Notes under the pieces: generated by a model
Database searches by the model: none
The model's input: only the letters and a program-made list of their open reading frames with translations
Told to the model about the DNA's origin: nothing
Made by a program: the position numbers and the translations under genes
Part shown: piece after piece, positions 1-42,909 of the stretch
Position numbering within the stretch: the first letter of the stretch is position 1
How the letters are laid out: each line of letters begins with the position of its first letter
Virus record (IMG/VR): IMGVR_UViG_3300029822_000863
Location: 1 to 42,909 of that record
DNA length: 42,909 nucleotides
Direction: 5' to 3' (one strand)
DNA from: a virus

Positions 1-178
1 CAGAAATGGTGACAACTTACGTTTTATGAGACATTGATTCGTTTACGCAGGTCACTGAAAATCAGTCAAATGTGGCAAACGAACCGTATAAACAATGTAC
101 CACACATCCAATCTGGATGTTTGCATAAGCGAAAATATCAATAAAGAAAATAGAGGAGTAATTAGAGGAGTAATAAAT

Positions 179-805
179 ATGACCTTCAAACTTTCAAACA
201 CCGATATAGAATCTTGGACAGCTACCCAATTTTGGGAAACCGACCCATCGCAGAACGCACACGCAATATGCCGGATATGCATATACGTAGATTGGGAGGC
301 AAAAACGGCAGAAATAGAGACCGTCATGAACACAAACAACACGCCAGGGAGGATATGGCATGGTCTCGCAAGCTGGTATAATCTTCCAGAAGACACCGAT
401 TTCTCACGATTCGGGGCATTCTTCGCTGAAGAAATTCAACCTCTCCTCCAAAAAATCGGGGACTGCTTCAGCTCAAAGTGGGACGGTTCAAACTGGAATG
501 GACATTTCAGTGAGATATCCAACAACACCAAATGGGATCTCAACCAGCTCCTAGTGGGTCGGAATGTCCCACGGCATGACTATAGATATGCATTCTCGCT
601 TGAGGATGAATTCGGCAGCGACCAGAACCTTGTCAACTATCTCGACTTGGATGACATCGACCTCCTCAGCGCAGACCTCAACAATGAGGAAACACTCACG
701 AAAATCATCACAAGCATAGAAGAGGGTGACTGCGTCTTCCCAGGAATGACCAGGGCAGACTACAAAGCCGAACTCAAAGAAATTCAGGCGCGAATGCAGG
801 AGTGA
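179..805 (+). CDS. Hypothetical acidic protein
   Basis: ORF 95..805; ATG at 179 follows a GAGGAG RBS; no recognisable motif. Confidence 0.7.
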   Translation: MTFKLSNTDIESWTATQFWETDPSQNAHAICRICIYVDWEAKTAEIETVMNTNNTPGRIWHGLASWYNLPEDTDFSRFGAFFAEEIQPLLQKIGDCFSSKWDGSNWNGHFSEISNNTKWDLNQLLVGRNVPRHDYRYAFSLEDEFGSDQNLVNYLDLDDIDLLSADLNNEETLTKIITSIEEGDCVFPGMTRADYKAELKEIQARMQE

Positions 806-809
806 TCAA

Positions 810-1073
810 ATGATAAGAACAAGAGATCTAAAAAGACATCAAAAAGCACTTGAATCAGACAAAAAACGAGCATCAGAACTCAGGAAGGAAATCTGCGAAA
901 CACGAGATCAGATAGAAGAACTTGAGGAAAATCTCTTTTCTCTCGAATGCGAACTGGAGCCGACAGTCTCCAGGATATGCGCAGCAGAAAAACAGCAAGA
1001 GGCAGAAGACCAGACAATCTATGCCCGCAACAAACCACGACCAAAATCCGAAGCAAAGCTATCACTCTTCTAA
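810..1073 (+). CDS. Small coiled-coil protein
   Basis: 87 aa, E/K/L heptad-like pattern, tightly packed after the upstream gene. Confidence 0.65.
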   Translation: MIRTRDLKRHQKALESDKKRASELRKEICETRDQIEELEENLFSLECELEPTVSRICAAEKQQEAEDQTIYARNKPRPKSEAKLSLF

Positions 1074-1134
1074 TACTACAGGAAGAAAGAACAACCCCAT
1101 AGAGGGCGATCAAATTCTACGGAGGGTATGATAA

Positions 1135-1395
1135 ATGATAAAAATCTTTTCGACATCGGTATGTCCAAAGTGTAATAGACTTAAAGTGTTACTAGCAAAA
1201 CACGGAATCGAGTTTGAAAGCATCAACGTAGACGACGCAGCGGGACTAACAGAAATGTTTCTTCTCGGAATTGTCACGCGCGATGCTCCGGTGCTTGCTA
1301 ACGGGAACACCGTGCTGTACACGAAAGACATGTTCGTTGGAGGAGTATTGGACGAAGAAAGGGTATTGCGGAGTTGCAATTTCGATGGAGCGTGA
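1135..1395 (+). CDS. Glutaredoxin/NrdH-like redoxin
   Basis: IKIFSTSVCPKCNRLK (CxxC), followed by a cis-Pro-like APVL motif; 86 aa. Confidence 0.85.
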   Translation: MIKIFSTSVCPKCNRLKVLLAKHGIEFESINVDDAAGLTEMFLLGIVTRDAPVLANGNTVLYTKDMFVGGVLDEERVLRSCNFDGA

Positions 1396-1398
1396 ACG

Positions 1399-1512
1399 AT
1401 GCAAACGACTACCGAATGCGAAAACTGCGGAAAAACGATGAAACTAATCGACGGAAAATTCAAAACATACTTCTATTGTACATGCTGCGGAAATTCTGAA
1501 TTGCAACACTGA
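1399..1512 (+). CDS. Zn-ribbon miniprotein (37 aa, not in ORF track)
   Basis: Manual translation MQTTTECENCGKTMKLIDGKFKTYFYCTCCGNSELQH, CxxC-x16-CxxC pattern. Confidence 0.6.
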   Translation: MQTTTECENCGKTMKLIDGKFKTYFYCTCCGNSELQH

Positions 1513-1554
1513 AAAGCATGGGCGTTTTTAAAAAAGAGAAACGTGAAGATTACT

Positions 1555-4425
1555 TCACTTTTTTGATTTTAATTTTGTTGTACGTTTTTCACGTGGGCCC
1601 CCGCCGAAGAAACTGTCCATGTCCCCTAAAGTATTTCGGATCGTTCGCTTCATTCTATACAAATCGCGATCGGTTTCAAGCACACTCTCTGCCTTCTTTC
1701 TCTTTGCTGTTTTTGTAAACGGCTTGCGTTTTGTTTGTCTGAATGTCGGTATACCACCGTCACGCGCCAACGTTTTGGAGTTCAAACCGCGTGGGATTCC
1801 TTTACGCACGGACGTTTTACTCGATATCGGTTTACTCGATGCGGTTTTACTAGATGTGGTTTTACTCGATATCGGTTTACTCGATGTGCTTTTCCGCGAG
1901 GTGGTTTTACTCGATGCGGTTTTACTGGATGTGCTTTTCCGCGATATGGCTTTACTCGATATCGGTTTACTCGATGCGGTTTTACTAGATGTGGTTTTAC
2001 TCGATATCGGTTTACTCGATGCGGTTTTACTGGATGTGCTTTTCCGCGATATGGCTTTACTCGACATCGGTTTACTCGATGCGGTTTTACTAGATGTGGT
2101 TTTACTCGATATCGGTTTACTCGATGCGGTTTTACTAGATGTGGCTTTACTCGATGTGGTTTTACTAGATGTGCTTTTCCGCGAGGTGGTTTTACTCGAT
2201 GCGGTTTTACTAGATGCGGTTTTACTAGATGTGGTTTTACTCGATATCGGTTTACTCGATGTGCTTTTCCGCGATGTGGTTTTACTCGATATCGGTTTAC
2301 TAGATGCACGCTGCCGCTGCGCGCGTGATCGGACACCAATACTCAATGCCCCCCCACCTCCACCACCAGTCGCGGTGCCACCATCCGTCCCACTCGAGTC
2401 ACCTGGCGTCGCGTTTCCGGAAGCTTGTCGCACAAAAGCAGTTTTTGACCGATTGGAGACGCCCTTCGAAATTGTCTTAGAGATATTCACCGGAGTGGAC
2501 GAGAACATCAGCTCGAGATCTTTAGCCGTTCCACCTTTTAAAGCATTTCCGACATCAGCAACGGCTTTTGCGTCTCCAGCCACGAGTTCAGCTATCTCAG
2601 TTTTCGTTGGCAACTTGCCATTGTCTACTATATATTTTACAATGGGGGATTCTAAAATTTCAGGGTGCCGTTTTGCAGCAATTTGAGCATACTGCACCAC
2701 TTCTTTTGATATTCCCACCCGTTTCGTGACCTCGTACGCCGTGCCGATTTCGATGAGGTCCCTGACATCTTTAACTCTGCCCCCATGCATGAGGTCTATC
2801 TTGCCGTCCTTGAGTGTCGTACCGCCTGCGAACTTCCTGGCAGACTGTTCCTGCAGCTTCATCATTTTCACAGAATCTGCTTTTATGGACTCCATACCCT
2901 TGAATCCAAACGCAATGCCTGATTCAGGTCTGTATCCAACTCCCTCTGCCGCCTCTATCGTGCCTTTAGCTGTTTTTTTATGTGAGAATACTTCAATGCC
3001 CTTTTCCCACTTATCATTCATCCTGAACTCGATTTTTGGTGCTGTTTTTTCCCCGGTTATTCTGTAATTCACCCCCTCTTTAAACCCATTCGCGGTTGCA
3101 TTTTTTCTAAACATCGAGACGAACTTATCTACGGAGTTGACAGATATTTCAATGTCTTTTGGTGTCCGTGAAAAGTATCCATCCATCTGCAGTTTCTGTG
3201 GAACTGAACCATAAACTTGAATGTCCCTACCGACAAGTCTTCCTGTTTTGCTGCCATAATCCTTGATTGTTTGCTTTACAATCGGTTTCATATCAGCCGC
3301 GACGTGCGCGCTTAACACCTCAAGCTCTTTGGGCTTTGTTATTGGAGATTTCTGCTTGTACGCAGTTTCCGCGATCTTTTTACCCGCGGCAAAGTAGTCC
3401 TGCTCGAGCTGGTCAAATTGCTTTAACGTCTTCTCGAAGGCTTTCGTGTCCGCTTTAGTGAATGCCTGCACCTGTTTTCCTTCGAGCATCTTTTTGTCTG
3501 CCGACAGTGTGCCTTTTTGGAACTTTCTAGAAGATTTTGAGTACGAGACGATTGGTTTCTTTCCTATCGAGGCAGTATAACCAAGGTTTATATCCCGCAC
3601 TGCAGCAGCTTCTCCTGGAGTGACCTCTTGAAGCTTCGTGGATCTAACATGAATTGGGTTGATTTTTTTAACGCCCCTGCCTAAACCTTCCATGAACGCG
3701 AGACTGGTTGCGAATCTTATGGGATCGGACGTCACGGATTTTGATATCATACCCGCGCCTATCGGCATTGACGGGAGTATAGTTTTTGGTTTCTGAGCCC
3801 ATCGCTCAACCCCCTTCGATACCCCACCGACCATCGATGGCATGTCGGTAACATCATACACACCTTTCACAACCGAACCAACGACCGGGAGACTATCAGT
3901 CACACGCACCGCCGCGTCTTTTCTCGTCACCCTCCCAAGATAAGCAGACGCGGCTTTTCCGCGATCATCCAGCCACTCGGATGCCTTCGAGTACTCAAAT
4001 TCGCGCTTAGGTTTGTACGAATCAACAACGTCCTGCATTGGACGGCTCAATTCCTCGCCTGTAGCCAGTCGCTTTCCCGCGTCGTATAACAGACTAGCTT
4101 TCTGGACAGCCGTGTATTTTTTCGCGTTCGTTTGTATCTGGGACGGGGCACGTCTGGCGCGTTCCGCTTCCACTGCGCGCACCTGGGTGGACAATCTCTG
4201 ATCTTGCTGCCGGTATGCAGATGAGCCACCCGGTGTTTGTGACCAACTCGCGTTGCGCGCCGCCTGCGCTTTCTGCACTTCCCGCTGTCTCGCATAGTTT
4301 GACCCGGACGAACTGCCTACCACCCCACCGGACGCATTCCGGCTAGCTGTCGTTTTTGCAGCATGCCCGCCGCGTGCCTCCGATAGCGACACGTGCGTTT
4401 TTCCTGAGCTATCGACGTATGCCAT
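1555..4425 (-). CDS. 956-aa basic protein with a putative AbiEii/MenT-like nucleotidyltransferase domain and an S/K/T repeat tail
   Basis: Long ORF with RBS; motifs VYGS-x11-RTPKDIEI, GIEVF and GRVKDVRDL; 33 pentapeptide repeats near the C-terminus. Confidence 0.85.
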   Translation of the reverse strand: MAYVDSSGKTHVSLSEARGGHAAKTTASRNASGGVVGSSSGSNYARQREVQKAQAARNASWSQTPGGSSAYRQQDQRLSTQVRAVEAERARRAPSQIQTNAKKYTAVQKASLLYDAGKRLATGEELSRPMQDVVDSYKPKREFEYSKASEWLDDRGKAASAYLGRVTRKDAAVRVTDSLPVVGSVVKGVYDVTDMPSMVGGVSKGVERWAQKPKTILPSMPIGAGMISKSVTSDPIRFATSLAFMEGLGRGVKKINPIHVRSTKLQEVTPGEAAAVRDINLGYTASIGKKPIVSYSKSSRKFQKGTLSADKKMLEGKQVQAFTKADTKAFEKTLKQFDQLEQDYFAAGKKIAETAYKQKSPITKPKELEVLSAHVAADMKPIVKQTIKDYGSKTGRLVGRDIQVYGSVPQKLQMDGYFSRTPKDIEISVNSVDKFVSMFRKNATANGFKEGVNYRITGEKTAPKIEFRMNDKWEKGIEVFSHKKTAKGTIEAAEGVGYRPESGIAFGFKGMESIKADSVKMMKLQEQSARKFAGGTTLKDGKIDLMHGGRVKDVRDLIEIGTAYEVTKRVGISKEVVQYAQIAAKRHPEILESPIVKYIVDNGKLPTKTEIAELVAGDAKAVADVGNALKGGTAKDLELMFSSTPVNISKTISKGVSNRSKTAFVRQASGNATPGDSSGTDGGTATGGGGGGALSIGVRSRAQRQRASSKPISSKTTSRKSTSSKPISSKTTSSKTASSKTASSKTTSRKSTSSKTTSSKATSSKTASSKPISSKTTSSKTASSKPMSSKAISRKSTSSKTASSKPISSKTTSSKTASSKPISSKAISRKSTSSKTASSKTTSRKSTSSKPISSKTTSSKTASSKPISSKTSVRKGIPRGLNSKTLARDGGIPTFRQTKRKPFTKTAKRKKAESVLETDRDLYRMKRTIRNTLGDMDSFFGGGPREKRTTKLKSKK
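1810..2304 (-). repeat. Coding tandem repeat, 33 x 15 bp (S-[SR]-K-[PTAS]-[ITAMS])
   Basis: Units such as TTTACTCGATATCGG, TTTACTAGATGTGGT and TTTTCCGCGA... counted from the translation, in frame with 1555..4425. Confidence 0.95.
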
Positions 4426-4440
4426 ATTGACGCCCCAACG

Positions 4441-4710
4441 TTACGCCTTTTTGATGCTCAATTTTGCGGTCGGTGCACTGGACTTCACGAGTTTATACGT
4501 TTTGTCCTTATCTGCGGCCGTGCACCCGACACGCAGGCTCGCTGTGAATTTATATCCAGCCACGAGCTTCTTTATCGGTGATGTTGTCGCACTCCCAATC
4601 TTTGATACTTTGGCTCGGTGCAGCGTAGCTTCGCGTTTGGTTTTGAACGGGCCATAATCAAACGATGCAGTTATAATGTAGTCAATCGATATATTCTGTT
4701 TATTTGCCAT
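4441..4710 (-). CDS. Small basic protein, possible DNA-binding virion protein
   Basis: 89 aa, K-rich, has its own GAGGAG RBS and an upstream TATA-like element. Confidence 0.7.
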   Translation of the reverse strand: MANKQNISIDYIITASFDYGPFKTKREATLHRAKVSKIGSATTSPIKKLVAGYKFTASLRVGCTAADKDKTYKLVKSSAPTAKLSIKKA

Positions 4711-4842
4711 ATGATCTCCTCTTTATTAATCCCCAAAAAAACATAACATTATAGTAATATTAGTCAGTCAATCTATAAAAACGTAACGTAATGCAGTTGC
4801 AAAACTGCAGTGGTAAAAGAGACAAGCAAAAAAAACAACTCG

Positions 4843-5457
4843 TTAGAATTGCCCTAACGAGTAATCGGAATCGACAACTGACTCAGGCGGAACACCACCG
4901 TCATCCACTGTGAAAAATGTGTTTTCGCGTTGTTTTATCACGGGGAAGAATATGTACAGCAGAGTCGTTAGGAATGCTGGTAGCATTAGCGTATAATACA
5001 TCAGCTTGACACAGAAGTGCCGGAAACCAGAAGATTCCCACACTTCAGACACATTGACGATTGCACTTGCATCCAATGCCCCAGTAATTGCGTCGGCCGC
5101 AATACCCACGCCATACACGAGGAACGTCGATATGACAATTCCAATTACCATCATGAACAGATACTCGAAATACAGTTGGGCGGGTATCTCAGACCCCTTC
5201 GATCGCTCGAATGCATATATAATCAACCCGGCGATGACGAAAAATGGGGCGGCCTTCCACATATCAAGCATTGTTTCAAATGCATTTTTTGTATCATCGG
5301 ACACGACGCCGTCGGCAATCATTGCATTAAACCCATCGATCGGGACATTGAACGAAGTTGAAAACACGATGTACATCAACCCGAAAACGAAAAACGCCGT
5401 CCCCAACACGAGGATTATCATAGACCCCGCAGTTTCGTCCGAATCAAATTTTTTCAT
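4843..5457 (-). CDS. Multi-pass membrane protein
   Basis: About four hydrophobic segments; likely start MKKF at 5457. Confidence 0.75.
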   Translation of the reverse strand: MKKFDSDETAGSMIILVLGTAFFVFGLMYIVFSTSFNVPIDGFNAMIADGVVSDDTKNAFETMLDMWKAAPFFVIAGLIIYAFERSKGSEIPAQLYFEYLFMMVIGIVISTFLVYGVGIAADAITGALDASAIVNVSEVWESSGFRHFCVKLMYYTLMLPAFLTTLLYIFFPVIKQRENTFFTVDDGGVPPESVVDSDYSLGQF

Positions 5458-5470
5458 TGCATCCACCCAC

Positions 5471-5923
5471 TCAAACGAACATGTCAACGAGGCTCTTTCG
5501 GGCGCGAGCCGACACAGCCATCCTGACGACCTTGGTTTTCGATTTCGCCTTGTCGATGCCTGCCTTCACCGATGTTTTGAGCGGGGCGCGCGTTGTTTTC
5601 GGCTTCGGCTTAACCTCGGATAATTTTTTCGCCTTCCTGACCATCCCTGCGCGGATGTCAGCAGTCGGTATCAATTTCGATTCACAAATCGCGAAAACGT
5701 CATCGAACGACAACGATTTTGCAAGTTTGCGCACGATAGACGCTTTTTTCTTATACGCGACCATTTTTTCTGTGTCGTAATCATAATAGACGAGTTTGAT
5801 TTTCCGACGCTTTGCAATTGCCCTGAGCGAATCTACACTAACCCGGTCAAGCATTTTACGCTTTGCGTCGTTCTCGTTTTTAGCAAGCTTCACGTCTCGG
5901 ACAAAATTTCCCACCGTACCCAT
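5471..5923 (-). CDS. Basic protein with a HeH/Rho-N-like motif and K-rich tail
   Basis: SVDSLRAIAKRRKIKL motif; 150 aa, very basic; GGTGA RBS. Confidence 0.7.
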   Translation of the reverse strand: MGTVGNFVRDVKLAKNENDAKRKMLDRVSVDSLRAIAKRRKIKLVYYDYDTEKMVAYKKKASIVRKLAKSLSFDDVFAICESKLIPTADIRAGMVRKAKKLSEVKPKPKTTRAPLKTSVKAGIDKAKSKTKVVRMAVSARARKSLVDMFV

Positions 5924-6148
5924 GTTATATCACCTAATACTATATTAGGCGCCCAAATTAGAAATAGTTTTCCACCGTCGACACTAAAGTCAACCACCGC
6001 ACACCACATCCAAAGACTGACGTTGATATCGAAAGCAAAGTTATGTAGTTCTATGACAGTTCACGGCGTTAACTTAAAAAAATCGAAAAAAAGTTATTTT
6101 TACGATATGGCTATATACAAACCCCGACATTGACAGGGAACCGGAACT

Positions 6149-7111
6149 TCATGCAAACCCCGCGGACACTTTCTTAGCATACCCGTAGTTCTCTCCGTTG
6201 GCTTCACATGCCGATTTCAACGACGGATATATGCCAGCTTCGACGTCGCGCATGAGCTCCTGAATACGCGCCTTTTTGGTAACTTTTTGTGGAACCTTTG
6301 AATTCGCGCCGGAACCACCCGAAGAACTTTTATCAACCATACCATCTAGAATTGTCTCAATGTTAGCCAATTGGAGCTTGCGCAACTGGATTTGTCGAAT
6401 CCGCTCATATACTTCCTCGAGTTCGTTCGGGCATTTTCCGAAACATACTTTATTGTATATCGCACGCTTTGTTTTCAGGTACGGGAAGATGTTCTTCCTC
6501 GATTGGCTGTTGTACATCTTCTGCACCTCGGTGAGCCGGCCAACGGCAACGGACTTCCCGATCCGCTCCAACTGTTTTGAGAATATCGGTTTGTCCATGA
6601 CGATTTTAAAACGGAGGATGTTTCGCCCCTTCACATCGATCCAATCACTATCCGGAACTGACATGAAGATTATGTTATTGTCAGTCCGCATCGTTTGTAG
6701 GACATCGTTCATCGCTTCGTTTGGCTTGGATTGCCACTTTCGGTTGTTGTATGCAACTCCAAAGTCATCGAACACGAACACGCCATATTTGCTCGTTGGA
6801 CGGCGCATGATGTTGATTGTCCGAAGCACCTGCTCAGGTCCAATGGTCGCGAGATGCCCGATGTTGAAATAGTCAGACGGCACCCCACCGTACTTGGAAG
6901 CAAGCCCAACCGCACACCAACACGCGGTATAGAGAGTCGCATTTGACTTTCCCATACCAGGCTTTCCCTCGAGCAGACAAATGACATTCTGATTTTTTGA
7001 GTGGATGATGATATCGGTAAACACTTCAGCGAGACAGATATTGTCCATCTCGCCGTCCTGTATTACATTGCCCTCGATCCCGCTCAATGACTCATTTTCG
7101 AATTTACCCAT
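6149..7111 (-). CDS. P-loop ATPase (viral morphogenesis/packaging type) with possible C-terminal HTH
   Basis: Walker A GKPGMGKS, Walker B GVFVFDD; lies among membrane protein genes. Confidence 0.85.
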   Translation of the reverse strand: MGKFENESLSGIEGNVIQDGEMDNICLAEVFTDIIIHSKNQNVICLLEGKPGMGKSNATLYTACWCAVGLASKYGGVPSDYFNIGHLATIGPEQVLRTINIMRRPTSKYGVFVFDDFGVAYNNRKWQSKPNEAMNDVLQTMRTDNNIIFMSVPDSDWIDVKGRNILRFKIVMDKPIFSKQLERIGKSVAVGRLTEVQKMYNSQSRKNIFPYLKTKRAIYNKVCFGKCPNELEEVYERIRQIQLRKLQLANIETILDGMVDKSSSGGSGANSKVPQKVTKKARIQELMRDVEAGIYPSLKSACEANGENYGYAKKVSAGFA

Positions 7112-7700
7112 TTCCCTCAGCCTCTTTTTTAGCTTGTTTAAGCGATTCCTCTTTCTGTTTTATCCGCCCTTCGGTTGCCTTAATTTCGTCAATCGCATCT
7201 TTCATGGACGCTTCGAGTGTCCCGGTCTTGTCGATTGCAAACGCTGCGGTGCATTCGAATATACCGAAATTCATCGCCTTCTTTTTTAAGTCTTCGTTCG
7301 TGACTTCCATTACAATCTGCTTTTTCTTCAACCCAAGAAATGGGTCAAACTCCTCGAAACATTTCGCAATCATTTTAATATTTTCACGGAATATCAGTTT
7401 ATTCGCGCGCTTTACGTCGCTTTTACACTCTTTATTTATCGCGTCAATCTTATCGTCACGCAGATCGAGCAGATTAACGCACTTCTTTTCTTCCAACACG
7501 AACGTCGTCAGAAGCATCGTGAGCATATCGATACGCGGATCTGAATATTTCTCATCACCAGACCCACCTGCGGTCTGCAAAACGTTGTTTATAGCATCCA
7601 CAACGTTGTACATGCGCTGCAGATGCTGATCTTTGACGACGAATTGCCTGTCATCAGTCGTGTACGTTTTTGTTCCAGTTTCTTTATTGATCGAAGGCAT
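7104..7700 (-). CDS. Hypothetical protein
   Basis: 198 aa, overlap-coupled in the ATPase operon. Confidence 0.7.
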   Translation of the reverse strand: MPSINKETGTKTYTTDDRQFVVKDQHLQRMYNVVDAINNVLQTAGGSGDEKYSDPRIDMLTMLLTTFVLEEKKCVNLLDLRDDKIDAINKECKSDVKRANKLIFRENIKMIAKCFEEFDPFLGLKKKQIVMEVTNEDLKKKAMNFGIFECTAAFAIDKTGTLEASMKDAIDEIKATEGRIKQKEESLKQAKKEAEGNG

Positions 7701-8053
7701 TACAATTTCACCAATCCCATATTTTTCAGAACAACCGTGGTATCATCAAACAATTTCAACGAATCGGTATAAAACCGAGCGGGGGCATCAGAACTCGGAA
7801 ACGATACAGTTTGCCAAGCCTCTATTTTTTTAGACAGGTCCTCGTCGAATCCTTCTTTTATCCGCACAAGATAGTACATTTCGTAGAAAAGTACTCGGAA
7901 TTGCGTTAGTGATTCCCGCATATCGGATTTCTGCCTGAAATTCATTTGAAGCCGCATCCGAGCGGCGACTTCGCACAAATTCATATATATTTCAGTGAGC
8001 CTAAAAAGTATTGGGGAGTATACGGTGGGGGTAACGTCGCCCACATCAACCAC
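7700..8053 (-). CDS. Hypothetical protein
   Basis: 117 aa, TAATG coupling. Confidence 0.7.
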   Translation of the reverse strand: MVDVGDVTPTVYSPILFRLTEIYMNLCEVAARMRLQMNFRQKSDMRESLTQFRVLFYEMYYLVRIKEGFDEDLSKKIEAWQTVSFPSSDAPARFYTDSLKLFDDTTVVLKNMGLVKL

Positions 8054-8438
8054 CCTTGTTGATTATCATGTAATATATCAGGGGCACCATCAGGATTATG
8101 AGCCCGATGATAACTTTCAACCAATGTTTGTCCATCCAATCAACCTGATCCTTTTTATCACCAAGCTCCTGCAGTGTAAGCAGGTTGTTTACCATATTTC
8201 CCGTGACCCCCACCGTACACAGTTCCGCAGCCTCGGTCAAGTACAACGGCTCACATTTGATTGGCGTACACTCTACTTCTTTTCGGAAGATGATGATCTC
8301 CTCCATCAGACGCTTTGCAGCGAAATCAACCTGCGAATCGTCGACCTCATGTATCTCTGGGATTGCCTTACTCTTCGATTTCGACTTCATCATACTCACC
8401 TTCCTCAAACTCATCCACACCGTCGTACTCGTCTTCAA
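8046..8438 (-). CDS. Membrane-anchored protein (C-terminal TM); start uncertain
   Basis: WLKVIIGLIILMVPLIYYMII hydrophobic segment. Confidence 0.7.
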   Translation of the reverse strand: MKTSTTVWMSLRKVSMMKSKSKSKAIPEIHEVDDSQVDFAAKRLMEEIIIFRKEVECTPIKCEPLYLTEAAELCTVGVTGNMVNNLLTLQELGDKKDQVDWMDKHWLKVIIGLIILMVPLIYYMIINKGG

Positions 8439-9012
8439 TCACATCATCGATTGGCTCAGTCAGGAAAATATCAGGGATCTCATCACCAAACCGCATACTG
8501 TTTTCAATCACAGTCCTGCAGTCGTCGTACAGCGTCTGAGTCCCATTGAACAGCAGACACAGCACTGTCAACTCGCTTGGTATCCAACTGAGCTTTTCAT
8601 TTTCTCGGATTTTTTTGGCGGTCTGCACGAGCGCAGTGGATTCGGTGAACCCAAATGGGAAGAAATGTGGCAGGGGATAATACAGCATTTCAGACCCATA
8701 CAGCTTAGTCCGGGCAGACGGTTTAACCAGATCTGGGTTAACGAGCGTGTAATTGTCATGACTCAGCAGCCCCTTGTTTTTCTGATCCTGCTCACAAATG
8801 AATGGAATCTGTTTGCCCGCGCGATCGACGACCACACCAACCGGATGACTTCCAGCACTTGCGAGAATCGTTGACAGTTTCGAATATCGTTTCAGTTTTC
8901 CTAGTTCATTCCACATATACACCGCAGCGACCGACGATACGACCGCGACGACGGCGAGCACAATATCAATCCACGTAAATGACTGACTACCAGGAACGAT
9001 TGCCATTTTCAC
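8368..9012 (-). CDS. Membrane protein with N-terminal TM and acidic tail
   Basis: IDIVLAVVAVVSSVAAVYMW; D/E-rich C-terminus. Confidence 0.75.
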   Translation of the reverse strand: MKMAIVPGSQSFTWIDIVLAVVAVVSSVAAVYMWNELGKLKRYSKLSTILASAGSHPVGVVVDRAGKQIPFICEQDQKNKGLLSHDNYTLVNPDLVKPSARTKLYGSEMLYYPLPHFFPFGFTESTALVQTAKKIRENEKLSWIPSELTVLCLLFNGTQTLYDDCRTVIENSMRFGDEIPDIFLTEPIDDVIEDEYDGVDEFEEGEYDEVEIEE

Positions 9013-9251
9013 ATACTCTCCATACGTTCATCAATCGCTTCAACGCGGGACGACAGTACATTAATCATATCACTCTGGCGGTATAACACACCAAGTCCAA
9101 GAAACCCCACGGCAAGCATGCAACTCACCATAGGCGCAATCGCATCATCCATGGCACCATGCAACTGCGAAATGCAAACAGTGGCAATACAACAAGATAA
9201 ACTTCCAACACACATTGCACTAGATAAAACCAAATTTAAACGCATACTCAT
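9009..9251 (-). CDS. Small two-TM protein
   Basis: Two hydrophobic segments, ATGA overlap. Confidence 0.65.
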   Translation of the reverse strand: MSMRLNLVLSSAMCVGSLSCCIATVCISQLHGAMDDAIAPMVSCMLAVGFLGLGVLYRQSDMINVLSSRVEAIDERMESM

Positions 9252-9835
9252 CTACCTCCAAACCTTAGGAAACTCCACCTTGACCCAGGCTTCCGCGAAT
9301 CACTCACAACATCAGACGAACGCATCACTTCACTCTGCGTGACACTCCGTGTTCCAATTTCATTATTTATAAGCCGTTCTCTCTTATCACCATATGTTCT
9401 CGATATGTACGCGGTGTACACACCGATGATATATTTTTCCAGTCCCGCGATATTGCAGGACAACAAGTCTTGTTTTGTCGCACTGCAGCATCTCGCAAGT
9501 TCGATGTCTCTCTGTGCGAATATCTGCCGCTTAGTTAGCGGATCGTCGTGTGTGAACTGCCCCAACCTGCGCGGGTTGTTGTTTGCAATGACCTGCTCCT
9601 CGGTGAACAGTGAATATATACACGAATACAGCTCACGTTTGTATCTCGTCGTGAGTGGCAATAACCTCACATAATTTATCACATCATCGCGATACGGGCT
9701 TCTCGACAACGATTTGGCGTACTTCAAACTTTCGTCTGAAAACGACGGACGCTCGGCATTTGACACGCCAAATCCAGCGAAATCGTTTTCATCACCATAC
9801 TCGTACTGATCCCCATCATCACATTCACCAGGCAC
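9248..9835 (-). CDS. Hypothetical protein (start revised to GTG 9835)
   Basis: GGAGG RBS precedes GTG at 9835, directly after the stop of the upstream AbrB-like gene. Confidence 0.65.
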   Translation of the reverse strand: MPGECDDGDQYEYGDENDFAGFGVSNAERPSFSDESLKYAKSLSRSPYRDDVINYVRLLPLTTRYKRELYSCIYSLFTEEQVIANNNPRRLGQFTHDDPLTKRQIFAQRDIELARCCSATKQDLLSCNIAGLEKYIIGVYTAYISRTYGDKRERLINNEIGTRSVTQSEVMRSSDVVSDSRKPGSRWSFLRFGGR

Positions 9836-9836
9836 G

Positions 9837-9977
9837 TTACAACCTCCGTAACCCAAGACAATCGTCTTTTTCGACCCAAATAACCTCAACGTCTTGGTTA
9901 AAGCCATGCTTTATGGCGAGTGCCTTTGGGATTGTCACAACCCTCGACCCTTTGCTTGTTTCATGCACACGTGGCAC
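9837..9977 (-). CDS. AbrB/SpoVT/MazE-like DNA-binding protein (46 aa, not in ORF track)
   Basis: GAGGAG RBS + GTG; MPRVHETSKGSRVVTIPKALAIKHGFNQDVEVIWVEKDDCLGLRRL matches the swapped-hairpin pattern. Confidence 0.75.
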   Translation of the reverse strand: MPRVHETSKGSRVVTIPKALAIKHGFNQDVEVIWVEKDDCLGLRRL

Positions 9978-10127
9978 TGATATCTCCTCGGATTTTATTC
10001 TTTAATATGCGGATATGTCATCGTTTATCGAATCACATATCACTTAAAACGTCGCGACACAAAAATGACACAAAAAACGACAACGTAAAAACATAATTCG
10101 GGGACATCCCCGACAATTCAAAATAGT

Positions 10128-10391
10128 TTATTCTTCGCCGCCTCTGCTCCTGAGCCTGTAGAGTGCACTGATAGCGACTCCGATGAAGACGATGATGATG
10201 ACCACCTTCATGAGGGTTGCTCCACTGTTCCACAGATCAGCACCAGTCGGGGCACCAGCGAAATCACCGGACTCGTTTACTGGAAGAGCCTTGCTGACTT
10301 CTTCGCCCATCCCAGGAGCCAAATAGAAAATCACAACGATGATGAGCAAGCCTACTGCTAAGCCTATCACTTTCTGCATATCATCTGCCAT
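10128..10391 (-). CDS. Putative major capsid protein, two-helix hydrophobic hairpin (fusellovirus/His1-like architecture)
   Basis: 87 aa, two hydrophobic helices, N-E-S sequon in the loop, basic C-terminus, own promoter with strong RBS. Confidence 0.65.
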   Translation of the reverse strand: MADDMQKVIGLAVGLLIIVVIFYLAPGMGEEVSKALPVNESGDFAGAPTGADLWNSGATLMKVVIIIVFIGVAISALYRLRSRGGEE

Positions 10392-10501
10392 TTAAAACCA
10401 CCACTCCATTTATTATTTCGTTTGTCTACCAGCCAATCCATTTTCTTTTGTTTTGAACCATGACCGGTTTGGAAATTATTCCTAGTACTATATTAGTTTT
10501 A

Positions 10502-10518
10502 AAAGTATTTAATACTTT
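10502..10518. promoter_or_regulatory. Perfect palindrome AAAGTATT-T-AATACTTT over the TATA region of the putative capsid gene
   Basis: 8-bp inverted repeat read directly. Confidence 0.5.
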
Positions 10519-10748
10519 CGACGAAGTGAAGAAATTTTCTTTAAAATGTAAAATCACTACAATCATTAGTAAGTTTTATATTTGAAAAGTGCGTATATTA
10601 ACATATACTAAAATGGGGGAATGTACCATAGCAGACAATGAACCAACTGAAAAAGAATGTTCCAAATGTAAAAGAATACTTAAAATCGAACAATTCGCGA
10701 TGAGAAAAGACAGTTGCAAACACCGGAACGAATGCAAGGAATGTAAAT

Positions 10749-10880
10749 GTGAACTACCACCGAGCTAAAGACTCGGCGGCTTCTTGGTTCATTCCTCCCT
10801 CTACTGAGGGCAAGTCCCCAAGCTCCTCCCCGCGTTCCGCAGGTGTTGAATAGGTTTCAAACCCCTATTAGGTTTTGATC
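10749..10880 (-). ncRNA. TnpB omegaRNA scaffold (3' part); guide is the flank starting ATTTACATTCCTTGCATTCG
   Basis: Structured region between the tnpB end and RE; helices covary with the copy at 18900-18995; 5' end unknown. Confidence 0.75.
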
Positions 10881-11969
10881 TATGAGAGAGAATTTTTTAA
10901 TATTGATAGCGGCGTTTATATCTCTGTCGTGCTTTGTTTTACAGGCTGGGCAAGTCCATTCTCTGTCTTTCAAAGTCAAATCTGACTTGTGATATCCACA
11001 ATCTGAACAAAGTTTAGAGGAAGGCTCAAATCTTCCTATCCTTAAGATAGTTTTTCCTGCCCACTCAGCTTTATACTCTAATTTCGTTACAAAGCTACTC
11101 CATGCAGAATCACTTATAGCCTGAGCTAAGTGGTGGTTTTTAATCATTCCTTTAACATTCAGAGTTTCCAACGCTATAGCTTGGTTCTCGCTTATGAGTT
11201 TAGAAGAGAGTTTATGCTGGAAATCGTTTCTCTGATTGCTTATTTTCTCATGGAGTACAGCAAGTCTTTGTTTAGCTTTTTCTCTGTTCTTAGAACCTTT
11301 CTGTTTTCTTGATACTCTTTTCTGAAGGACTTTAAGCCTTTTTAGAGAGCTTTTCAAGTACCTAGGATTCTCTATCTTTTCACCTGTAGAGAGCACAGCA
11401 AAGTCTTTGATTCCTACGTCTACACCTATTGTTGTGACTTCGGTGAAAGGTTGCTTCGCTGGGAGTTCTGCACCATTTTCAACGAGGATACTAATGTAGT
11501 AATCTCCTTTACAAGTCTTTGATATCGTTGCTGTTTTCAACGCACCTTCAAAGTGTCTGTGCAGAACGGCTTTAATCTCTCCAATTTTAGGCAGCTTAAC
11601 AGTGTTGTTTTCAAAGTCAACGCTATAGTGCTGCGGCACTGGAAAAGATTGTATTGGATTTTTCTTAGACTTAAACTTAGGAAATCCTGTCTTCTCTCTG
11701 AAGAACCGAGTGAAGGCAGATTCAACCTGTTTAGTCATTCCCTGAAGAGACTGAGAGTTAACTTCCCTCAACCACTTATTAGAAAGTTTTAAAACTGGAA
11801 TTAACTTGTTTAAGTCAAACCTGGAGATTGATTTACCAGTTTGCTCATATGTTTTAACTTTTTGATCAAGTGCCCAGTTATAGACAAAGCGACAGCTACC
11901 TATATGCTGATTAAGTTTACCAGCTTGGGCTTCTGTCGGATATAGTCTAAACTTGAACGCTTTCATCAT
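10857..11969 (-). CDS. tnpB: TnpB RNA-guided endonuclease, apparently intact
   Basis: MKAFKFRLYP start, RuvC GVDVG / ALETL / DRDINAA, Zn finger CSDCG...CPAC. Confidence 0.95.
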   Translation of the reverse strand: MMKAFKFRLYPTEAQAGKLNQHIGSCRFVYNWALDQKVKTYEQTGKSISRFDLNKLIPVLKLSNKWLREVNSQSLQGMTKQVESAFTRFFREKTGFPKFKSKKNPIQSFPVPQHYSVDFENNTVKLPKIGEIKAVLHRHFEGALKTATISKTCKGDYYISILVENGAELPAKQPFTEVTTIGVDVGIKDFAVLSTGEKIENPRYLKSSLKRLKVLQKRVSRKQKGSKNREKAKQRLAVLHEKISNQRNDFQHKLSSKLISENQAIALETLNVKGMIKNHHLAQAISDSAWSSFVTKLEYKAEWAGKTILRIGRFEPSSKLCSDCGYHKSDLTLKDREWTCPACKTKHDRDINAAINIKKFSLIDQNLIGV

Positions 11970-12014
11970 ACATGGTATTATATGCTTTACCAACATATAT
12001 AGTTTTTGGTAAAT

Positions 12015-12410
12015 ATGGAGTATGAGCACAAGAATCACAGTAAGTTTTTGCTTATGTACCATGTTATTTTTGTTTGCAAGTACAGGAAAAAGATATTAGA
12101 ACCACTTAACGCAGAACTTAAACAGACTATTCACGATATTGAAAAAGAGTCTGACTTTGAAATACTGGAAATGGAAACTGACAAAGATCATATCCACATG
12201 TTAATTAAGAGTGAGCCTAAAGTTTCAGTTGTATCTATAGTTAGAAAACTGAAACAAGAGACTACAAATAGGTTATGGAAAAGTCAAGGCAACTATCTTA
12301 AAAGATATTATTGGGGAGAAAAGACTTTGTGGAGTGATGGGTATTTTGCCTCAACTATAGGAAATGTTAGTAAGGAAATAGCTGAGGCATACATCAGGAA
12401 CCAAGGTTAA
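12015..12410 (+). CDS. tnpA: IS200-type HUH (Y1) transposase
   Basis: YHVIFVCKYR, DHIH (HUH), WSDGYF, AYIRNQ. Confidence 0.95.
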   Translation: MEYEHKNHSKFLLMYHVIFVCKYRKKILEPLNAELKQTIHDIEKESDFEILEMETDKDHIHMLIKSEPKVSVVSIVRKLKQETTNRLWKSQGNYLKRYYWGEKTLWSDGYFASTIGNVSKEIAEAYIRNQG

Positions 12411-13087
12411 GTTGACGCTTACATCCACTAGGCTAAAGACCTAGTGGTTTTACGCTTCTTCCTATAAAGAAAAAATATTGACATTGTTATGCGGCATTGA
12501 CCGCCCTAACATAATGAACGTTGTTTATTTTCTTGAAGAATCTGATTATTTCACGGTTCCGGCCAGCAAGAAATACCACGGCAATTACATGGGAGGACTT
12601 GCAGAGCATTCGCTTAACCTGTATGAACTCTTTCACGAAAGGAATCTGAAATTGTCACATGGCTTACCAGAAGCCTCTGTAATCGTCTGTAGCATTTTAC
12701 ATGACCTCTGCAAAGTCGGTCTTTATGCTGAAATAGAAAACGAAGTCTATACAATCGCTGACCAGCCGGGGAACAGAGCACACGCATTACTTTCAATAGA
12801 AAGGATCAATGCAACTGGCTTTGAGCTCACAGAAAGAGAATTCAGCATAATGAAATTCCACATGGGAGTGTTCGGAGCTTTCCAAACAAGACCAAGAGAA
12901 ATTCAGGAATTCACACCCGAAGAACTAAGAAAAGCAATCGAAAAAGATTTCATGGTTCAGGTCTTTGCTTCATGTGATACCGAAGAATCACATTCCGTTT
13001 AACTTCTTTTTAAAAAAATAAATTTGAGGCGCTGTAATTTCCTCAAATACACGGAAATCAGAAAAAATAGAACATATGAATTTAATA

Positions 13088-13345
13088 TCAGCGTCGCCCA
13101 CTTCTCCGTTTTAGCGATAACATCGTGAAAATTAACGCCACAACACCAAGAATCATCGCAACGGGACCCAACAAACTGAATGTTGCAGTCTGGACACGCA
13201 CGTTTGAATCGTGTGCCTGTTCATACCCAGTGCCCGATACATTCAGCTGATCATCATTTTCTGACAATACCGCGGGAACATAGCTCATGAATATCGACAG
13301 TACCGCGATCAATACCACAACCGGAATCAAGGATTTCATGCGCAT
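13088..13345 (-). CDS. Second two-helix hydrophobic protein, putative minor capsid protein
   Basis: 85 aa, two hydrophobic helices, N-V-S sequon, basic tail KRRSGRR; same layout as 10128..10391. Confidence 0.6.
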   Translation of the reverse strand: MRMKSLIPVVVLIAVLSIFMSYVPAVLSENDDQLNVSGTGYEQAHDSNVRVQTATFSLLGPVAMILGVVALIFTMLSLKRRSGRR

Positions 13346-13349
13346 AACA

Positions 13350-13577
13350 TCACTTACCCTTTAGCTTATCTTTCAGCAGTATGCTGTATTTCGTCTCCAT
13401 GTCGCCTGGGCAATCGCATCTATATTGCAAATAACTATCGTAGCAATACCAAAAAACATACGCGCAGCTTGCCGCGACACAAACCATTTCCAACGATGAA
13501 TCAATTCCCGACAATTTTGCCGCGACAATCGAAATCAACGACAGCACAAATACCCAAGATTTCCAACACAATTTCAA
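13350..13577 (-). CDS. Small membrane protein
   Basis: Two hydrophobic segments, TAATG coupling. Confidence 0.6.
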   Translation of the reverse strand: MKLCWKSWVFVLSLISIVAAKLSGIDSSLEMVCVAASCAYVFWYCYDSYLQYRCDCPGDMETKYSILLKDKLKGK

Positions 13578-13924
13578 TCCAATGCCTCCACCACTCTCGT
13601 ATCTTTAATGAATTGCCATACTTGCAACAGCGCGAGTCCGACAAAAACGATCCCAAGGAACTCGAAAAGCCCAGACGCTGCGCTGTTTCTAATTACTTCC
13701 GTGTGCGTTACAATTTCAGACCCAACCGGAAAATGGTCGGTTTTTGTCAAAGTGCCGTCAATGAAAATATTCGATACCTTGAACGCGATCAAACTTGCAA
13801 TTGCCATCGATGCAACCGACGCTACGTTAACCGGGCCGAGGTACGTCAATAACAACGACGCGCTGAAAAACAACGCAGCGAGTGCTATCATGACATATAG
13901 CAGCCAAACTTCCGTTGTAAACAT
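13574..13924 (-). CDS. Three-TM membrane protein
   Basis: 116 aa with three hydrophobic segments; GGTGA RBS. Confidence 0.7.
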   Translation of the reverse strand: MFTTEVWLLYVMIALAALFFSASLLLTYLGPVNVASVASMAIASLIAFKVSNIFIDGTLTKTDHFPVGSEIVTHTEVIRNSAASGLFEFLGIVFVGLALLQVWQFIKDTRVVEALD

Positions 13925-13963
13925 ATTTTATCTCACCTAACATTATATACGCAGTTAAACTAT

Positions 13964-14254
13964 TTAAACCGATAATATGCGAATGATATTATTTACGCAA
14001 AGCGCGATTCCAACGAATGCCGGAATTGCAGCATAAACCCTAAACCACCCAGCGGTGCTCGTTTTGTATAGCACATAAAGTACAACGAGCACACTACATT
14101 TCAATAATATGAATAAAATCGGGTGACTGACTAGATTCTGCAACATAGGATTGCTCTCATGTAGACCAGGCAATTGCAAAGCGTATAACGTTGTTGCAAC
14201 ATCTCCAATGATGAAAAACACAATTGTCGGAAGTACTTTCAATATAAATACCAT
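13964..14254 (-). CDS. Membrane protein, DUF5658-like
   Basis: GDVATTLYALQLPGLHESNP fits the D-x2-TT...E-x-NP pattern; three hydrophobic segments. Confidence 0.65.
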   Translation of the reverse strand: MVFILKVLPTIVFFIIGDVATTLYALQLPGLHESNPMLQNLVSHPILFILLKCSVLVVLYVLYKTSTAGWFRVYAAIPAFVGIALCVNNIIRILSV

Positions 14255-14382
14255 GTAACCCCCCCTAATTCAAAGAATGTAACTCCAGATATTTAATTCT
14301 TTCGGATAACACGACATTCAAACACCATACAAAGTGTTAAGTACGTATAACGACAATATATAAGTATATGAAGGTGACACAC

Positions 14383-14571
14383 ATGAAATGGTTTAAACAT
14401 ATTCCGACAAACGCACGACCACACGACCACATACACACGGGAAACGCCGCACACGTTCAAGAAGTCATAAGCGGAGAACTCAGATACATTCCTGTAGTAA
14501 TGTCTCTCAGCCTCATTCTCTGGGGATTCATCGAGTCCACAAGATCTGAAAATGCAAGTATCTGGAGGTAG
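14383..14571 (+). CDS. Small hypothetical protein
   Basis: GGTGA RBS, ends 4 nt before the adhesin start. Confidence 0.45.
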   Translation: MKWFKHIPTNARPHDHIHTGNAAHVQEVISGELRYIPVVMSLSLILWGFIESTRSENASIWR

Positions 14572-14575
14572 AGGC

Positions 14576-17026
14576 ATGAGAAAAGTTATTATCCTCTCTC
14601 TCTTCCTTTGCTTCTTATTTCTTCCTTCTGTATCTTTAGCTTATGAAGATACGGCAGAAAGATATACTTCAGATATCTCAAATTATTATTCCACCACTAC
14701 TTCAAATAGTGGTGCTGGTGCTGTATCTTCCTTAGTCGATCCTTCAAATACGCAAAACACCGTAATTAAATTACGTTCTTCTCTTAATACAAATTTAGTT
14801 GGGTCATATACTCAAAAAACGTATTTGATTCCAAAGACTACAATGTCACCTTATTACTTTTCATGTATTTCTACGGGCTTTGAACATGAAGATTATTGGG
14901 ATTATCCGAATCGCATAAAAATGGGTTTTATTTTTCAAGTTCGCAATCCTTCGGATAATTCTATAATTGCTCAATTTTCACCTTTGGAAACACACAACTA
15001 TAATTATCCTCTAAAAATTGAAATAGTAAAATCGGGGACGTCTTACGAATTATATATAAATGGTTCTAAAATAGAAACCGTATCAAATACTCAACCTACA
15101 TATTCTGGTAATGTTTATTATTGTCCAGGGACCGTTATTTATAAATTAACGTCTAGTAGTGGTGTTACAGGCAGTGGCTCGGTATATTATGACGATCTTA
15201 CCGACTCTTCAATAATAGGTATAAAAAACACATATACCGAGTCATCCGCTAACGTATTTTTTACTTGGTCTTCTCAATTAATGAGAAGTTATACAGATCA
15301 GCAAAAAATAACTTTATATTCCCTTACTAATCCTTCAAACGCTGGCCTTGTCACTTCTTGGAATATTCCTCAAGACGATAATTCCACAACTTCAGAACAT
15401 GGGTATTTTTCGTTTTCACGATCTCAAATAATTGGGGATAACTTCGGACTTTATCTACTCGAAATGACGAGGGGAGATGATATTCTTACAGATCAATATT
15501 TCTATTACGATCAACTTTCAAACCCGAACGGATATCCAGAACTCCTATTTTTAGGAGAGTCCAGCGTCAAAACTGAAATCCGAGACGATAACCACAACGG
15601 CGGGGAAATCCAAGGCGGAGGATCAGTATATCTATATCCGAAAATCAAAGAAGACGCTGCATACAATTTCACATACAATATACTAGAAGCCCCCTACAAA
15701 ATCCAAACAGAATTGACAAACATCTACAACAATACACTGATAAACAGCACAACAATTCATTACACCGGGCTCTCCAACCAAAACTACGGAATCTCAGTGG
15801 ACGGCGCAGACGCAGGCAGCACAAACGGAGCCGACACATTCAGCTACACATTCACAGACTGGGGCACAGAAAAAAATCACATCATCTCATTTGCCCCCGA
15901 CTACACCATCGCGGGAGTATGGGGTGAGGTAAAAAACTCCGAAACACAGCAGGGGATCAAATCCGCCACAGTATCAATATCAGGGGCTAACTTTTCAAAG
16001 ACACTCTACACCGACGACAACGGATTGTATTATCTGACAAAGGGGATGGAGCCCGGCAAAACATACACAATCACGGTTTCAAAAACAGGATACGCGACTC
16101 CACCGTCCCAGACTGCAATAACCGCAGACGGAAGCACCACGAGACAAGACTTCTACATGGACAAAATACCAGGGGTCGATGGCGAGGGACTATATTATTC
16201 ACCACACAATGTTCGATTTGTAGTCACCGATCGGTACCTATTCGAACGATACGACGCGAACGTGACGATATCCGGCGAAAATGTGACAACAGAAACACAG
16301 CGCACAGGAACAGACGGGGTATGCGTTTTCAAAATGACAGAAAACACTAGATATGAAATTGTCACAGAATATAACGGGATGAAGCAAACCGACTACATAT
16401 CACCCATCGAATATTCATACTACATAATACTCGATGCTACAAAAACGTCGTTATTGCCGACGTCACAATTCTATGAGATGTGCAATATAACGATTACAAA
16501 AAACGAATTAAATTCGTCGCACGCCGAAATCACGGCATCATATAGTGACACTGGGTCGGGCACACAAAGCGTATATTTCACACTTGGTAAAACGGATGGC
16601 AATAACACGATGAACGCGCTCGAAACGAGTCCAACTGGTAATGGAAACATGACATACACATTCGTAGTACAGGACTACATAGGCGAAGACTACGTTGTGA
16701 AAGTCAACGTTGACCATAACAAATTTGGAAATGTGGAAAAACAATATGGAGTGAATTTCCCAGGCAGCAAACTGCCATTCACTGGAAATGCAATAATCGC
16801 GCTATGCGTACTGATCTTCTTCGTTGTTGCAATGCAATGGGGAAAGGCAGACGCACATATGGGCGCAGTTTTGATATGTGGACTAGGATGGTGGTTCTAC
16901 TACCTTGACATATTCAGAAAGCTAGGTGACGGCACAAACGCGGTGATCGGCACGGGACTTGGACTTGCGACTGTGTACGCAATATTGAGCATGATAAACA
17001 GGAAACGAGATGAAGGAGGGATATAA
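14576..17026 (+). CDS. Large secreted adhesin/receptor-binding protein with C-terminal 3-TM anchor (fusellovirus VP4-like layout)
   Basis: Signal peptide MRKVIILSLFLCFLFLPSVSLA; S/T/N-rich beta domains with many sequons; carboxypeptidase-regulatory-like repeat (GEVKNSETQQGIKSATV...TITVSKTGY); three terminal TMs. Confidence 0.8.
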   Translation: MRKVIILSLFLCFLFLPSVSLAYEDTAERYTSDISNYYSTTTSNSGAGAVSSLVDPSNTQNTVIKLRSSLNTNLVGSYTQKTYLIPKTTMSPYYFSCISTGFEHEDYWDYPNRIKMGFIFQVRNPSDNSIIAQFSPLETHNYNYPLKIEIVKSGTSYELYINGSKIETVSNTQPTYSGNVYYCPGTVIYKLTSSSGVTGSGSVYYDDLTDSSIIGIKNTYTESSANVFFTWSSQLMRSYTDQQKITLYSLTNPSNAGLVTSWNIPQDDNSTTSEHGYFSFSRSQIIGDNFGLYLLEMTRGDDILTDQYFYYDQLSNPNGYPELLFLGESSVKTEIRDDNHNGGEIQGGGSVYLYPKIKEDAAYNFTYNILEAPYKIQTELTNIYNNTLINSTTIHYTGLSNQNYGISVDGADAGSTNGADTFSYTFTDWGTEKNHIISFAPDYTIAGVWGEVKNSETQQGIKSATVSISGANFSKTLYTDDNGLYYLTKGMEPGKTYTITVSKTGYATPPSQTAITADGSTTRQDFYMDKIPGVDGEGLYYSPHNVRFVVTDRYLFERYDANVTISGENVTTETQRTGTDGVCVFKMTENTRYEIVTEYNGMKQTDYISPIEYSYYIILDATKTSLLPTSQFYEMCNITITKNELNSSHAEITASYSDTGSGTQSVYFTLGKTDGNNTMNALETSPTGNGNMTYTFVVQDYIGEDYVVKVNVDHNKFGNVEKQYGVNFPGSKLPFTGNAIIALCVLIFFVVAMQWGKADAHMGAVLICGLGWWFYYLDIFRKLGDGTNAVIGTGLGLATVYAILSMINRKRDEGGI

Positions 17027-17407
17027 ACGAACGCACAAAAACTTGCATTCTTCGTAATTGCATTTAGTTTAGCCGGTGTGGTGATCAACGAGGCGGGGAT
17101 ATTCGACCCCGTCCAAGTCTACGAGATCAGCGAAGTTGACAATTCGTTTTCGAATGGAATAACCGAAATCGACGGCACAGCATCGGAAAGCGATATGAGA
17201 AACGAATATGATGGGTGGACAATGATATTTAAGACGGTCGGGACATTCATCACGGTACTCGGGGCACTGACTGTCCCGTATCTATACCTAGTCGATATCG
17301 GGGTAAACTCAGCATTTGCACTGGCAATACAGGTAATTGTAAACCTCACGATGTTATGGGGCATCATACAATTCTTGTCAGGTCGAAGCACAAAGGGGAT
17401 GGACTGA
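17027..17407 (+). CDS. Small membrane protein following the adhesin; probable ACG start
   Basis: Frame open from ACG 17027 (NAQKLAFFVIAFSLAGVV...), GGAGGG RBS upstream; two further TMs. Confidence 0.7.
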   Translation, partial: TNAQKLAFFVIAFSLAGVVINEAGIFDPVQVYEISEVDNSFSNGITEIDGTASESDMRNEYDGWTMIFKTVGTFITVLGALTVPYLYLVDIGVNSAFALAIQVIVNLTMLWGIIQFLSGRSTKGMD

Positions 17408-17408
17408 T

Positions 17409-18050
17409 ATGATGAAGAGAATAATATACGTACTCACAGCACTGATACTAACCGGGATTGCACAGGGGGCACCTACACTGGCTGCAAACCCAACACACCC
17501 AATCCAACACGCGGATTGCAATTTCTCATTCACATCGAGTGAGCCGTTCACAACAGCTCACTTTTTTTTCAATGGAAATGAGACTGAGACCACTGGAAAC
17601 AACTGGCACACATTCCAAATGCCAGCAGAAGGAAAATATTATAATGTTTCGGTATACGTAGAAAGTCCAACGGGAAATTCAAAAATGCTATATATGCGGG
17701 GAAGTGTACCAAGGGCAATTGCAAATACAACAGTGGGAAAATTCAACGAAACAGAGTTCAATAAACTATCTGACAATATGGAAAATGGCGACTGGGAGGG
17801 AATGCTCGGAAACAGCATGGCTCCATTCGAGGAACTCATGGGAAAATCAGTATACGTGATACTGTTTTTGATGCCATTCGGGTTGATGTGGAAACGTCAG
17901 GAATTCATGACAATTCCAGTGGTAATCAGCATGATCATCGGATGCATCATAATCGGATATATTCCAGAGCAGTACAAAGCGTTCATCGTATTGATGATAA
18001 TGTTAAGCTTTGCGGTGAATTTGTACATGTTGGGGAGAGATCGTCAGTGA
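17409..18050 (+). CDS. Secreted/membrane protein with signal peptide and C-terminal 3-TM anchor
   Basis: N-terminal signal, beta-rich middle with sequons, three hydrophobic segments. Confidence 0.75.
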   Translation: MMKRIIYVLTALILTGIAQGAPTLAANPTHPIQHADCNFSFTSSEPFTTAHFFFNGNETETTGNNWHTFQMPAEGKYYNVSVYVESPTGNSKMLYMRGSVPRAIANTTVGKFNETEFNKLSDNMENGDWEGMLGNSMAPFEELMGKSVYVILFLMPFGLMWKRQEFMTIPVVISMIIGCIIIGYIPEQYKAFIVLMIMLSFAVNLYMLGRDRQ

Positions 18051-18205
18051 ACTGCCACACACCAAAGCAAGCGTGGCTTCCGTCCTTCTGACCGTGAAAA
18101 TAAAACAGAATAAAATAAAAAACAAATACCGTTTTGCAGCAATCACCACGGCAACATTTCACGCGCGCCGACTACCGTAAATTTTCATTTCTACCATGAT
18201 GTGAG

Positions 18206-18451
18206 CTACCACGATATAACCAATACTTTCCCGCACACGCTCACATCAGTTATTTTTCGATAGAACGAATCTGCTGACCCAGGTCTTATAATTTTCACTA
18301 TTCTACATTCACTCACCTGCTCAAGTGTAATGTCGCCATTCACAAACGTATCCATTGGAATTGTGACATTTCTTTTTTTCGAGAGCAGTTCCCTGTCATA
18401 CATACCAGGTTCACACCCGATTTCCAAAAACACCGTACTTATTATTCTCAT
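18206..18451 (-). CDS. Hypothetical protein
   Basis: 81 aa, TATA-like element upstream. Confidence 0.55.
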   Translation of the reverse strand: MRIISTVFLEIGCEPGMYDRELLSKKRNVTIPMDTFVNGDITLEQVSECRIVKIIRPGSADSFYRKITDVSVCGKVLVISW

Positions 18452-18569
18452 ATCACTGTCTCACTCAGTGACAATTTATCATCGCATATACATACTCAAT
18501 ATAGAAAAACCATGCGATTTGTCACGGAACATATGCACAGCAAAATAACCATTTTCAAAAAATCGCCCA

Positions 18570-18653
18570 TGGATCGCGTCGGAGTCGAACCGACTGCCCA
18601 CCAAACCGGACCCAAATTGTGATATGGTGCATTTTCCGTTCTGCCATCGATCC
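18570..18653 (-). tRNA. tRNA-like gene (84 nt, long variable arm, aberrant anticodon arm)
   Basis: Acceptor GGATCGA/GCGATCC-A, D-arm GCA-GAACGGAAAA-TGC, perfect T-arm GTCGG-TTCGACT-CCGAC; anticodon loop only about 6 nt; identity not assignable. Confidence 0.65.
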
Positions 18654-18800
18654 ATGTTGTGTAGGGGATGTTTGTTTTGAGTCGCCTCGCCCTCACGACT
18701 GCACATCTGCATGTATATATTGGATTCCAAAGCATAAATAAGTTTCGATTGAAAAACAGCAGTATGCATGGTCATGAAAAACAACATGGAAAATGACCAA

Positions 18801-19208
18801 TCATTCCTGCAACGCGATATCTCGGATTAGAGACGCGTTGGCGCGCTGAATCCGATCACCATACTGGCACAAATAATCTATCGACTCTCGATGTTTGTCG
18901 TGAACTACCACTGAGCTAAAGACTCAGTGGCTTCCTGTTTCATTCCCCTTTCTACTGAAAGCAAGTCAACAGGCTCTTCCCCGCGTTCCGCATTGGAATT
19001 GTAAAATCAAGTGAACCCTTCTCATTTTTAAAAACGTTTTCTTTCTGACATACTCCACACGCTGAAGCAACCGTGCTTTCTCCCTTCAACGCAGTAAGGG
19101 AATGGCTGAGGCATACATCAGGAACCAAGGTTAAGTTGACGCTTACATCCACTAGGCTAAAGACCTAGTGGTTTTACGCTTCTTCCTATAAACCTCGTCG
19201 AGTTTCAT
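18801..19208 (-). pseudogene. 39-aa ORF interrupted by the mini element
   Basis: GGGGG RBS; MKLDEVY (19208-19188) joins DKHRESIDYLCQYGDRIQRANASLIRDIALQE* (18899-18801) in frame. Confidence 0.6.
18900..19187 (-). mobile_element. Non-autonomous IS605 derivative (288 bp) with LE, omegaRNA-like region and RE
   Basis: About 100 bp nearly identical to the LE and tnpA 3' end of 10749..12463; RE ends TTCAC; TTTAT target (ATAAA at 19188-19192); no transposase or nuclease ORF. Confidence 0.9.
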
Positions 19209-19338
19209 CTTCAACCCCCTATACGCATCGAACCAAACACACCGGAGACAATCACAGAGACGTTTTGAACGCATTCCGATACATTTTCACGTACTGAAAT
19301 TTAAACCGCTCAAATCGCCTCAGAATCGGTCTAACGCG

Positions 19339-20925
19339 TTAAGCGCACATTCTGGGAATCGGATAATTTTTCCCGGGATAACTGACAACGATCAGATTTT
19401 TCATCGTCCTCGTGATTGCCACGTACCAAACATATGCCTCGTTTGCTCTCCCCTCTGGCGTTAGGGTTCCTTGTTTTACAATCGGAGGCACTGCAGCATG
19501 TAGAAACACGTGAGTTGCTTCGAGCCCCTTTGCTCCATGGATAGTGAGAATCTGAATTCTGTTTATCCGGCTCTCGTCTATTGTCACAACGCCGTTCTTT
19601 AACATTCCGTTGATTTTCAGCTTGAGCATTGAATCGGCGTTCGTTAGGCGTTCACCAGGATTTCCGGCCCGAACTGCCTGTATAAACCCAGCAGATAAAT
19701 ACCAGCTGTTTAGAGCGTTCACGTTCTGCATATTATTCTCGAAAAACAATTTCAGATCTTCTTTTTTTCCGACATACTGCAGATCGGTTTTTTTAACATG
19801 ATCGATTAATTTTTTGTATTCTGCCACGGTTGGCGTTCTGCCGTCTTTGATCTTTGCAATTGCGTGATATAATATGATTTCATCGTGAGTCCAGCCACAT
19901 ATCCCACCGAACGGAATACCCATTTCTGCTAGGATCTTCGCAACCGCATGACCTTGGTAATTTGTCCTGACAAGGTGAAATGCAGTCTCGTCGTCTGCAA
20001 AATACTTTGCAAACCTCTTTGAAAGGTAAGCCGAAAGTCCTTTGTAGTCTACGACAAGCATAAGCCCATCTTCTTTCGGCGTCTCGATTTTCGGAGCTCT
20101 GTATTTGTTTCGGTCAGTCACCATCCACGCTGCTTTTTTCCACACATTGGCCGGAAGTCTGTGACTTAGCGGGAGTACAACAAGCTCACCCTCCGTATTC
20201 ATCAGATGATCTGGACTTGCCCCCATAAATGAGTAAAGAGTCTGCAGTGGATCACCTGCATAGTACACGGTTTCCGCATCGTCGCTCCACATTTTTGAAA
20301 GCTCATACATAATCGGAGTCATGTCCTGCGCTTCGTCATACATCTGGACAGTACAGTCTGTCATAATCCCGTTTTCAAGTGTCAGGTTAAGCATATCAGA
20401 CCAGTCTATTTTCCCTACTTCTTGTTTGTAAGCTTCGTAATTGCCATAGAACTCTTTCTTTTGACTGAAGGGTATTACTTCTTTGCTGTATACCTTCATT
20501 GCTCCTTTTGTCGGGCCTACCATATTGTTTTTACAATATGTGTAAAATGTAGTAAGCTGGTCCATTTTATCTTTTTCTACACTGTCCCTGTTATTGAATG
20601 AATACCCATATTTCATTCCAAATTCTTTTAAGTCTTTCTTTGTAATGAGGTAACCGTCTTCCTTTTTCACGTCTACGATCCCATTTCTCATTAAAAGAGA
20701 CAGGCACTCTCCGTGAAATGTCCTTACGTTGTTCAGGCGTTTCTCTGGGATTGCACACACACTTGAAACGAAATTCTTCGCGTCGTGTGCGGCTTCTCTC
20801 CGGAATTGCGTGAAAAGAATGTTCTCAGGTAATACCCCGTCGTTCAACGCCGTCTTAAAGTCTTCTGTCAGTCTCCACGTTTTGCCGGTCCCAGGTGCTC
20901 CGTCGTATTTTATCACGTTTGTCAT
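19339..20925 (-). CDS. UvrD/Rep-like SF1 helicase
   Basis: GAPGTGKT, RTFHG, DEAQD, GDPLQTLYSFMGA, TIHGAKGLE, YVAITR. Confidence 0.92.
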   Translation of the reverse strand: MTNVIKYDGAPGTGKTWRLTEDFKTALNDGVLPENILFTQFRREAAHDAKNFVSSVCAIPEKRLNNVRTFHGECLSLLMRNGIVDVKKEDGYLITKKDLKEFGMKYGYSFNNRDSVEKDKMDQLTTFYTYCKNNMVGPTKGAMKVYSKEVIPFSQKKEFYGNYEAYKQEVGKIDWSDMLNLTLENGIMTDCTVQMYDEAQDMTPIMYELSKMWSDDAETVYYAGDPLQTLYSFMGASPDHLMNTEGELVVLPLSHRLPANVWKKAAWMVTDRNKYRAPKIETPKEDGLMLVVDYKGLSAYLSKRFAKYFADDETAFHLVRTNYQGHAVAKILAEMGIPFGGICGWTHDEIILYHAIAKIKDGRTPTVAEYKKLIDHVKKTDLQYVGKKEDLKLFFENNMQNVNALNSWYLSAGFIQAVRAGNPGERLTNADSMLKLKINGMLKNGVVTIDESRINRIQILTIHGAKGLEATHVFLHAAVPPIVKQGTLTPEGRANEAYVWYVAITRTMKNLIVVSYPGKNYPIPRMCA

Positions 20926-21014
20926 TTTGTTTCTCCCTGTCTTTTGTGTATGGCAATTACGAGGTAGATCTTTGAAATTGCCACTCTCCGTCTTTTTCCT
21001 ATATCGCACGTAAG

Positions 21015-21205
21015 CTTTTCTTTTTTCTTTTTTCTTTCTTCGTGCGCGTATATTAAATTCTGTCCCATGTGTCCCGGTTTAAAAATTTTAAAATGGGACA
21101 ACTTTTCGTTATCAGTCGGTTGTCTGTCCCGCTGTCCCGGCTGTCCCACCCATTTTGAAAAAATTTTTCCCTCCTTACGCGCGGACATATGGGACAAAGG
21201 GACAG
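21015..21205. promoter_or_regulatory. Putative iteron-type replication origin
   Basis: TGTCCC at 21061, 21070, 21125, 21133, 21142 and GGGACA at 21095, 21191, 21199, with AT-rich spacers and a pyrimidine tract at 21015-21040. Confidence 0.65.
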
Positions 21206-21213
21206 AATTCCTG

Positions 21214-21936
21214 TTAATTTTCAGATCCGTCATTGTCGTCGGACGGCAAAACGTGTTCAATCGCCTCTTTTGTTATCCACCAAGCGCGTTCCCTCTTTTC
21301 TCCTATGCGTATCCGTGGGTTTCCCTTCTTCTTTATTTTTCGGGTATTGAGTATATCGCTGACTCTACCAATTTGCATTTTAACGCCAATGTCTTTCATA
21401 AGGCTTGCAATACAGTCAGCTTTTGCACAGTAGAACGTTTCTCCGTTGCTGTCTTCAATCTTTAACATGCACCTATCCGAAGTCGTGGTGTCATACCAGA
21501 TTTTCTTATCTTCTGTAATGCTAAACTTGGCCATGTTCTCAATCAATCTGTCTGTCTCGATCCATTCGGTGCTTTCCTCCGGCTCAACTACCTTACAGAC
21601 GTTTTCAATTGCAAGTTGGAACTTAATCCAGAGGTTCGGTTCCCCTTTCTCAGGCTTCTTTGTCAGATCGTGTGGTAGGAAAATCCCAAACCTAGACTTG
21701 AATAGATTGTTGAACATGCCTGGACCCATCATCAATTTTTCGTTGGCAATTTCAATGACACCGTGTGTTCCGCGGTAATACATTTCAAATCTCCATACGG
21801 CACCGTCCGATGGTGTGAACCCGAGCAGCTTTTCTACTTTGACAATTCCGCGGTAAAATAAAGGTAAATCGAGTTCAATTTCCTCTTCTGGTGTTGCTTT
21901 TTTTGGTGCTCCGTGCTTTTCTTCGTTAAAATCCAT
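21214..21936 (-). CDS. Hypothetical protein, candidate origin-binding/replication initiator
   Basis: 240 aa, ends at the iteron cluster, upstream of the helicase; winged-helix-like C-terminus. Confidence 0.65.
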   Translation of the reverse strand: MDFNEEKHGAPKKATPEEEIELDLPLFYRGIVKVEKLLGFTPSDGAVWRFEMYYRGTHGVIEIANEKLMMGPGMFNNLFKSRFGIFLPHDLTKKPEKGEPNLWIKFQLAIENVCKVVEPEESTEWIETDRLIENMAKFSITEDKKIWYDTTTSDRCMLKIEDSNGETFYCAKADCIASLMKDIGVKMQIGRVSDILNTRKIKKKGNPRIRIGEKRERAWWITKEAIEHVLPSDDNDGSEN

Positions 21937-22143
21937 GTTTTATCCTCCCAATTTACTAACAGTATCCCCACTTAGACAATAAATTATTTATAGGAAGAAC
22001 GACATATAATATATTATAGACGTGCTTCATTGTTTGTTTTGTCTCCATTTGGGGGTTAAAATCCCCCTTCTCTCCAAAATCTTTTTTCGGTATCTTCTAT
22101 ATATGTCACTGAACTTATTTAATATTTACTGTTTTCAAAAATT

Positions 22144-22704
22144 TTATTTGGAGTGTTTATTTTCTATCATATATATTTTATTAAGTTCGTTTGGATCAAA
22201 TCTTATTAAGATTCCTTCGGGAAACCCATTTATAGGGACTGTAAACCACCCAGTTGTATATCTTCCTTCTGTAGTTGAATAACCGTGTGTTCTTTCCCAA
22301 TATTCAACGATAAGGTCATTCAAACATTTTTTAAGTTTATCAACTATAATTATGTAACCGTCTATGAATTTTGTTTTTGTTTCGTCTAGCCACACGTATA
22401 AAATAACGTCGGCTGTGGTTGTATATACCCAACCAAATTTGCGCTTTTCTACCATGGAATCGGTTTCTAATAAAATATCAGAATATTTATAATACCGATA
22501 ATCACGTGTTTTGACTTCGAAATTTGCAGGATTGAAATCTACACTGAAGTCAACGCCCTTCCGTTGTCGTTGTGTATGCTCTTTACATTTTCCATAAATC
22601 CATTCAGTCACAAAAGGTTTTAAAATGGTTATGAAATTGTCTATAACCATTTTCTCCCCCATTGCTCCAAATTTAAGTCTTTCGTCAAACGAATGATCGC
22701 TCAC
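22144..22704 (-). CDS. PD-(D/E)XK restriction-endonuclease-like protein
   Basis: GVDFSV...FEVKTR...ILLET motifs; GTGA overlap with the methylase stop. Confidence 0.7.
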   Translation of the reverse strand: MSDHSFDERLKFGAMGEKMVIDNFITILKPFVTEWIYGKCKEHTQRQRKGVDFSVDFNPANFEVKTRDYRYYKYSDILLETDSMVEKRKFGWVYTTTADVILYVWLDETKTKFIDGYIIIVDKLKKCLNDLIVEYWERTHGYSTTEGRYTTGWFTVPINGFPEGILIRFDPNELNKIYMIENKHSK

Positions 22705-24392
22705 ACCTGATTCCCCCACGCAGCCCAATCTTCCCTTTTCTGTCTCGCAAACATTTCTAAGTAATTGCAACATGGCATCATTTTTTCAATCATGTCATAA
22801 ACACAATCTGGTTTTTTGCTGTGCCCTTCTCGCCTTGCCCTTATTACGCTTGAAAATCTGTTTTCTGGGGCAGGAACCCTTGGCGACCCTCGTGTACCGA
22901 CTAATAACAATTCGTGCTGTCCTCTGAACCAGTAACCCATTCCTATTAATTCTTTATCCCACACCGCGCACGTTTTGTAAGTGAATCCCCATGCTTTTAA
23001 GACTTCAAATGCTTGTTCAAGTTTCGGAGCAGTCGCCCACATGAACATAACACAGTCATCATCAGCCGGAACATTCAAACCTTTTATTTCTTCTAAAGTC
23101 ATTGTAGGATACTGGTTTTCTATCTCTCTGTTCTTTGTTTCTGCAAAGTCATATCTCCAAGGAGGATCACAAAGAATCACATTATATCGTTTGTCGTCTT
23201 CGTCTTCCAGGTCAGCAATAGAATTCAACTTCTCTGCTTCTAGCCGTTCCTGTTCTGCCCTAAACAGTTCGAGTTTTTCTTTTTCTATGCGTTCCTGTTC
23301 TCTCTGGAATTGCACGCGCCGTTCTTGTTCTATGCGTTCTTGTTCTTCTATCTCCTTTCCAATTCTTTCTTTTTCAATTCGTTCTTTCTCTTCCTGTTCC
23401 TTTCTTATTTTAGCTCGTTCTTCTTCCTCTTTTGCGAGTTCAAGCTTTCGTATCCGTTCCTGTTCTAATCGCTCTTTCATTTGCTTTTCTTTCTCTACGC
23501 GTTCCTTTTCACGTTCGATTCTTTCTTTTTCAAGACGCTCTTTTTCTTGCTGTTCTCGAATCTCCCTTTCTTTTCTAAGTCGCTCTCTTTCTTCGCGTTC
23601 TTTTTCTTCGCGTTCTTTCCTCAATTGTTCTGCAAGTTGTCTTTTCTTCTCTTCTGCTTCCTTTATTTGCCTGTCTCTCTCTTCGCGCTGAATTTCCCGT
23701 ATTGTATTTTTTGCGGCATTTTCAAGTGAAGCGGCATTATCTTTTCTGTAATCGCTTAATATTCGTAAGGCGACGGCGGCTCTTGTGTATGCGTTATTGC
23801 CAACATTTAACAACTTTGTAAATTTGTATGCTTGGTTAATGCTTACATTACCTGCCTTTATTTCCTGTTCAAGTTCCCCCAGTGCTTCCTTCGGAACGTT
23901 TGATTTTATTTCTTTTACTTTGTAAATTGTATCGTGGGATACTCCGGCGATTTTGGCTAATTCTTTCTGTGTGTCTACTGAATCTAACGTTTTCACAGAT
24001 ATCTGTGAAAACGTTGTATTCCCAATTTTCTCATTCATAGTGTTTGCTGCAATTACTTTGTTCTCCTTCGCTTTCTCCTTAAAAAACTCCTCTAACATTA
24101 AACTCAATCCAGACCGGGTGTAATTGTCTAAATTCCTACGCCCGAGCTGGTTCTGAATCATCCAAATCCTAACGTCGTTCCTTGAAGCGAATTCCTTTTC
24201 TTCTGTCTTGAAGGCAATTCCATGTTTAGTGCATATTGCATAACGGTTATGCCCGTCTACAATAACCCCGTTCCAAAGTATAATTGCCTCTCTGCAACCT
24301 TCTGTTAAAATTGACTGTTCGAGATTAAGAACCTCTTCAACTGCCAAAGGTGGAATTAAATCTTTAAACTCTTGATCTATTTTTATTTCCAT
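22701..24392 (-). CDS. ParB-like domain + charged coiled coil + MT-A70-family adenine methyltransferase
   Basis: N-terminal IVDGHNRY; E/K/R-rich helix; YNVILCDPPW, MFMWAT, HSKKP, YLEMFAR. Confidence 0.88.
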   Translation of the reverse strand: MEIKIDQEFKDLIPPLAVEEVLNLEQSILTEGCREAIILWNGVIVDGHNRYAICTKHGIAFKTEEKEFASRNDVRIWMIQNQLGRRNLDNYTRSGLSLMLEEFFKEKAKENKVIAANTMNEKIGNTTFSQISVKTLDSVDTQKELAKIAGVSHDTIYKVKEIKSNVPKEALGELEQEIKAGNVSINQAYKFTKLLNVGNNAYTRAAVALRILSDYRKDNAASLENAAKNTIREIQREERDRQIKEAEEKKRQLAEQLRKEREEKEREERERLRKEREIREQQEKERLEKERIEREKERVEKEKQMKERLEQERIRKLELAKEEEERAKIRKEQEEKERIEKERIGKEIEEQERIEQERRVQFQREQERIEKEKLELFRAEQERLEAEKLNSIADLEDEDDKRYNVILCDPPWRYDFAETKNREIENQYPTMTLEEIKGLNVPADDDCVMFMWATAPKLEQAFEVLKAWGFTYKTCAVWDKELIGMGYWFRGQHELLLVGTRGSPRVPAPENRFSSVIRARREGHSKKPDCVYDMIEKMMPCCNYLEMFARQKREDWAAWGNQV

Positions 24393-24406
24393 TGGTCTTC
24401 CCCCGA

Positions 24407-24811
24407 TTACTTTTTATTTAATTTGTTATCCATTTCTTCATCACTGAGTATGTCTAATTTGAATCTTATTCCAGAGCTTGTCTTACTAAAACACATTATA
24501 TGATTTACATTTGAAAATGCCTTCTGTATTTCTGTATACAACGGACCATTGGTCCACAACAATCTAAGATTATTACCTTTTTGGTGTGTAGTGTTTTCTC
24601 TCGTAATACAAGCATTGTAGCATTTGTCATTAAACTCTATAATAACATCCTTACGTTTTCCTTTCCTAAACTGTTCAGCTTTCCAAAATGATTGAACATT
24701 AAGCGATTCGTTATTATCAGACTCATACGGAGCCATCTGTATACCACACTTGTTTATACTGTCCATCTTTTTTACAGCACACTTATTAATTATTCTCATT
24801 GAATTTTCCAT
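24407..24811 (-). CDS. Hypothetical protein (AT-rich)
   Basis: ORF with GGGGGA RBS before MENSM. Confidence 0.55.
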   Translation of the reverse strand: MENSMRIINKCAVKKMDSINKCGIQMAPYESDNNESLNVQSFWKAEQFRKGKRKDVIIEFNDKCYNACITRENTTHQKGNNLRLLWTNGPLYTEIQKAFSNVNHIMCFSKTSSGIRFKLDILSDEEMDNKLNKK

Positions 24812-24897
24812 ATATTTTCCCCCGTTACTTTGATCTATTTGCAATCTTCAGTTTCCAACTTATTAACTCCCTTAAGAAAAATAGAAGAGTGAATTAA

Positions 24898-25293
24898 TCA
24901 CCCTTCTATCATTTTCAATATTTCCTGTGCTCTTTCTCTGTTTCCAATCAAAACCGTGTTTTCAATGTAGCATTCGAGGGCGAGTGTGATTGTGGATAGA
25001 ACGTCTTCTGGAACTTCGTTGACCCATTCGTTGTTTGTTTCTTCGACGTCAGATTCCCTGTATCTCCTCTCGATCTCGATGACTTCTTTCGTGGCCATTA
25101 CTCCAGCGTTTATCAGCGCGGCCCGTGTGTTCTTGTAGATTGCCATAAAACGATGGTTTTTCGTTGATTCCGGGTCAGTGAATCGTTTTCTTGCAAGTTT
25201 GTCGAAAATTTCAACGGATGCCTCAGTTTTGAATTCCTCTCTTCCTTTGTTTGTCGATAATTTTTTAAGTGTCATTTTGTCGATCCCTTTCAT
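24898..25293 (-). CDS. Hypothetical protein
   Basis: 131 aa in a co-oriented gene run. Confidence 0.6.
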   Translation of the reverse strand: MKGIDKMTLKKLSTNKGREEFKTEASVEIFDKLARKRFTDPESTKNHRFMAIYKNTRAALINAGVMATKEVIEIERRYRESDVEETNNEWVNEVPEDVLSTITLALECYIENTVLIGNRERAQEILKMIEG

Positions 25294-25312
25294 GTTTATT
25301 ATTCCCCCTTGT

Positions 25313-25513
25313 TTACCAGTCCTTCTTGTACTCTATAATATCGCCTGCTGCGAATCTTCTATATATTCCACAATATCGTTTGTCGTGCTCGACATTGCAA
25401 ATGCGGCTACTCTCGTCCCAACATTCGCATTTTTTCATATGCTCGCATTCAATCACGTTCTCAAAGAAGAGATTTTTTACAAGTTCAAGTGGTCTGCATG
25501 GTATCGATGCCAT
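25313..25513 (-). CDS. Small Cys-rich protein
   Basis: 66 aa with several Cys, GGAGG RBS. Confidence 0.55.
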   Translation of the reverse strand: MASIPCRPLELVKNLFFENVIECEHMKKCECWDESSRICNVEHDKRYCGIYRRFAAGDIIEYKKDW

Positions 25514-25514
25514 G

Positions 25515-26765
25515 TTATTTTCCTCCTATCGCATTTAGGCTCATTTCAAGTAATTCTATTGCGTTCCTTATTTTCGACGCGCATGATTGTTTGTACTGTT
25601 CGTCTGTTATTGTCCCGTTTCTGGCGCGCGTCAGATCGTCGATTCCAGAGATTGTCAACGTCTTTGCAATTTCCATTTGTTTGATTCCGAATTCTACTGA
25701 ATCCATGTTCGTCATATCGTCGTATTCGATCGTTTCTATGCTCTCGTCGTTGTCTTCATTTCCTCTACTGCCTCCACCATGTCTTGGGGCTGGCGCCCAT
25801 GCCTTGTGGCTCGTGTTATATCCATATCCCATGCTCGCCCAGTCTTTGTTTTCGTCGTATATGTAATTTTTCTCAGTCGTGACTGTGTACGGGGCATATG
25901 TGTCTGAAAGATTGGGTACATTATACAGTATGTTATCGGACAGTTTGATGTCCCCGCCCTTGCCATATGCGATCCACATGACTGGATCGATTGATTGCAT
26001 GAACACGTTGTGGTTGATCGTTGTATTATGAACCCATCCCTCTAGTTCTATATACCCTGCCCCCGTGCCGCGAGTTGTCTGCGTGAATGTGTTGTTTGTC
26101 ACGCTGCAGTTTCCTGCGTTATATACCCTGATGCACGTGTTTATCATCAGATCAAACACGTTGTTGTCTATGTCTACGTCCGTTGTTTTATACAGGCTTA
26201 TCGAATCGTGTCCAGCACATTGAAAAATACAATTTTCCACTGTGATGTTTGACGATTCGGTGCTTCTGATACCATCACTCAGCAGCAGTGTGAATTTGCA
26301 GTTGTATATTTCGACATCGTCTGATTTTTCAATTTTGATGCCATTCCGGGCTTCTCTGAGTCCGCCAATCTCGGATCTTCCCCCGTTCTGGTGTTGGTGC
26401 TGTGTGTTCCGGGCCGGTCCCTGGAAGACGATGTCCCTAATTGTCACTCCGTGTGCGCCATTCAGGTAAATCATCGCCGGATTCGATTCACTGTTGATGT
26501 CATCGAATGAATCTGTATATATTATCGTTCGTCCATTTACACTGCCCGCAATTTCAATGTCGTTTTTTGCGACAATTGCAGAATTGATTTGGTATGTCCC
26601 AGGATGCACCTTCACGGTGTCGCCGTGGGTTGCCGCGTCGATCCCCATCTGGATCGTCTTGTAAGTACAGTTTGCACCTACTTCGATTGTCTCCGCGGAG
26701 ACGACTGATGTGAACATGAGTAATGTAATTGCGAACACTGGTAGTATGTTAGCATGTTTCCACAT
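25515..26765 (-). CDS. Secreted right-handed parallel beta-helix (pectin-lyase-like/NosD-like) protein
   Basis: Signal peptide; YKTIQMGIDAATHGDTVKVHPGTY; repeated I-x-N/ITVENC/IDNNVF turns. Confidence 0.85.
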   Translation of the reverse strand: MWKHANILPVFAITLLMFTSVVSAETIEVGANCTYKTIQMGIDAATHGDTVKVHPGTYQINSAIVAKNDIEIAGSVNGRTIIYTDSFDDINSESNPAMIYLNGAHGVTIRDIVFQGPARNTQHQHQNGGRSEIGGLREARNGIKIEKSDDVEIYNCKFTLLLSDGIRSTESSNITVENCIFQCAGHDSISLYKTTDVDIDNNVFDLMINTCIRVYNAGNCSVTNNTFTQTTRGTGAGYIELEGWVHNTTINHNVFMQSIDPVMWIAYGKGGDIKLSDNILYNVPNLSDTYAPYTVTTEKNYIYDENKDWASMGYGYNTSHKAWAPAPRHGGGSRGNEDNDESIETIEYDDMTNMDSVEFGIKQMEIAKTLTISGIDDLTRARNGTITDEQYKQSCASKIRNAIELLEMSLNAIGGK

Positions 26766-26772
26766 AATTTTA

Positions 26773-27060
26773 TCACCGCTTACTGGTCGTGTTTGTCGTC
26801 TGTTTTTCTTGCATTTTTTGTTTTTCTTTCCTGCGTTTTGTCTTTTCTGCCTTGTCTAGTGTACGGTGGATCTGCTCGTCCGTGACAATTCCAAGATATT
26901 TCATTGCGAATCTCATTCCAAACGCCATTGTGTTCTGGCCGTCGTTGATTTTTTCCGCGTATTTTTCTAACAGTTTGTCTATTTTGATTCTGTCGATGTG
27001 TGTCGTTTCTATGTCGTTCGTGTGTATCACCAGGTCAATCCGTGTTTTTTTAGTACACAA
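26773..27060 (-). CDS. Small basic protein, possible regulator
   Basis: 95 aa, first gene of the leftward unit at the divergent junction. Confidence 0.55.
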   Translation of the reverse strand: MCTKKTRIDLVIHTNDIETTHIDRIKIDKLLEKYAEKINDGQNTMAFGMRFAMKYLGIVTDEQIHRTLDKAEKTKRRKEKQKMQEKQTTNTTSKR

Positions 27061-27130
27061 TGTTTTAAGTTTTTTGATTTGATATGCTGGTGTAATTGCA
27101 GTGTCATACGTTATGTTTTTTAATGGTTAT

Positions 27131-27151
27131 ACTGTATTTGTTTAATACAGT
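27131..27151. promoter_or_regulatory. Inverted repeat ACTGTATT-N5-AATACAGT in the divergent promoter region
   Basis: Perfect 8-bp arms read directly between the leftward and rightward gene blocks. Confidence 0.5.
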
Positions 27152-27399
27152 TGCCACATATACTCCCTCAATTATCCCCGTATATCAGATACTGTGAAAT
27201 TGTGTGTATTGATATATAAGCCTTCGTGAGGTCGACTGAAATTTGGTCGAAATCGTGTCCAGTAGACAAGTGGAATAATAAAACGAATTGTATAATTTTA
27301 GGATGTGCGAAACATATTTATATGAGTGTGTGCATATACATGGTTGCTAAGTTTTGCACGTTGGGAGTGTTGAACGAAGCTAAATTTGGGGAGTTATGT

Positions 27400-27633
27400 A
27401 TGGGACACGTTGAAGAAAATGTCGAGAATGTCCCGGTGTTTCGTATGGTTGAGCGTAAAGCATTTGAGGATGCTAGATCCGCACTAACTAAAAAACGCAG
27501 GACTTCGTTGGTGAATTTCATCAATGCGTGCTGCTGGGATCGGATATCTGATGCTAATATGTTCAAAAGAATATACGATGATTGCGAAAAACATATAGAA
27601 TTCATAGATGAAATGCTGGAGACGATGAAATGA
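27400..27633 (+). CDS. Small protein, possible ribbon-helix-helix regulator
   Basis: GGGGAG RBS before ATG 27400; short strand followed by two predicted helices. Confidence 0.5.
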   Translation: MGHVEENVENVPVFRMVERKAFEDARSALTKKRRTSLVNFINACCWDRISDANMFKRIYDDCEKHIEFIDEMLETMK

Positions 27634-28004
27634 ACGACGATGAAATGAACTACGAACCGATTGATGAAATGACACCCGATGAGCTTGTTGATGAAGAAAT
27701 TTTTACCAATGAGCCGTCTGGGTGCGTCAGCCTTCGCGATTTATTCACCGACGGTGATTTCGACGAAAGTGACGATGAAATCCCAGTATCGAAGACAATA
27801 ACTGAAATTGCACAGCCAATTAAAATCATAACTTCGGTTGGTGCCGAAGTAGATAGTAAAGGATTGATAAAACCAAATTGTAAGTTCGTGATCGAACGAA
27901 GCCTGACACCAGACGACGACGAGTTTGACTTCATGGAAACCGATTTTGAAGCACTTGTTGAAAAAGTTAAAATGACAATTGCAGAACTCAAGGGGGAAAA
28001 CTGA
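27630..28004 (+). CDS. Acidic hypothetical protein
   Basis: 124 aa, D/E-rich, ATGA overlap. Confidence 0.65.
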   Translation: MNDDEMNYEPIDEMTPDELVDEEIFTNEPSGCVSLRDLFTDGDFDESDDEIPVSKTITEIAQPIKIITSVGAEVDSKGLIKPNCKFVIERSLTPDDDEFDFMETDFEALVEKVKMTIAELKGEN

Positions 28005-28769
28005 ATGGCACAGATTAGATTAGAGCCTGGCAAAAGATTCAGAAGGGACGAAAGTTTCACCGAGACCGTGGTAGACTGTTACCTCGAGGAAAATGATTTC
28101 ACCGAGGATATCCACCTTGTAATCGAAACTGTGGATGAACCATATCTCAAAATCCCGTTGAAATACAAAACGTGGATTGAATACGACGGCGGAAGATCTC
28201 CAAGGTACGGTAGCAACGCGTATCGATTTTTCGAGTCTCTTGTCAATATCGGGGTCGACGTCGACATTGATGTTGATCGGATGGAAGTGCGGTTAACTCC
28301 TGCTCTGTGTGGGAAGGCAGTGTCGTTTGACGTGGAGCATAAGAGTTTCGCAAGTAAAACTGATATGGAAACTGTCACGGTTGGCGGTAGATCCGTGCAG
28401 CAACCTAAGATCATTGAGTTTGACGTGTGGACTGTCGCGAGGATCGGTGGAGATGGGCGTTCCGCAATCACCGAGTCACCGCTGAAACCTGATGTGCAGA
28501 ACGAAATTCCGGTGAACGAGGATGAAATCAAAGCTGGTTATATAGACTGCCTGAAAGAATTTGGATATGAGCCGTTCACGCTCCCGAACATAATCGGGGT
28601 CACAAACAGTTTTGCAAAATCGTTTGCTGGCAGCGTTAAAGACCAATACGCTGTGATGAAAAACAAAATGAAATATCTGGACGCCCTAGTGGTAGATGGT
28701 GTACTCGAAAAGTCACCAGATGGCAAGTACAGGTTTGTCGATGGCATGATTGAGGCTGTTGGGGCTTAA
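28005..28769 (+). CDS. Hypothetical protein, possible ssDNA-binding domain plus C-terminal winged helix
   Basis: 254 aa immediately upstream of the AAA ATPase; beta-rich N-half; function inferred from context. Confidence 0.6.
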   Translation: MAQIRLEPGKRFRRDESFTETVVDCYLEENDFTEDIHLVIETVDEPYLKIPLKYKTWIEYDGGRSPRYGSNAYRFFESLVNIGVDVDIDVDRMEVRLTPALCGKAVSFDVEHKSFASKTDMETVTVGGRSVQQPKIIEFDVWTVARIGGDGRSAITESPLKPDVQNEIPVNEDEIKAGYIDCLKEFGYEPFTLPNIIGVTNSFAKSFAGSVKDQYAVMKNKMKYLDALVVDGVLEKSPDGKYRFVDGMIEAVGA

Positions 28770-28798
28770 CCCCCTGTATAATAATTTTTGGGGATTAT

Positions 28799-29569
28799 AT
28801 GAAACTAACAAACTCGATTTCGATATCCGGGACAACCGGTACAGGAAAAACGTACGGTGCATGTAAAATTGCGAACGATCTCGGACTGAAAGCCGTGGTA
28901 ATCGACTTCGAAAACAAAACCGAAAAAACGGTTAGACTTCTTTTTCCAGAGTCGGTTAATAGATTTGAAATAATTCCCGTGATGATCAGGAAGGATGAAT
29001 CTAAGACAGATGTTACGAAAACTGGAAAGATTACACGGAATGATATGCGGATAGTACTAAAAAACGCACCTGACTATCTCAAGAGTTTCCTCCATCTCAA
29101 AGACGACGTGATAAACGGTGTACTTGGGAGAAACGATTTCGATGTTCTGATATATGACGGCGCGACACCGATTCTTCGCAATAATATGGGATTGGAGTAC
29201 TGGAAAATGTTGCACCCGGATCGTGAAAACCCAATGCCAGAAGAGTGGGGCGCAATGAATGACATTGAAAGGGCGTTCATCGAGGGTGGTATTGGGTGGG
29301 CAGAAGAAAATGACGGTCTGTTCATCGTAACTGGTCAAATGAAGGACCTCTATCGTGGTGACAAAGTGGTCGGTGAAGTCCCCGCAATTTCGATGAAAGT
29401 GCAGCACACGATAGATGTGACCCTGCAGGTAGAAAAGAAGATCGGGCTTAAGACAGAATATGTTTGTACTTGCCTTGACAGCATAAAGGGGCAGTGGGTT
29501 GAAAATCTGACATTTGATAGGCATGTACTTGATGTGTTGATCGAGAAAGAGCTAATTGGATACGATTGA
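28799..29569 (+). CDS. RecA-superfamily/AAA_24 (Sak4-like) ATPase
   Basis: ISISGTTGTGKT, VVIDFE, VLIYDG, VTGQMK. Confidence 0.75.
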   Translation: MKLTNSISISGTTGTGKTYGACKIANDLGLKAVVIDFENKTEKTVRLLFPESVNRFEIIPVMIRKDESKTDVTKTGKITRNDMRIVLKNAPDYLKSFLHLKDDVINGVLGRNDFDVLIYDGATPILRNNMGLEYWKMLHPDRENPMPEEWGAMNDIERAFIEGGIGWAEENDGLFIVTGQMKDLYRGDKVVGEVPAISMKVQHTIDVTLQVEKKIGLKTEYVCTCLDSIKGQWVENLTFDRHVLDVLIEKELIGYD

Positions 29570-29964
29570 TGTTGTGTACAGGGGCGTTTGAAATGGGGAG
29601 TGGATGTATAAAAATAACTGGTGTGCTTGATGATCGGTTCGTTGAACATGGACTGATTGAACTTGTTGAGTCTGATGGCGATTGTGTAAAAATGCGGCTC
29701 ACTCCGCTCGGAAACGTGTATTTCACCACGTCTGTGCATGATTATGCACGCTCGATGTTGGTTTCTGATAATCGGACGGTCGATGATGACATCGCGTTCT
29801 ACAGCGAACTCGGCTTGATCACCGTGGCGCGTGATCGATTTAGACCGACTCCGTTTGGTATCGATAAAGTGTTCTTCGTGCTTGGGTTCGACGATGGTCG
29901 GCTTGAATTTGCGAAGTCTGCGCTACTTCGGTACCCCTGGATTGGTGGAAAATCAGATGTCTGA
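29566..29964 (+). CDS. Hypothetical protein
   Basis: 132 aa, overlap-coupled. Confidence 0.55.
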   Translation: MMLCTGAFEMGSGCIKITGVLDDRFVEHGLIELVESDGDCVKMRLTPLGNVYFTTSVHDYARSMLVSDNRTVDDDIAFYSELGLITVARDRFRPTPFGIDKVFFVLGFDDGRLEFAKSALLRYPWIGGKSDV

Positions 29965-29972
29965 GGCAATTC

Positions 29973-30791
29973 ATGGCAGACGATGAACAGAAATTTAGTG
30001 GGTTGTTGTTGACTGCTGACACCCGGGAACAGTCTGCGATAATCCAGAACAGAAATGTTCCTAGCGCAATCATCAAAGGGAAACTGATTTCTGAATATTC
30101 GGACATCGAAATTGCAAAGCTGATGAAGCAGCGCCCTCGCATATGGTCGTTGGCGAATTATTGTATGCAGCGTGGAGCCGATGCCGTCATTGACAATCTC
30201 GACAGATGTGATTATAAAATTGAGGGCGTTTATAACGGGAAAGTTGTTAGTCTGGGAATTGAGTACAAAACGCTCGTTGATATTGCCGGATCAATTGACG
30301 ATTTGGCTTGGAAATTGCCAGAAGCGTACGCGCATTTTGACGAAGTCGCACTGCTTGTCGAGGGTAGGCTCAATATCGTACAAAAACAGAATTTTTACTA
30401 TGTGCGCAACTATGCAAACGATGATGCGAGTGTGCTGCGATTTGATCGGTTGACCGGACATCTCGAAACGTGGCGTCGGCTTGGTATTCATGTCAGGCAA
30501 TTCGAAAACGTTGGTATGTTTCCAATCGTGGTTGGGGACATGTTGAATTACATGACAAATGATTGTCATACAACGTTTTCCACTCGGAAACCATGCAACG
30601 GGGATATTGTATTGAAAATGCTTTGCCAGGTTCCAGGAATTGGTTTAAAGACAATTTCAAAGATGTTGGTAAAAGAAAAATTCACAATGTTTGAGCTTGT
30701 AAACATGGACATTGAAAAACTCAAAAAACTAGCAGGCAACGACAAAGGAACCAGAATTTTCAATGCATTTCACAACACTGAACAAGAATAA
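29973..30791 (+). CDS. ERCC4/XPF-like nuclease with HhH
   Basis: ADTRE...DY...IEYKTLVD, LLVEG, QVPGIGLKT. Confidence 0.8.
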   Translation: MADDEQKFSGLLLTADTREQSAIIQNRNVPSAIIKGKLISEYSDIEIAKLMKQRPRIWSLANYCMQRGADAVIDNLDRCDYKIEGVYNGKVVSLGIEYKTLVDIAGSIDDLAWKLPEAYAHFDEVALLVEGRLNIVQKQNFYYVRNYANDDASVLRFDRLTGHLETWRRLGIHVRQFENVGMFPIVVGDMLNYMTNDCHTTFSTRKPCNGDIVLKMLCQVPGIGLKTISKMLVKEKFTMFELVNMDIEKLKKLAGNDKGTRIFNAFHNTEQE

Positions 30792-30871
30792 AATTTAGTC
30801 GGTGGATAACTATATATAGAAAAAAGGCTTAGTAAGTTAGATGAATTATTGATAACGGGGGAACAACAAAA

Positions 30872-31594
30872 ATGTATAAAGTTACCATGATGGCCGGACA
30901 GCTAAAAAGGTTTGTTAAGTTGCTTATGGAAATCGGAAACGAGGCAAAAATAGAGTTCACAAAGGAAACAATACACTCTAGGTTACTCGATGATGCAAAT
31001 TGCGCTATCATTGATGTGACGCTTAACAGAAATGCATTCATTGAGTATGAGCCAAGAGAGGCAACATTTGAAAACCCTGTAATAATCGGGGTTGATCTTG
31101 TGAAACTCAGTGCGGCAATAGGGCCAGCAGGGAAATTGTCAGAGATAACGCTTGAAGAATTCAATGGCAAAACCCAGGTGGCGTTTGATGGAATGTTTTT
31201 TAAGTTGCCTATTCTTGATCCAGTTGCAATGAAAGCCACGTGTCGGATGCCAGACATTGCGTTTCCGGTGACTGTTGAAATTGACTCTGACTTTTTTAAG
31301 TCTGCGCTTGCTGGTGTTAAGACCGTAAAGGGTGACGTTGTAATTGCAACAGAAGGAAACACGCTAACCTTTAAATCCGACTCTGACGACGGCAACTCGT
31401 TTGAATTCCCGGTAACTGTGGAAGGCAATTACGAGAAAACCGAATCCATGTACGCGGATTCATACATTAAAACGGCCGGAATGTTCGAGGGAGAAATCGA
31501 GATGAGATATGGAAACGAACTTCCTATAATTTTCAGGAATTTTACTGAGGAAATGACGACTATTTACATGGTGGCACCAAGATTATTGAAATGA
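30872..31594 (+). CDS. pcn: PCNA sliding clamp
   Basis: 240 aa, archaeal PCNA pattern (EAKIEFTKETIHSRLLDDANCAII, IGVDL, ELPI...YMVAPR). Confidence 0.9.
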   Translation: MYKVTMMAGQLKRFVKLLMEIGNEAKIEFTKETIHSRLLDDANCAIIDVTLNRNAFIEYEPREATFENPVIIGVDLVKLSAAIGPAGKLSEITLEEFNGKTQVAFDGMFFKLPILDPVAMKATCRMPDIAFPVTVEIDSDFFKSALAGVKTVKGDVVIATEGNTLTFKSDSDDGNSFEFPVTVEGNYEKTESMYADSYIKTAGMFEGEIEMRYGNELPIIFRNFTEEMTTIYMVAPRLLK

Positions 31595-31809
31595 ACGGGG
31601 GAAACGAGATGGTACAGAAACAGATTACATTTTGTGGGGAAGAGACCGAGCTTGATTGTATGAACCGAACCGGGTTATTTATGCGCCTGAATCCTAAAAG
31701 TAAACAGGAAGTTGAGGACTGTATTAATCCGTTGTATAGAAAGGCAGTCGGGGGAAACGCAAGGGAAAATGGTAAAATGCCTGAAAAACCATTAAACGAA
31801 TTTGAGTGA
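31591..31809 (+). CDS. Hypothetical protein
   Basis: 72 aa, overlap-coupled. Confidence 0.5.
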   Translation: MNGGNEMVQKQITFCGEETELDCMNRTGLFMRLNPKSKQEVEDCINPLYRKAVGGNARENGKMPEKPLNEFE

Positions 31810-32458
31810 GGCAATTACAATGGCTCATCGTGTTTTTTCATCAAGCCAAAACAGAATAATTGCGAAGGACATAACCGATGCAAGAGAAAAAATTGTAAGA
31901 GAGATCTGGAACAATGGGGAAAGGGTTGTTGACCAGAGAGGAGAGGCAACCCGGGAAATAATCGGACTTGAAGTAATTGTCATGTCCGGCAATCTCGTCG
32001 CGGGGAAGACGATATTGTTGCAGGCGGATGATTTCGCGACCGGACTGTTAAACGACCACATTGCTTTATCGAAGGGCGAAGCGTTTGATTACAGTTACGG
32101 TGAGAGACTGAGACGCGCAAATCAGCTCAATGTGGTTATTGAGTTGCTCAAGACTGATTCGAATACTAGGCGGGCATATCTCCCGATTTTTCAGCCGATC
32201 GACAATTTCAGCGACGTGGAAAAACCATGTTGGGCATCGTTGCAGTTCATAATAAGAAACGGAAGACTTGATTTAATTGATTATTTCAGGTCAAACGAGT
32301 GTTGTATTGCAATTCCGTCGGATATGTACGGGGCTTACAAACTGCTTGAATACGTCGCTGAAAAAGTCGGGGTTATGCCTGGTTGGATATATCATTACAT
32401 CGCTTGCGCGCATCTGCGCGAGTCTGATTATGATACAATAAAATTGTTCATTAAATGA
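31802..32458 (+). CDS. thyA: Thymidylate synthase (short archaeal ThyA type)
   Basis: YSYGERL, NTRRA, KPCWASLQF (catalytic Cys), YFRSNE, AHL. Confidence 0.85.
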   Translation: MSEAITMAHRVFSSSQNRIIAKDITDAREKIVREIWNNGERVVDQRGEATREIIGLEVIVMSGNLVAGKTILLQADDFATGLLNDHIALSKGEAFDYSYGERLRRANQLNVVIELLKTDSNTRRAYLPIFQPIDNFSDVEKPCWASLQFIIRNGRLDLIDYFRSNECCIAIPSDMYGAYKLLEYVAEKVGVMPGWIYHYIACAHLRESDYDTIKLFIK

Positions 32459-32470
32459 GGAGTTGGGGAT

Positions 32471-32644
32471 ATGGATGGGGGTATCGAGTGCCGTAATTGT
32501 GATCATTGGTATCGGATATGCGGACGTTCCGTGGAAGGGATGTGCCGGAAGACTGGAGCGAAAGATCAGAAAATTACGCTATACATTTGTTCATGTGAGC
32601 ATGCCGTTGAGGCTAAATCGAGTGTAGGTGGGTTGAAAATATGA
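32471..32644 (+). CDS. Cys-rich miniprotein (57 aa, not in ORF track)
   Basis: Manual translation MDGGIECRNCDHWYRICGRSVEGMCRKT...ICSCEH. Confidence 0.55.
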   Translation: MDGGIECRNCDHWYRICGRSVEGMCRKTGAKDQKITLYICSCEHAVEAKSSVGGLKI

Positions 32645-32790
32645 TCGTTGGGAAAGGTCGATTTGGGGAGTATAGGAATTGCTCAACCTGTGCTAGGTAT
32701 GATGATGCAACGTCTTCTTGCGCCGTATATGGCGCTGACACGTTGTATGATAAGGTGTATATGTCGTGTTATATGTATGGAAAGAGATGA
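32641..32790 (+). CDS. Cys-rich miniprotein (49 aa, not in ORF track)
   Basis: ATGA overlaps at both ends; NCSTCARY...SCAVY...SCYMY. Confidence 0.55.
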   Translation: MIVGKGRFGEYRNCSTCARYDDATSSCAVYGADTLYDKVYMSCYMYGKR

Positions 32791-33053
32791 TTTGCATGGA
32801 AAGTATGGAAAATGGTCCGTCGTTTTGTGATGAGCTTTATGAGGATGAAATTGCTGGAAATTCGGAATGGATTGAGTTGATACCGAAATGCATTGTCACG
32901 GTTACTGTGATCGGTGAGGTCTGTCTGTTTATGGGCGCGTTTGAAGGGCTATCTGCTCATGTGGTCGTGCCGTTTGTGGTGTTTGTATCGGCAATCCTGC
33001 AGTATATGCTTTTCCGCAAGTATCACGAGCTTGTTTCATCTCGCTCTATGTGA
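32787..33053 (+). CDS. Small two-TM protein
   Basis: ATGA overlap; two hydrophobic segments. Confidence 0.55.
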   Translation: MICMESMENGPSFCDELYEDEIAGNSEWIELIPKCIVTVTVIGEVCLFMGAFEGLSAHVVVPFVVFVSAILQYMLFRKYHELVSSRSM

Positions 33054-33069
33054 ACGGTTGGTGTGCTGA

Positions 33070-34698
33070 ATGATAGAATGTTTTCCGTCGACTAATAAAA
33101 TAAAAACATATCGAGAGCAGCAGCTCGAAATTGTCAACTGGATCGAAAATGGACTGAATGCAGGAAAAACGAAGTTCATTATTTGTGCACCGACTGGATC
33201 TGGAAAAAGCGCAGTGGCTAAATGCATTGGCAATTACTTCGAGAAACTGGGTAAGAAGACCTTGATCACGTCACCGCTAAATACTCTCGTGGATCAATAC
33301 GAGGAGTTTGCGGATGATCAGAACGGGAGCCAGTTGGTCACATTGAAAGGAAAGTCTAATTATCCGTGTCTGGCTCGATATGAGCTCCGAGGAAACGTGC
33401 TTGATAATTGCGAGAATGGGTTCTGTGCTGGGGACATCTGCTCAATGGACTACGACGCGGGCAAGAAGATCATATATAAAAAACGTAATTGCAAAAACTG
33501 TCGGGTGGACTGCCCCTGCAACCACTGTAAATATAAGGGTGTAATGCGTGAATTCAAACAATCTATGATTGGGAATACAAATTTCACCTTGTTGCAGATG
33601 GGCATCACGAATGATCCCGATGTGCTGATTGTGGATGAATCTGATTACATCGAACCATTCATCCGAATGTTCAGATCTGTGACGATCTCGGAGTGTTGGG
33701 ATTTTGATGACTGGGATGCGCATTTGGTGTGTCTTGATGAACTCTCTAAGCAGCTTGAGTATGAACTCAATCATCTGCAACCATCTGTTGATAATATTCG
33801 ACGAAAAAAACGCCTGGAAATGCAGATATTCAAAATACGTGCGATGTTGAATGACTTTGTGTCGCATCAGGAAAAGTGGGTCGTAAAACACAACAACGAA
33901 AAAACGACTTCGTATGAACCAATTTCAATAGGTAGGTTCATCGACGACGCACTAAAGACCGATGAAAGAATTGTGTTCATGATATCGGCTACTCCGGAGA
34001 AAATCGACGGATGGGAATTTCTCGAAGTCGGTAGTCCATTTCCGGCGCACATCCGGCCGATAAAATATATACCAGTTGGATCACTGAGTCTGAAAAACAG
34101 GAGTTCTACAATTCCAGTGCTCGCTGATTTCCTGCGCCGGGGAAACTTGAGATGGCTCGTGCCTGGCAAAACTATTGTACATGTTCCGAGTTACGCCGTC
34201 GCGGCTGAGTTGGGACAGGAAATCGTTAAACGTAGTGGTGGGCTTGTTCGGCCAATCGTGCAGACGCGCGAATGTAGTATGTTGGGTGGCATTGAGGGGG
34301 CTGCCCTGCGAAAAGATGTGATCGAGAAGTTCAAAACATCAACTGAGCCATGGCAGATATTAATTGCTGTAAATATGGGGCGTGGAATTGACCTACCCGA
34401 GTTGGGAATAAAAAACAACATAATAACTTGTCTCAAACGACCAAACCCCACTGATCCGCTCGTGAAGGCCAAACTGCGCCACTTGGGAGGTGGGTGGGCG
34501 TTCACTGAAACTGCAAACGAGCTGATGCAGAGTTATGGCAGGATCAACCGGAACGGAGACAAAACAACGAATACAATTATAACTGAACCGGAGTTTGAAA
34601 AATTCATGAGGTTGCATGGTGATAAATTTAGAGGGTGGTTCACCGAAGCAATTGTAGTTGGGGGGAAATGGGCACATGCCGACAATTGGAAAAATTGA
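33070..34698 (+). CDS. SF2 helicase, Rad3/XPD/DinG-like with Cys-rich insert
   Basis: APTGSGKS, KGKSNYPC, DESD, SAT, GRGIDLP, QSYGRINR. Confidence 0.88.
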   Translation: MIECFPSTNKIKTYREQQLEIVNWIENGLNAGKTKFIICAPTGSGKSAVAKCIGNYFEKLGKKTLITSPLNTLVDQYEEFADDQNGSQLVTLKGKSNYPCLARYELRGNVLDNCENGFCAGDICSMDYDAGKKIIYKKRNCKNCRVDCPCNHCKYKGVMREFKQSMIGNTNFTLLQMGITNDPDVLIVDESDYIEPFIRMFRSVTISECWDFDDWDAHLVCLDELSKQLEYELNHLQPSVDNIRRKKRLEMQIFKIRAMLNDFVSHQEKWVVKHNNEKTTSYEPISIGRFIDDALKTDERIVFMISATPEKIDGWEFLEVGSPFPAHIRPIKYIPVGSLSLKNRSSTIPVLADFLRRGNLRWLVPGKTIVHVPSYAVAAELGQEIVKRSGGLVRPIVQTRECSMLGGIEGAALRKDVIEKFKTSTEPWQILIAVNMGRGIDLPELGIKNNIITCLKRPNPTDPLVKAKLRHLGGGWAFTETANELMQSYGRINRNGDKTTNTIITEPEFEKFMRLHGDKFRGWFTEAIVVGGKWAHADNWKN

Positions 34699-35020
34699 GT
34701 ATGTCAGCCGAAACACGAACGTTGTTGTGGTAAACGTTCCCGTGTACGGGCGCGTTGAGTGCGTGGCATCGATGTCGGATGAAATATTTGACATCATCGC
34801 GGTCAGTGATAAAGTGCTCTACGGGGTTGTTGAAATTTTGCCAACCGAGGCGTATTTTCTCCGCGCGCTGAATCAGAAGGACGTGGCGAATGCGGTGAAG
34901 GCAAATCCACGCATGTGCGTGTGTGATTTTTGTAGCAGGGTATGTCAGCGCGCTGACTGTGTGGGATTTAAATGGAGTGGGATGTTTGACGTCGATGAGG
35001 GTATTCGGGGGTATTGCTGA
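34676..35020 (+). CDS. Hypothetical protein with C-terminal Cys cluster
   Basis: CVCDFCSRVCQRADC. Confidence 0.55.
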   Translation: MPTIGKIEYVSRNTNVVVVNVPVYGRVECVASMSDEIFDIIAVSDKVLYGVVEILPTEAYFLRALNQKDVANAVKANPRMCVCDFCSRVCQRADCVGFKWSGMFDVDEGIRGYC

Positions 35021-35259
35021 TGTTTTTCAAGGTGGCTGGTTATGCCGGTGTCATGCTTGGGTTAATCGGGTCGGCGTTCGTCGCGTTTGACCAGTGTCTG
35101 TATGCGAATTGCATTTGGTTGGTAGGCAATGTATTGCTAGCGATTGATGCATACCGGCATAAAAATTACAAGAGTATTCTGCTATTCCTTGGGTATGAAA
35201 TTGTTGCTACTGTTGGGGTAGTCAGATACCTAAATTTGAATGGGGGGTTCCCACTTTAA
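35014..35259 (+). CDS. Small three-TM protein (half-PnuC/SemiSWEET-like size)
   Basis: 81 aa with three hydrophobic segments. Confidence 0.55.
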   Translation: MLMFFKVAGYAGVMLGLIGSAFVAFDQCLYANCIWLVGNVLLAIDAYRHKNYKSILLFLGYEIVATVGVVRYLNLNGGFPL

Positions 35260-35345
35260 AAACCAATAAACTTTTTATAGTTTGGCCACATACATGGTAA
35301 ATAAATTAGTTGAATTGAGTGAGTTTGATTTTGGGGGGAAAATTG

Positions 35346-35792
35346 ATGAGTTACGGCAGTGTTCGTGAGTCGAAGCGGTTTCTAGCGACGTTTCAGGTCG
35401 GCACGTCGCTTTCAAAAGCCCGGAGACATTATCACAATTACATAGATAATCGTTCGTTTGGTGATTTTCTACACTGTGGTAGCCGTGGAAAGGTCACGGT
35501 AAAGCCGTTGGATCGGATGATGCGATGGCGGGTTATATATATTTTCGGTGGGGCGTGTGCAATATGTGGGGACCCTGAGCGACTCGAGGTTCATCATATC
35601 GTGCCGCGATCGCGCTGTGGGACAAACGATATTTCAAACCTTGTCCCGCTCTGTCATGACTGTCACTGCGCCATTCACGAAATGTCTATGATGCGTGGTA
35701 GTGTGTCTGTGCGTGGAAACGTGCCATACGCAGAACGTTTCTGCGGCGTTTTGTCTCAGGACGTCGCATACTGCAATGGGTTGGTGGCGTGA
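35346..35792 (+). CDS. HNH endonuclease
   Basis: CAICG...EVHHIVPRS...NLVPLCHDCHCAIH. Confidence 0.85.
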   Translation: MSYGSVRESKRFLATFQVGTSLSKARRHYHNYIDNRSFGDFLHCGSRGKVTVKPLDRMMRWRVIYIFGGACAICGDPERLEVHHIVPRSRCGTNDISNLVPLCHDCHCAIHEMSMMRGSVSVRGNVPYAERFCGVLSQDVAYCNGLVA

Positions 35793-37199
35793 ATGTTGGA
35801 TGCGCGAGAGATCCGTGCGCACTATAAACGCCCTGAAATTGTCGAGGCAATTACAAGAATCTCGACTTTCGGTAATTGCAGTAGATCTGGGATGAAATTC
35901 ATCCCATGTGCGTACACTGACCGGGAAACTGGGGAAATCCGTGACGCGATGGATTGGTATAACCTTCGCCCTGGAAGCAGGAGAGTGAAGAAAAAAATCA
36001 ATCTGTCGAGCATGAAACACTATTTCAATGCCGTGACCGAGTGCAGAACGCTGTACTGGACTCTGAATGTATTTGAAAACGAAATATTCGACGTTGATTA
36101 TAGGCGGGTCGATGTGGTGGATGGCCCCATGCTGAGCAGGTCATACACAGTTGGGTATACGCTCGGAATTGACATAGACAGAGGGCGTGGATGTGACATC
36201 CATGATCCGGATGTAAAACGTGCCGTCGAGGATATGGCACAATTTTTCACGGATCAATTGCGCGTGTATCTTCCCGATTCAGTGTATGTTTTGTACTCTG
36301 GTGGGGGGATATATATAATGCTGCATCACAGAGCATTTGAAAAATATTTCGATCGGTTCAGATATTCGGACGATTGGGATATGATGTTGCTGACCTTCCT
36401 TGACGCATTCGATTGTCTGATTGGGGACATGCGAGAGGCGTTTTTCAAGGCGTTTCCTCATCACGTGGGGAAAGTCAAGCCGGATCAGTTGAATGGCTCC
36501 CAACGTGTCTTCAAGACGATCTACAGCGTACACAAAACGCTTGATTATGCGGTTGTCCCGCTGGACCCGGATGACATCAAGATCAACTTTGATGATGCGA
36601 CACTTCCACTGTCCGACTCTGTGATTGCCAGTGGAAAGTCCTGGTACACCCAGTGGGTCGATGGAACGGAATTTCTGAACAATGTACTCAAACCGTATCT
36701 TGAAAATTCGTACAAAAACAGAAGATCTGTGATAAGCCGCGTGGGTGGTGGAGAAGTTGCAATTTCAGAGATGCCGATTGGATACGAAAAATGGGCACCG
36801 TGTATGAAAAATCTATTCGAGTTGGAAAGTTGTGGAGAGGGCGCGACCAGGGCGCTCGCGGTGTTCTGCAGCTATTTGGGACAGATTGGGATTCCCGAAG
36901 ACGAAGCATTTGAATGGTTTAATATGCTCGCTAGCAGGTGGAATGCCAGGACAAGTAACCTGTTCGAGAGCTATTACCGGAATATGAAAGTTCCGACATG
37001 CGAACGACTCAATGCGCTTGACAACGTTGGATTTCCAAGGGGTGTTTCTCTTCGCAATCTCTGTGTTTGTGCGCCGGACGATCGTTGCAGGAAAGTCCCG
37101 TCTCCGCTATATTACTCGGATGCGGATGCTGAGAAAAAACGAATGGAAAGTAAAGCCGATCGAGTAGTCGAATATAAACCAGTTATAAATTTGAGGTAG
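35793..37199 (+). CDS. Archaeo-eukaryotic primase with fused PriL-like C-terminal domain
   Basis: GIDID, YSGGGIYIMLH, RVFKTIYSVH; C-terminal WAPCMK...PTCERL...C-C Cys cluster. Confidence 0.8.
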   Translation: MLDAREIRAHYKRPEIVEAITRISTFGNCSRSGMKFIPCAYTDRETGEIRDAMDWYNLRPGSRRVKKKINLSSMKHYFNAVTECRTLYWTLNVFENEIFDVDYRRVDVVDGPMLSRSYTVGYTLGIDIDRGRGCDIHDPDVKRAVEDMAQFFTDQLRVYLPDSVYVLYSGGGIYIMLHHRAFEKYFDRFRYSDDWDMMLLTFLDAFDCLIGDMREAFFKAFPHHVGKVKPDQLNGSQRVFKTIYSVHKTLDYAVVPLDPDDIKINFDDATLPLSDSVIASGKSWYTQWVDGTEFLNNVLKPYLENSYKNRRSVISRVGGGEVAISEMPIGYEKWAPCMKNLFELESCGEGATRALAVFCSYLGQIGIPEDEAFEWFNMLASRWNARTSNLFESYYRNMKVPTCERLNALDNVGFPRGVSLRNLCVCAPDDRCRKVPSPLYYSDADAEKKRMESKADRVVEYKPVINLR

Positions 37200-37224
37200 A
37201 AAGGATTTCTGTTGAGGCAATTGT

Positions 37225-37518
37225 ATGAAAATATCGGAACTGCAGAAGGAAATTCACAGAAACGCAATTGAGCATGGGTGGTGGGAGGATCAGCGTCCAA
37301 TCCCGGAGCTGCTCTGCCTTGTCCATGCTGAGGTATCCGAAGCACTTGAAGCGTACAGAAAACGCGATGATGAGCATATGGCTGAAGAGCTCGCGGATAT
37401 TGTAATAAGAGTTATGGATATGTGCGAGGCGTATGATATCGATCTTGCGCACGAAATTACAAGAAAGCACGAAATAAACAAGCTTAGACCGTATAGACAT
37501 GGAAACAAGCGGTGTTGA
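37225..37518 (+). CDS. MazG-like NTP pyrophosphohydrolase
   Basis: HAEVSEALEA...EELADIVIR. Confidence 0.85.
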   Translation: MKISELQKEIHRNAIEHGWWEDQRPIPELLCLVHAEVSEALEAYRKRDDEHMAEELADIVIRVMDMCEAYDIDLAHEITRKHEINKLRPYRHGNKRC

Positions 37519-37611
37519 AATATGGGTACAAAAGACGAGATCCTGCTTGATATCATAGAAAAGGAAGTGAACTAAAGCGATCTCACATTTATTAACAATA
37601 GGTGATTAATT

Positions 37612-37947
37612 ATGGAATTAACTATCCGTGAAAACGTGAGTGAGCAGATTTACAATTGTATATGTCAAACTGCTGATGCAAAAGGGTACATGGTCATTGA
37701 AACAGATTACGAATTTGGGAGTAGCTATTGTCTGTATAAACAATGTAATTGGTTCAAGCGACTTTTCAAACGGCATGTGTTACGATTTTCGTACAGGAGT
37801 TGTAAAATGTATATACATGGTGTTAATGAAAATAATTACGATGACACGATAAATTTAATCGAACGGATGTTTAGTGGCATCGATGGGTTGGAGATTGTAA
37901 TTGAGAAGAATTTCAGGACATGCAGAACTCGGAGTGATACAATATGA
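37612..37947 (+). CDS. Hypothetical protein
   Basis: 111 aa, GGTGA RBS. Confidence 0.6.
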
Positions 37948-38387
37948 CTACTAGACCACGAATCGATGTATACTTTCTAAACATCGCTTCTGTTGTTGCG
38001 ACCCGATCTACGTGCCTACGTAATCACGTAGGCTCAGTAATTGTCAAGAATAAGAGGATTCTTTCGACTGGGTATAATGGGGCTCCGAGTGGCATGGAGC
38101 ATTGCCTAGACATTGGGTGTGTGCGCGACTTGGAGAATATTCCATCGGGCACTAGGCATGAAAAGTGTAGGGCAGTGCATTCAGAACAGAATGCAATTAT
38201 CCAGGCTGCGATTCATGGAGTCAGTATAGAAGGAGCAACCATTTACTGTACACACCAGCCCTGTATTCTTTGCGCCAAGATGATTATTAACGCAAACATC
38301 AAAAGGGTCGTATATCGGAATGGATATCCGGACGAAGATTCGTTAAAATTCCTACACGACGCATCGATTGAAGTTGAAAGGGTATAA
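37944..38387 (+). CDS. dCMP deaminase
   Basis: GYNG, HSEQNA, PCILC. Confidence 0.92.
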
Positions 38388-38403
38388 TGGATGTGTCTGG
38401 GGG

Positions 38404-38706
38404 ATGAAAATGAGCACTGGCGAAATTCAAACCGATGTGAGACAATGTATATCCACCGTGTGTTGCAATATGGCACGTTTTCTCAGAGCGAAGAACGTGA
38501 AGTACGGCAATTCCGCGTTAGATCCCATGAAAATATTCTCAAAACAGGACGCTGAAAGTCAGCTATATAACCGGATTGACGATAAATTGAGTAGGATAAA
38601 AAACAGTTCGGAATTGCGAAAAAACGATGTAGTTGATTTGATAGGGTATCTCATATTACTCTGTGTGAAAAATGGATGGACGAATTTTGAAGATTTACTT
38701 GATTGA
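38404..38706 (+). CDS. DUF1599/nucleotide-modification-associated domain-like protein
   Basis: KNVKYGNS...RIDDKLSRIKN. Confidence 0.7.
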   Translation: MKMSTGEIQTDVRQCISTVCCNMARFLRAKNVKYGNSALDPMKIFSKQDAESQLYNRIDDKLSRIKNSSELRKNDVVDLIGYLILLCVKNGWTNFEDLLD

Positions 38707-38733
38707 ATGGGGAGAATCCATTTCTCCCACCAT

Positions 38734-39297
38734 TCACGTTTCTCTCATCGTTTTAATTTCCAGCAATCTCATGTTTTTGATGTAATCTTGGTCGAATTCT
38801 GCTACCACTGGTGATGCGGCGCCATATGGCGCATTGACAAATTTATATACCCGTTTTCCCTTGCTTCCCTTTTCGCGGGTTATGATGCTCTCTCTGAGCA
38901 TGTGTTTAATATATGCACGCGATTTGTTTGTGCATGTCCCGGTTGCCGTCGTTGGGTATAGTGCATGCATGTGATTTGTCAAATCCATTGTCTGGAACGT
39001 GTCTGGGAATTTCCTGTAGAAGCTTATGATGTCGTTTTTGAATATGGATATTCCGTTGATGTTTCCTACCCGCTCCCCACCGTCCGTTGCTGTGGTTGTG
39101 CTGCGCTCTGCGACGCTCCGCTCGGCGTGCTTTGGGCTTGCCGCCATCGCCTTCCGTTTTATTGTCGTCTGTTGCGTGTCGAATACGCGCATGAACCTAC
39201 GCGCCACTTCGACTGGATTCATCTCCGGCGGTGCGTCCCTCCGAACGACGAATATTTCTCCGTCGATCTTTATTTCTGTCAATTTCCCGGCAATCAT
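38734..39297 (-). CDS. Hypothetical protein with winged-helix-like C-terminus
   Basis: 187 aa; helix-helix-wing pattern ending KRVYKF. Confidence 0.6.
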   Translation of the reverse strand: MIAGKLTEIKIDGEIFVVRRDAPPEMNPVEVARRFMRVFDTQQTTIKRKAMAASPKHAERSVAERSTTTATDGGERVGNINGISIFKNDIISFYRKFPDTFQTMDLTNHMHALYPTTATGTCTNKSRAYIKHMLRESIITREKGSKGKRVYKFVNAPYGAASPVVAEFDQDYIKNMRLLEIKTMRET

Positions 39298-39386
39298 TTA
39301 CCAGAATACCTGCGTTTTGGAATTATAAAACATCGCTTCAAAGTTTTAAATAGTTTATTTTTGGATATCATTAAATCTCCCCGTCT

Positions 39387-40052
39387 TTACCAAAATTTCA
39401 CGTTTAAACTGTCTAATATCGATCGTTCCTGCCGCTCGTCCATTCTCGCATATGTTTTTAGCGTAATTGCAGTTGAGCTGTGTGCAAGCCGATATGCGAT
39501 TGTTTCGGCTGGTACACCTTGTGACTGCAGGTGCATGGCAATTCCATGGCGAAACATGTGTGGATGTATGTGCCGCATTCCAACGATGTGCGCGAGCTCC
39601 ACGAGAAGTTTATTTATTGCTTGTCTGGTGATTGCCTTACTCGACCCGCGTCGCGCAGGAAAGATATGCCCCCTCATTTCCCACGTTTGGATGTAGTCCA
39701 TCAGTGCGGCGAGCGTTTCCATGTCAAGTCCGATCGTGTGCCAGAATTCTCCCCCGTTCTTTGCTTTTCTGCTCTTCCGTTTGTGTACTAGAAATGTTAT
39801 CGTTTTGTCCTTGTAGCTTATTCTGGCCGTGTTCATCTCCGTGACATCTGATACTCTCGCGCCAGTTGCCCACATGAGCTGCAGGAACAGTTTGTTTCTG
39901 TCCCTGATCCATCTATAGTTCTCGGTCTGTTTAGAGCGTTCGTATGTGACGTCGCACGCTCTTTTCAGCGTTTCCACTTCGTATAGTTCAATGTGGTCAA
40001 CCTGCTCCTTTAAAAGTAAGTCTCCACCACCAAAGGGTACTAGTGAATTCAT
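39387..40052 (-). CDS. Small tyrosine recombinase (catalytic domain only)
   Basis: TGARVSD, K, HPHMFRH, LAHSS...TLKTY; 221 aa. Confidence 0.9.
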   Translation of the reverse strand: MNSLVPFGGGDLLLKEQVDHIELYEVETLKRACDVTYERSKQTENYRWIRDRNKLFLQLMWATGARVSDVTEMNTARISYKDKTITFLVHKRKSRKAKNGGEFWHTIGLDMETLAALMDYIQTWEMRGHIFPARRGSSKAITRQAINKLLVELAHIVGMRHIHPHMFRHGIAMHLQSQGVPAETIAYRLAHSSTAITLKTYARMDERQERSILDSLNVKFW

Positions 40053-40327
40053 TAGTTACCACCATATTTATAATTTTCAGCAACTCTATCATAATTAAGT
40101 TCTGATGCACTTTTATATGCATATACAACACATGCAGTTTCTTTATTTTGCCTAGATATTCTACGAGCAAAGCTATAAGCTCTCCACCTACACGTAAATG
40201 TACAAACTGGATCATTTTCATATGTATTACTATTTCTATAAACGTGATAGAACATTGTACGTTTACGCTTCTTAGGCACTTTGCATGTATTACTACTATT
40301 CTTAAACAACCAATTTAATAAGCCCAT
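40052..40327 (-). CDS. Hypothetical protein coupled to the recombinase
   Basis: TAATG overlap with the recombinase start. Confidence 0.55.
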   Translation of the reverse strand: MGLLNWLFKNSSNTCKVPKKRKRTMFYHVYRNSNTYENDPVCTFTCRWRAYSFARRISRQNKETACVVYAYKSASELNYDRVAENYKYGGN

Positions 40328-40654
40328 ATTTTACACCTATATTCATAGTTTACTCTATATATGATCGGTAAACTATTTAAGCTTTTCGCCAGATTTTCAA
40401 CCGTAAAAACCCATGATTTTAGTCAGTTTAAAATAAAAACAAATTATTCAGTTTACAAAATTACAACTTTTGTCAACTTACCTGTTATGCAAAAAAGTCG
40501 GATATTTCCAGTAAATTTTCTGGAATGTGTTAAAAAAGAAAATGTTGAAATTGCCCATTATATGGGATCTAGGTCAAAATGAAAAAGAAAAAAGAAAAGA
40601 TGGTATTTAAAACTTTACTGAGTTGCAATTGCATAATACAAATTAAAAGAAAAA

Positions 40655-40783
40655 TTAATTATTGATTTCATCATATGCAAATGTGATTCGTTTCTCGCAT
40701 AGATCCGTGTTTACTCCGATATCATATGAACAGCATTTACATCTTAATTTTTTACATTCGTTTAAGTTGGTGGGTGTCGTCAT
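40655..40783 (-). CDS. Cys-rich miniprotein (42 aa, not in ORF track)
   Basis: MTTPTNLNECKKLRCKCCSYDIGVNTDLCEKRITFAYDEINN. Confidence 0.45.
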   Translation of the reverse strand: MTTPTNLNECKKLRCKCCSYDIGVNTDLCEKRITFAYDEINN

Positions 40784-40787
40784 TTCT

Positions 40788-41021
40788 TTAGTACCACCCG
40801 CGTTGATCTCCGCCATATTTTTTAATTAGCTGTGGAAATTTCTTTTGTGTTGCGTATACGATTATTGTTTTTTTATCTGATTTGTCTACTCTGAAAGTGA
40901 CTTTCTGTCCCCTCGCGCCAAAAAATTCTTTTTGTTCTTTCTTTTGCCGTTCGGAGTTCGGTACATCACCTGCATAAACATAACGCTCGTTGCGCACTGT
41001 AATTGTTCTTTGTATATCCAT
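40788..41021 (-). CDS. Small basic protein
   Basis: GGAGG RBS before ATG 41021, own TATA-like promoter. Confidence 0.6.
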   Translation of the reverse strand: MDIQRTITVRNERYVYAGDVPNSERQKKEQKEFFGARGQKVTFRVDKSDKKTIIVYATQKKFPQLIKKYGGDQRGWY

Positions 41022-41076
41022 TGTTACGATTCCTCCTATATAGTAATTAGTTCTCAATGTATAAAAAACATTGCTT

Positions 41077-41373
41077 TCAATTCTTTGGATTATACAGCCC
41101 GCAACTTTTCAACCCCTTTGTATAATGCGGTCTGGTCTGACTCGGATAAATCTCATGTGTGCAAATGTACTTTCCATGAATTTCTTTTCCTGCATGTGTG
41201 TGGACACTGTACCGGCAAGTCGCGCATAGTTCATCATTTGCGTGTAACAGAACCGTCATGAAGGTTTTACAATGGCTACATGATTTAATTTTCTTTCCTT
41301 TTCTGTTGCACCTGCACACGTTAGGTTCATTCGTGCGGCTTAAGTGCTTACAGTCTCCGTAGAAGGTTGTCAT
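41077..41373 (-). CDS. Cys/His-rich protein
   Basis: 98 aa with multiple CxxC-like groups. Confidence 0.6.
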   Translation of the reverse strand: MTTFYGDCKHLSRTNEPNVCRCNRKGKKIKSCSHCKTFMTVLLHANDELCATCRYSVHTHAGKEIHGKYICTHEIYPSQTRPHYTKGLKSCGLYNPKN

Positions 41374-41432
41374 TAAAAAGAGAAGGAGTTAATTATATTT
41401 AAGGTTTATTTAAAAAAGAAATGAATGGAGTG

Positions 41433-41794
41433 GCAATTACTTAGCTTCCCGTTGTGGAGAAGCTGTAAAAAAGAAAAAGAGAAAGGACGATTAACGCGCG
41501 TCAAACTTATAGACGGCGAACTTGCCTTTTTTCACCTCAACGACGCGGAAATAAACATCGTATCCTTTATAGCGTTCGCGGTGTATACCGGCCTCTATAT
41601 TTGCGTCTGTCTTTGATTGCAGAAAACTCGACACTGCCCGAAATTTTTTCCCTGATATCTTCCTGAAATCAGGTACGTCTGAAACCCGTGCTTTACTAGA
41701 ACATTGTTTTACCACGCTATTAACCTCCTATATTAGTATTGTACCTTAAACTATTTAAGTATGTGTTCTTGTGTGCGTGCAATTACTTAGCTTC
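41433..41794. repeat. 16-bp direct repeat GCAATTACTTAGCTTC (41433-41448 and 41779-41794) flanking one small gene
   Basis: Two identical copies read directly. Confidence 0.75.
41491..41715 (-). CDS. Small basic protein
   Basis: GGAGG RBS + GTG, own promoter. Confidence 0.6.
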   Translation of the reverse strand: MVKQCSSKARVSDVPDFRKISGKKFRAVSSFLQSKTDANIEAGIHRERYKGYDVYFRVVEVKKGKFAVYKFDAR

Positions 41795-42123
41795 AATCGG
41801 AGGTTTAAGCTCTCTTATCCTTGCGTTAATCTCCTTAACCCGGTCACCGACTGCGACCATTTTGCTGAAATAATCATCCACTGTTCACTATATAATAATT
41901 AGCTGTCAATATATTTAAATCGTTGCATTTACGATATATATTTAACACTGTTGGTTGTTCAGTCGTTTGTTGCCTATGTAGTGCGAATGTTTAAATATGT
42001 TGCAGACCATATTAAAAATACTACATTGAGAAATTGGGGATGAACGAATGATGACAAATGCAATGAAACTTACACTTTTTAAGAATGCACTTGAGCAGTT
42101 TTCTTGGGGGGTGCAATAAAACA

Positions 42124-42909
42124 ATGATCGACTTAACGAATGCTGACAGCGTATCATCTACGGCAATTGCCGAGTCTTTACCTATGGTCCGGAACACGGA
42201 CGGGTTTAAGGCTGAATGGAACAGGAACAAAATAATTGACATGATCCTGAAAGAAACAAAACTGAGTGAGATTTTCTATAGCAAACCCGCAGCGACATAC
42301 GAAGAAGCTGAGGCAATTGCAACGGAAACCGAATCGATTGTCATGAAAACGCGACTTGATTTTTTGTCCGGCCCGTTGATCCGAGAAATTGTAAATAATG
42401 TACTGATTGCGCGCGGGCACTCTGAGTGGCGCGATGTGATGACCAGGGTTGGTGTGTCGGTTTATGATGCTCATGAAATTGATACTGGATATGGCTTTGA
42501 GGCAAACGACAACGCAAATCAGCTCAACAACGCTGAAACTTCACATAAAAGAAAAGCCGACAAAATGTCCAAGGAGCAAAATCTCCTTCTGATGCCAAAA
42601 GAGCTTGCAGATTTACATTTGAATGGGGATTTCCATATCCATGACCTCGAATATATGGGCACCAGGCCATTTTGCCAGGATTGGGATCTTCGCTACTTTT
42701 TTTACTATGGTCTCATGCCTGATGGGGTGGGAACTCAATCCAGCGTGGCAAAGCCAGCAAAGAATGCTGAGGTGGCCTTTCTTCATGCGGTAAAAGCTAT
42801 GGGTTCGGCCCAAACCAATTTTGCAGGTGGGCAGGGCTTTTACAATTTTTTGACTTTTATGGCTCCCTATTTGGAAGGCAAATCCGAAACCGAAATCAAG
42901 CAGCTTATG
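42124..42909 (+). CDS. nrdD: Anaerobic (class III) ribonucleoside-triphosphate reductase, 5' part, truncated by the window end
   Basis: Manual translation: ATP-cone-like LSGPLIREIVNNVL, then DFHIHDLEYMGTRPFCQDWDLRYFF and AQTNFAGGQG. Confidence 0.92.
   Translation, partial: MIDLTNADSVSSTAIAESLPMVRNTDGFKAEWNRNKIIDMILKETKLSEIFYSKPAATYEEAEAIATETESIVMKTRLDFLSGPLIREIVNNVLIARGHSEWRDVMTRVGVSVYDAHEIDTGYGFEANDNANQLNNAETSHKRKADKMSKEQNLLLMPKELADLHLNGDFHIHDLEYMGTRPFCQDWDLRYFFYYGLMPDGVGTQSSVAKPAKNAEVAFLHAVKAMGSAQTNFAGGQGFYNFLTFMAPYLEGKSETEIKQLM

Follow-up and report, generated by a model that had tools for sequence, protein, structure and literature searches.

The 42,909-nt contig that makes up virus record IMGVR_UViG_3300029822_000863 (here called the window) raised the question of what kind of element it represents, what particle it would form and in which host. 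The record consists of this single contig and is that of a virus, not part of a chromosome. The reading judged best, with a probability of about 0.8, is that the window covers ~70-90 % of the circular dsDNA genome of a temperate, non-tailed archaeal virus with hairpin capsid proteins (spindle- or lemon-shaped) infecting Methanosarcina; the shape of the virion is predicted from the genes.

Extent and organisation of the window

The genes are laid out in two parts, a structural arm at ~1.5-18 kb and an enzymatic arm at ~19-43 kb (Table 1). The contig is incomplete since its 3' end cuts nrdD, the homologue of which has 758 aa in the relative G001, and completeness was put at 72 % by CheckV. G001, a complete IMG/VR genome of 61,329 bp with a 99-bp terminal repeat, has 42 of the ~60 window genes in common and syntenic, and is the one related genome shown to be circular. 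The related genomes range over ~9, 19, 43+ and 61 kb, and the proviruses of ~19 and ~9 kb contain the core module of the window.

Table 1 Features of the window (TM, transmembrane segment; numbers after family names are E values)
Feature	Position	Strand	Basis or details
Glutaredoxin/NrdH-like redoxin (CPKC)	1135-1395	+	NCBIfam GlrX_YruB 4e-9, NrdH 4e-6; below curated cut-offs
956-aa protein, Lys/Ala-rich tail	1555-4425	-	Pfam HC2 9.5e-12, residues 707-874
Protospacers	3072-3107, 3631-3668; others start at 7204, 9160, 15816, 33363, 38521, 39162, 39422, 39515, 42367		CRISPR spacer matches
150-aa protein, 214-aa three-TM protein, 89-aa lysine-rich soluble protein	4441-5923	-	Homologues in G001
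AAA+ ATPase, spindle-virus family (SSV1 B251/His1 ORF16 type)	6149-7111	-	Best PHROG phrog_5484, 6.2e-5, positions 34-231 of 239
Six conserved genes between MCP1 and ATPase	7104-9907	-	219, 80, 214, 130, 117, 198 aa; TM in 3/6
Candidate major capsid protein 1 (MCP1)	10128-10391	-	87 aa, TM 2-33 and 52-82, loop sequon NES
IS200/IS605 element, complete	10857-12410	TnpB -, TnpA +	TnpB 10857-12062: Pfam OrfB_IS605 7e-32, Cas12f1-like_TNB, HTH_OrfB; TnpA 12006-12410: Y1_Tnp 3e-37
Candidate capsid protein 2	13088-13345	-	Divergent 85-aa paralogue, TM 1-29 and 51-80, loop sequon NVS
Two small membrane proteins (75, 116 aa), conserved virion module	13350-13924	-	TM prediction
DUF5658 three-TM membrane protein	13964-14254	-	Pfam PF18902 3.6e-10, 40.9 bits (cut-off 25.2)
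824-aa candidate receptor-binding/end-fibre protein	14552-17026	+	TM 6-24, 739-767, 797-816; CarboxypepD_reg 1.7e-9
Two 2-TM proteins	17078-17407, 17409-18050	+	TM prediction
UvrD/Rep-type helicase	19339-21009	-	Pfam UvrD-helicase 1.3e-23, UvrD_C 2.3e-10
MT-A70 family methyltransferase fusion protein	22701-24392	-	Pfam MT-A70 1.2e-25, residues 403-562
Secreted right-handed beta-helix protein	25515-26765	-	Pfam NosD 5.9e-12, Beta_helix 4.4e-11; N-terminal hydrophobic segment 4-27
PCNA sliding clamp	30872-31594	+	NCBIfam NF002222 3.5e-28, 1-238 of 245, below curated cut-off; weak Pfam PCNA_N/PCNA_C
Thymidylate synthase ThyA	31802-32458	+	Pfam Thymidylat_synt 1.9e-15
XPD/DinG-type superfamily-2 helicase	33070-34698	+	Pfam Helicase_C_2 2.6e-10, DEAD, ResIII
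HNH endonuclease	35319-35792	+	Pfam HNH 1.8e-10
Archaeo-eukaryotic primase (AEP), Cys-rich C-terminal domain	35793-37199	+	Structure model and motifs
MazG-like nucleotide pyrophosphohydrolase	37225-37518	+	Pfam MazG 8.9e-6
dCMP deaminase	37944-38387	+	Pfam dCMP_cyt_deam_1 4.3e-24
Tyrosine integrase	39387-40052	-	Pfam Phage_integrase 5.5e-22
Anaerobic ribonucleotide reductase NrdD, first 275 codons	42085-42909	+	Pfam NRDD 2.7e-33, ATP-cone

Candidate capsid proteins

Two small hydrophobic hairpin proteins with loop sequons had been pointed out in the first-pass annotation, and both were found by TM prediction together with their sequons. In the AF2 model of MCP1 (pLDDT 84.5) helices 2-35 and 50-83 are joined by a loop. 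The MCP1 family comprised 34 representative members at E<1e-3, and the loop sequon was present in 29 of 30 relatives as against 10.8 expected. The hairpin proteins matched no Pfam or PHROG model and, by sequence, no PDB entry. In hhalign the MCP1 family aligned weakly with SSV1 VP1/VP3 and His1 VP21 (probability 59-65 %, score 26.8-28.9, P/E 6e-5 to 9e-5), above the scores of reversed (16.8-18.5) and shuffled (6-12) controls and of other 2-TM proteins (9-13). Foldseek returned no matches for the hairpin structure, and in VIA-align the SMV1 capsid protein 7ro2_A was one among many helical hairpins at Z ~6. The predicted hairpin and the profile alignment agree with the proposal that these proteins are spindle-virus capsid hairpins; the structure search does not discriminate.

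Candidate capsid protein 2 was aligned with the MCP1 family by hhalign at a probability of 64 % in one run and 92 % (P 5e-7) in another, and it adjoins MCP1 in G001 and in the relative L001. In the window the two genes are separated by the IS200/IS605 element, which both relatives lack at the corresponding place and copies of which, 73-80 % identical, occur in Methanosarcina sp. UBA293.

Other genes of the structural arm

The ATPase reported by the first-pass annotation was present. Its best PHROG, phrog_5484, also takes SSV1 B251 (5e-101), His1 ORF16 (3e-62), an LSV-48N protein (8e-6) and the homologues from G001 (4e-9) and from a small Methanosarcina element (1.4e-13). A tblastn search of 50,697 phage records with the ATPase gave a sole match, to LSV-48N, a lemon-shaped virus of Haloferax (PP151251.1; 32 % identity across 120 residues, E 4e-6). 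The DUF5658 protein also matched phrog_7761 (E 0.0018), into which an SSV1 gene annotated as 'DUF5658 family protein' (L009:7122-7430) falls (2.9e-41). ATPase, DUF5658 protein and hairpin family together support a probable link of the structural arm to spindle-shaped viruses, and on these three genes, the weak but above-control profile match included, the fusellovirus/His1-type reading of the locus holds.

The 75-aa and 116-aa membrane proteins have counterparts in G001, 45-72 % identical and in the same order. No Pfam or PHROG family was found for the six-gene block next to the ATPase, the order of which is kept in L001, partly in G001, and in the ~19-kb provirus (G118:C33) of a Methanosarcinaceae chromosome, where the module order is as in the window. 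The 89-aa protein, which is 42 % identical to the product of the gene immediately following the capsid gene in a ~9-kb Methanosarcina element, is a candidate DNA-binding virion protein by analogy with SSV1 VP2. The HC2 match of the 956-aa protein is of low complexity and histone H1-like; this protein has a 1450-aa homologue in G001 and one of 53 % identity in L012.

The adhesin described earlier as having a three-TM anchor and being followed by small TM genes corresponds to the 824-aa protein, with one N-terminal and two C-terminal TMs, and to the 2-TM proteins downstream. G001 encodes a homologue of 1234 aa, and the G118 provirus has two. As for SSV1 VP4, a receptor-binding role is suggested by its size, its position and its topology; position and topology likewise underlie the roles proposed for the ATPase and for the small membrane proteins.

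The enzymatic arm

The previously listed PCNA, primase, two helicases, ThyA, dCMP deaminase, nrdD and glutaredoxin were all found, nrdD as its N-terminus. No family-B polymerase (PolB) was detected in the window or in complete G001, and the layout of replication accessories and a dNTP pathway with no polymerase was borne out by these identifications. The primase matched no sequence family in Pfam, NCBIfam or PHROGs, and was recognised by its AF2 model (pLDDT 87.5), for which all 26 Foldseek matches in the PDB at E<=1e-3 were AEP enzymes (Prim-PolC, LigD polymerase domain, PriS/Pri1, CAPP; best E 1.3e-5). Invariant in 25 relatives were D127-I-D129 (the DxD motif), S169-G-G-G..H178-H179 (SGGG..HH), D231 and cysteines 337, 403, 426 and 432, and its language-model neighbours carry PF01896.

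The tyrosine integrase, MazG, HNH, MT-A70 methylase, secreted beta-helix protein and complete IS200/IS605 element came in addition to the first-pass list. The integrase has an 81 %-identical counterpart in G001, and a homologue lies at the margin of the provirus integrated in G118:C33.

Host

Of the 27 spacers in a single CRISPR array of Methanosarcina sp. UBA293 (G003:C45:87915-88760), 11 matched the window with 0-2 mismatches, seven of them perfectly and four with 1-2 mismatches, and the 5' flank of the protospacer was TTA or TTG in 7/11. NrdD and dCMP deaminase showed 85 and 78 % aa identity, respectively, to the UBA293 genes. The dCMP deaminase is host-derived and variable, a relative otherwise 92-97 % identical (L043) being devoid of it. 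The provirus G118:C33, with its like module order, also places this kind of virus in a Methanosarcinaceae chromosome. A host among the Methanosarcinales had been proposed from the nrdD type and the IS605 ends, with spacer matching suggested as a check; because of the spacers and the host-derived nrdD and dCMP deaminase, which are stronger evidence, the methanogen host is confirmed and narrowed to Methanosarcina.

Comparison with known spindle-shaped viruses

Like SSV1 (Fuselloviridae) and His1 (Halspiviridae), the window encodes hairpin coat proteins whose loop carries a glycosylation sequon, a phrog_5484 ATPase and a large protein of end-filament size, and with SSV1 it has the DUF5658 protein and an integrase in common. 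In contrast to both, it has a three- to fourfold larger genome that includes the replication and dNTP gene arm, and it differs from His1 in lacking protein-primed PolB and inverted terminal repeats. No BLAST-level similarity of the window to any fusellovirus or His1 gene was found. LSV-48N is also circular with integrases, but has 24.9 kb and a haloarchaeal host, and besides the ATPase no other window protein searched matched it. Contig C1697 (Ngo et al. 2022, PMC9796341) resembles the window in its predicted Methanosarcina host and a capsid protein SSV1-like by HHpred; it differs in that no PolB was found in the window or its relatives.

As described, Itzamnaviridae resemble the window in two divergent capsid genes, a circular genome, structural and enzymatic arms, a thymidylate synthase (thyX or thyA) and widely differing genome sizes among relatives, but their host is ANME-1 (Laso-Perez et al. 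2023, PMC9894754). Eurekaviridae, ratified by ICTV in 2025, contain Methanosarcina spindle-shaped virus 1 (MSSV1, PQ167755), circular and with two capsid genes, which was obtained from anaerobic-digester metaviromes and is called spindle-shaped by ICTV, also through inference (PMC12451623). By this description MSSV1 agrees with the window in its predicted host genus, two spindle-type coat-protein copies and circular genome (here seen for G001 only), and its lack of significant genomic similarity to other spindle-shaped viruses (PMC12451623) fits the window too. The window may belong to Eurekaviridae or to a separate family, MSSV1 being compared by description. The kinship with spindle-type viruses is supported, and the suggestion of a possibly undescribed lineage is weakened because the close relatives are IMG/VR entries and Eurekaviridae have been ratified; the virus type is already recognised, and the find is solid and unsurprising.

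Alternative readings of the locus

Pleolipoviruses, too, combine a large spike-like protein anchored in the membrane with small membrane proteins and an NTPase. The same gene set could give pleomorphic membrane vesicles or other non-spindle particles, with the hairpins as envelope proteins; sequence does not reveal the shape, the fold of the hairpins is generic and their profiles match those of the SSV1/His1 capsid proteins modestly. This is nevertheless considered unlikely, since the ATPase belongs to the PHROG of SSV1 B251 and His1 ORF16 and has a lemon-shaped virus as its sole BLAST-level phage relative, DUF5658 is common to the window and SSV1, and the Methanosarcina virus with two coat genes is termed spindle-shaped by ICTV, itself by inference (PMC12451623).

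A non-viral integrative plasmid or mobile element of Methanosarcina, using the membrane-protein cluster for transfer or another function, would agree with the integrase, IS element, methylases and replication genes, with the ParA-like ATPase of G001 and with small related elements devoid of most virion-type genes, and plasmids too are CRISPR targets. It is very improbable given that conjugation, relaxase and type IV secretion families had no match on the ORFs tested and that a 12-gene module with the spindle-virus ATPase, DUF5658 and capsid-like hairpins is in fixed order across the 19-61 kb relatives. The truncation within nrdD and the 72 % completeness would leave room for a head-tailed virus with capsid, portal and terminase in the missing part, but hardly any weight is given to this reading. 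HK97 capsid and Terminase_6N are absent from the window and from complete, syntenic G001, the extra genes of which are TnpB, ParA-like, glycosyltransferase and C5 methylase, and in which the genes matching the flanks of the two window ends are only ~4 kb apart. None of the ORFs tested matched a head, tail or portal family of Pfam or PHROGs above threshold, in keeping with the earlier statement that terminase, portal and tail genes are missing; a single sub-threshold match linked the ATPase with the 'morphogenesis' family of M13 protein I (E 0.0074).

Proposed biology of the virus

Gene identities in the enzymatic arm come from the matches in Table 1; their roles, and the functions of the structural arm, we infer as follows for a spindle-type Methanosarcina virus. 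The two small hydrophobic hairpins would enter the host membrane, receive N-linked glycans on the conserved sequon of the outward-facing loop and then assemble into the capsid lattice, the membrane-anchored 824-aa protein would form a receptor-binding end structure, and the B251-type ATPase with ~10 small membrane proteins would complete morphogenesis. The virus has no DNA polymerase; the PCNA clamp, AEP primase and two helicases that it brings are proposed to direct the polymerase of the host to viral DNA. NrdD with the redoxin, then dCMP deaminase and ThyA, and MazG alongside, would raise the supply of dNTPs and of dTTP above all, NrdD and dCMP deaminase having been acquired from Methanosarcina. 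The tyrosine integrase would permit lysogeny, and relatives sit integrated in Methanosarcinaceae chromosomes.

Spindle-virus hallmark genes

Judged from three independent genes, encoding the ATPase, the DUF5658 protein and the hairpin proteins, the window belongs to a spindle-type virus. The positions of these genes and of the adhesin are listed below.

Positions of the hallmark and candidate structural genes in the window
Feature	Position	Strand	Characteristics
AAA+ ATPase	6149-7111	-	best PHROG phrog_5484
Hairpin protein 1 (MCP1)	10128-10391	-	two long hydrophobic segments, loop sequon NES
Hairpin protein 2	13088-13345	-	two long hydrophobic segments, loop sequon NVS
DUF5658 protein	13964-14254	-	above Pfam cut-off
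824-aa protein (adhesin)	14552-17026	+	1 N-terminal and 2 C-terminal hydrophobic segments, CarboxypepD_reg beta-sandwich domain

The window ATPase matched phrog_5484 over nearly its full length (E 6.2e-5). The same family was the best match of the reference ATPases SSV1 B251 (5e-101) and His1 ORF16 (3e-62), and ATPases of the window's relatives matched it more strongly than the window's own (4e-9 and 1.4e-13). It also contains the ATPase of the Haloferax lemon-shaped virus LSV-48N, which gave the sole tblastn match of the window ATPase among 50,697 phage records. The DUF5658 protein falls into the PHROG defined by the SSV1 gene 7122-7430, itself annotated as DUF5658. The ATPase, the DUF5658 protein and a weak profile match of the hairpins support the fusellovirus/His1-type reading of the first-pass annotation. 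The lemon or spindle morphology of the virion is putative, and we infer it from sequence.

The adhesin gene is directly followed by genes for two 2-TM proteins. Models of the HK97-type capsid, Terminase_6N and family-B polymerase had no match in the window or in two IMG/VR relatives, G001 and G002. Head, tail, portal and conjugation families were found in none of the ORFs scanned, the one exception being a sub-threshold match (E 0.0074) of the window ATPase to the PHROG 'morphogenesis' family of M13 protein I. The claim that terminase, portal and tail genes are missing was upheld in the ORFs scanned, and the complete genome of G001 likewise lacks HK97 capsid and Terminase_6N matches.

The hairpin proteins as capsid candidates

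Both hairpin proteins have a loop of 15-20 residues and a basic C-terminus, and by TM prediction both show the capsid-type size (~70-90 aa mature) and architecture, with a short loop linking two hydrophobic helices. Searching 1.84 billion representative proteins with a profile gave a family of 34 members, all of 50-161 aa and identical hairpin layout, several of them with an N-terminal extension resembling the SSV1 VP1 propeptide. In hhalign the 30-sequence hairpin profile matched a three-sequence template profile of SSV1 VP1, VP3 and His1 VP21 with a weak probability of 59-65 % (P 6e-5 to 9e-5, 62-76 columns). Reversed alignments reached a probability of 3-7 %, column shuffles scored 6-12 in comparison to 26.8, and scores of 9-13 against the SSV/His1 profile were obtained for nine further small membrane proteins, which came from the window and His1 and have two to three hydrophobic segments each. 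The match to the SSV1/His1 capsid proteins is clearly above these controls, yet weak. Aligned with the MCP1 family, the second hairpin protein reached a probability of 64 % with the tool and of 92 % in a run of our own, and it is judged to be a divergent paralogue of MCP1.

The loop sequon was kept in 29 of 30 family members; 10.8 were expected from the loop composition and the maximum in 1000 shuffles was 20. This conservation suggests that the loop faces outward and is N-glycosylated. N-glycosylation of SSV1 VP1 has been reported. A GT4-family glycosyltransferase is encoded by G001 (L016:16891-17964), and His1 likewise has a glycosyltransferase (ORF31). A viral glycosyltransferase in G001 fits a glycosylated sequon in the capsid loop.

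The hairpin proteins had no match in Pfam, PHROGs or a PDB sequence-profile search, and MCP1 gave no tblastn match among the 50,697 phage records. For the structural comparison with spindle-virus capsid proteins proposed in the first-pass annotation, the AF2 model of MCP1 (pLDDT 84.5) is a helical hairpin with helices at residues 2-35 and 50-83. The structure searches themselves did not discriminate. Foldseek found no usable match in PDB or BFVD, and VIA-align against 48,161 chains returned 231 chains at Z>=5, all of them generic helical hairpins, among which the SMV1 capsid protein (7ro2_A) ranked only 37th (Z 6.1, rmsd 3.1, 84 aligned). Searches with such a model cannot tell helical hairpins apart and were counted as neutral, neither for nor against capsid homology.

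An 89-aa lysine-rich protein of the window is conserved even in an integrated element of ~9 kb in Methanosarcina sp. UBA293, where it is encoded beside the capsid gene, and by analogy with SSV1 VP2 it may bind DNA.

Replication, nucleotide metabolism and mobile elements

All items listed in the first-pass annotation were recovered: the hairpins, ATPase, adhesin with small TM genes, PCNA, primase, helicases, ThyA, dCMP deaminase, nrdD and a redoxin, which is glutaredoxin/NrdH-like. Clear Pfam matches were obtained for UvrD-type and XPD-type helicases, ThyA, dCMP deaminase, MazG, HNH, MT-A70, a secreted beta-helix protein, a tyrosine integrase and NrdD with an ATP-cone. PCNA gave a full-length match with E 3.5e-28, under the curated cut-off of the model. 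Family searches gave no assignment for two proteins of 254 aa (28005-28769) and 272 aa (29973-30791).

The primase was the sole listed item with no sequence-family match in Pfam, PHROG, NCBIfam, phmmer or a profile search against PDB. Alignment of 25 relatives revealed invariant D-I-D and S-G-G-G..H-H motifs, a later D, and conserved cysteines in the C-terminal part. Relatives of the primase with a named source belong to Methanosarcina mazei, Methanolobus and Methanohalophilus. The PDB matches of its AlphaFold model (pLDDT 87.5) were exclusively archaeo-eukaryotic primase-polymerases (best E 1.3e-5), namely Prim-PolC, the LigD polymerase domain, PriS/Pri1 and CAPP. By predicted fold and motifs the 468-aa protein is an AEP primase.

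A complete IS200/IS605 element (TnpB and TnpA), absent from the list of the first-pass annotation, lies between the two hairpin genes. Window segments 18900-19195 and 12409-12468 are 84-96 % identical to several UBA293 contigs, consistent with IS200/IS605 ends or a miniature IS derivative that would also be present in the host.

Genome layout and relatives in IMG/VR

The 42,909 bp of the window make up the entire record of this virus genome. We regard the contig as a fragment rather than a closed circle, since no direct or inverted terminal repeat was found in it, nrdD as the last gene is truncated after 275 codons at the 3' contig end, and nrdD read over the junction of an artificially closed circle meets a stop after 3 codons. 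Packing of the genes is tight; minus-strand genes predominate up to ~27 kb and plus-strand genes at 27.2-38.7 kb, and the sign change of GC skew coincides with the strand switch at ~27 kb. ARAGORN predicted a tRNA-Cys with the unusual anticodon ACA in an ORF-poor stretch (18569-18654, minus strand).

At least three relatives are present in IMG/VR: L001 (59.7 kb), G001 (61.3 kb) and G002 (39.4 kb). G001, which is rated complete, carries a direct terminal repeat of 99 bp. It contains homologues of 42 of the ~60 window genes (29-88 % identity) in largely the same order, and additionally genes for TnpB, a ParA-like ATPase, the GT4 glycosyltransferase and a C5 methylase. The G001 counterparts of the window-end genes, redoxin and nrdD, are just ~4 kb from each other, and therefore the window probably lacks only the remainder of nrdD and a few genes. 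By synteny the missing part would amount to ~3-5 kb. CheckV completeness of the window, scaled to ~60 kb, is 72 %, which would mean that more is missing. An exact copy of the window's first ORF that could extend the contig was not found on record.

The exception to synteny with G001 is the adhesin block, displaced and inverted in the window. In G001 (L015:10133-14854) it lies between the ATPase region and the genes for the 3-TM, basic and large proteins; in the window (14552-18050) it is found on the opposite side of the capsid genes. The adhesin has 824 aa in the window versus 1234 aa in G001, and the large protein 956 versus 1450 aa.

The Logan contig L043 (SRR8925789) is 92-97 % identical to window 25832-40550. 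It has no dCMP deaminase gene, window segment 37629-38316 being absent, and past the integrase (L043:14945-17854) TatC, TatA and a second NosD/beta-helix protein replace the window's genes. These differences indicate that the enzymatic arm is fluid. The end of L043 matches window 12933-13014, a differing genome order.

Methanosarcina as the host

The search of species genomes for the capsid family led to an MCP1 copy, 82 % identical, in Methanosarcina sp. UBA293. With window DNA as query, a CRISPR array with a 37-nt repeat and a 73-nt period was found on UBA293 contig C45. Of the 27 spacers in this array, 11 have a match in the window, in seven cases a perfect one and in four cases one with 1-2 mismatches; the protospacers are scattered across both arms and TTA or TTG stands 5' of seven of the 11. 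Among 151 Methanosarcinaceae genomes spacer matches came only from UBA293, in a search that scored few candidates per genome and says little on other hosts. At the protein level the window NrdD shares 85 % and the dCMP deaminase 78 % identity with genes on another UBA293 contig, and IS copies in UBA293 are 73-80 % identical to that of the window.

The ATPase is carried by 8 of the 151 sampled genomes of the family. One Methanosarcinaceae chromosome has a ~19-kb integrated element (G118:C33, 153900-172400; L040, L041) with genes in the window's order: adhesin, MCP1, six unknown genes, ATPase, 3-TM protein, second adhesin and integrase. The integrase lies at one edge of this provirus and its two adhesins are paralogues; the genome has a second ATPase copy, 55 % identical, on its short contig C36. 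On account of the CRISPR spacers, the host-like NrdD, dCMP deaminase and IS, and the integrated relatives, the host is taken to be Methanosarcina and the lineage to be temperate in Methanosarcinaceae. The methanogen host of the first-pass annotation has thus become firmer, narrowed to Methanosarcina by the UBA293 spacers and host-like genes.

Relation to known virus groups and to the small UBA293 element

Fuselloviridae have circular genomes of ~15-24 kb and a core gene set recognizable at the sequence level, in contrast to at least 42.9 kb in the window and 61.3 kb in its relative. As tblastn of the window ATPase and MCP1 gave no fusellovirus and the links are at the profile level only, a fusellovirus was ruled out by size and lack of BLAST-level similarity. 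A His1-type or thaspivirus-type virus (Halspiviridae/Thaspiviridae) was rejected for want of a protein-primed PolB and ITRs: PF00136 had no match in the window, G001 or G002, the window has no ITR, and G001 has its direct repeat instead of ITRs of that type. An earlier Methanosarcina contig of 8.2 kb encodes a protein-primed polymerase and is of a different kind (PMC9796341). Compared by published layout, the window parallels the Itzamnaviridae of ANME-1 in overall design: there are two capsid genes, a structural arm is combined with an enzymatic arm that includes thymidylate synthase, and the genomes occur in size variants (PMC9894754). The Eurekaviridae virus is circular, comes from digester metaviromes and has two coat-protein copies (PMC12451623). 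The window has in common with it the Methanosarcina host (11 UBA293 spacers, host-like nrdD and dCMP deaminase) and two spindle-type coat-protein copies, circularity being known only from the terminal repeat of G001; compared by description only, the published account fits the window's lineage. The suggestion of a possibly undescribed lineage is weakened: the window adds a member, which may represent a new genus or family, to a virus kind that is already recognized (PMC12451623).

The small element of UBA293 occupies ~8.6 kb between host genes (L002:5175-13779; the same in L003-L007 and in L020, DALS01000060.1). It encodes a 451-aa integrase, a 522-aa wHTH protein, a short integrase-like protein, one hairpin capsid protein 82 % identical to MCP1 with the sequon lost (VDPAGD), a small basic protein (42 % identical) and a B251-type ATPase that is just 32 % identical. 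The adhesin and the membrane proteins of the module are missing from it, and its one hydrophobic ORF has just 37 aa. The UBA293 genome contains both this element and the CRISPR array targeting the large virus. The element could be a satellite; alternatively, it could be a minimal relative with a recent capsid-gene exchange with the large virus. A more far-reaching proposal, which we consider unlikely, is that the lineage forms a family distinct from Eurekaviridae, with one core carried on Methanosarcinaceae genomes of ~9, 19, 43 or more and 61 kb, and that the ~9-kb element is a satellite using the particle of the large virus; the shared morphogenetic core would then consist of the hairpin capsid protein, the small basic protein and the B251-type ATPase.

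Proposed working of the virus and its significance

Gene identities, their conserved order, the host link and the absence of polymerase and head-tail genes were established, and the following model is proposed for a new member of the recognized virus kind. The hairpins would be membrane-inserted and glycosylated and would assemble a lemon-shaped shell, with the 824-aa protein at the virion tip serving for attachment. In replication, the host polymerase would be loaded on the circular viral DNA by the virus's own PCNA and AEP primase together with its two helicases, UvrD and XPD. NrdD and the redoxin would provide anaerobic dNTP production, dCMP deaminase and ThyA would channel dCMP to dTMP, and MazG would trim the pool. 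Lysogeny would proceed via the integrase.

In digesters, soils and sediments, Methanosarcina is a mainstay of methane production, and it also serves as a genetic model. To our knowledge, its known viruses are very few, and none of the spindle type has been isolated. The window comes with a specific host genome attached via CRISPR spacers, a complete 61-kb relative and integrated relatives, and is a concrete starting point for isolating a spindle-type Methanosarcina virus. It is equally a starting point for studying how a polymerase-less virus takes over the archaeal replisome with its own clamp, primase and helicases, and how virus-borne NrdD, dCMP deaminase and ThyA affect the nucleotide pools of a methanogen. 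The design of a structural arm plus an enzymatic arm, described for ANME-1 viruses, is now extended to cultivable methanogens.

Follow-up and report, generated by a model that had tools for sequence, protein, structure and literature searches.

A DUF1814-like nucleotidyltransferase domain predicted inside a giant protein of Methanosarcina viruses

DUF1814 enzymes are bacterial toxins of the abortive-infection and toxin-antitoxin type, which block translation by extending tRNA ends; examples are AbiEii from S. agalactiae and L. lactis, MenT1-4 from M. tuberculosis and JHP933 from H. pylori. In a Methanosarcina virus (IMG/VR record IMGVR_UViG_3300029822_000863, whose whole stretch of 42,909 nucleotides is our window), a sequence-only reading had placed an enzyme of this kind between positions 2740 and 3900, i.e., at aa 176-562 of a giant open reading frame (P0001, 956 aa, 1555..4425, minus strand). 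The question raised by this locus is whether a nucleotidyltransferase really lies in the middle of such a large viral protein and, if so, on what it would act. Our preferred answer, to which we assign a probability of ca. 0.5, is that aa ~290-625 form a catalytically competent DUF1814-like nucleotidyltransferase and that during infection it would act on the 3' end of a nucleic acid, host RNA or tRNA being the likeliest.

Layout of the giant protein and fold of its central domain

P0001 begins with a basic, low-complexity N-terminus, followed by a conserved N-terminal module (aa 100-290, 3556..4128, minus strand), the nucleotidyltransferase domain, a stretch of Ser/Thr/Lys repeats and a conserved C-terminal motif. 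The N-terminal module, Gly-rich and weakly hydrophobic, includes DSLPVVGSVVKG (aa 177-188, nt 3862-3897, minus strand) and is also present in a relative, P0016, which is itself devoid of the enzyme domain. The weakly hydrophobic helices that had been proposed for this region lie below the transmembrane threshold (top 19-residue Kyte-Doolittle mean of 1.06), and for aa 1-290 the predicted fold had a pLDDT of 42.9, too low for a usable model. Downstream of the enzyme, the Ser/Thr/Lys-rich segment (~aa 700-880), partly encoded by a tandem DNA array with periods of 15, 45, 60 and 105 (1814..2306, minus strand), differs in length among homologs and matches Pfam HC2 by composition. After the C-terminal motif, R-x3-N-x-L-G-x-M-D-S-F-F-G (aa 916-951, 1573..1680, minus strand), comes a Lys/Arg/Thr tail. 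On both flanks, the protein is strongly basic and of low complexity.

The conserved domain, delimited by an AlphaFold2 model and by a profile of 136 homologous clusters, covers aa 290-625 (2551..3558, minus strand) and consists of a helical N-subdomain, a nucleotidyltransferase core and a C-terminal helical lobe. The core together with the helices of motifs III and IV (~aa 399-568, 2722..3231, minus strand) is the portion common to the most distant homologs (profile positions ~100-270). The model is confident (pLDDT 89.8, pTM 0.89) and runs from beta1 (model residues 113-116) through a helix, beta2 (136-140) and another helix to three further strands. It shows the alpha-beta-alpha-beta-alpha-beta core of the DNA polymerase beta-like (Pol-beta) nucleotidyltransferase superfamily. 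The six short motifs of the sequence-only reading, DSLPVVGSVVKG being one of them, were all found where it had put them. The other five, also on the minus strand, fall within the modelled domain. Motif I is VYGS (V-Y-G406-S407, hG[GS]; aa 404-407, nt 3205..3216), which ends strand beta1; the D-x-E of motif II, RTPKDIEI (R420-T-P-K-D424-I-E426-I; aa 420-427, nt 3145..3168), begins beta2; and E478 of GIEVF (G-I-E478-V-F; aa 476-480, nt 2986..3000) sits on a strand at model residues 183-192, in agreement with the third acidic strand that had been claimed. G406-S407, D424-I-E426-I and I-E478-V make up the pattern of the superfamily, hG[GS] plus [DE]h[DE]h plus a later third carboxylate. Motif III is LQEQSARK (L524-Q-E526-Q-S-A-R530-K531; aa 524-531, nt 2833..2856) and motif IV is GRVKDVRDL (G-R550-V-K552-D553-V-R-D556-L; aa 549-557, nt 2755..2781).

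Almost all the structural matches to the model, which cover model residues 82-313, are Pol-beta-fold nucleotidyltransferases. The top rows of the Foldseek search against the PDB were JHP933 (4ok0, E 4.9e-3, prob 0.99) and MenT3 (8xhr, 6y5u), followed by Cid1, poly(A) polymerases, cGAS and Pol beta. The longest structural alignments (162-180 residues) were those to the DUF1814 proteins JHP933 and MenT3/MenT4, and three AbiEii clusters appear among the Atlas structure rows (TM 0.52-0.54). The confident model, the fold searches and the Atlas rows bear out the Pol-beta fold that had been suggested for the central region and make it, for a predicted structure, close to certain.

Conservation of the active site and family assignment

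The profile of aa 290-625 retrieves 136 homologous protein clusters (50% identity), mostly of unknown origin. In the ~125-133 homologous domains, G406, S407, R420, D424, E526, R530, K531, K552, D553 and D556 are 96-100% conserved (G, S and D motif positions 99-100%, R420 97%, K531 98%, K552 99%, D553 97%, D556 96%) and R550 is found in 93%. Positions 426 and 478 are invariably E or D, the counterpart of the GIEVF strand in distant homologs being AVDIH, so that the acidic residues singled out from the single genome hold across the family. That catalysis has been lost and a nucleotidyltransferase fold kept for structure alone is hardly conceivable, as all the catalytic positions are 93-100% conserved in 136 divergent clusters, unlike the sequence that surrounds them. 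We regard this conservation as stronger evidence that the motifs are real than the shuffle test, in which the combined four-motif pattern arose in 24 of 20,000 shuffles of P0001.

Four motifs have been defined for DUF1814, and the features specific to the family include an Arg in motif II and the +DxxD of motif IV, besides a longer spacer between motifs I and II (PMC3985639). In AbiEii this spacer is x = 15, versus 9-13 in the Pol-beta consensus, and the motif II Arg appears as R63-x3-D67, missing in other Pol-beta enzymes (PMC3985639). The spacer of P0001 has 16 residues (S407 to D424), longer than the Pol-beta consensus, and R420 precedes the first catalytic acid by four residues, with the same R-x3-D spacing as in AbiEii. 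The R-x-T-x-D form that had been given for motif II needs correction, the actual string being R-T-P-K-D-I-E (R-x3-D-x-E) with a Pro two residues before the Asp. The +DxxD pentad is present as K552-D553-V-R-D556, within the late R-x-K-D-x2-D that had been pointed out (R550-V-K552-D553-V-R-D556, with R550, K552, D553 and D556 93-99% conserved). As for motif III, K523-L-x4-A-R530-K531 lies on a helix at model residues 235-246 and may correspond to the DUF1814 type (KLxAaxxR). K531 was aligned with the AbiEii motif III lysine in a non-significant hhalign alignment, and distant members do not keep K523. The distance between K531 and D553 is 22 residues (21 between), the same as from K189 to D211 in MenT3 (PMC7450476), and we propose that K531 corresponds to the lysine of motif III in AbiEii and MenT3.

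Judged by the published motif definitions (PMC3985639), the AbiEii/DUF1814-type set attributed to the central region is there, motif III putatively so, but membership of PF08843 by HMM is not: this model gave no match for the protein or the domain (E <= 0.1 to 1), in the six-frame window (E <= 10) or in 46 family members (E <= 0.01). Pfam, NCBIfam, PADLOC and PHROGs scans of the protein and the domain left the domain unrecognized, with the compositional HC2 hit on the repeats as sole match, and the PDB gave no sequence match to either the single sequence or the profile. Profile-profile comparison by hhalign with 23 archaeal AbiEii sequences was not significant (probability 0.3-3%, P 0.005-0.04) and scored about the same as that with the minimal nucleotidyltransferase PF01909 (MNT, P 0.007); it carries no information here, since AbiEii and MNT set against each other score P 0.6. 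A greedy hhalign run, also non-significant, put the four motifs in the same order as the AbiEii alignment. Since no HMM library recognizes the domain, we call it the founder of a new, previously unannotated DUF1814-like family rather than a member of PF08843, with what appears from sequence and model to be the active-site layout of AbiEii, MenT and JHP933. Among known families, DUF1814 is probably the closest.

An internal domain in a conserved gene module

Directly upstream of the giant gene there is a gene for a basic protein of 89 aa (4441..4710, minus strand), conserved in relatives, with no match to a known family and no transmembrane segment. Further upstream are a 214-aa protein with several membrane-spanning segments (4843..5487, minus strand), which in relatives is kept upstream of the small basic gene, and a 320-aa P-loop ATPase (6149..7111, minus strand) with weak Zot, nSTAND3 and DnaA-like matches, conserved in relatives down to the distant locus L046. 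An adhesin-like protein of 824 aa (CarboxypepD_reg) is encoded together with two membrane-protein genes (109 and 213 aa) at 14552..18050 on the plus strand; in relatives this block immediately precedes the 214-aa, 89-aa and giant genes, and here it is displaced and inverted. The ATPase, adhesin and membrane-protein genes stay syntenic with the giant gene across relatives down to 24-29% identity, which confirms that this gene lies beside structural genes. It belongs to a conserved module made of the adhesin, the membrane proteins, the small basic protein and the giant protein, and the DUF1814-type layout of the active site appears to be fixed in a structural-module protein of methanogen viruses. 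As PHROGs scans of two putative capsid proteins and of the adhesin block gave no match, the Methanosarcina viruses carrying the module are presumed, by inference, to be spindle-shaped. The literature that we searched describes neither the domain nor the giant protein, be it for Methanosarcina viruses or for other spindle-shaped ones. Searching 50,697 phage records by tblastn with the domain and with the distant homolog P0086 gave no match, and the IMG/VR scan gave one further locus; the contigs of the few clusters with surroundings examined are virus-like or mobile-element.

The small basic gene had been put forward as an antitoxin. The domain would then be a classical AbiEii/MenT growth-arrest toxin restrained by the 89-aa protein, in a module for provirus addiction or superinfection exclusion. 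The DUF1814-like motif set is in line with this, as is the presence of the 89-aa gene directly upstream in every close relative, and small antitoxins do occur in the family (MenA1 has 7.4 kDa; PMC11375011). However, locus L005 retains an 80-aa gene nearly identical to that of L001 beside P0016, with no enzyme domain to restrain, and because a close relative keeps the gene in this way a role as dedicated antitoxin is unlikely. Moreover, in 136/136 clusters the domain lies inside proteins of 600-2600 aa and never stands alone as a toxin of 250-300 aa, an AbiEi_4 HMM search of the window found no AbiEi match, and the phospho-acceptor Ser/Thr through which antitoxins control MenT3 and MenT1 is a Pro here (P422 in the place of S78, auto-phosphorylated and regulatory in MenT3; PMC7450476). 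All this renders a toxin-antitoxin pair very unlikely.

Another toxin reading started from the resemblance to a pre-toxin TG (PT-TG) motif upstream of the enzyme. The giant protein would be a polymorphic-toxin-like carrier, with a PT-TG-type N-module delivering an exchangeable effector (the nucleotidyltransferase) as in the MuF and ejection-protein toxins of phages. P0016 would fit, with the same N- and C-modules around a different, repeat-rich centre, a swap seen in this one relative only, and the Atlas features of aa 96-300 point in the same direction (PT-TG 0.85, MafB 0.84, P22 gp16 0.80), all of them below the reliability line. However, the PT-TG HMM (PF14449) had no match in the window (E <= 10), in 16 full-length homologs (E <= 1) or in 301 Halobacteriota genomes (E <= 0.001), one of them with a homologous provirus, which leaves the motif with the sub-threshold language-model lead. 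The likeness to polymorphic toxins is poor because the enzyme domain is internal and the most conserved portion across homologs, not a variable C-terminal tip; a constant enzyme between variable flanks is the reverse of what these toxins show, and no immunity-gene candidate co-varies with the domain. We consider such a carrier even less probable than an antitoxin-controlled toxin.

Possible role and relation to known systems

In the reading that we prefer, i.e., an active DUF1814-like enzyme, D424, E426 and E478 would hold the metal ions, G406-S407 and R420 would position the triphosphate of the incoming NTP, and the nucleotide would be bound by K531, R550, K552, D553 and D556 of the C-terminal helical lobe, its monophosphate being passed to a hydroxyl group of the acceptor. 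Characterized DUF1814 members act on tRNA 3' ends (PMC7450476), and the analogy with MenT/AbiEii, together with the strongly basic flanks, leads us to propose the 3' end of a nucleic acid as acceptor. The candidate suggested by the analogy is host RNA or tRNA, which would be modified in the course of infection; we put it forward tentatively. With the domain fixed internally in a giant protein of the conserved adhesin and membrane-protein module, this protein would probably be made late and might be packaged, although we are hesitant about its association with the virion.

It is conceivable, if rather doubtful, that the nucleotidyltransferase is active on something other than host RNA: tailing or repair of viral DNA ends, nucleotidylation of proteins (itself, the virion's or the host's) or a LicD-type transfer of phospho-alcohol to a glycan, the likeness to DUF1814 reflecting shared NTP binding only. 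LnuA (7.2), ANT(2'') (6.2-6.5) and poly(A) polymerase (7.2) match the model with Z values equal to those of the DUF1814 proteins, the best neighbours by Atlas language-model features are small phage enzymes of the PF19244 type (0.95) and viral poly(A) polymerases (0.94-0.95), and the BFVD matches include catalytic subunits of poly(A) polymerases and a LicD protein. The giant gene also sits amid glycoprotein and membrane-protein genes. A GNAT acetyltransferase domain, the sole Pfam match in five very large homologs, is an extra domain in the distant homolog P0119 and suggests that giant proteins collect modifying enzymes. Against these acceptors stand the +DxxD and the motif II Arg, described as specific to DUF1814 (PMC3985639), the tRNA 3' ends targeted by the characterized members (PMC7450476) and the basic flanks, which suit a nucleic-acid partner.

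Going further along the line of host RNA as acceptor, the histone-H1-like basic tails could let the giant protein be packaged along with the viral DNA and enter the Methanosarcina cell at infection, where the MenT-like domain would extend host tRNA 3' ends, or repair or cap them against host defences, and so take over translation. We think this full scenario improbable; if true, DUF1814 toxin chemistry would here be seen for the first time in offensive use by a virus, a possible reversal in which viruses turn on the host what hosts turn on viruses. It could even be a trait common to spindle-shaped archaeal viruses, which is conceivable because one of the weak structural matches in BFVD is to a giant protein of Nitrosopumilus spindle-shaped virus. 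Be that as it may, ca. 136 clusters of currently unannotated giant proteins gain a first biochemical handle, and the domain profile can be used for annotation in archaeal viromes.

Among known systems, the effector carriers packaged in phage virions, such as MuF-type polymorphic toxins and P22 ejection proteins, are likewise large proteins with an enzyme domain encoded beside structural genes, and P0016 with its different centre recalls them; here, however, the enzyme is central and conserved, and the likeness comes without a demonstrated relation in sequence or fold. Neither the motif II Arg nor the +DxxD pentad is present in the minimal and small-molecule nucleotidyltransferases TM1012, LnuA, ANT(2'')-Ia and the HEPN-associated MNT (PF01909), and their alignments span the core without reaching into the C-terminal lobe. 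Viral poly(A) polymerase domains and the small PF19244-like phage enzymes share the viral origin and the closest language-model features with the P0001 domain, but they give no HMM match and are free-standing (~160 aa in phages) or part of the mRNA machinery of eukaryotic viruses; we know of no role for them in archaeal viruses. The DUF1814 toxins AbiEii, MenT and JHP933 are free proteins of 200-300 aa paired with AbiEi or MenA, whereas the P0001 domain is internal to a viral protein of 956 aa, has no such partner gene, escapes both PF08843 and profile-profile comparison, carries an extra helical N-subdomain (aa 290-375) and has a longer gap between motifs III and IV (~20 residues, 21 from K531 to D553, versus ~11 from R180 to D192 in AbiEii). 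With these same toxins it nevertheless shares the predicted Pol-beta fold with a C-terminal helical lobe, hG[GS], the long spacer between motifs I and II, the motif II Arg, the third acidic strand and the +DxxD of motif IV, as well as, putatively, the lysine on the motif III helix.

The giant protein and its flanking regions

The 42,909-bp IMG/VR virus record, with an estimated completeness of 72%, contains an ORF (1555-4425, minus strand) that encodes a protein of 956 aa. All the motifs on which the sequence-only reading was built were recovered in it where that reading had placed them, i.e., DSLPVVGSVVKG (residues 177-188), VYGS (404-407), RTPKDIEI (420-427), GIEVF (476-480), LQEQSARK (524-531) and GRVKDVRDL (549-557), and the combined four-motif pattern also arose in 24 of 20,000 shuffled versions of its sequence. 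The form proposed for motif II has to be corrected, the actual string being R-T-P-K-D-I-E, with a Pro, not Thr/Ser, two positions before the Asp. No transmembrane segment was predicted in the protein.

A Ser/Thr/Lys repeat, encoded by a tandem DNA array (1814-2306) and differing in length among relatives, makes up the C-terminal third; after it come a conserved motif (aa 916-951) and a basic tail. The open frame of 355 aa that covers this array on the other strand (1619-2686, plus) most likely represents no gene, only a shadow of the repeats. The sole library match of the giant protein was compositional, to HC2 (histone H1-like protein) over the repeats at aa 707-874. Its central region had no match in Pfam, PHROGs, PADLOC or NCBIfam, PDB sequence searches were empty, and six-frame searches of the window with PF08843 (AbiEii), PF13338 (AbiEi_4) and PF14449 (pre-toxin TG, PT-TG) gave nothing even at E <= 10. 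The pre-toxin TG domain once suggested for the N-terminal region also drew no HMM match in the giant protein or in 15 relatives. This region (290 residues) was modelled with low confidence (pLDDT 42.9), and its language-model features pointed to PT-TG, MafB and P22 gp16 at 0.80-0.85, under the reliability line of the tool, a resemblance that we take as a lead only.

Fold and conservation of the central domain

Residues 290-625 were modelled with AlphaFold2 from an input alignment of 46 sequences (pLDDT 89.8, pTM 0.89). The order of the core is beta1, helix, beta2, helix and three strands, followed by helices carrying motifs III and IV; G-S lies at the end of beta1, D-x-E at the start of beta2 and E478 on the last strand. 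The AlphaFold and Foldseek check proposed from the sequence came out in favour of a Pol-beta-type fold, as the top PDB matches were all nucleotidyltransferases (JHP933, MenT3/TglT, Cid1, poly(A) polymerases, cGAS, DncV and Pol beta), with weak E-values (5e-3 to 5e-2) and probabilities up to 0.99-1.00. A scan of 48,161 chains that did not use Foldseek had as its leading matches TM1012 (Z 7.3, 130 aligned residues), LnuA (7.2, 142), Megavirus poly(A) polymerase (7.2, 148), JHP933 (7.1, 173), MenT3 (6.1, 179), MenT1 (6.1, 150) and MenT4 (5.6, 162), and a further fold search gave the same picture. Among BFVD structures the best match was A0A5P9U643_2, an unnamed protein (1041-aa model, E 4e-6, TM 0.53) whose "_2" suffix suggests one piece of a larger protein, followed by A0A514K2U2, a 1125-aa protein of a Nitrosopumilus spindle-shaped virus (E 3e-3). 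Other spindle-shaped archaeal viruses may also have giant proteins with this domain.

Fifteen metagenomic relatives, 805-1526 aa in length, came from a first homolog search. The domain profile, searched against 1.84 billion cluster representatives, matched 136 clusters at E <= 1e-3, 50 of them also at E <= 1e-30, always (truncated fragments excepted) internal to proteins of about 600-2600 aa. Conservation across the family was very high in motifs I (G406 100%, S407 99%), II (R420 97%, D424 99%), III (E526 98%, R530 97%, K531 98%) and IV (R550 93%, K552 99%, D553 97%, D556 96%); at positions 426 and 478 the close clade has E and the distant clade D ("DIDI", "AVDIH"). Near-invariant residues together with this E/D exchange are what a conserved active site looks like. 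The finding is, on sequence and model, a new, widespread and unannotated family of predicted nucleotidyltransferases fixed inside giant proteins. We infer that it may act on tRNA or another target and be delivered in the virion.

The giant proteins themselves vary. In P0119, a distant homolog of 1205 aa (L046:10001-13618), the nucleotidyltransferase domain (aa 769-918) is preceded by a GNAT acetyltransferase domain (aa 489-569, E 1e-9), so that a protein of this kind can house two or more modifying enzymes. P0016, the 1450-aa giant protein of a close relative of the virus (L005:10001-14353), shares the N- and C-terminal modules and has no nucleotidyltransferase domain, its centre being a repeat-rich, probably helical region. 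A separate 165-aa gene (L047:3676-4173) adjoins the distant homolog P0086 and weakly matches PF19244 (poly(A) polymerase catalytic); it would give that element a second, small nucleotidyltransferase. The homologous giant gene of a provirus in a Methanosarcinaceae MAG (contig CAVSHT010000009.1) contains one in-frame TAG within the enzyme domain (L009:8568), mapping to a loop poorly modelled in our AlphaFold2 model; this could be read-through, in a family that uses UAG for pyrrolysine, or a sign of provirus decay.

Gene neighbourhood and host

Proviruses in two Methanosarcinaceae genomes are among the loci taken from public collections and point to Methanosarcina as the host. In relatives the giant gene comes last in a series that starts with an adhesin (CarboxypepD_reg domain) and continues with two membrane proteins (109 aa, then 213 aa), a multi-span protein of 214 aa and a basic protein of 80-91 aa; a P-loop ATPase gene lies upstream and a glutaredoxin gene downstream on the other strand. 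Even the distant locus L046 retains the ATPase, the adhesin and the 213-aa-like protein (24-29% identity). In the Methanosarcina viruses examined, the giant proteins are part of the structural gene module.

In the window the adhesin block (14552-18050, plus) is displaced and inverted, ca. 9 kb from the giant gene, unlike in loci L001, L005 and L007, and an IS605-type TnpB gene (10857-12062, minus; E 7e-32) separates the two halves of the module, which suggests a rearrangement. Two proteins of 85-87 aa (10128-10391 and 13088-13345), each with a pair of hydrophobic helices, are consistent with the type of capsid protein known from spindle-shaped viruses, a relation that no profile supported; Methanosarcina spindle-shaped virus 1 (Eurekaviridae) has two such capsid-protein copies according to ICTV (PMC12451623). 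ARAGORN detected one tRNA gene (18569-18654, minus; tRNA-Cys, anticodon ACA), and a virus-borne tRNA alongside a possible tRNA-modifying enzyme may deserve a look.

Directly upstream of the giant gene, and conserved in seven loci, is the gene of an 89-aa basic protein (4441-4710, minus) without transmembrane segment or family match, for which an antitoxin role had been put forward. Locus L005 keeps an almost identical small basic gene although its giant protein lacks the enzyme domain, and the window has no AbiEi-like gene; a dedicated antitoxin is for these reasons unlikely, and the toxin-antitoxin framing is not supported.

Comparison with DUF1814 enzymes

According to Dy et al. (PMC3985639), four features define DUF1814, namely a spacer of unusual length (x = 15) between motifs I and II, an Arg within motif II that is absent from other Pol-beta enzymes, the motif III lysine, and a family-specific +DxxD motif IV. 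The viral domain has a spacer of 16 residues, R420-x3-D424 at the spacing of AbiEii R63 to D67, and K552-D553-x-x-D556 as motif IV; its candidate motif III lysine is the invariant K531, placed 22 residues before D553, equal to the K189-D211 distance of MenT3 (PMC7450476). Greedy hhalign against 23 archaeal AbiEii sequences placed the four motifs in matching order at a non-significant probability of 1-3%, a failure that counts little because hhalign found no link between AbiEii and MNT either (P 0.6). MenT3 S78 is auto-phosphorylated under antitoxin control (PMC11375011); P422 takes its place in the viral domain, so that regulation of this type is not available at this position. Of the AbiEii/MenT-like nucleotidyltransferase originally proposed, the fold and the active-site signature stand and membership of PF08843 does not; since that HMM test failed, the domain is best regarded as a new family outside PF08843. 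We conclude from motifs and model that it would work like a DUF1814 enzyme, of which it is probably a distant relative.

Follow-up and report, generated by a model that had tools for sequence, protein, structure and literature searches.

The window analysed here is the whole of IMG/VR record IMGVR_UViG_3300029822_000863, a linear sequence of 42,909 bp with a CheckV completeness of 72%. It carries a full-length transposon with divergent tnpA and tnpB genes, designated IS-A (the resident element), and a much smaller element without genes, which we refer to as the mini element. Their features are listed below, with LE and RE denoting the left and right ends.

10749–12463, minus strand (read 12463 to 10749): IS-A, 1715 bp, with divergent tnpA and tnpB, delimited by repeats and Pfam matches
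12016–12410, plus strand: tnpA, 131 aa, Y1 HUH transposase (Pfam Y1_Tnp, E 3e-37)
10857–11969, minus strand: tnpB, 370 aa (Pfam OrfB_IS605, TNB and HTH domains)
10749–10845, minus strand: omegaRNA core of IS-A including the conserved CACC, wholly downstream of the tnpB stop codon
10733–10748, minus strand: guide-forming flank of IS-A, ATTTACATTCCTTGCA, placed by its position next to the RE end
19188–19192, minus strand: TTTAT transposon-adjacent motif (TAM), read from the sequence directly 5' of the left end of the mini element
18900–19187, minus strand (read 19187 to 18900): mini element, 288 bp, ORF-poor, IS200/IS605-type
19093–19187, minus strand: LE of the mini element, 95 nt, 98% identical to 12369–12463
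18993–19092, minus strand: filler, 100 nt, A/T-rich, aligning with nothing
18900–18992, minus strand: RE of the mini element, equivalent to the omegaRNA core, 85% identical to 10749–10841, with the TTCAC end at 18904–18900
18884–18899, minus strand: putative guide-forming flank of the mini element, 16 nt, GACAAACATCGAGAGT, placed by its position relative to the RE end

IS-A is preceded by TTTAT at 12468–12464 and ends in TTCAC. The divergent orientation of its two genes is also the arrangement of IS605 of H. pylori. The TnpA protein carries the HIH (HUH) and SDGY (Tyr) motifs, while TnpB keeps GVDVG, ALETL and HDRD (the RuvC D/E/D residues) as well as both CxxC motifs of the zinc finger, and aligns end to end with the TnpB of ISDra2 (8h1j/8exa, E 3e-79). 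Judged by these motifs, the resident TnpB is catalytically intact. It is 84–92% identical to the TnpB proteins of Methanosarcina. The insertion splits a 224-aa ORF with a Cys-rich N-terminus (10613–13002), and since exact removal of IS-A, joining 10748 to 12464, restores the frame, the insertion is recent.

The record is probably a Methanosarcina or archaeal virus. A 3.3 Mb Methanosarcinaceae genome (G074) shares 77–80% nucleotide identity with two of the virus genes, and this, together with TnpB relatives of 84–87% identity in M. barkeri and other Methanosarcina, points to Methanosarcinaceae as the host. When G074 was searched with 30 kb of the virus, the only matches were IS ends and the two stretches of 77–80% identity, and no spacer-like match was detected. 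Among named phage records, the matches to tnpA and tnpB were distant. Two related viruses were recognized by their UvrD-like helicases (L045, 86% aa identity; L046, 74%), but their DNA is unalignable beyond the stop codon of that gene, and an empty site is not readable there. Elsewhere in the window, an ORF of 956 aa (1555–4425, minus strand) contains a long array with a 15-nt (5-aa) period at 1726–2385. ARAGORN reports an 86-nt tRNA-Cys (anticodon ACA) at 18569–18654 on the minus strand, within a 102-aa ORF just downstream of the mini element; at the gathering score, there is no Rfam tRNA match at this position.

The mini element lies between the gene for the UvrD-like helicase (21009–19339) and the next minus-strand ORF, in the sense orientation. 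Its LE comprises a subterminal hairpin (19149–19171) and the last ~42 nt of a former tnpA; with the TTTAT included, the 100-nt block 19093–19192 is 98% identical to 12369–12468. The filler holds a TATA-like run, TTTTTAAAAA, ~30–40 nt upstream of stem 1 of the RNA scaffold, which could conceivably act as a promoter. No homolog of the filler was found in the window, IS-A, its sister variant IS-B (see below), G074 or ~200 fetched loci. The RE contains the parts of an omegaRNA scaffold: a stem 1 reduced to 4 of its 6 bp (or of 6 bp if an AA bulge is allowed), stems 2 and 3, stem 4, which coincides with the TnpA-type RE hairpin (18908–18930), and GAA and UUC as the two strands of the pseudoknot. 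There is no direct repeat on the RE side, the insertion being 3' of TTTAT without target duplication. The longest internal ORF (66 aa) has no Pfam match, and tblastn of the mini element against TnpA and TnpB found nothing. By the ISDra2/IS605 mechanism (PMC10097598), the flank GACAAACATCGAGAGT would serve as guide in an omegaRNA transcribed from the mini element; this flank has no other close match in the window.

These observations agree with much of the original prediction, which had described a protein-free IS200/IS605 derivative alongside an intact tnpA/tnpB element on the same virus. The ends are asymmetric with subterminal hairpins and no gene between them, the LE is near-identical (98%) and the RE diverged (85%) relative to the full element, TTTAT precedes and TTCAC ends both elements at the coordinates described, and the full element keeps its catalytic motifs. 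The omegaRNA-type scaffold proposed for the RE is likewise upheld, by a four-stem fold with covariation support.

The RNA scaffold at the right end

A scan for the terminal RE motif returned 41 viral and at least 120 genomic loci. Among the matches listed, the scaffold type of the window occurs in methanogens only, mainly Methanosarcina and relatives, plus a few viral contigs. The alignment of 38 distinct sequences of this type shows that the last ~97 nt form four helices and a pseudoknot. Stem 1 has 6 bp and a GAA (sometimes GGA) loop that is complementary to the UUC at positions -5 to -3, stem 2 encloses stem 3, and stem 4 is the terminal hairpin. Across the 38 relatives, 96.3% of cells are paired (79.5% in shuffles), 14 of the 27 pairs have changed on both sides, and controls with slid partners were 32–50% paired. 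Because the search pattern itself prescribed the 3' strand of the pseudoknot and part of stem 4, no weight attaches to their invariance, and stem 4 doubles as the DNA hairpin required by TnpA. Stems 1–3 have no known role in DNA and therefore argue for an RNA. Rfam 15 gave no family match anywhere in the window, and no curated model there fits this omegaRNA type.

Fourteen positions of the RE differ between the mini element and IS-A. Eleven of them fall in helices (stems 2, 3 and 4), where standard pairing is preserved in every case, by five double changes and one change from G-U to A-U; the remaining three are unpaired. The three helices with compensatory changes noted in the original prediction are thus real, and correspond to stems 2, 3 and 4 of the fold supported across the 38 relatives. 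A covariance model built without the mini element scores it at 103 bits (E 1e-30), compared with 119 bits for the full element, and its single-sequence minimum free energy fold has the same four stems as the family fold (z = -2.98).

On the strand that is sense for tnpB, the scaffold of the mini element fills positions -93 to -1 of the RE, up to the transposon boundary. It retains stems 2–4, both strands of the pseudoknot and all of the conserved single-stranded motifs. Homology stops at -93/-94, where CCAA replaces CACC. The CAC of this motif is invariant in 37/37 other sequences, and the last C is changed in one, in which the partner has changed too. Its loss removes the outer two pairs of stem 1, leaving 4 bp or a bulged helix, and alters what may be a 5' processing site. 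With an AA bulge, a 6-bp stem 1 could be re-formed from a CC located two bases upstream.

A second full-length variant and protein-free relatives

Of the TnpB proteins in the collection that occur on many contigs, the closest to the resident one is P0003 (89% identity). This protein (TnpB-B) is encoded in full-length tnpA and tnpB elements at loci L173–L180, which, with four copies in G074, make up a second full-length variant, designated IS-B. The RE of IS-B and that of the mini element are identical (93/93), and the LE of IS-B is identical to the resident LE (105/105). The LE of the mini element has two changes in 95 nt relative to IS-B, the same two mismatches that it shows against the resident LE. 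IS-A (10749–12463) and IS-B (L173:2034–3748) are both 1715 bp long. Identity is 100% over the first 500 nt, which take in the LE, tnpA, the promoter region between the two genes and the beginning of tnpB; the DNA of tnpA as a whole is identical too. The divergent rest, consisting of tnpB and the RE, is 68–95% identical. Such a pattern implies that the tnpB and guide-RNA module was swapped as a unit between IS-A and IS-B by recent recombination. The four IS-B copies in G074 have different flanks and the same RE, and several IS-B flanks are also present in metagenomes. One G074 match extends 8 nt into the flank, which we regard as chance.

With the RE identical at 93/93 positions and the left 500 nt of IS-B 100% identical to the resident element, the mini element is evidently a young, cut-down copy of IS-B. 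The uneven divergence between the mini and resident elements (2/100 on the left, 14/93 on the right; Fisher p = 0.001) is explained by the mosaic structure of IS-A and IS-B. A chimeric RE drawn from several lineages had also been considered, and was dropped once IS-B was found.

Because the full-length IS-B has exactly the same RE, the compensatory changes did not arise in the mini element; they are, on this comparison, lineage differences between two full-length tnpB and omegaRNA modules, in each of which the RNA has evolved alongside its own nuclease. As evidence of selection on the RNA of the mini element, the covariation pointed out in the prediction does not hold. Nothing indicates that the mini element has been kept by selection, and in sibling viruses it is missing or collapsed (see below). 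Its scaffold is cognate to TnpB-B and not to the resident TnpB.

Protein-free elements of 285–411 bp that run from LE to RE are common in Methanosarcina genomes, often as several near-identical copies with different flanks. They include the following families.

L050, L096, L129, L013, L130, L206, L207: protein-free family of ~300 bp
L043, L048, L164, L196, L203, L205: protein-free family of ~400 bp
L198–L201: protein-free family of ~295 bp

Most of these relatives are flanked by TTTAT, and one by TTTAC. Their fold is kept and covaries (93.2% of cells paired, 74.8% in shuffles), and CACC is retained in nearly all of the 17 protein-free relatives, being shifted by a base in one. Elements consisting of a guide RNA only are therefore a normal part of this transposon family, of which the mini element of the window is an atypical, freshly made example. 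A search for more copies in host genomes had been suggested; the other protein-free families are multicopy, but for the mini element itself, a search by filler found none in G074. Nor was a second copy found by filler in viral contigs, metagenomes or fetched loci.

The protein-free families, in Methanosarcina genomes and viral contigs, each have their own conserved interior upstream of the scaffold, one example being GCTGTCACC...AACAGGGCA behind an A/T-rich, TATA-like stretch. This 5' module is absent from every full-length element read here. Another viral contig, IMGVR_UViG_3300005263_000012 (101.7 kb; L041 and L008), carries a full-length element with a TnpB of 90% identity and a protein-free element with the same scaffold and a truncated LE, so that the pairing of a TnpB with a scaffold without genes recurs. 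On three other viral contigs (L005, L019 and L029), the same terminal RE hairpin is preceded by >700 nt conserved between the copies; no relative of TnpB is detectable in this region, which may be a different cargo.

Sibling viruses and possible use of the guide RNA

Sibling viruses are represented by contigs of public runs, two from landfills (different studies) and one from a fermentation. In both landfill runs, a contig matches the window from 19188 rightwards and breaks exactly at the LE junction, with unlike sequence to the left. Homology on the other side stops near 18780–18863, so the main allele has neither the mini element nor the flank matching the guide; the interior of the mini element is covered at about one tenth of the flank depth. 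The same siblings lack 10520–13035, a 2.5 kb island that includes IS-A, with 10519 joined to 13036 via 13 other letters. In the fermentation run, a contig at virus depth reads from the guide flank through the RE hairpin to 18930 and then directly into the 14-nt tip of the LE. Here, the 243 bp separating the two hairpins are missing, and the ~45 bp left of the mini element, which contain no scaffold, sit between the TAM and the target. At the IS-A site of this sibling, the match of contigs at virus depth ends precisely at the two element boundaries (10748 and 12464), beyond which these contigs continue into 141 and 650 nt of unlike sequence, unjoined to each other; this is not a simple empty site, and something else occupies it. 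The loose ends of the sibling contigs (30 nt each) match nothing in the window or in any locus. The mini element looks dispensable.

A degenerate third RE-like stump lies at 18047–18103 on the minus strand, consisting of GAAGCC, an imperfect hairpin and then GGCAGTTCAC. It scores 20 bits with the omegaRNA model (E 2e-4) and ends on the stop codon of the ORF at 17409–18050. The spot is polymorphic: in each of the three sibling runs, contigs stop matching at 18088 and match again from 18100 or 18193.

We consider the mini element to be, probably, a young, non-autonomous, protein-free derivative of IS-B that TnpA can mobilize and that carries a possibly usable guide RNA. Since IS-B encodes the same TnpA, with identical DNA, both ends are native substrates of the TnpA encoded 6.7 kb away, which is expected to move the mini element. 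By the mechanism of IS608 and IS605, the resident enzyme would excise it and re-insert it at TTTAT sites. Transcription of the mini element, which is sense to the flanking genes and has the TATA-like run, would yield an RNA with the 3' flank GACAAACATCGAGAGT as its guide. This RNA might be loaded by the viral TnpB (89% identical to TnpB-B) or by the TnpB of a host IS-B, which would then cut the joint of TTTAT and flank left by excision, and recombination would restore the element. Cutting of the excision joint would be the ordinary self-retention role of TnpB, a role demonstrated by Meers et al. (bioRxiv 10.1101/2023.03.14.532601).

Use of the RNA by TnpB is plausible, and so is loading by the non-cognate protein, since the single-stranded motifs are identical in both scaffolds and the helices differ by compensated pairs only. 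The clipped stem 1 holds down our estimate, and that the RNA is functional seems possible but somewhat doubtful. In the contigs of one metatranscriptome (X15), the full element is represented by its tnpA and LE (100% identity, next to a different flank), and RE hairpins of 30 nt occur beside other flanks; the interior of the mini element is not covered.

The main competing explanation, which we take seriously without quite adopting it, is that the mini element is an inert remnant, a decaying stump of a second IS copy whose RNA is not made, or is not loaded because stem 1 and its CACC are damaged. Its ends would then survive merely because too little time has elapsed, and an RE without substitutions and an LE with only 2/95 relative to the parent do mean that there has been no time for selection to show. 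The breakpoint falls within the scaffold, although what is left retains stems 2–4, both pseudoknot strands and all conserved single-stranded motifs and still scores 103 bits; stem 1 could be rebuilt from the upstream CC with an AA bulge, and trimmed omegaRNAs are functional for ISDra2 (PMC10097598). Its occurrence as a single copy fits a dead stump, as do the siblings with the ~45-bp collapse or without the element and the third stump at 18047–18103, which indicates a build-up of such remnants in this part of the genome. An orientation sense to both flanking genes speaks against the inert reading.

In a more ambitious reading, the virus carries, beside its own TnpB of a different variant, a host-derived cassette (from IS-B) consisting of a guide RNA only, which is loaded during infection by a viral or host TnpB and cuts genomes of the same virus that lack the cassette or have a bare TTTAT and target. 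We consider this unlikely; if true, the mini element would be a small drive or retention device working across transposon variants and across the boundary between virus and host.

Less probable still, and in our judgement very unlikely, is the proposal that the mini element is a selected second guide, with which one viral TnpB cuts IS-free sibling viruses at two loci in a homing or competition system. The geometry of TAM and guide at both elements, the intact TnpB and the published use of standalone omegaRNAs in trans (PMC10691335) would allow it, but in the three sibling populations no allele was seen with TTTAT directly followed by either guide, which leaves the idea without support. The landfill siblings have other sequence beside the TTTAT at 19188 and lack 10520–13035, the fermentation sibling keeps the 45-bp remnant between TAM and target, the DNA of L045 and L046 does not align beyond the helicase gene, and the covariation cited in favour of the proposal stems from full-length variants. 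The empty alleles that the original prediction proposed to look for were not seen in the sibling contigs, whose targets are either lost or interrupted.

Scans of viral contigs gave 0 matches each for the interior of the mini element, its guide flank and the flank of the full element. A metagenome scan with the 20-nt guide flank (18880–18899) gave five matches, four of which (L167–L169 and L171) fall in one conserved coding stretch of bacterial metagenome contigs, where the 20 nt encode the conserved motif GQTSRVD; from this motif, the gene is presumably purH. The five were rejected as empty sites and are chance matches, since none has TTTAT upstream, and all diverge after the 20 nt.

A chimeric join of IS reads in a viral contig is scarcely credible: IS repeats often break or mis-join metagenome assemblies, and the LE and RE come from lineages other than the resident element, but natural IS-B combines just these two ends, 97% of the words sampled from 18700–19400 are present in the likely source run, contigs in two unrelated landfill runs cover the unique interior at 19013–19014, and a fermentation contig has the same junction of RE and flank at 18900.

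Comparison with known systems

The origin of the mini element offers a clean and well-dated case of how a standalone guide-RNA element arises, at ~1% divergence from a full-length parent found in a genome of the host family. The two full-length variants share an identical LE and tnpA, and differ by ~15% in tnpB and the RNA, with each helix change compensated; the half carrying tnpB and the omegaRNA evolves and is exchanged as one module. They also give reason for caution: when two copies covary, the signal may have come down from full-length ancestors, in which case it holds no information on selection on the small copy.

The closest structural model is the TnpB and omegaRNA of ISDra2 from Deinococcus radiodurans (cryo-EM 8H1J/8EXA), with which the resident TnpB aligns over its whole length (E 3e-79). 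In ISDra2, stem 1 is formed around a pseudoknot strand, followed by stems 2–4, and positions -5 to -3 pair with an upstream GNA (PMC10097598). The RNA described here follows the same plan, and in both systems the functional RNA core and the protein-coding part barely overlap. It differs in having a core of ~97 nt (116 nt in ISDra2) that lies entirely downstream of the tnpB stop codon, a pseudoknot strand placed in the 3-nt loop of stem 1, and TTTAT rather than TTGAT as the TAM.

Standalone omegaRNAs that are mobilized without an effector and work in trans are described in a summary (PMC10691335) of the 2021 OMEGA paper of Altae-Tran et al. As far as that summary sets them out, the mini element resembles these loci in combining transposon ends and a scaffold without a nuclease or transposase gene, in having an effector-bearing element in the same genome, and in that it would supply an extra guide. 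Unlike them, its scaffold comes from the sister variant IS-B, is clipped at the 5' side, and is present as a single copy on a probable archaeal virus.

According to Meers et al. 2023 (bioRxiv 10.1101/2023.03.14.532601), PATEs 'often encode omegaRNAs' that require TnpB in trans. The mini element is like a PATE in its protein-free span from LE to RE of a few hundred bp, its position 3' of the TAM and a TnpA encoded elsewhere. Typical PATEs, including the Methanosarcina families of 285–411 bp, are multicopy with a full scaffold and CACC, whereas the mini element seems to have arisen by a single recent deletion and has a foreign filler. Elements of its kind have been described before, and it is a clear example of them rather than a new system or mechanism; it is mildly notable for its probable archaeal-virus setting, for a parent identified in a chromosome of the host family, and for the mosaic relationship of IS-A and IS-B.
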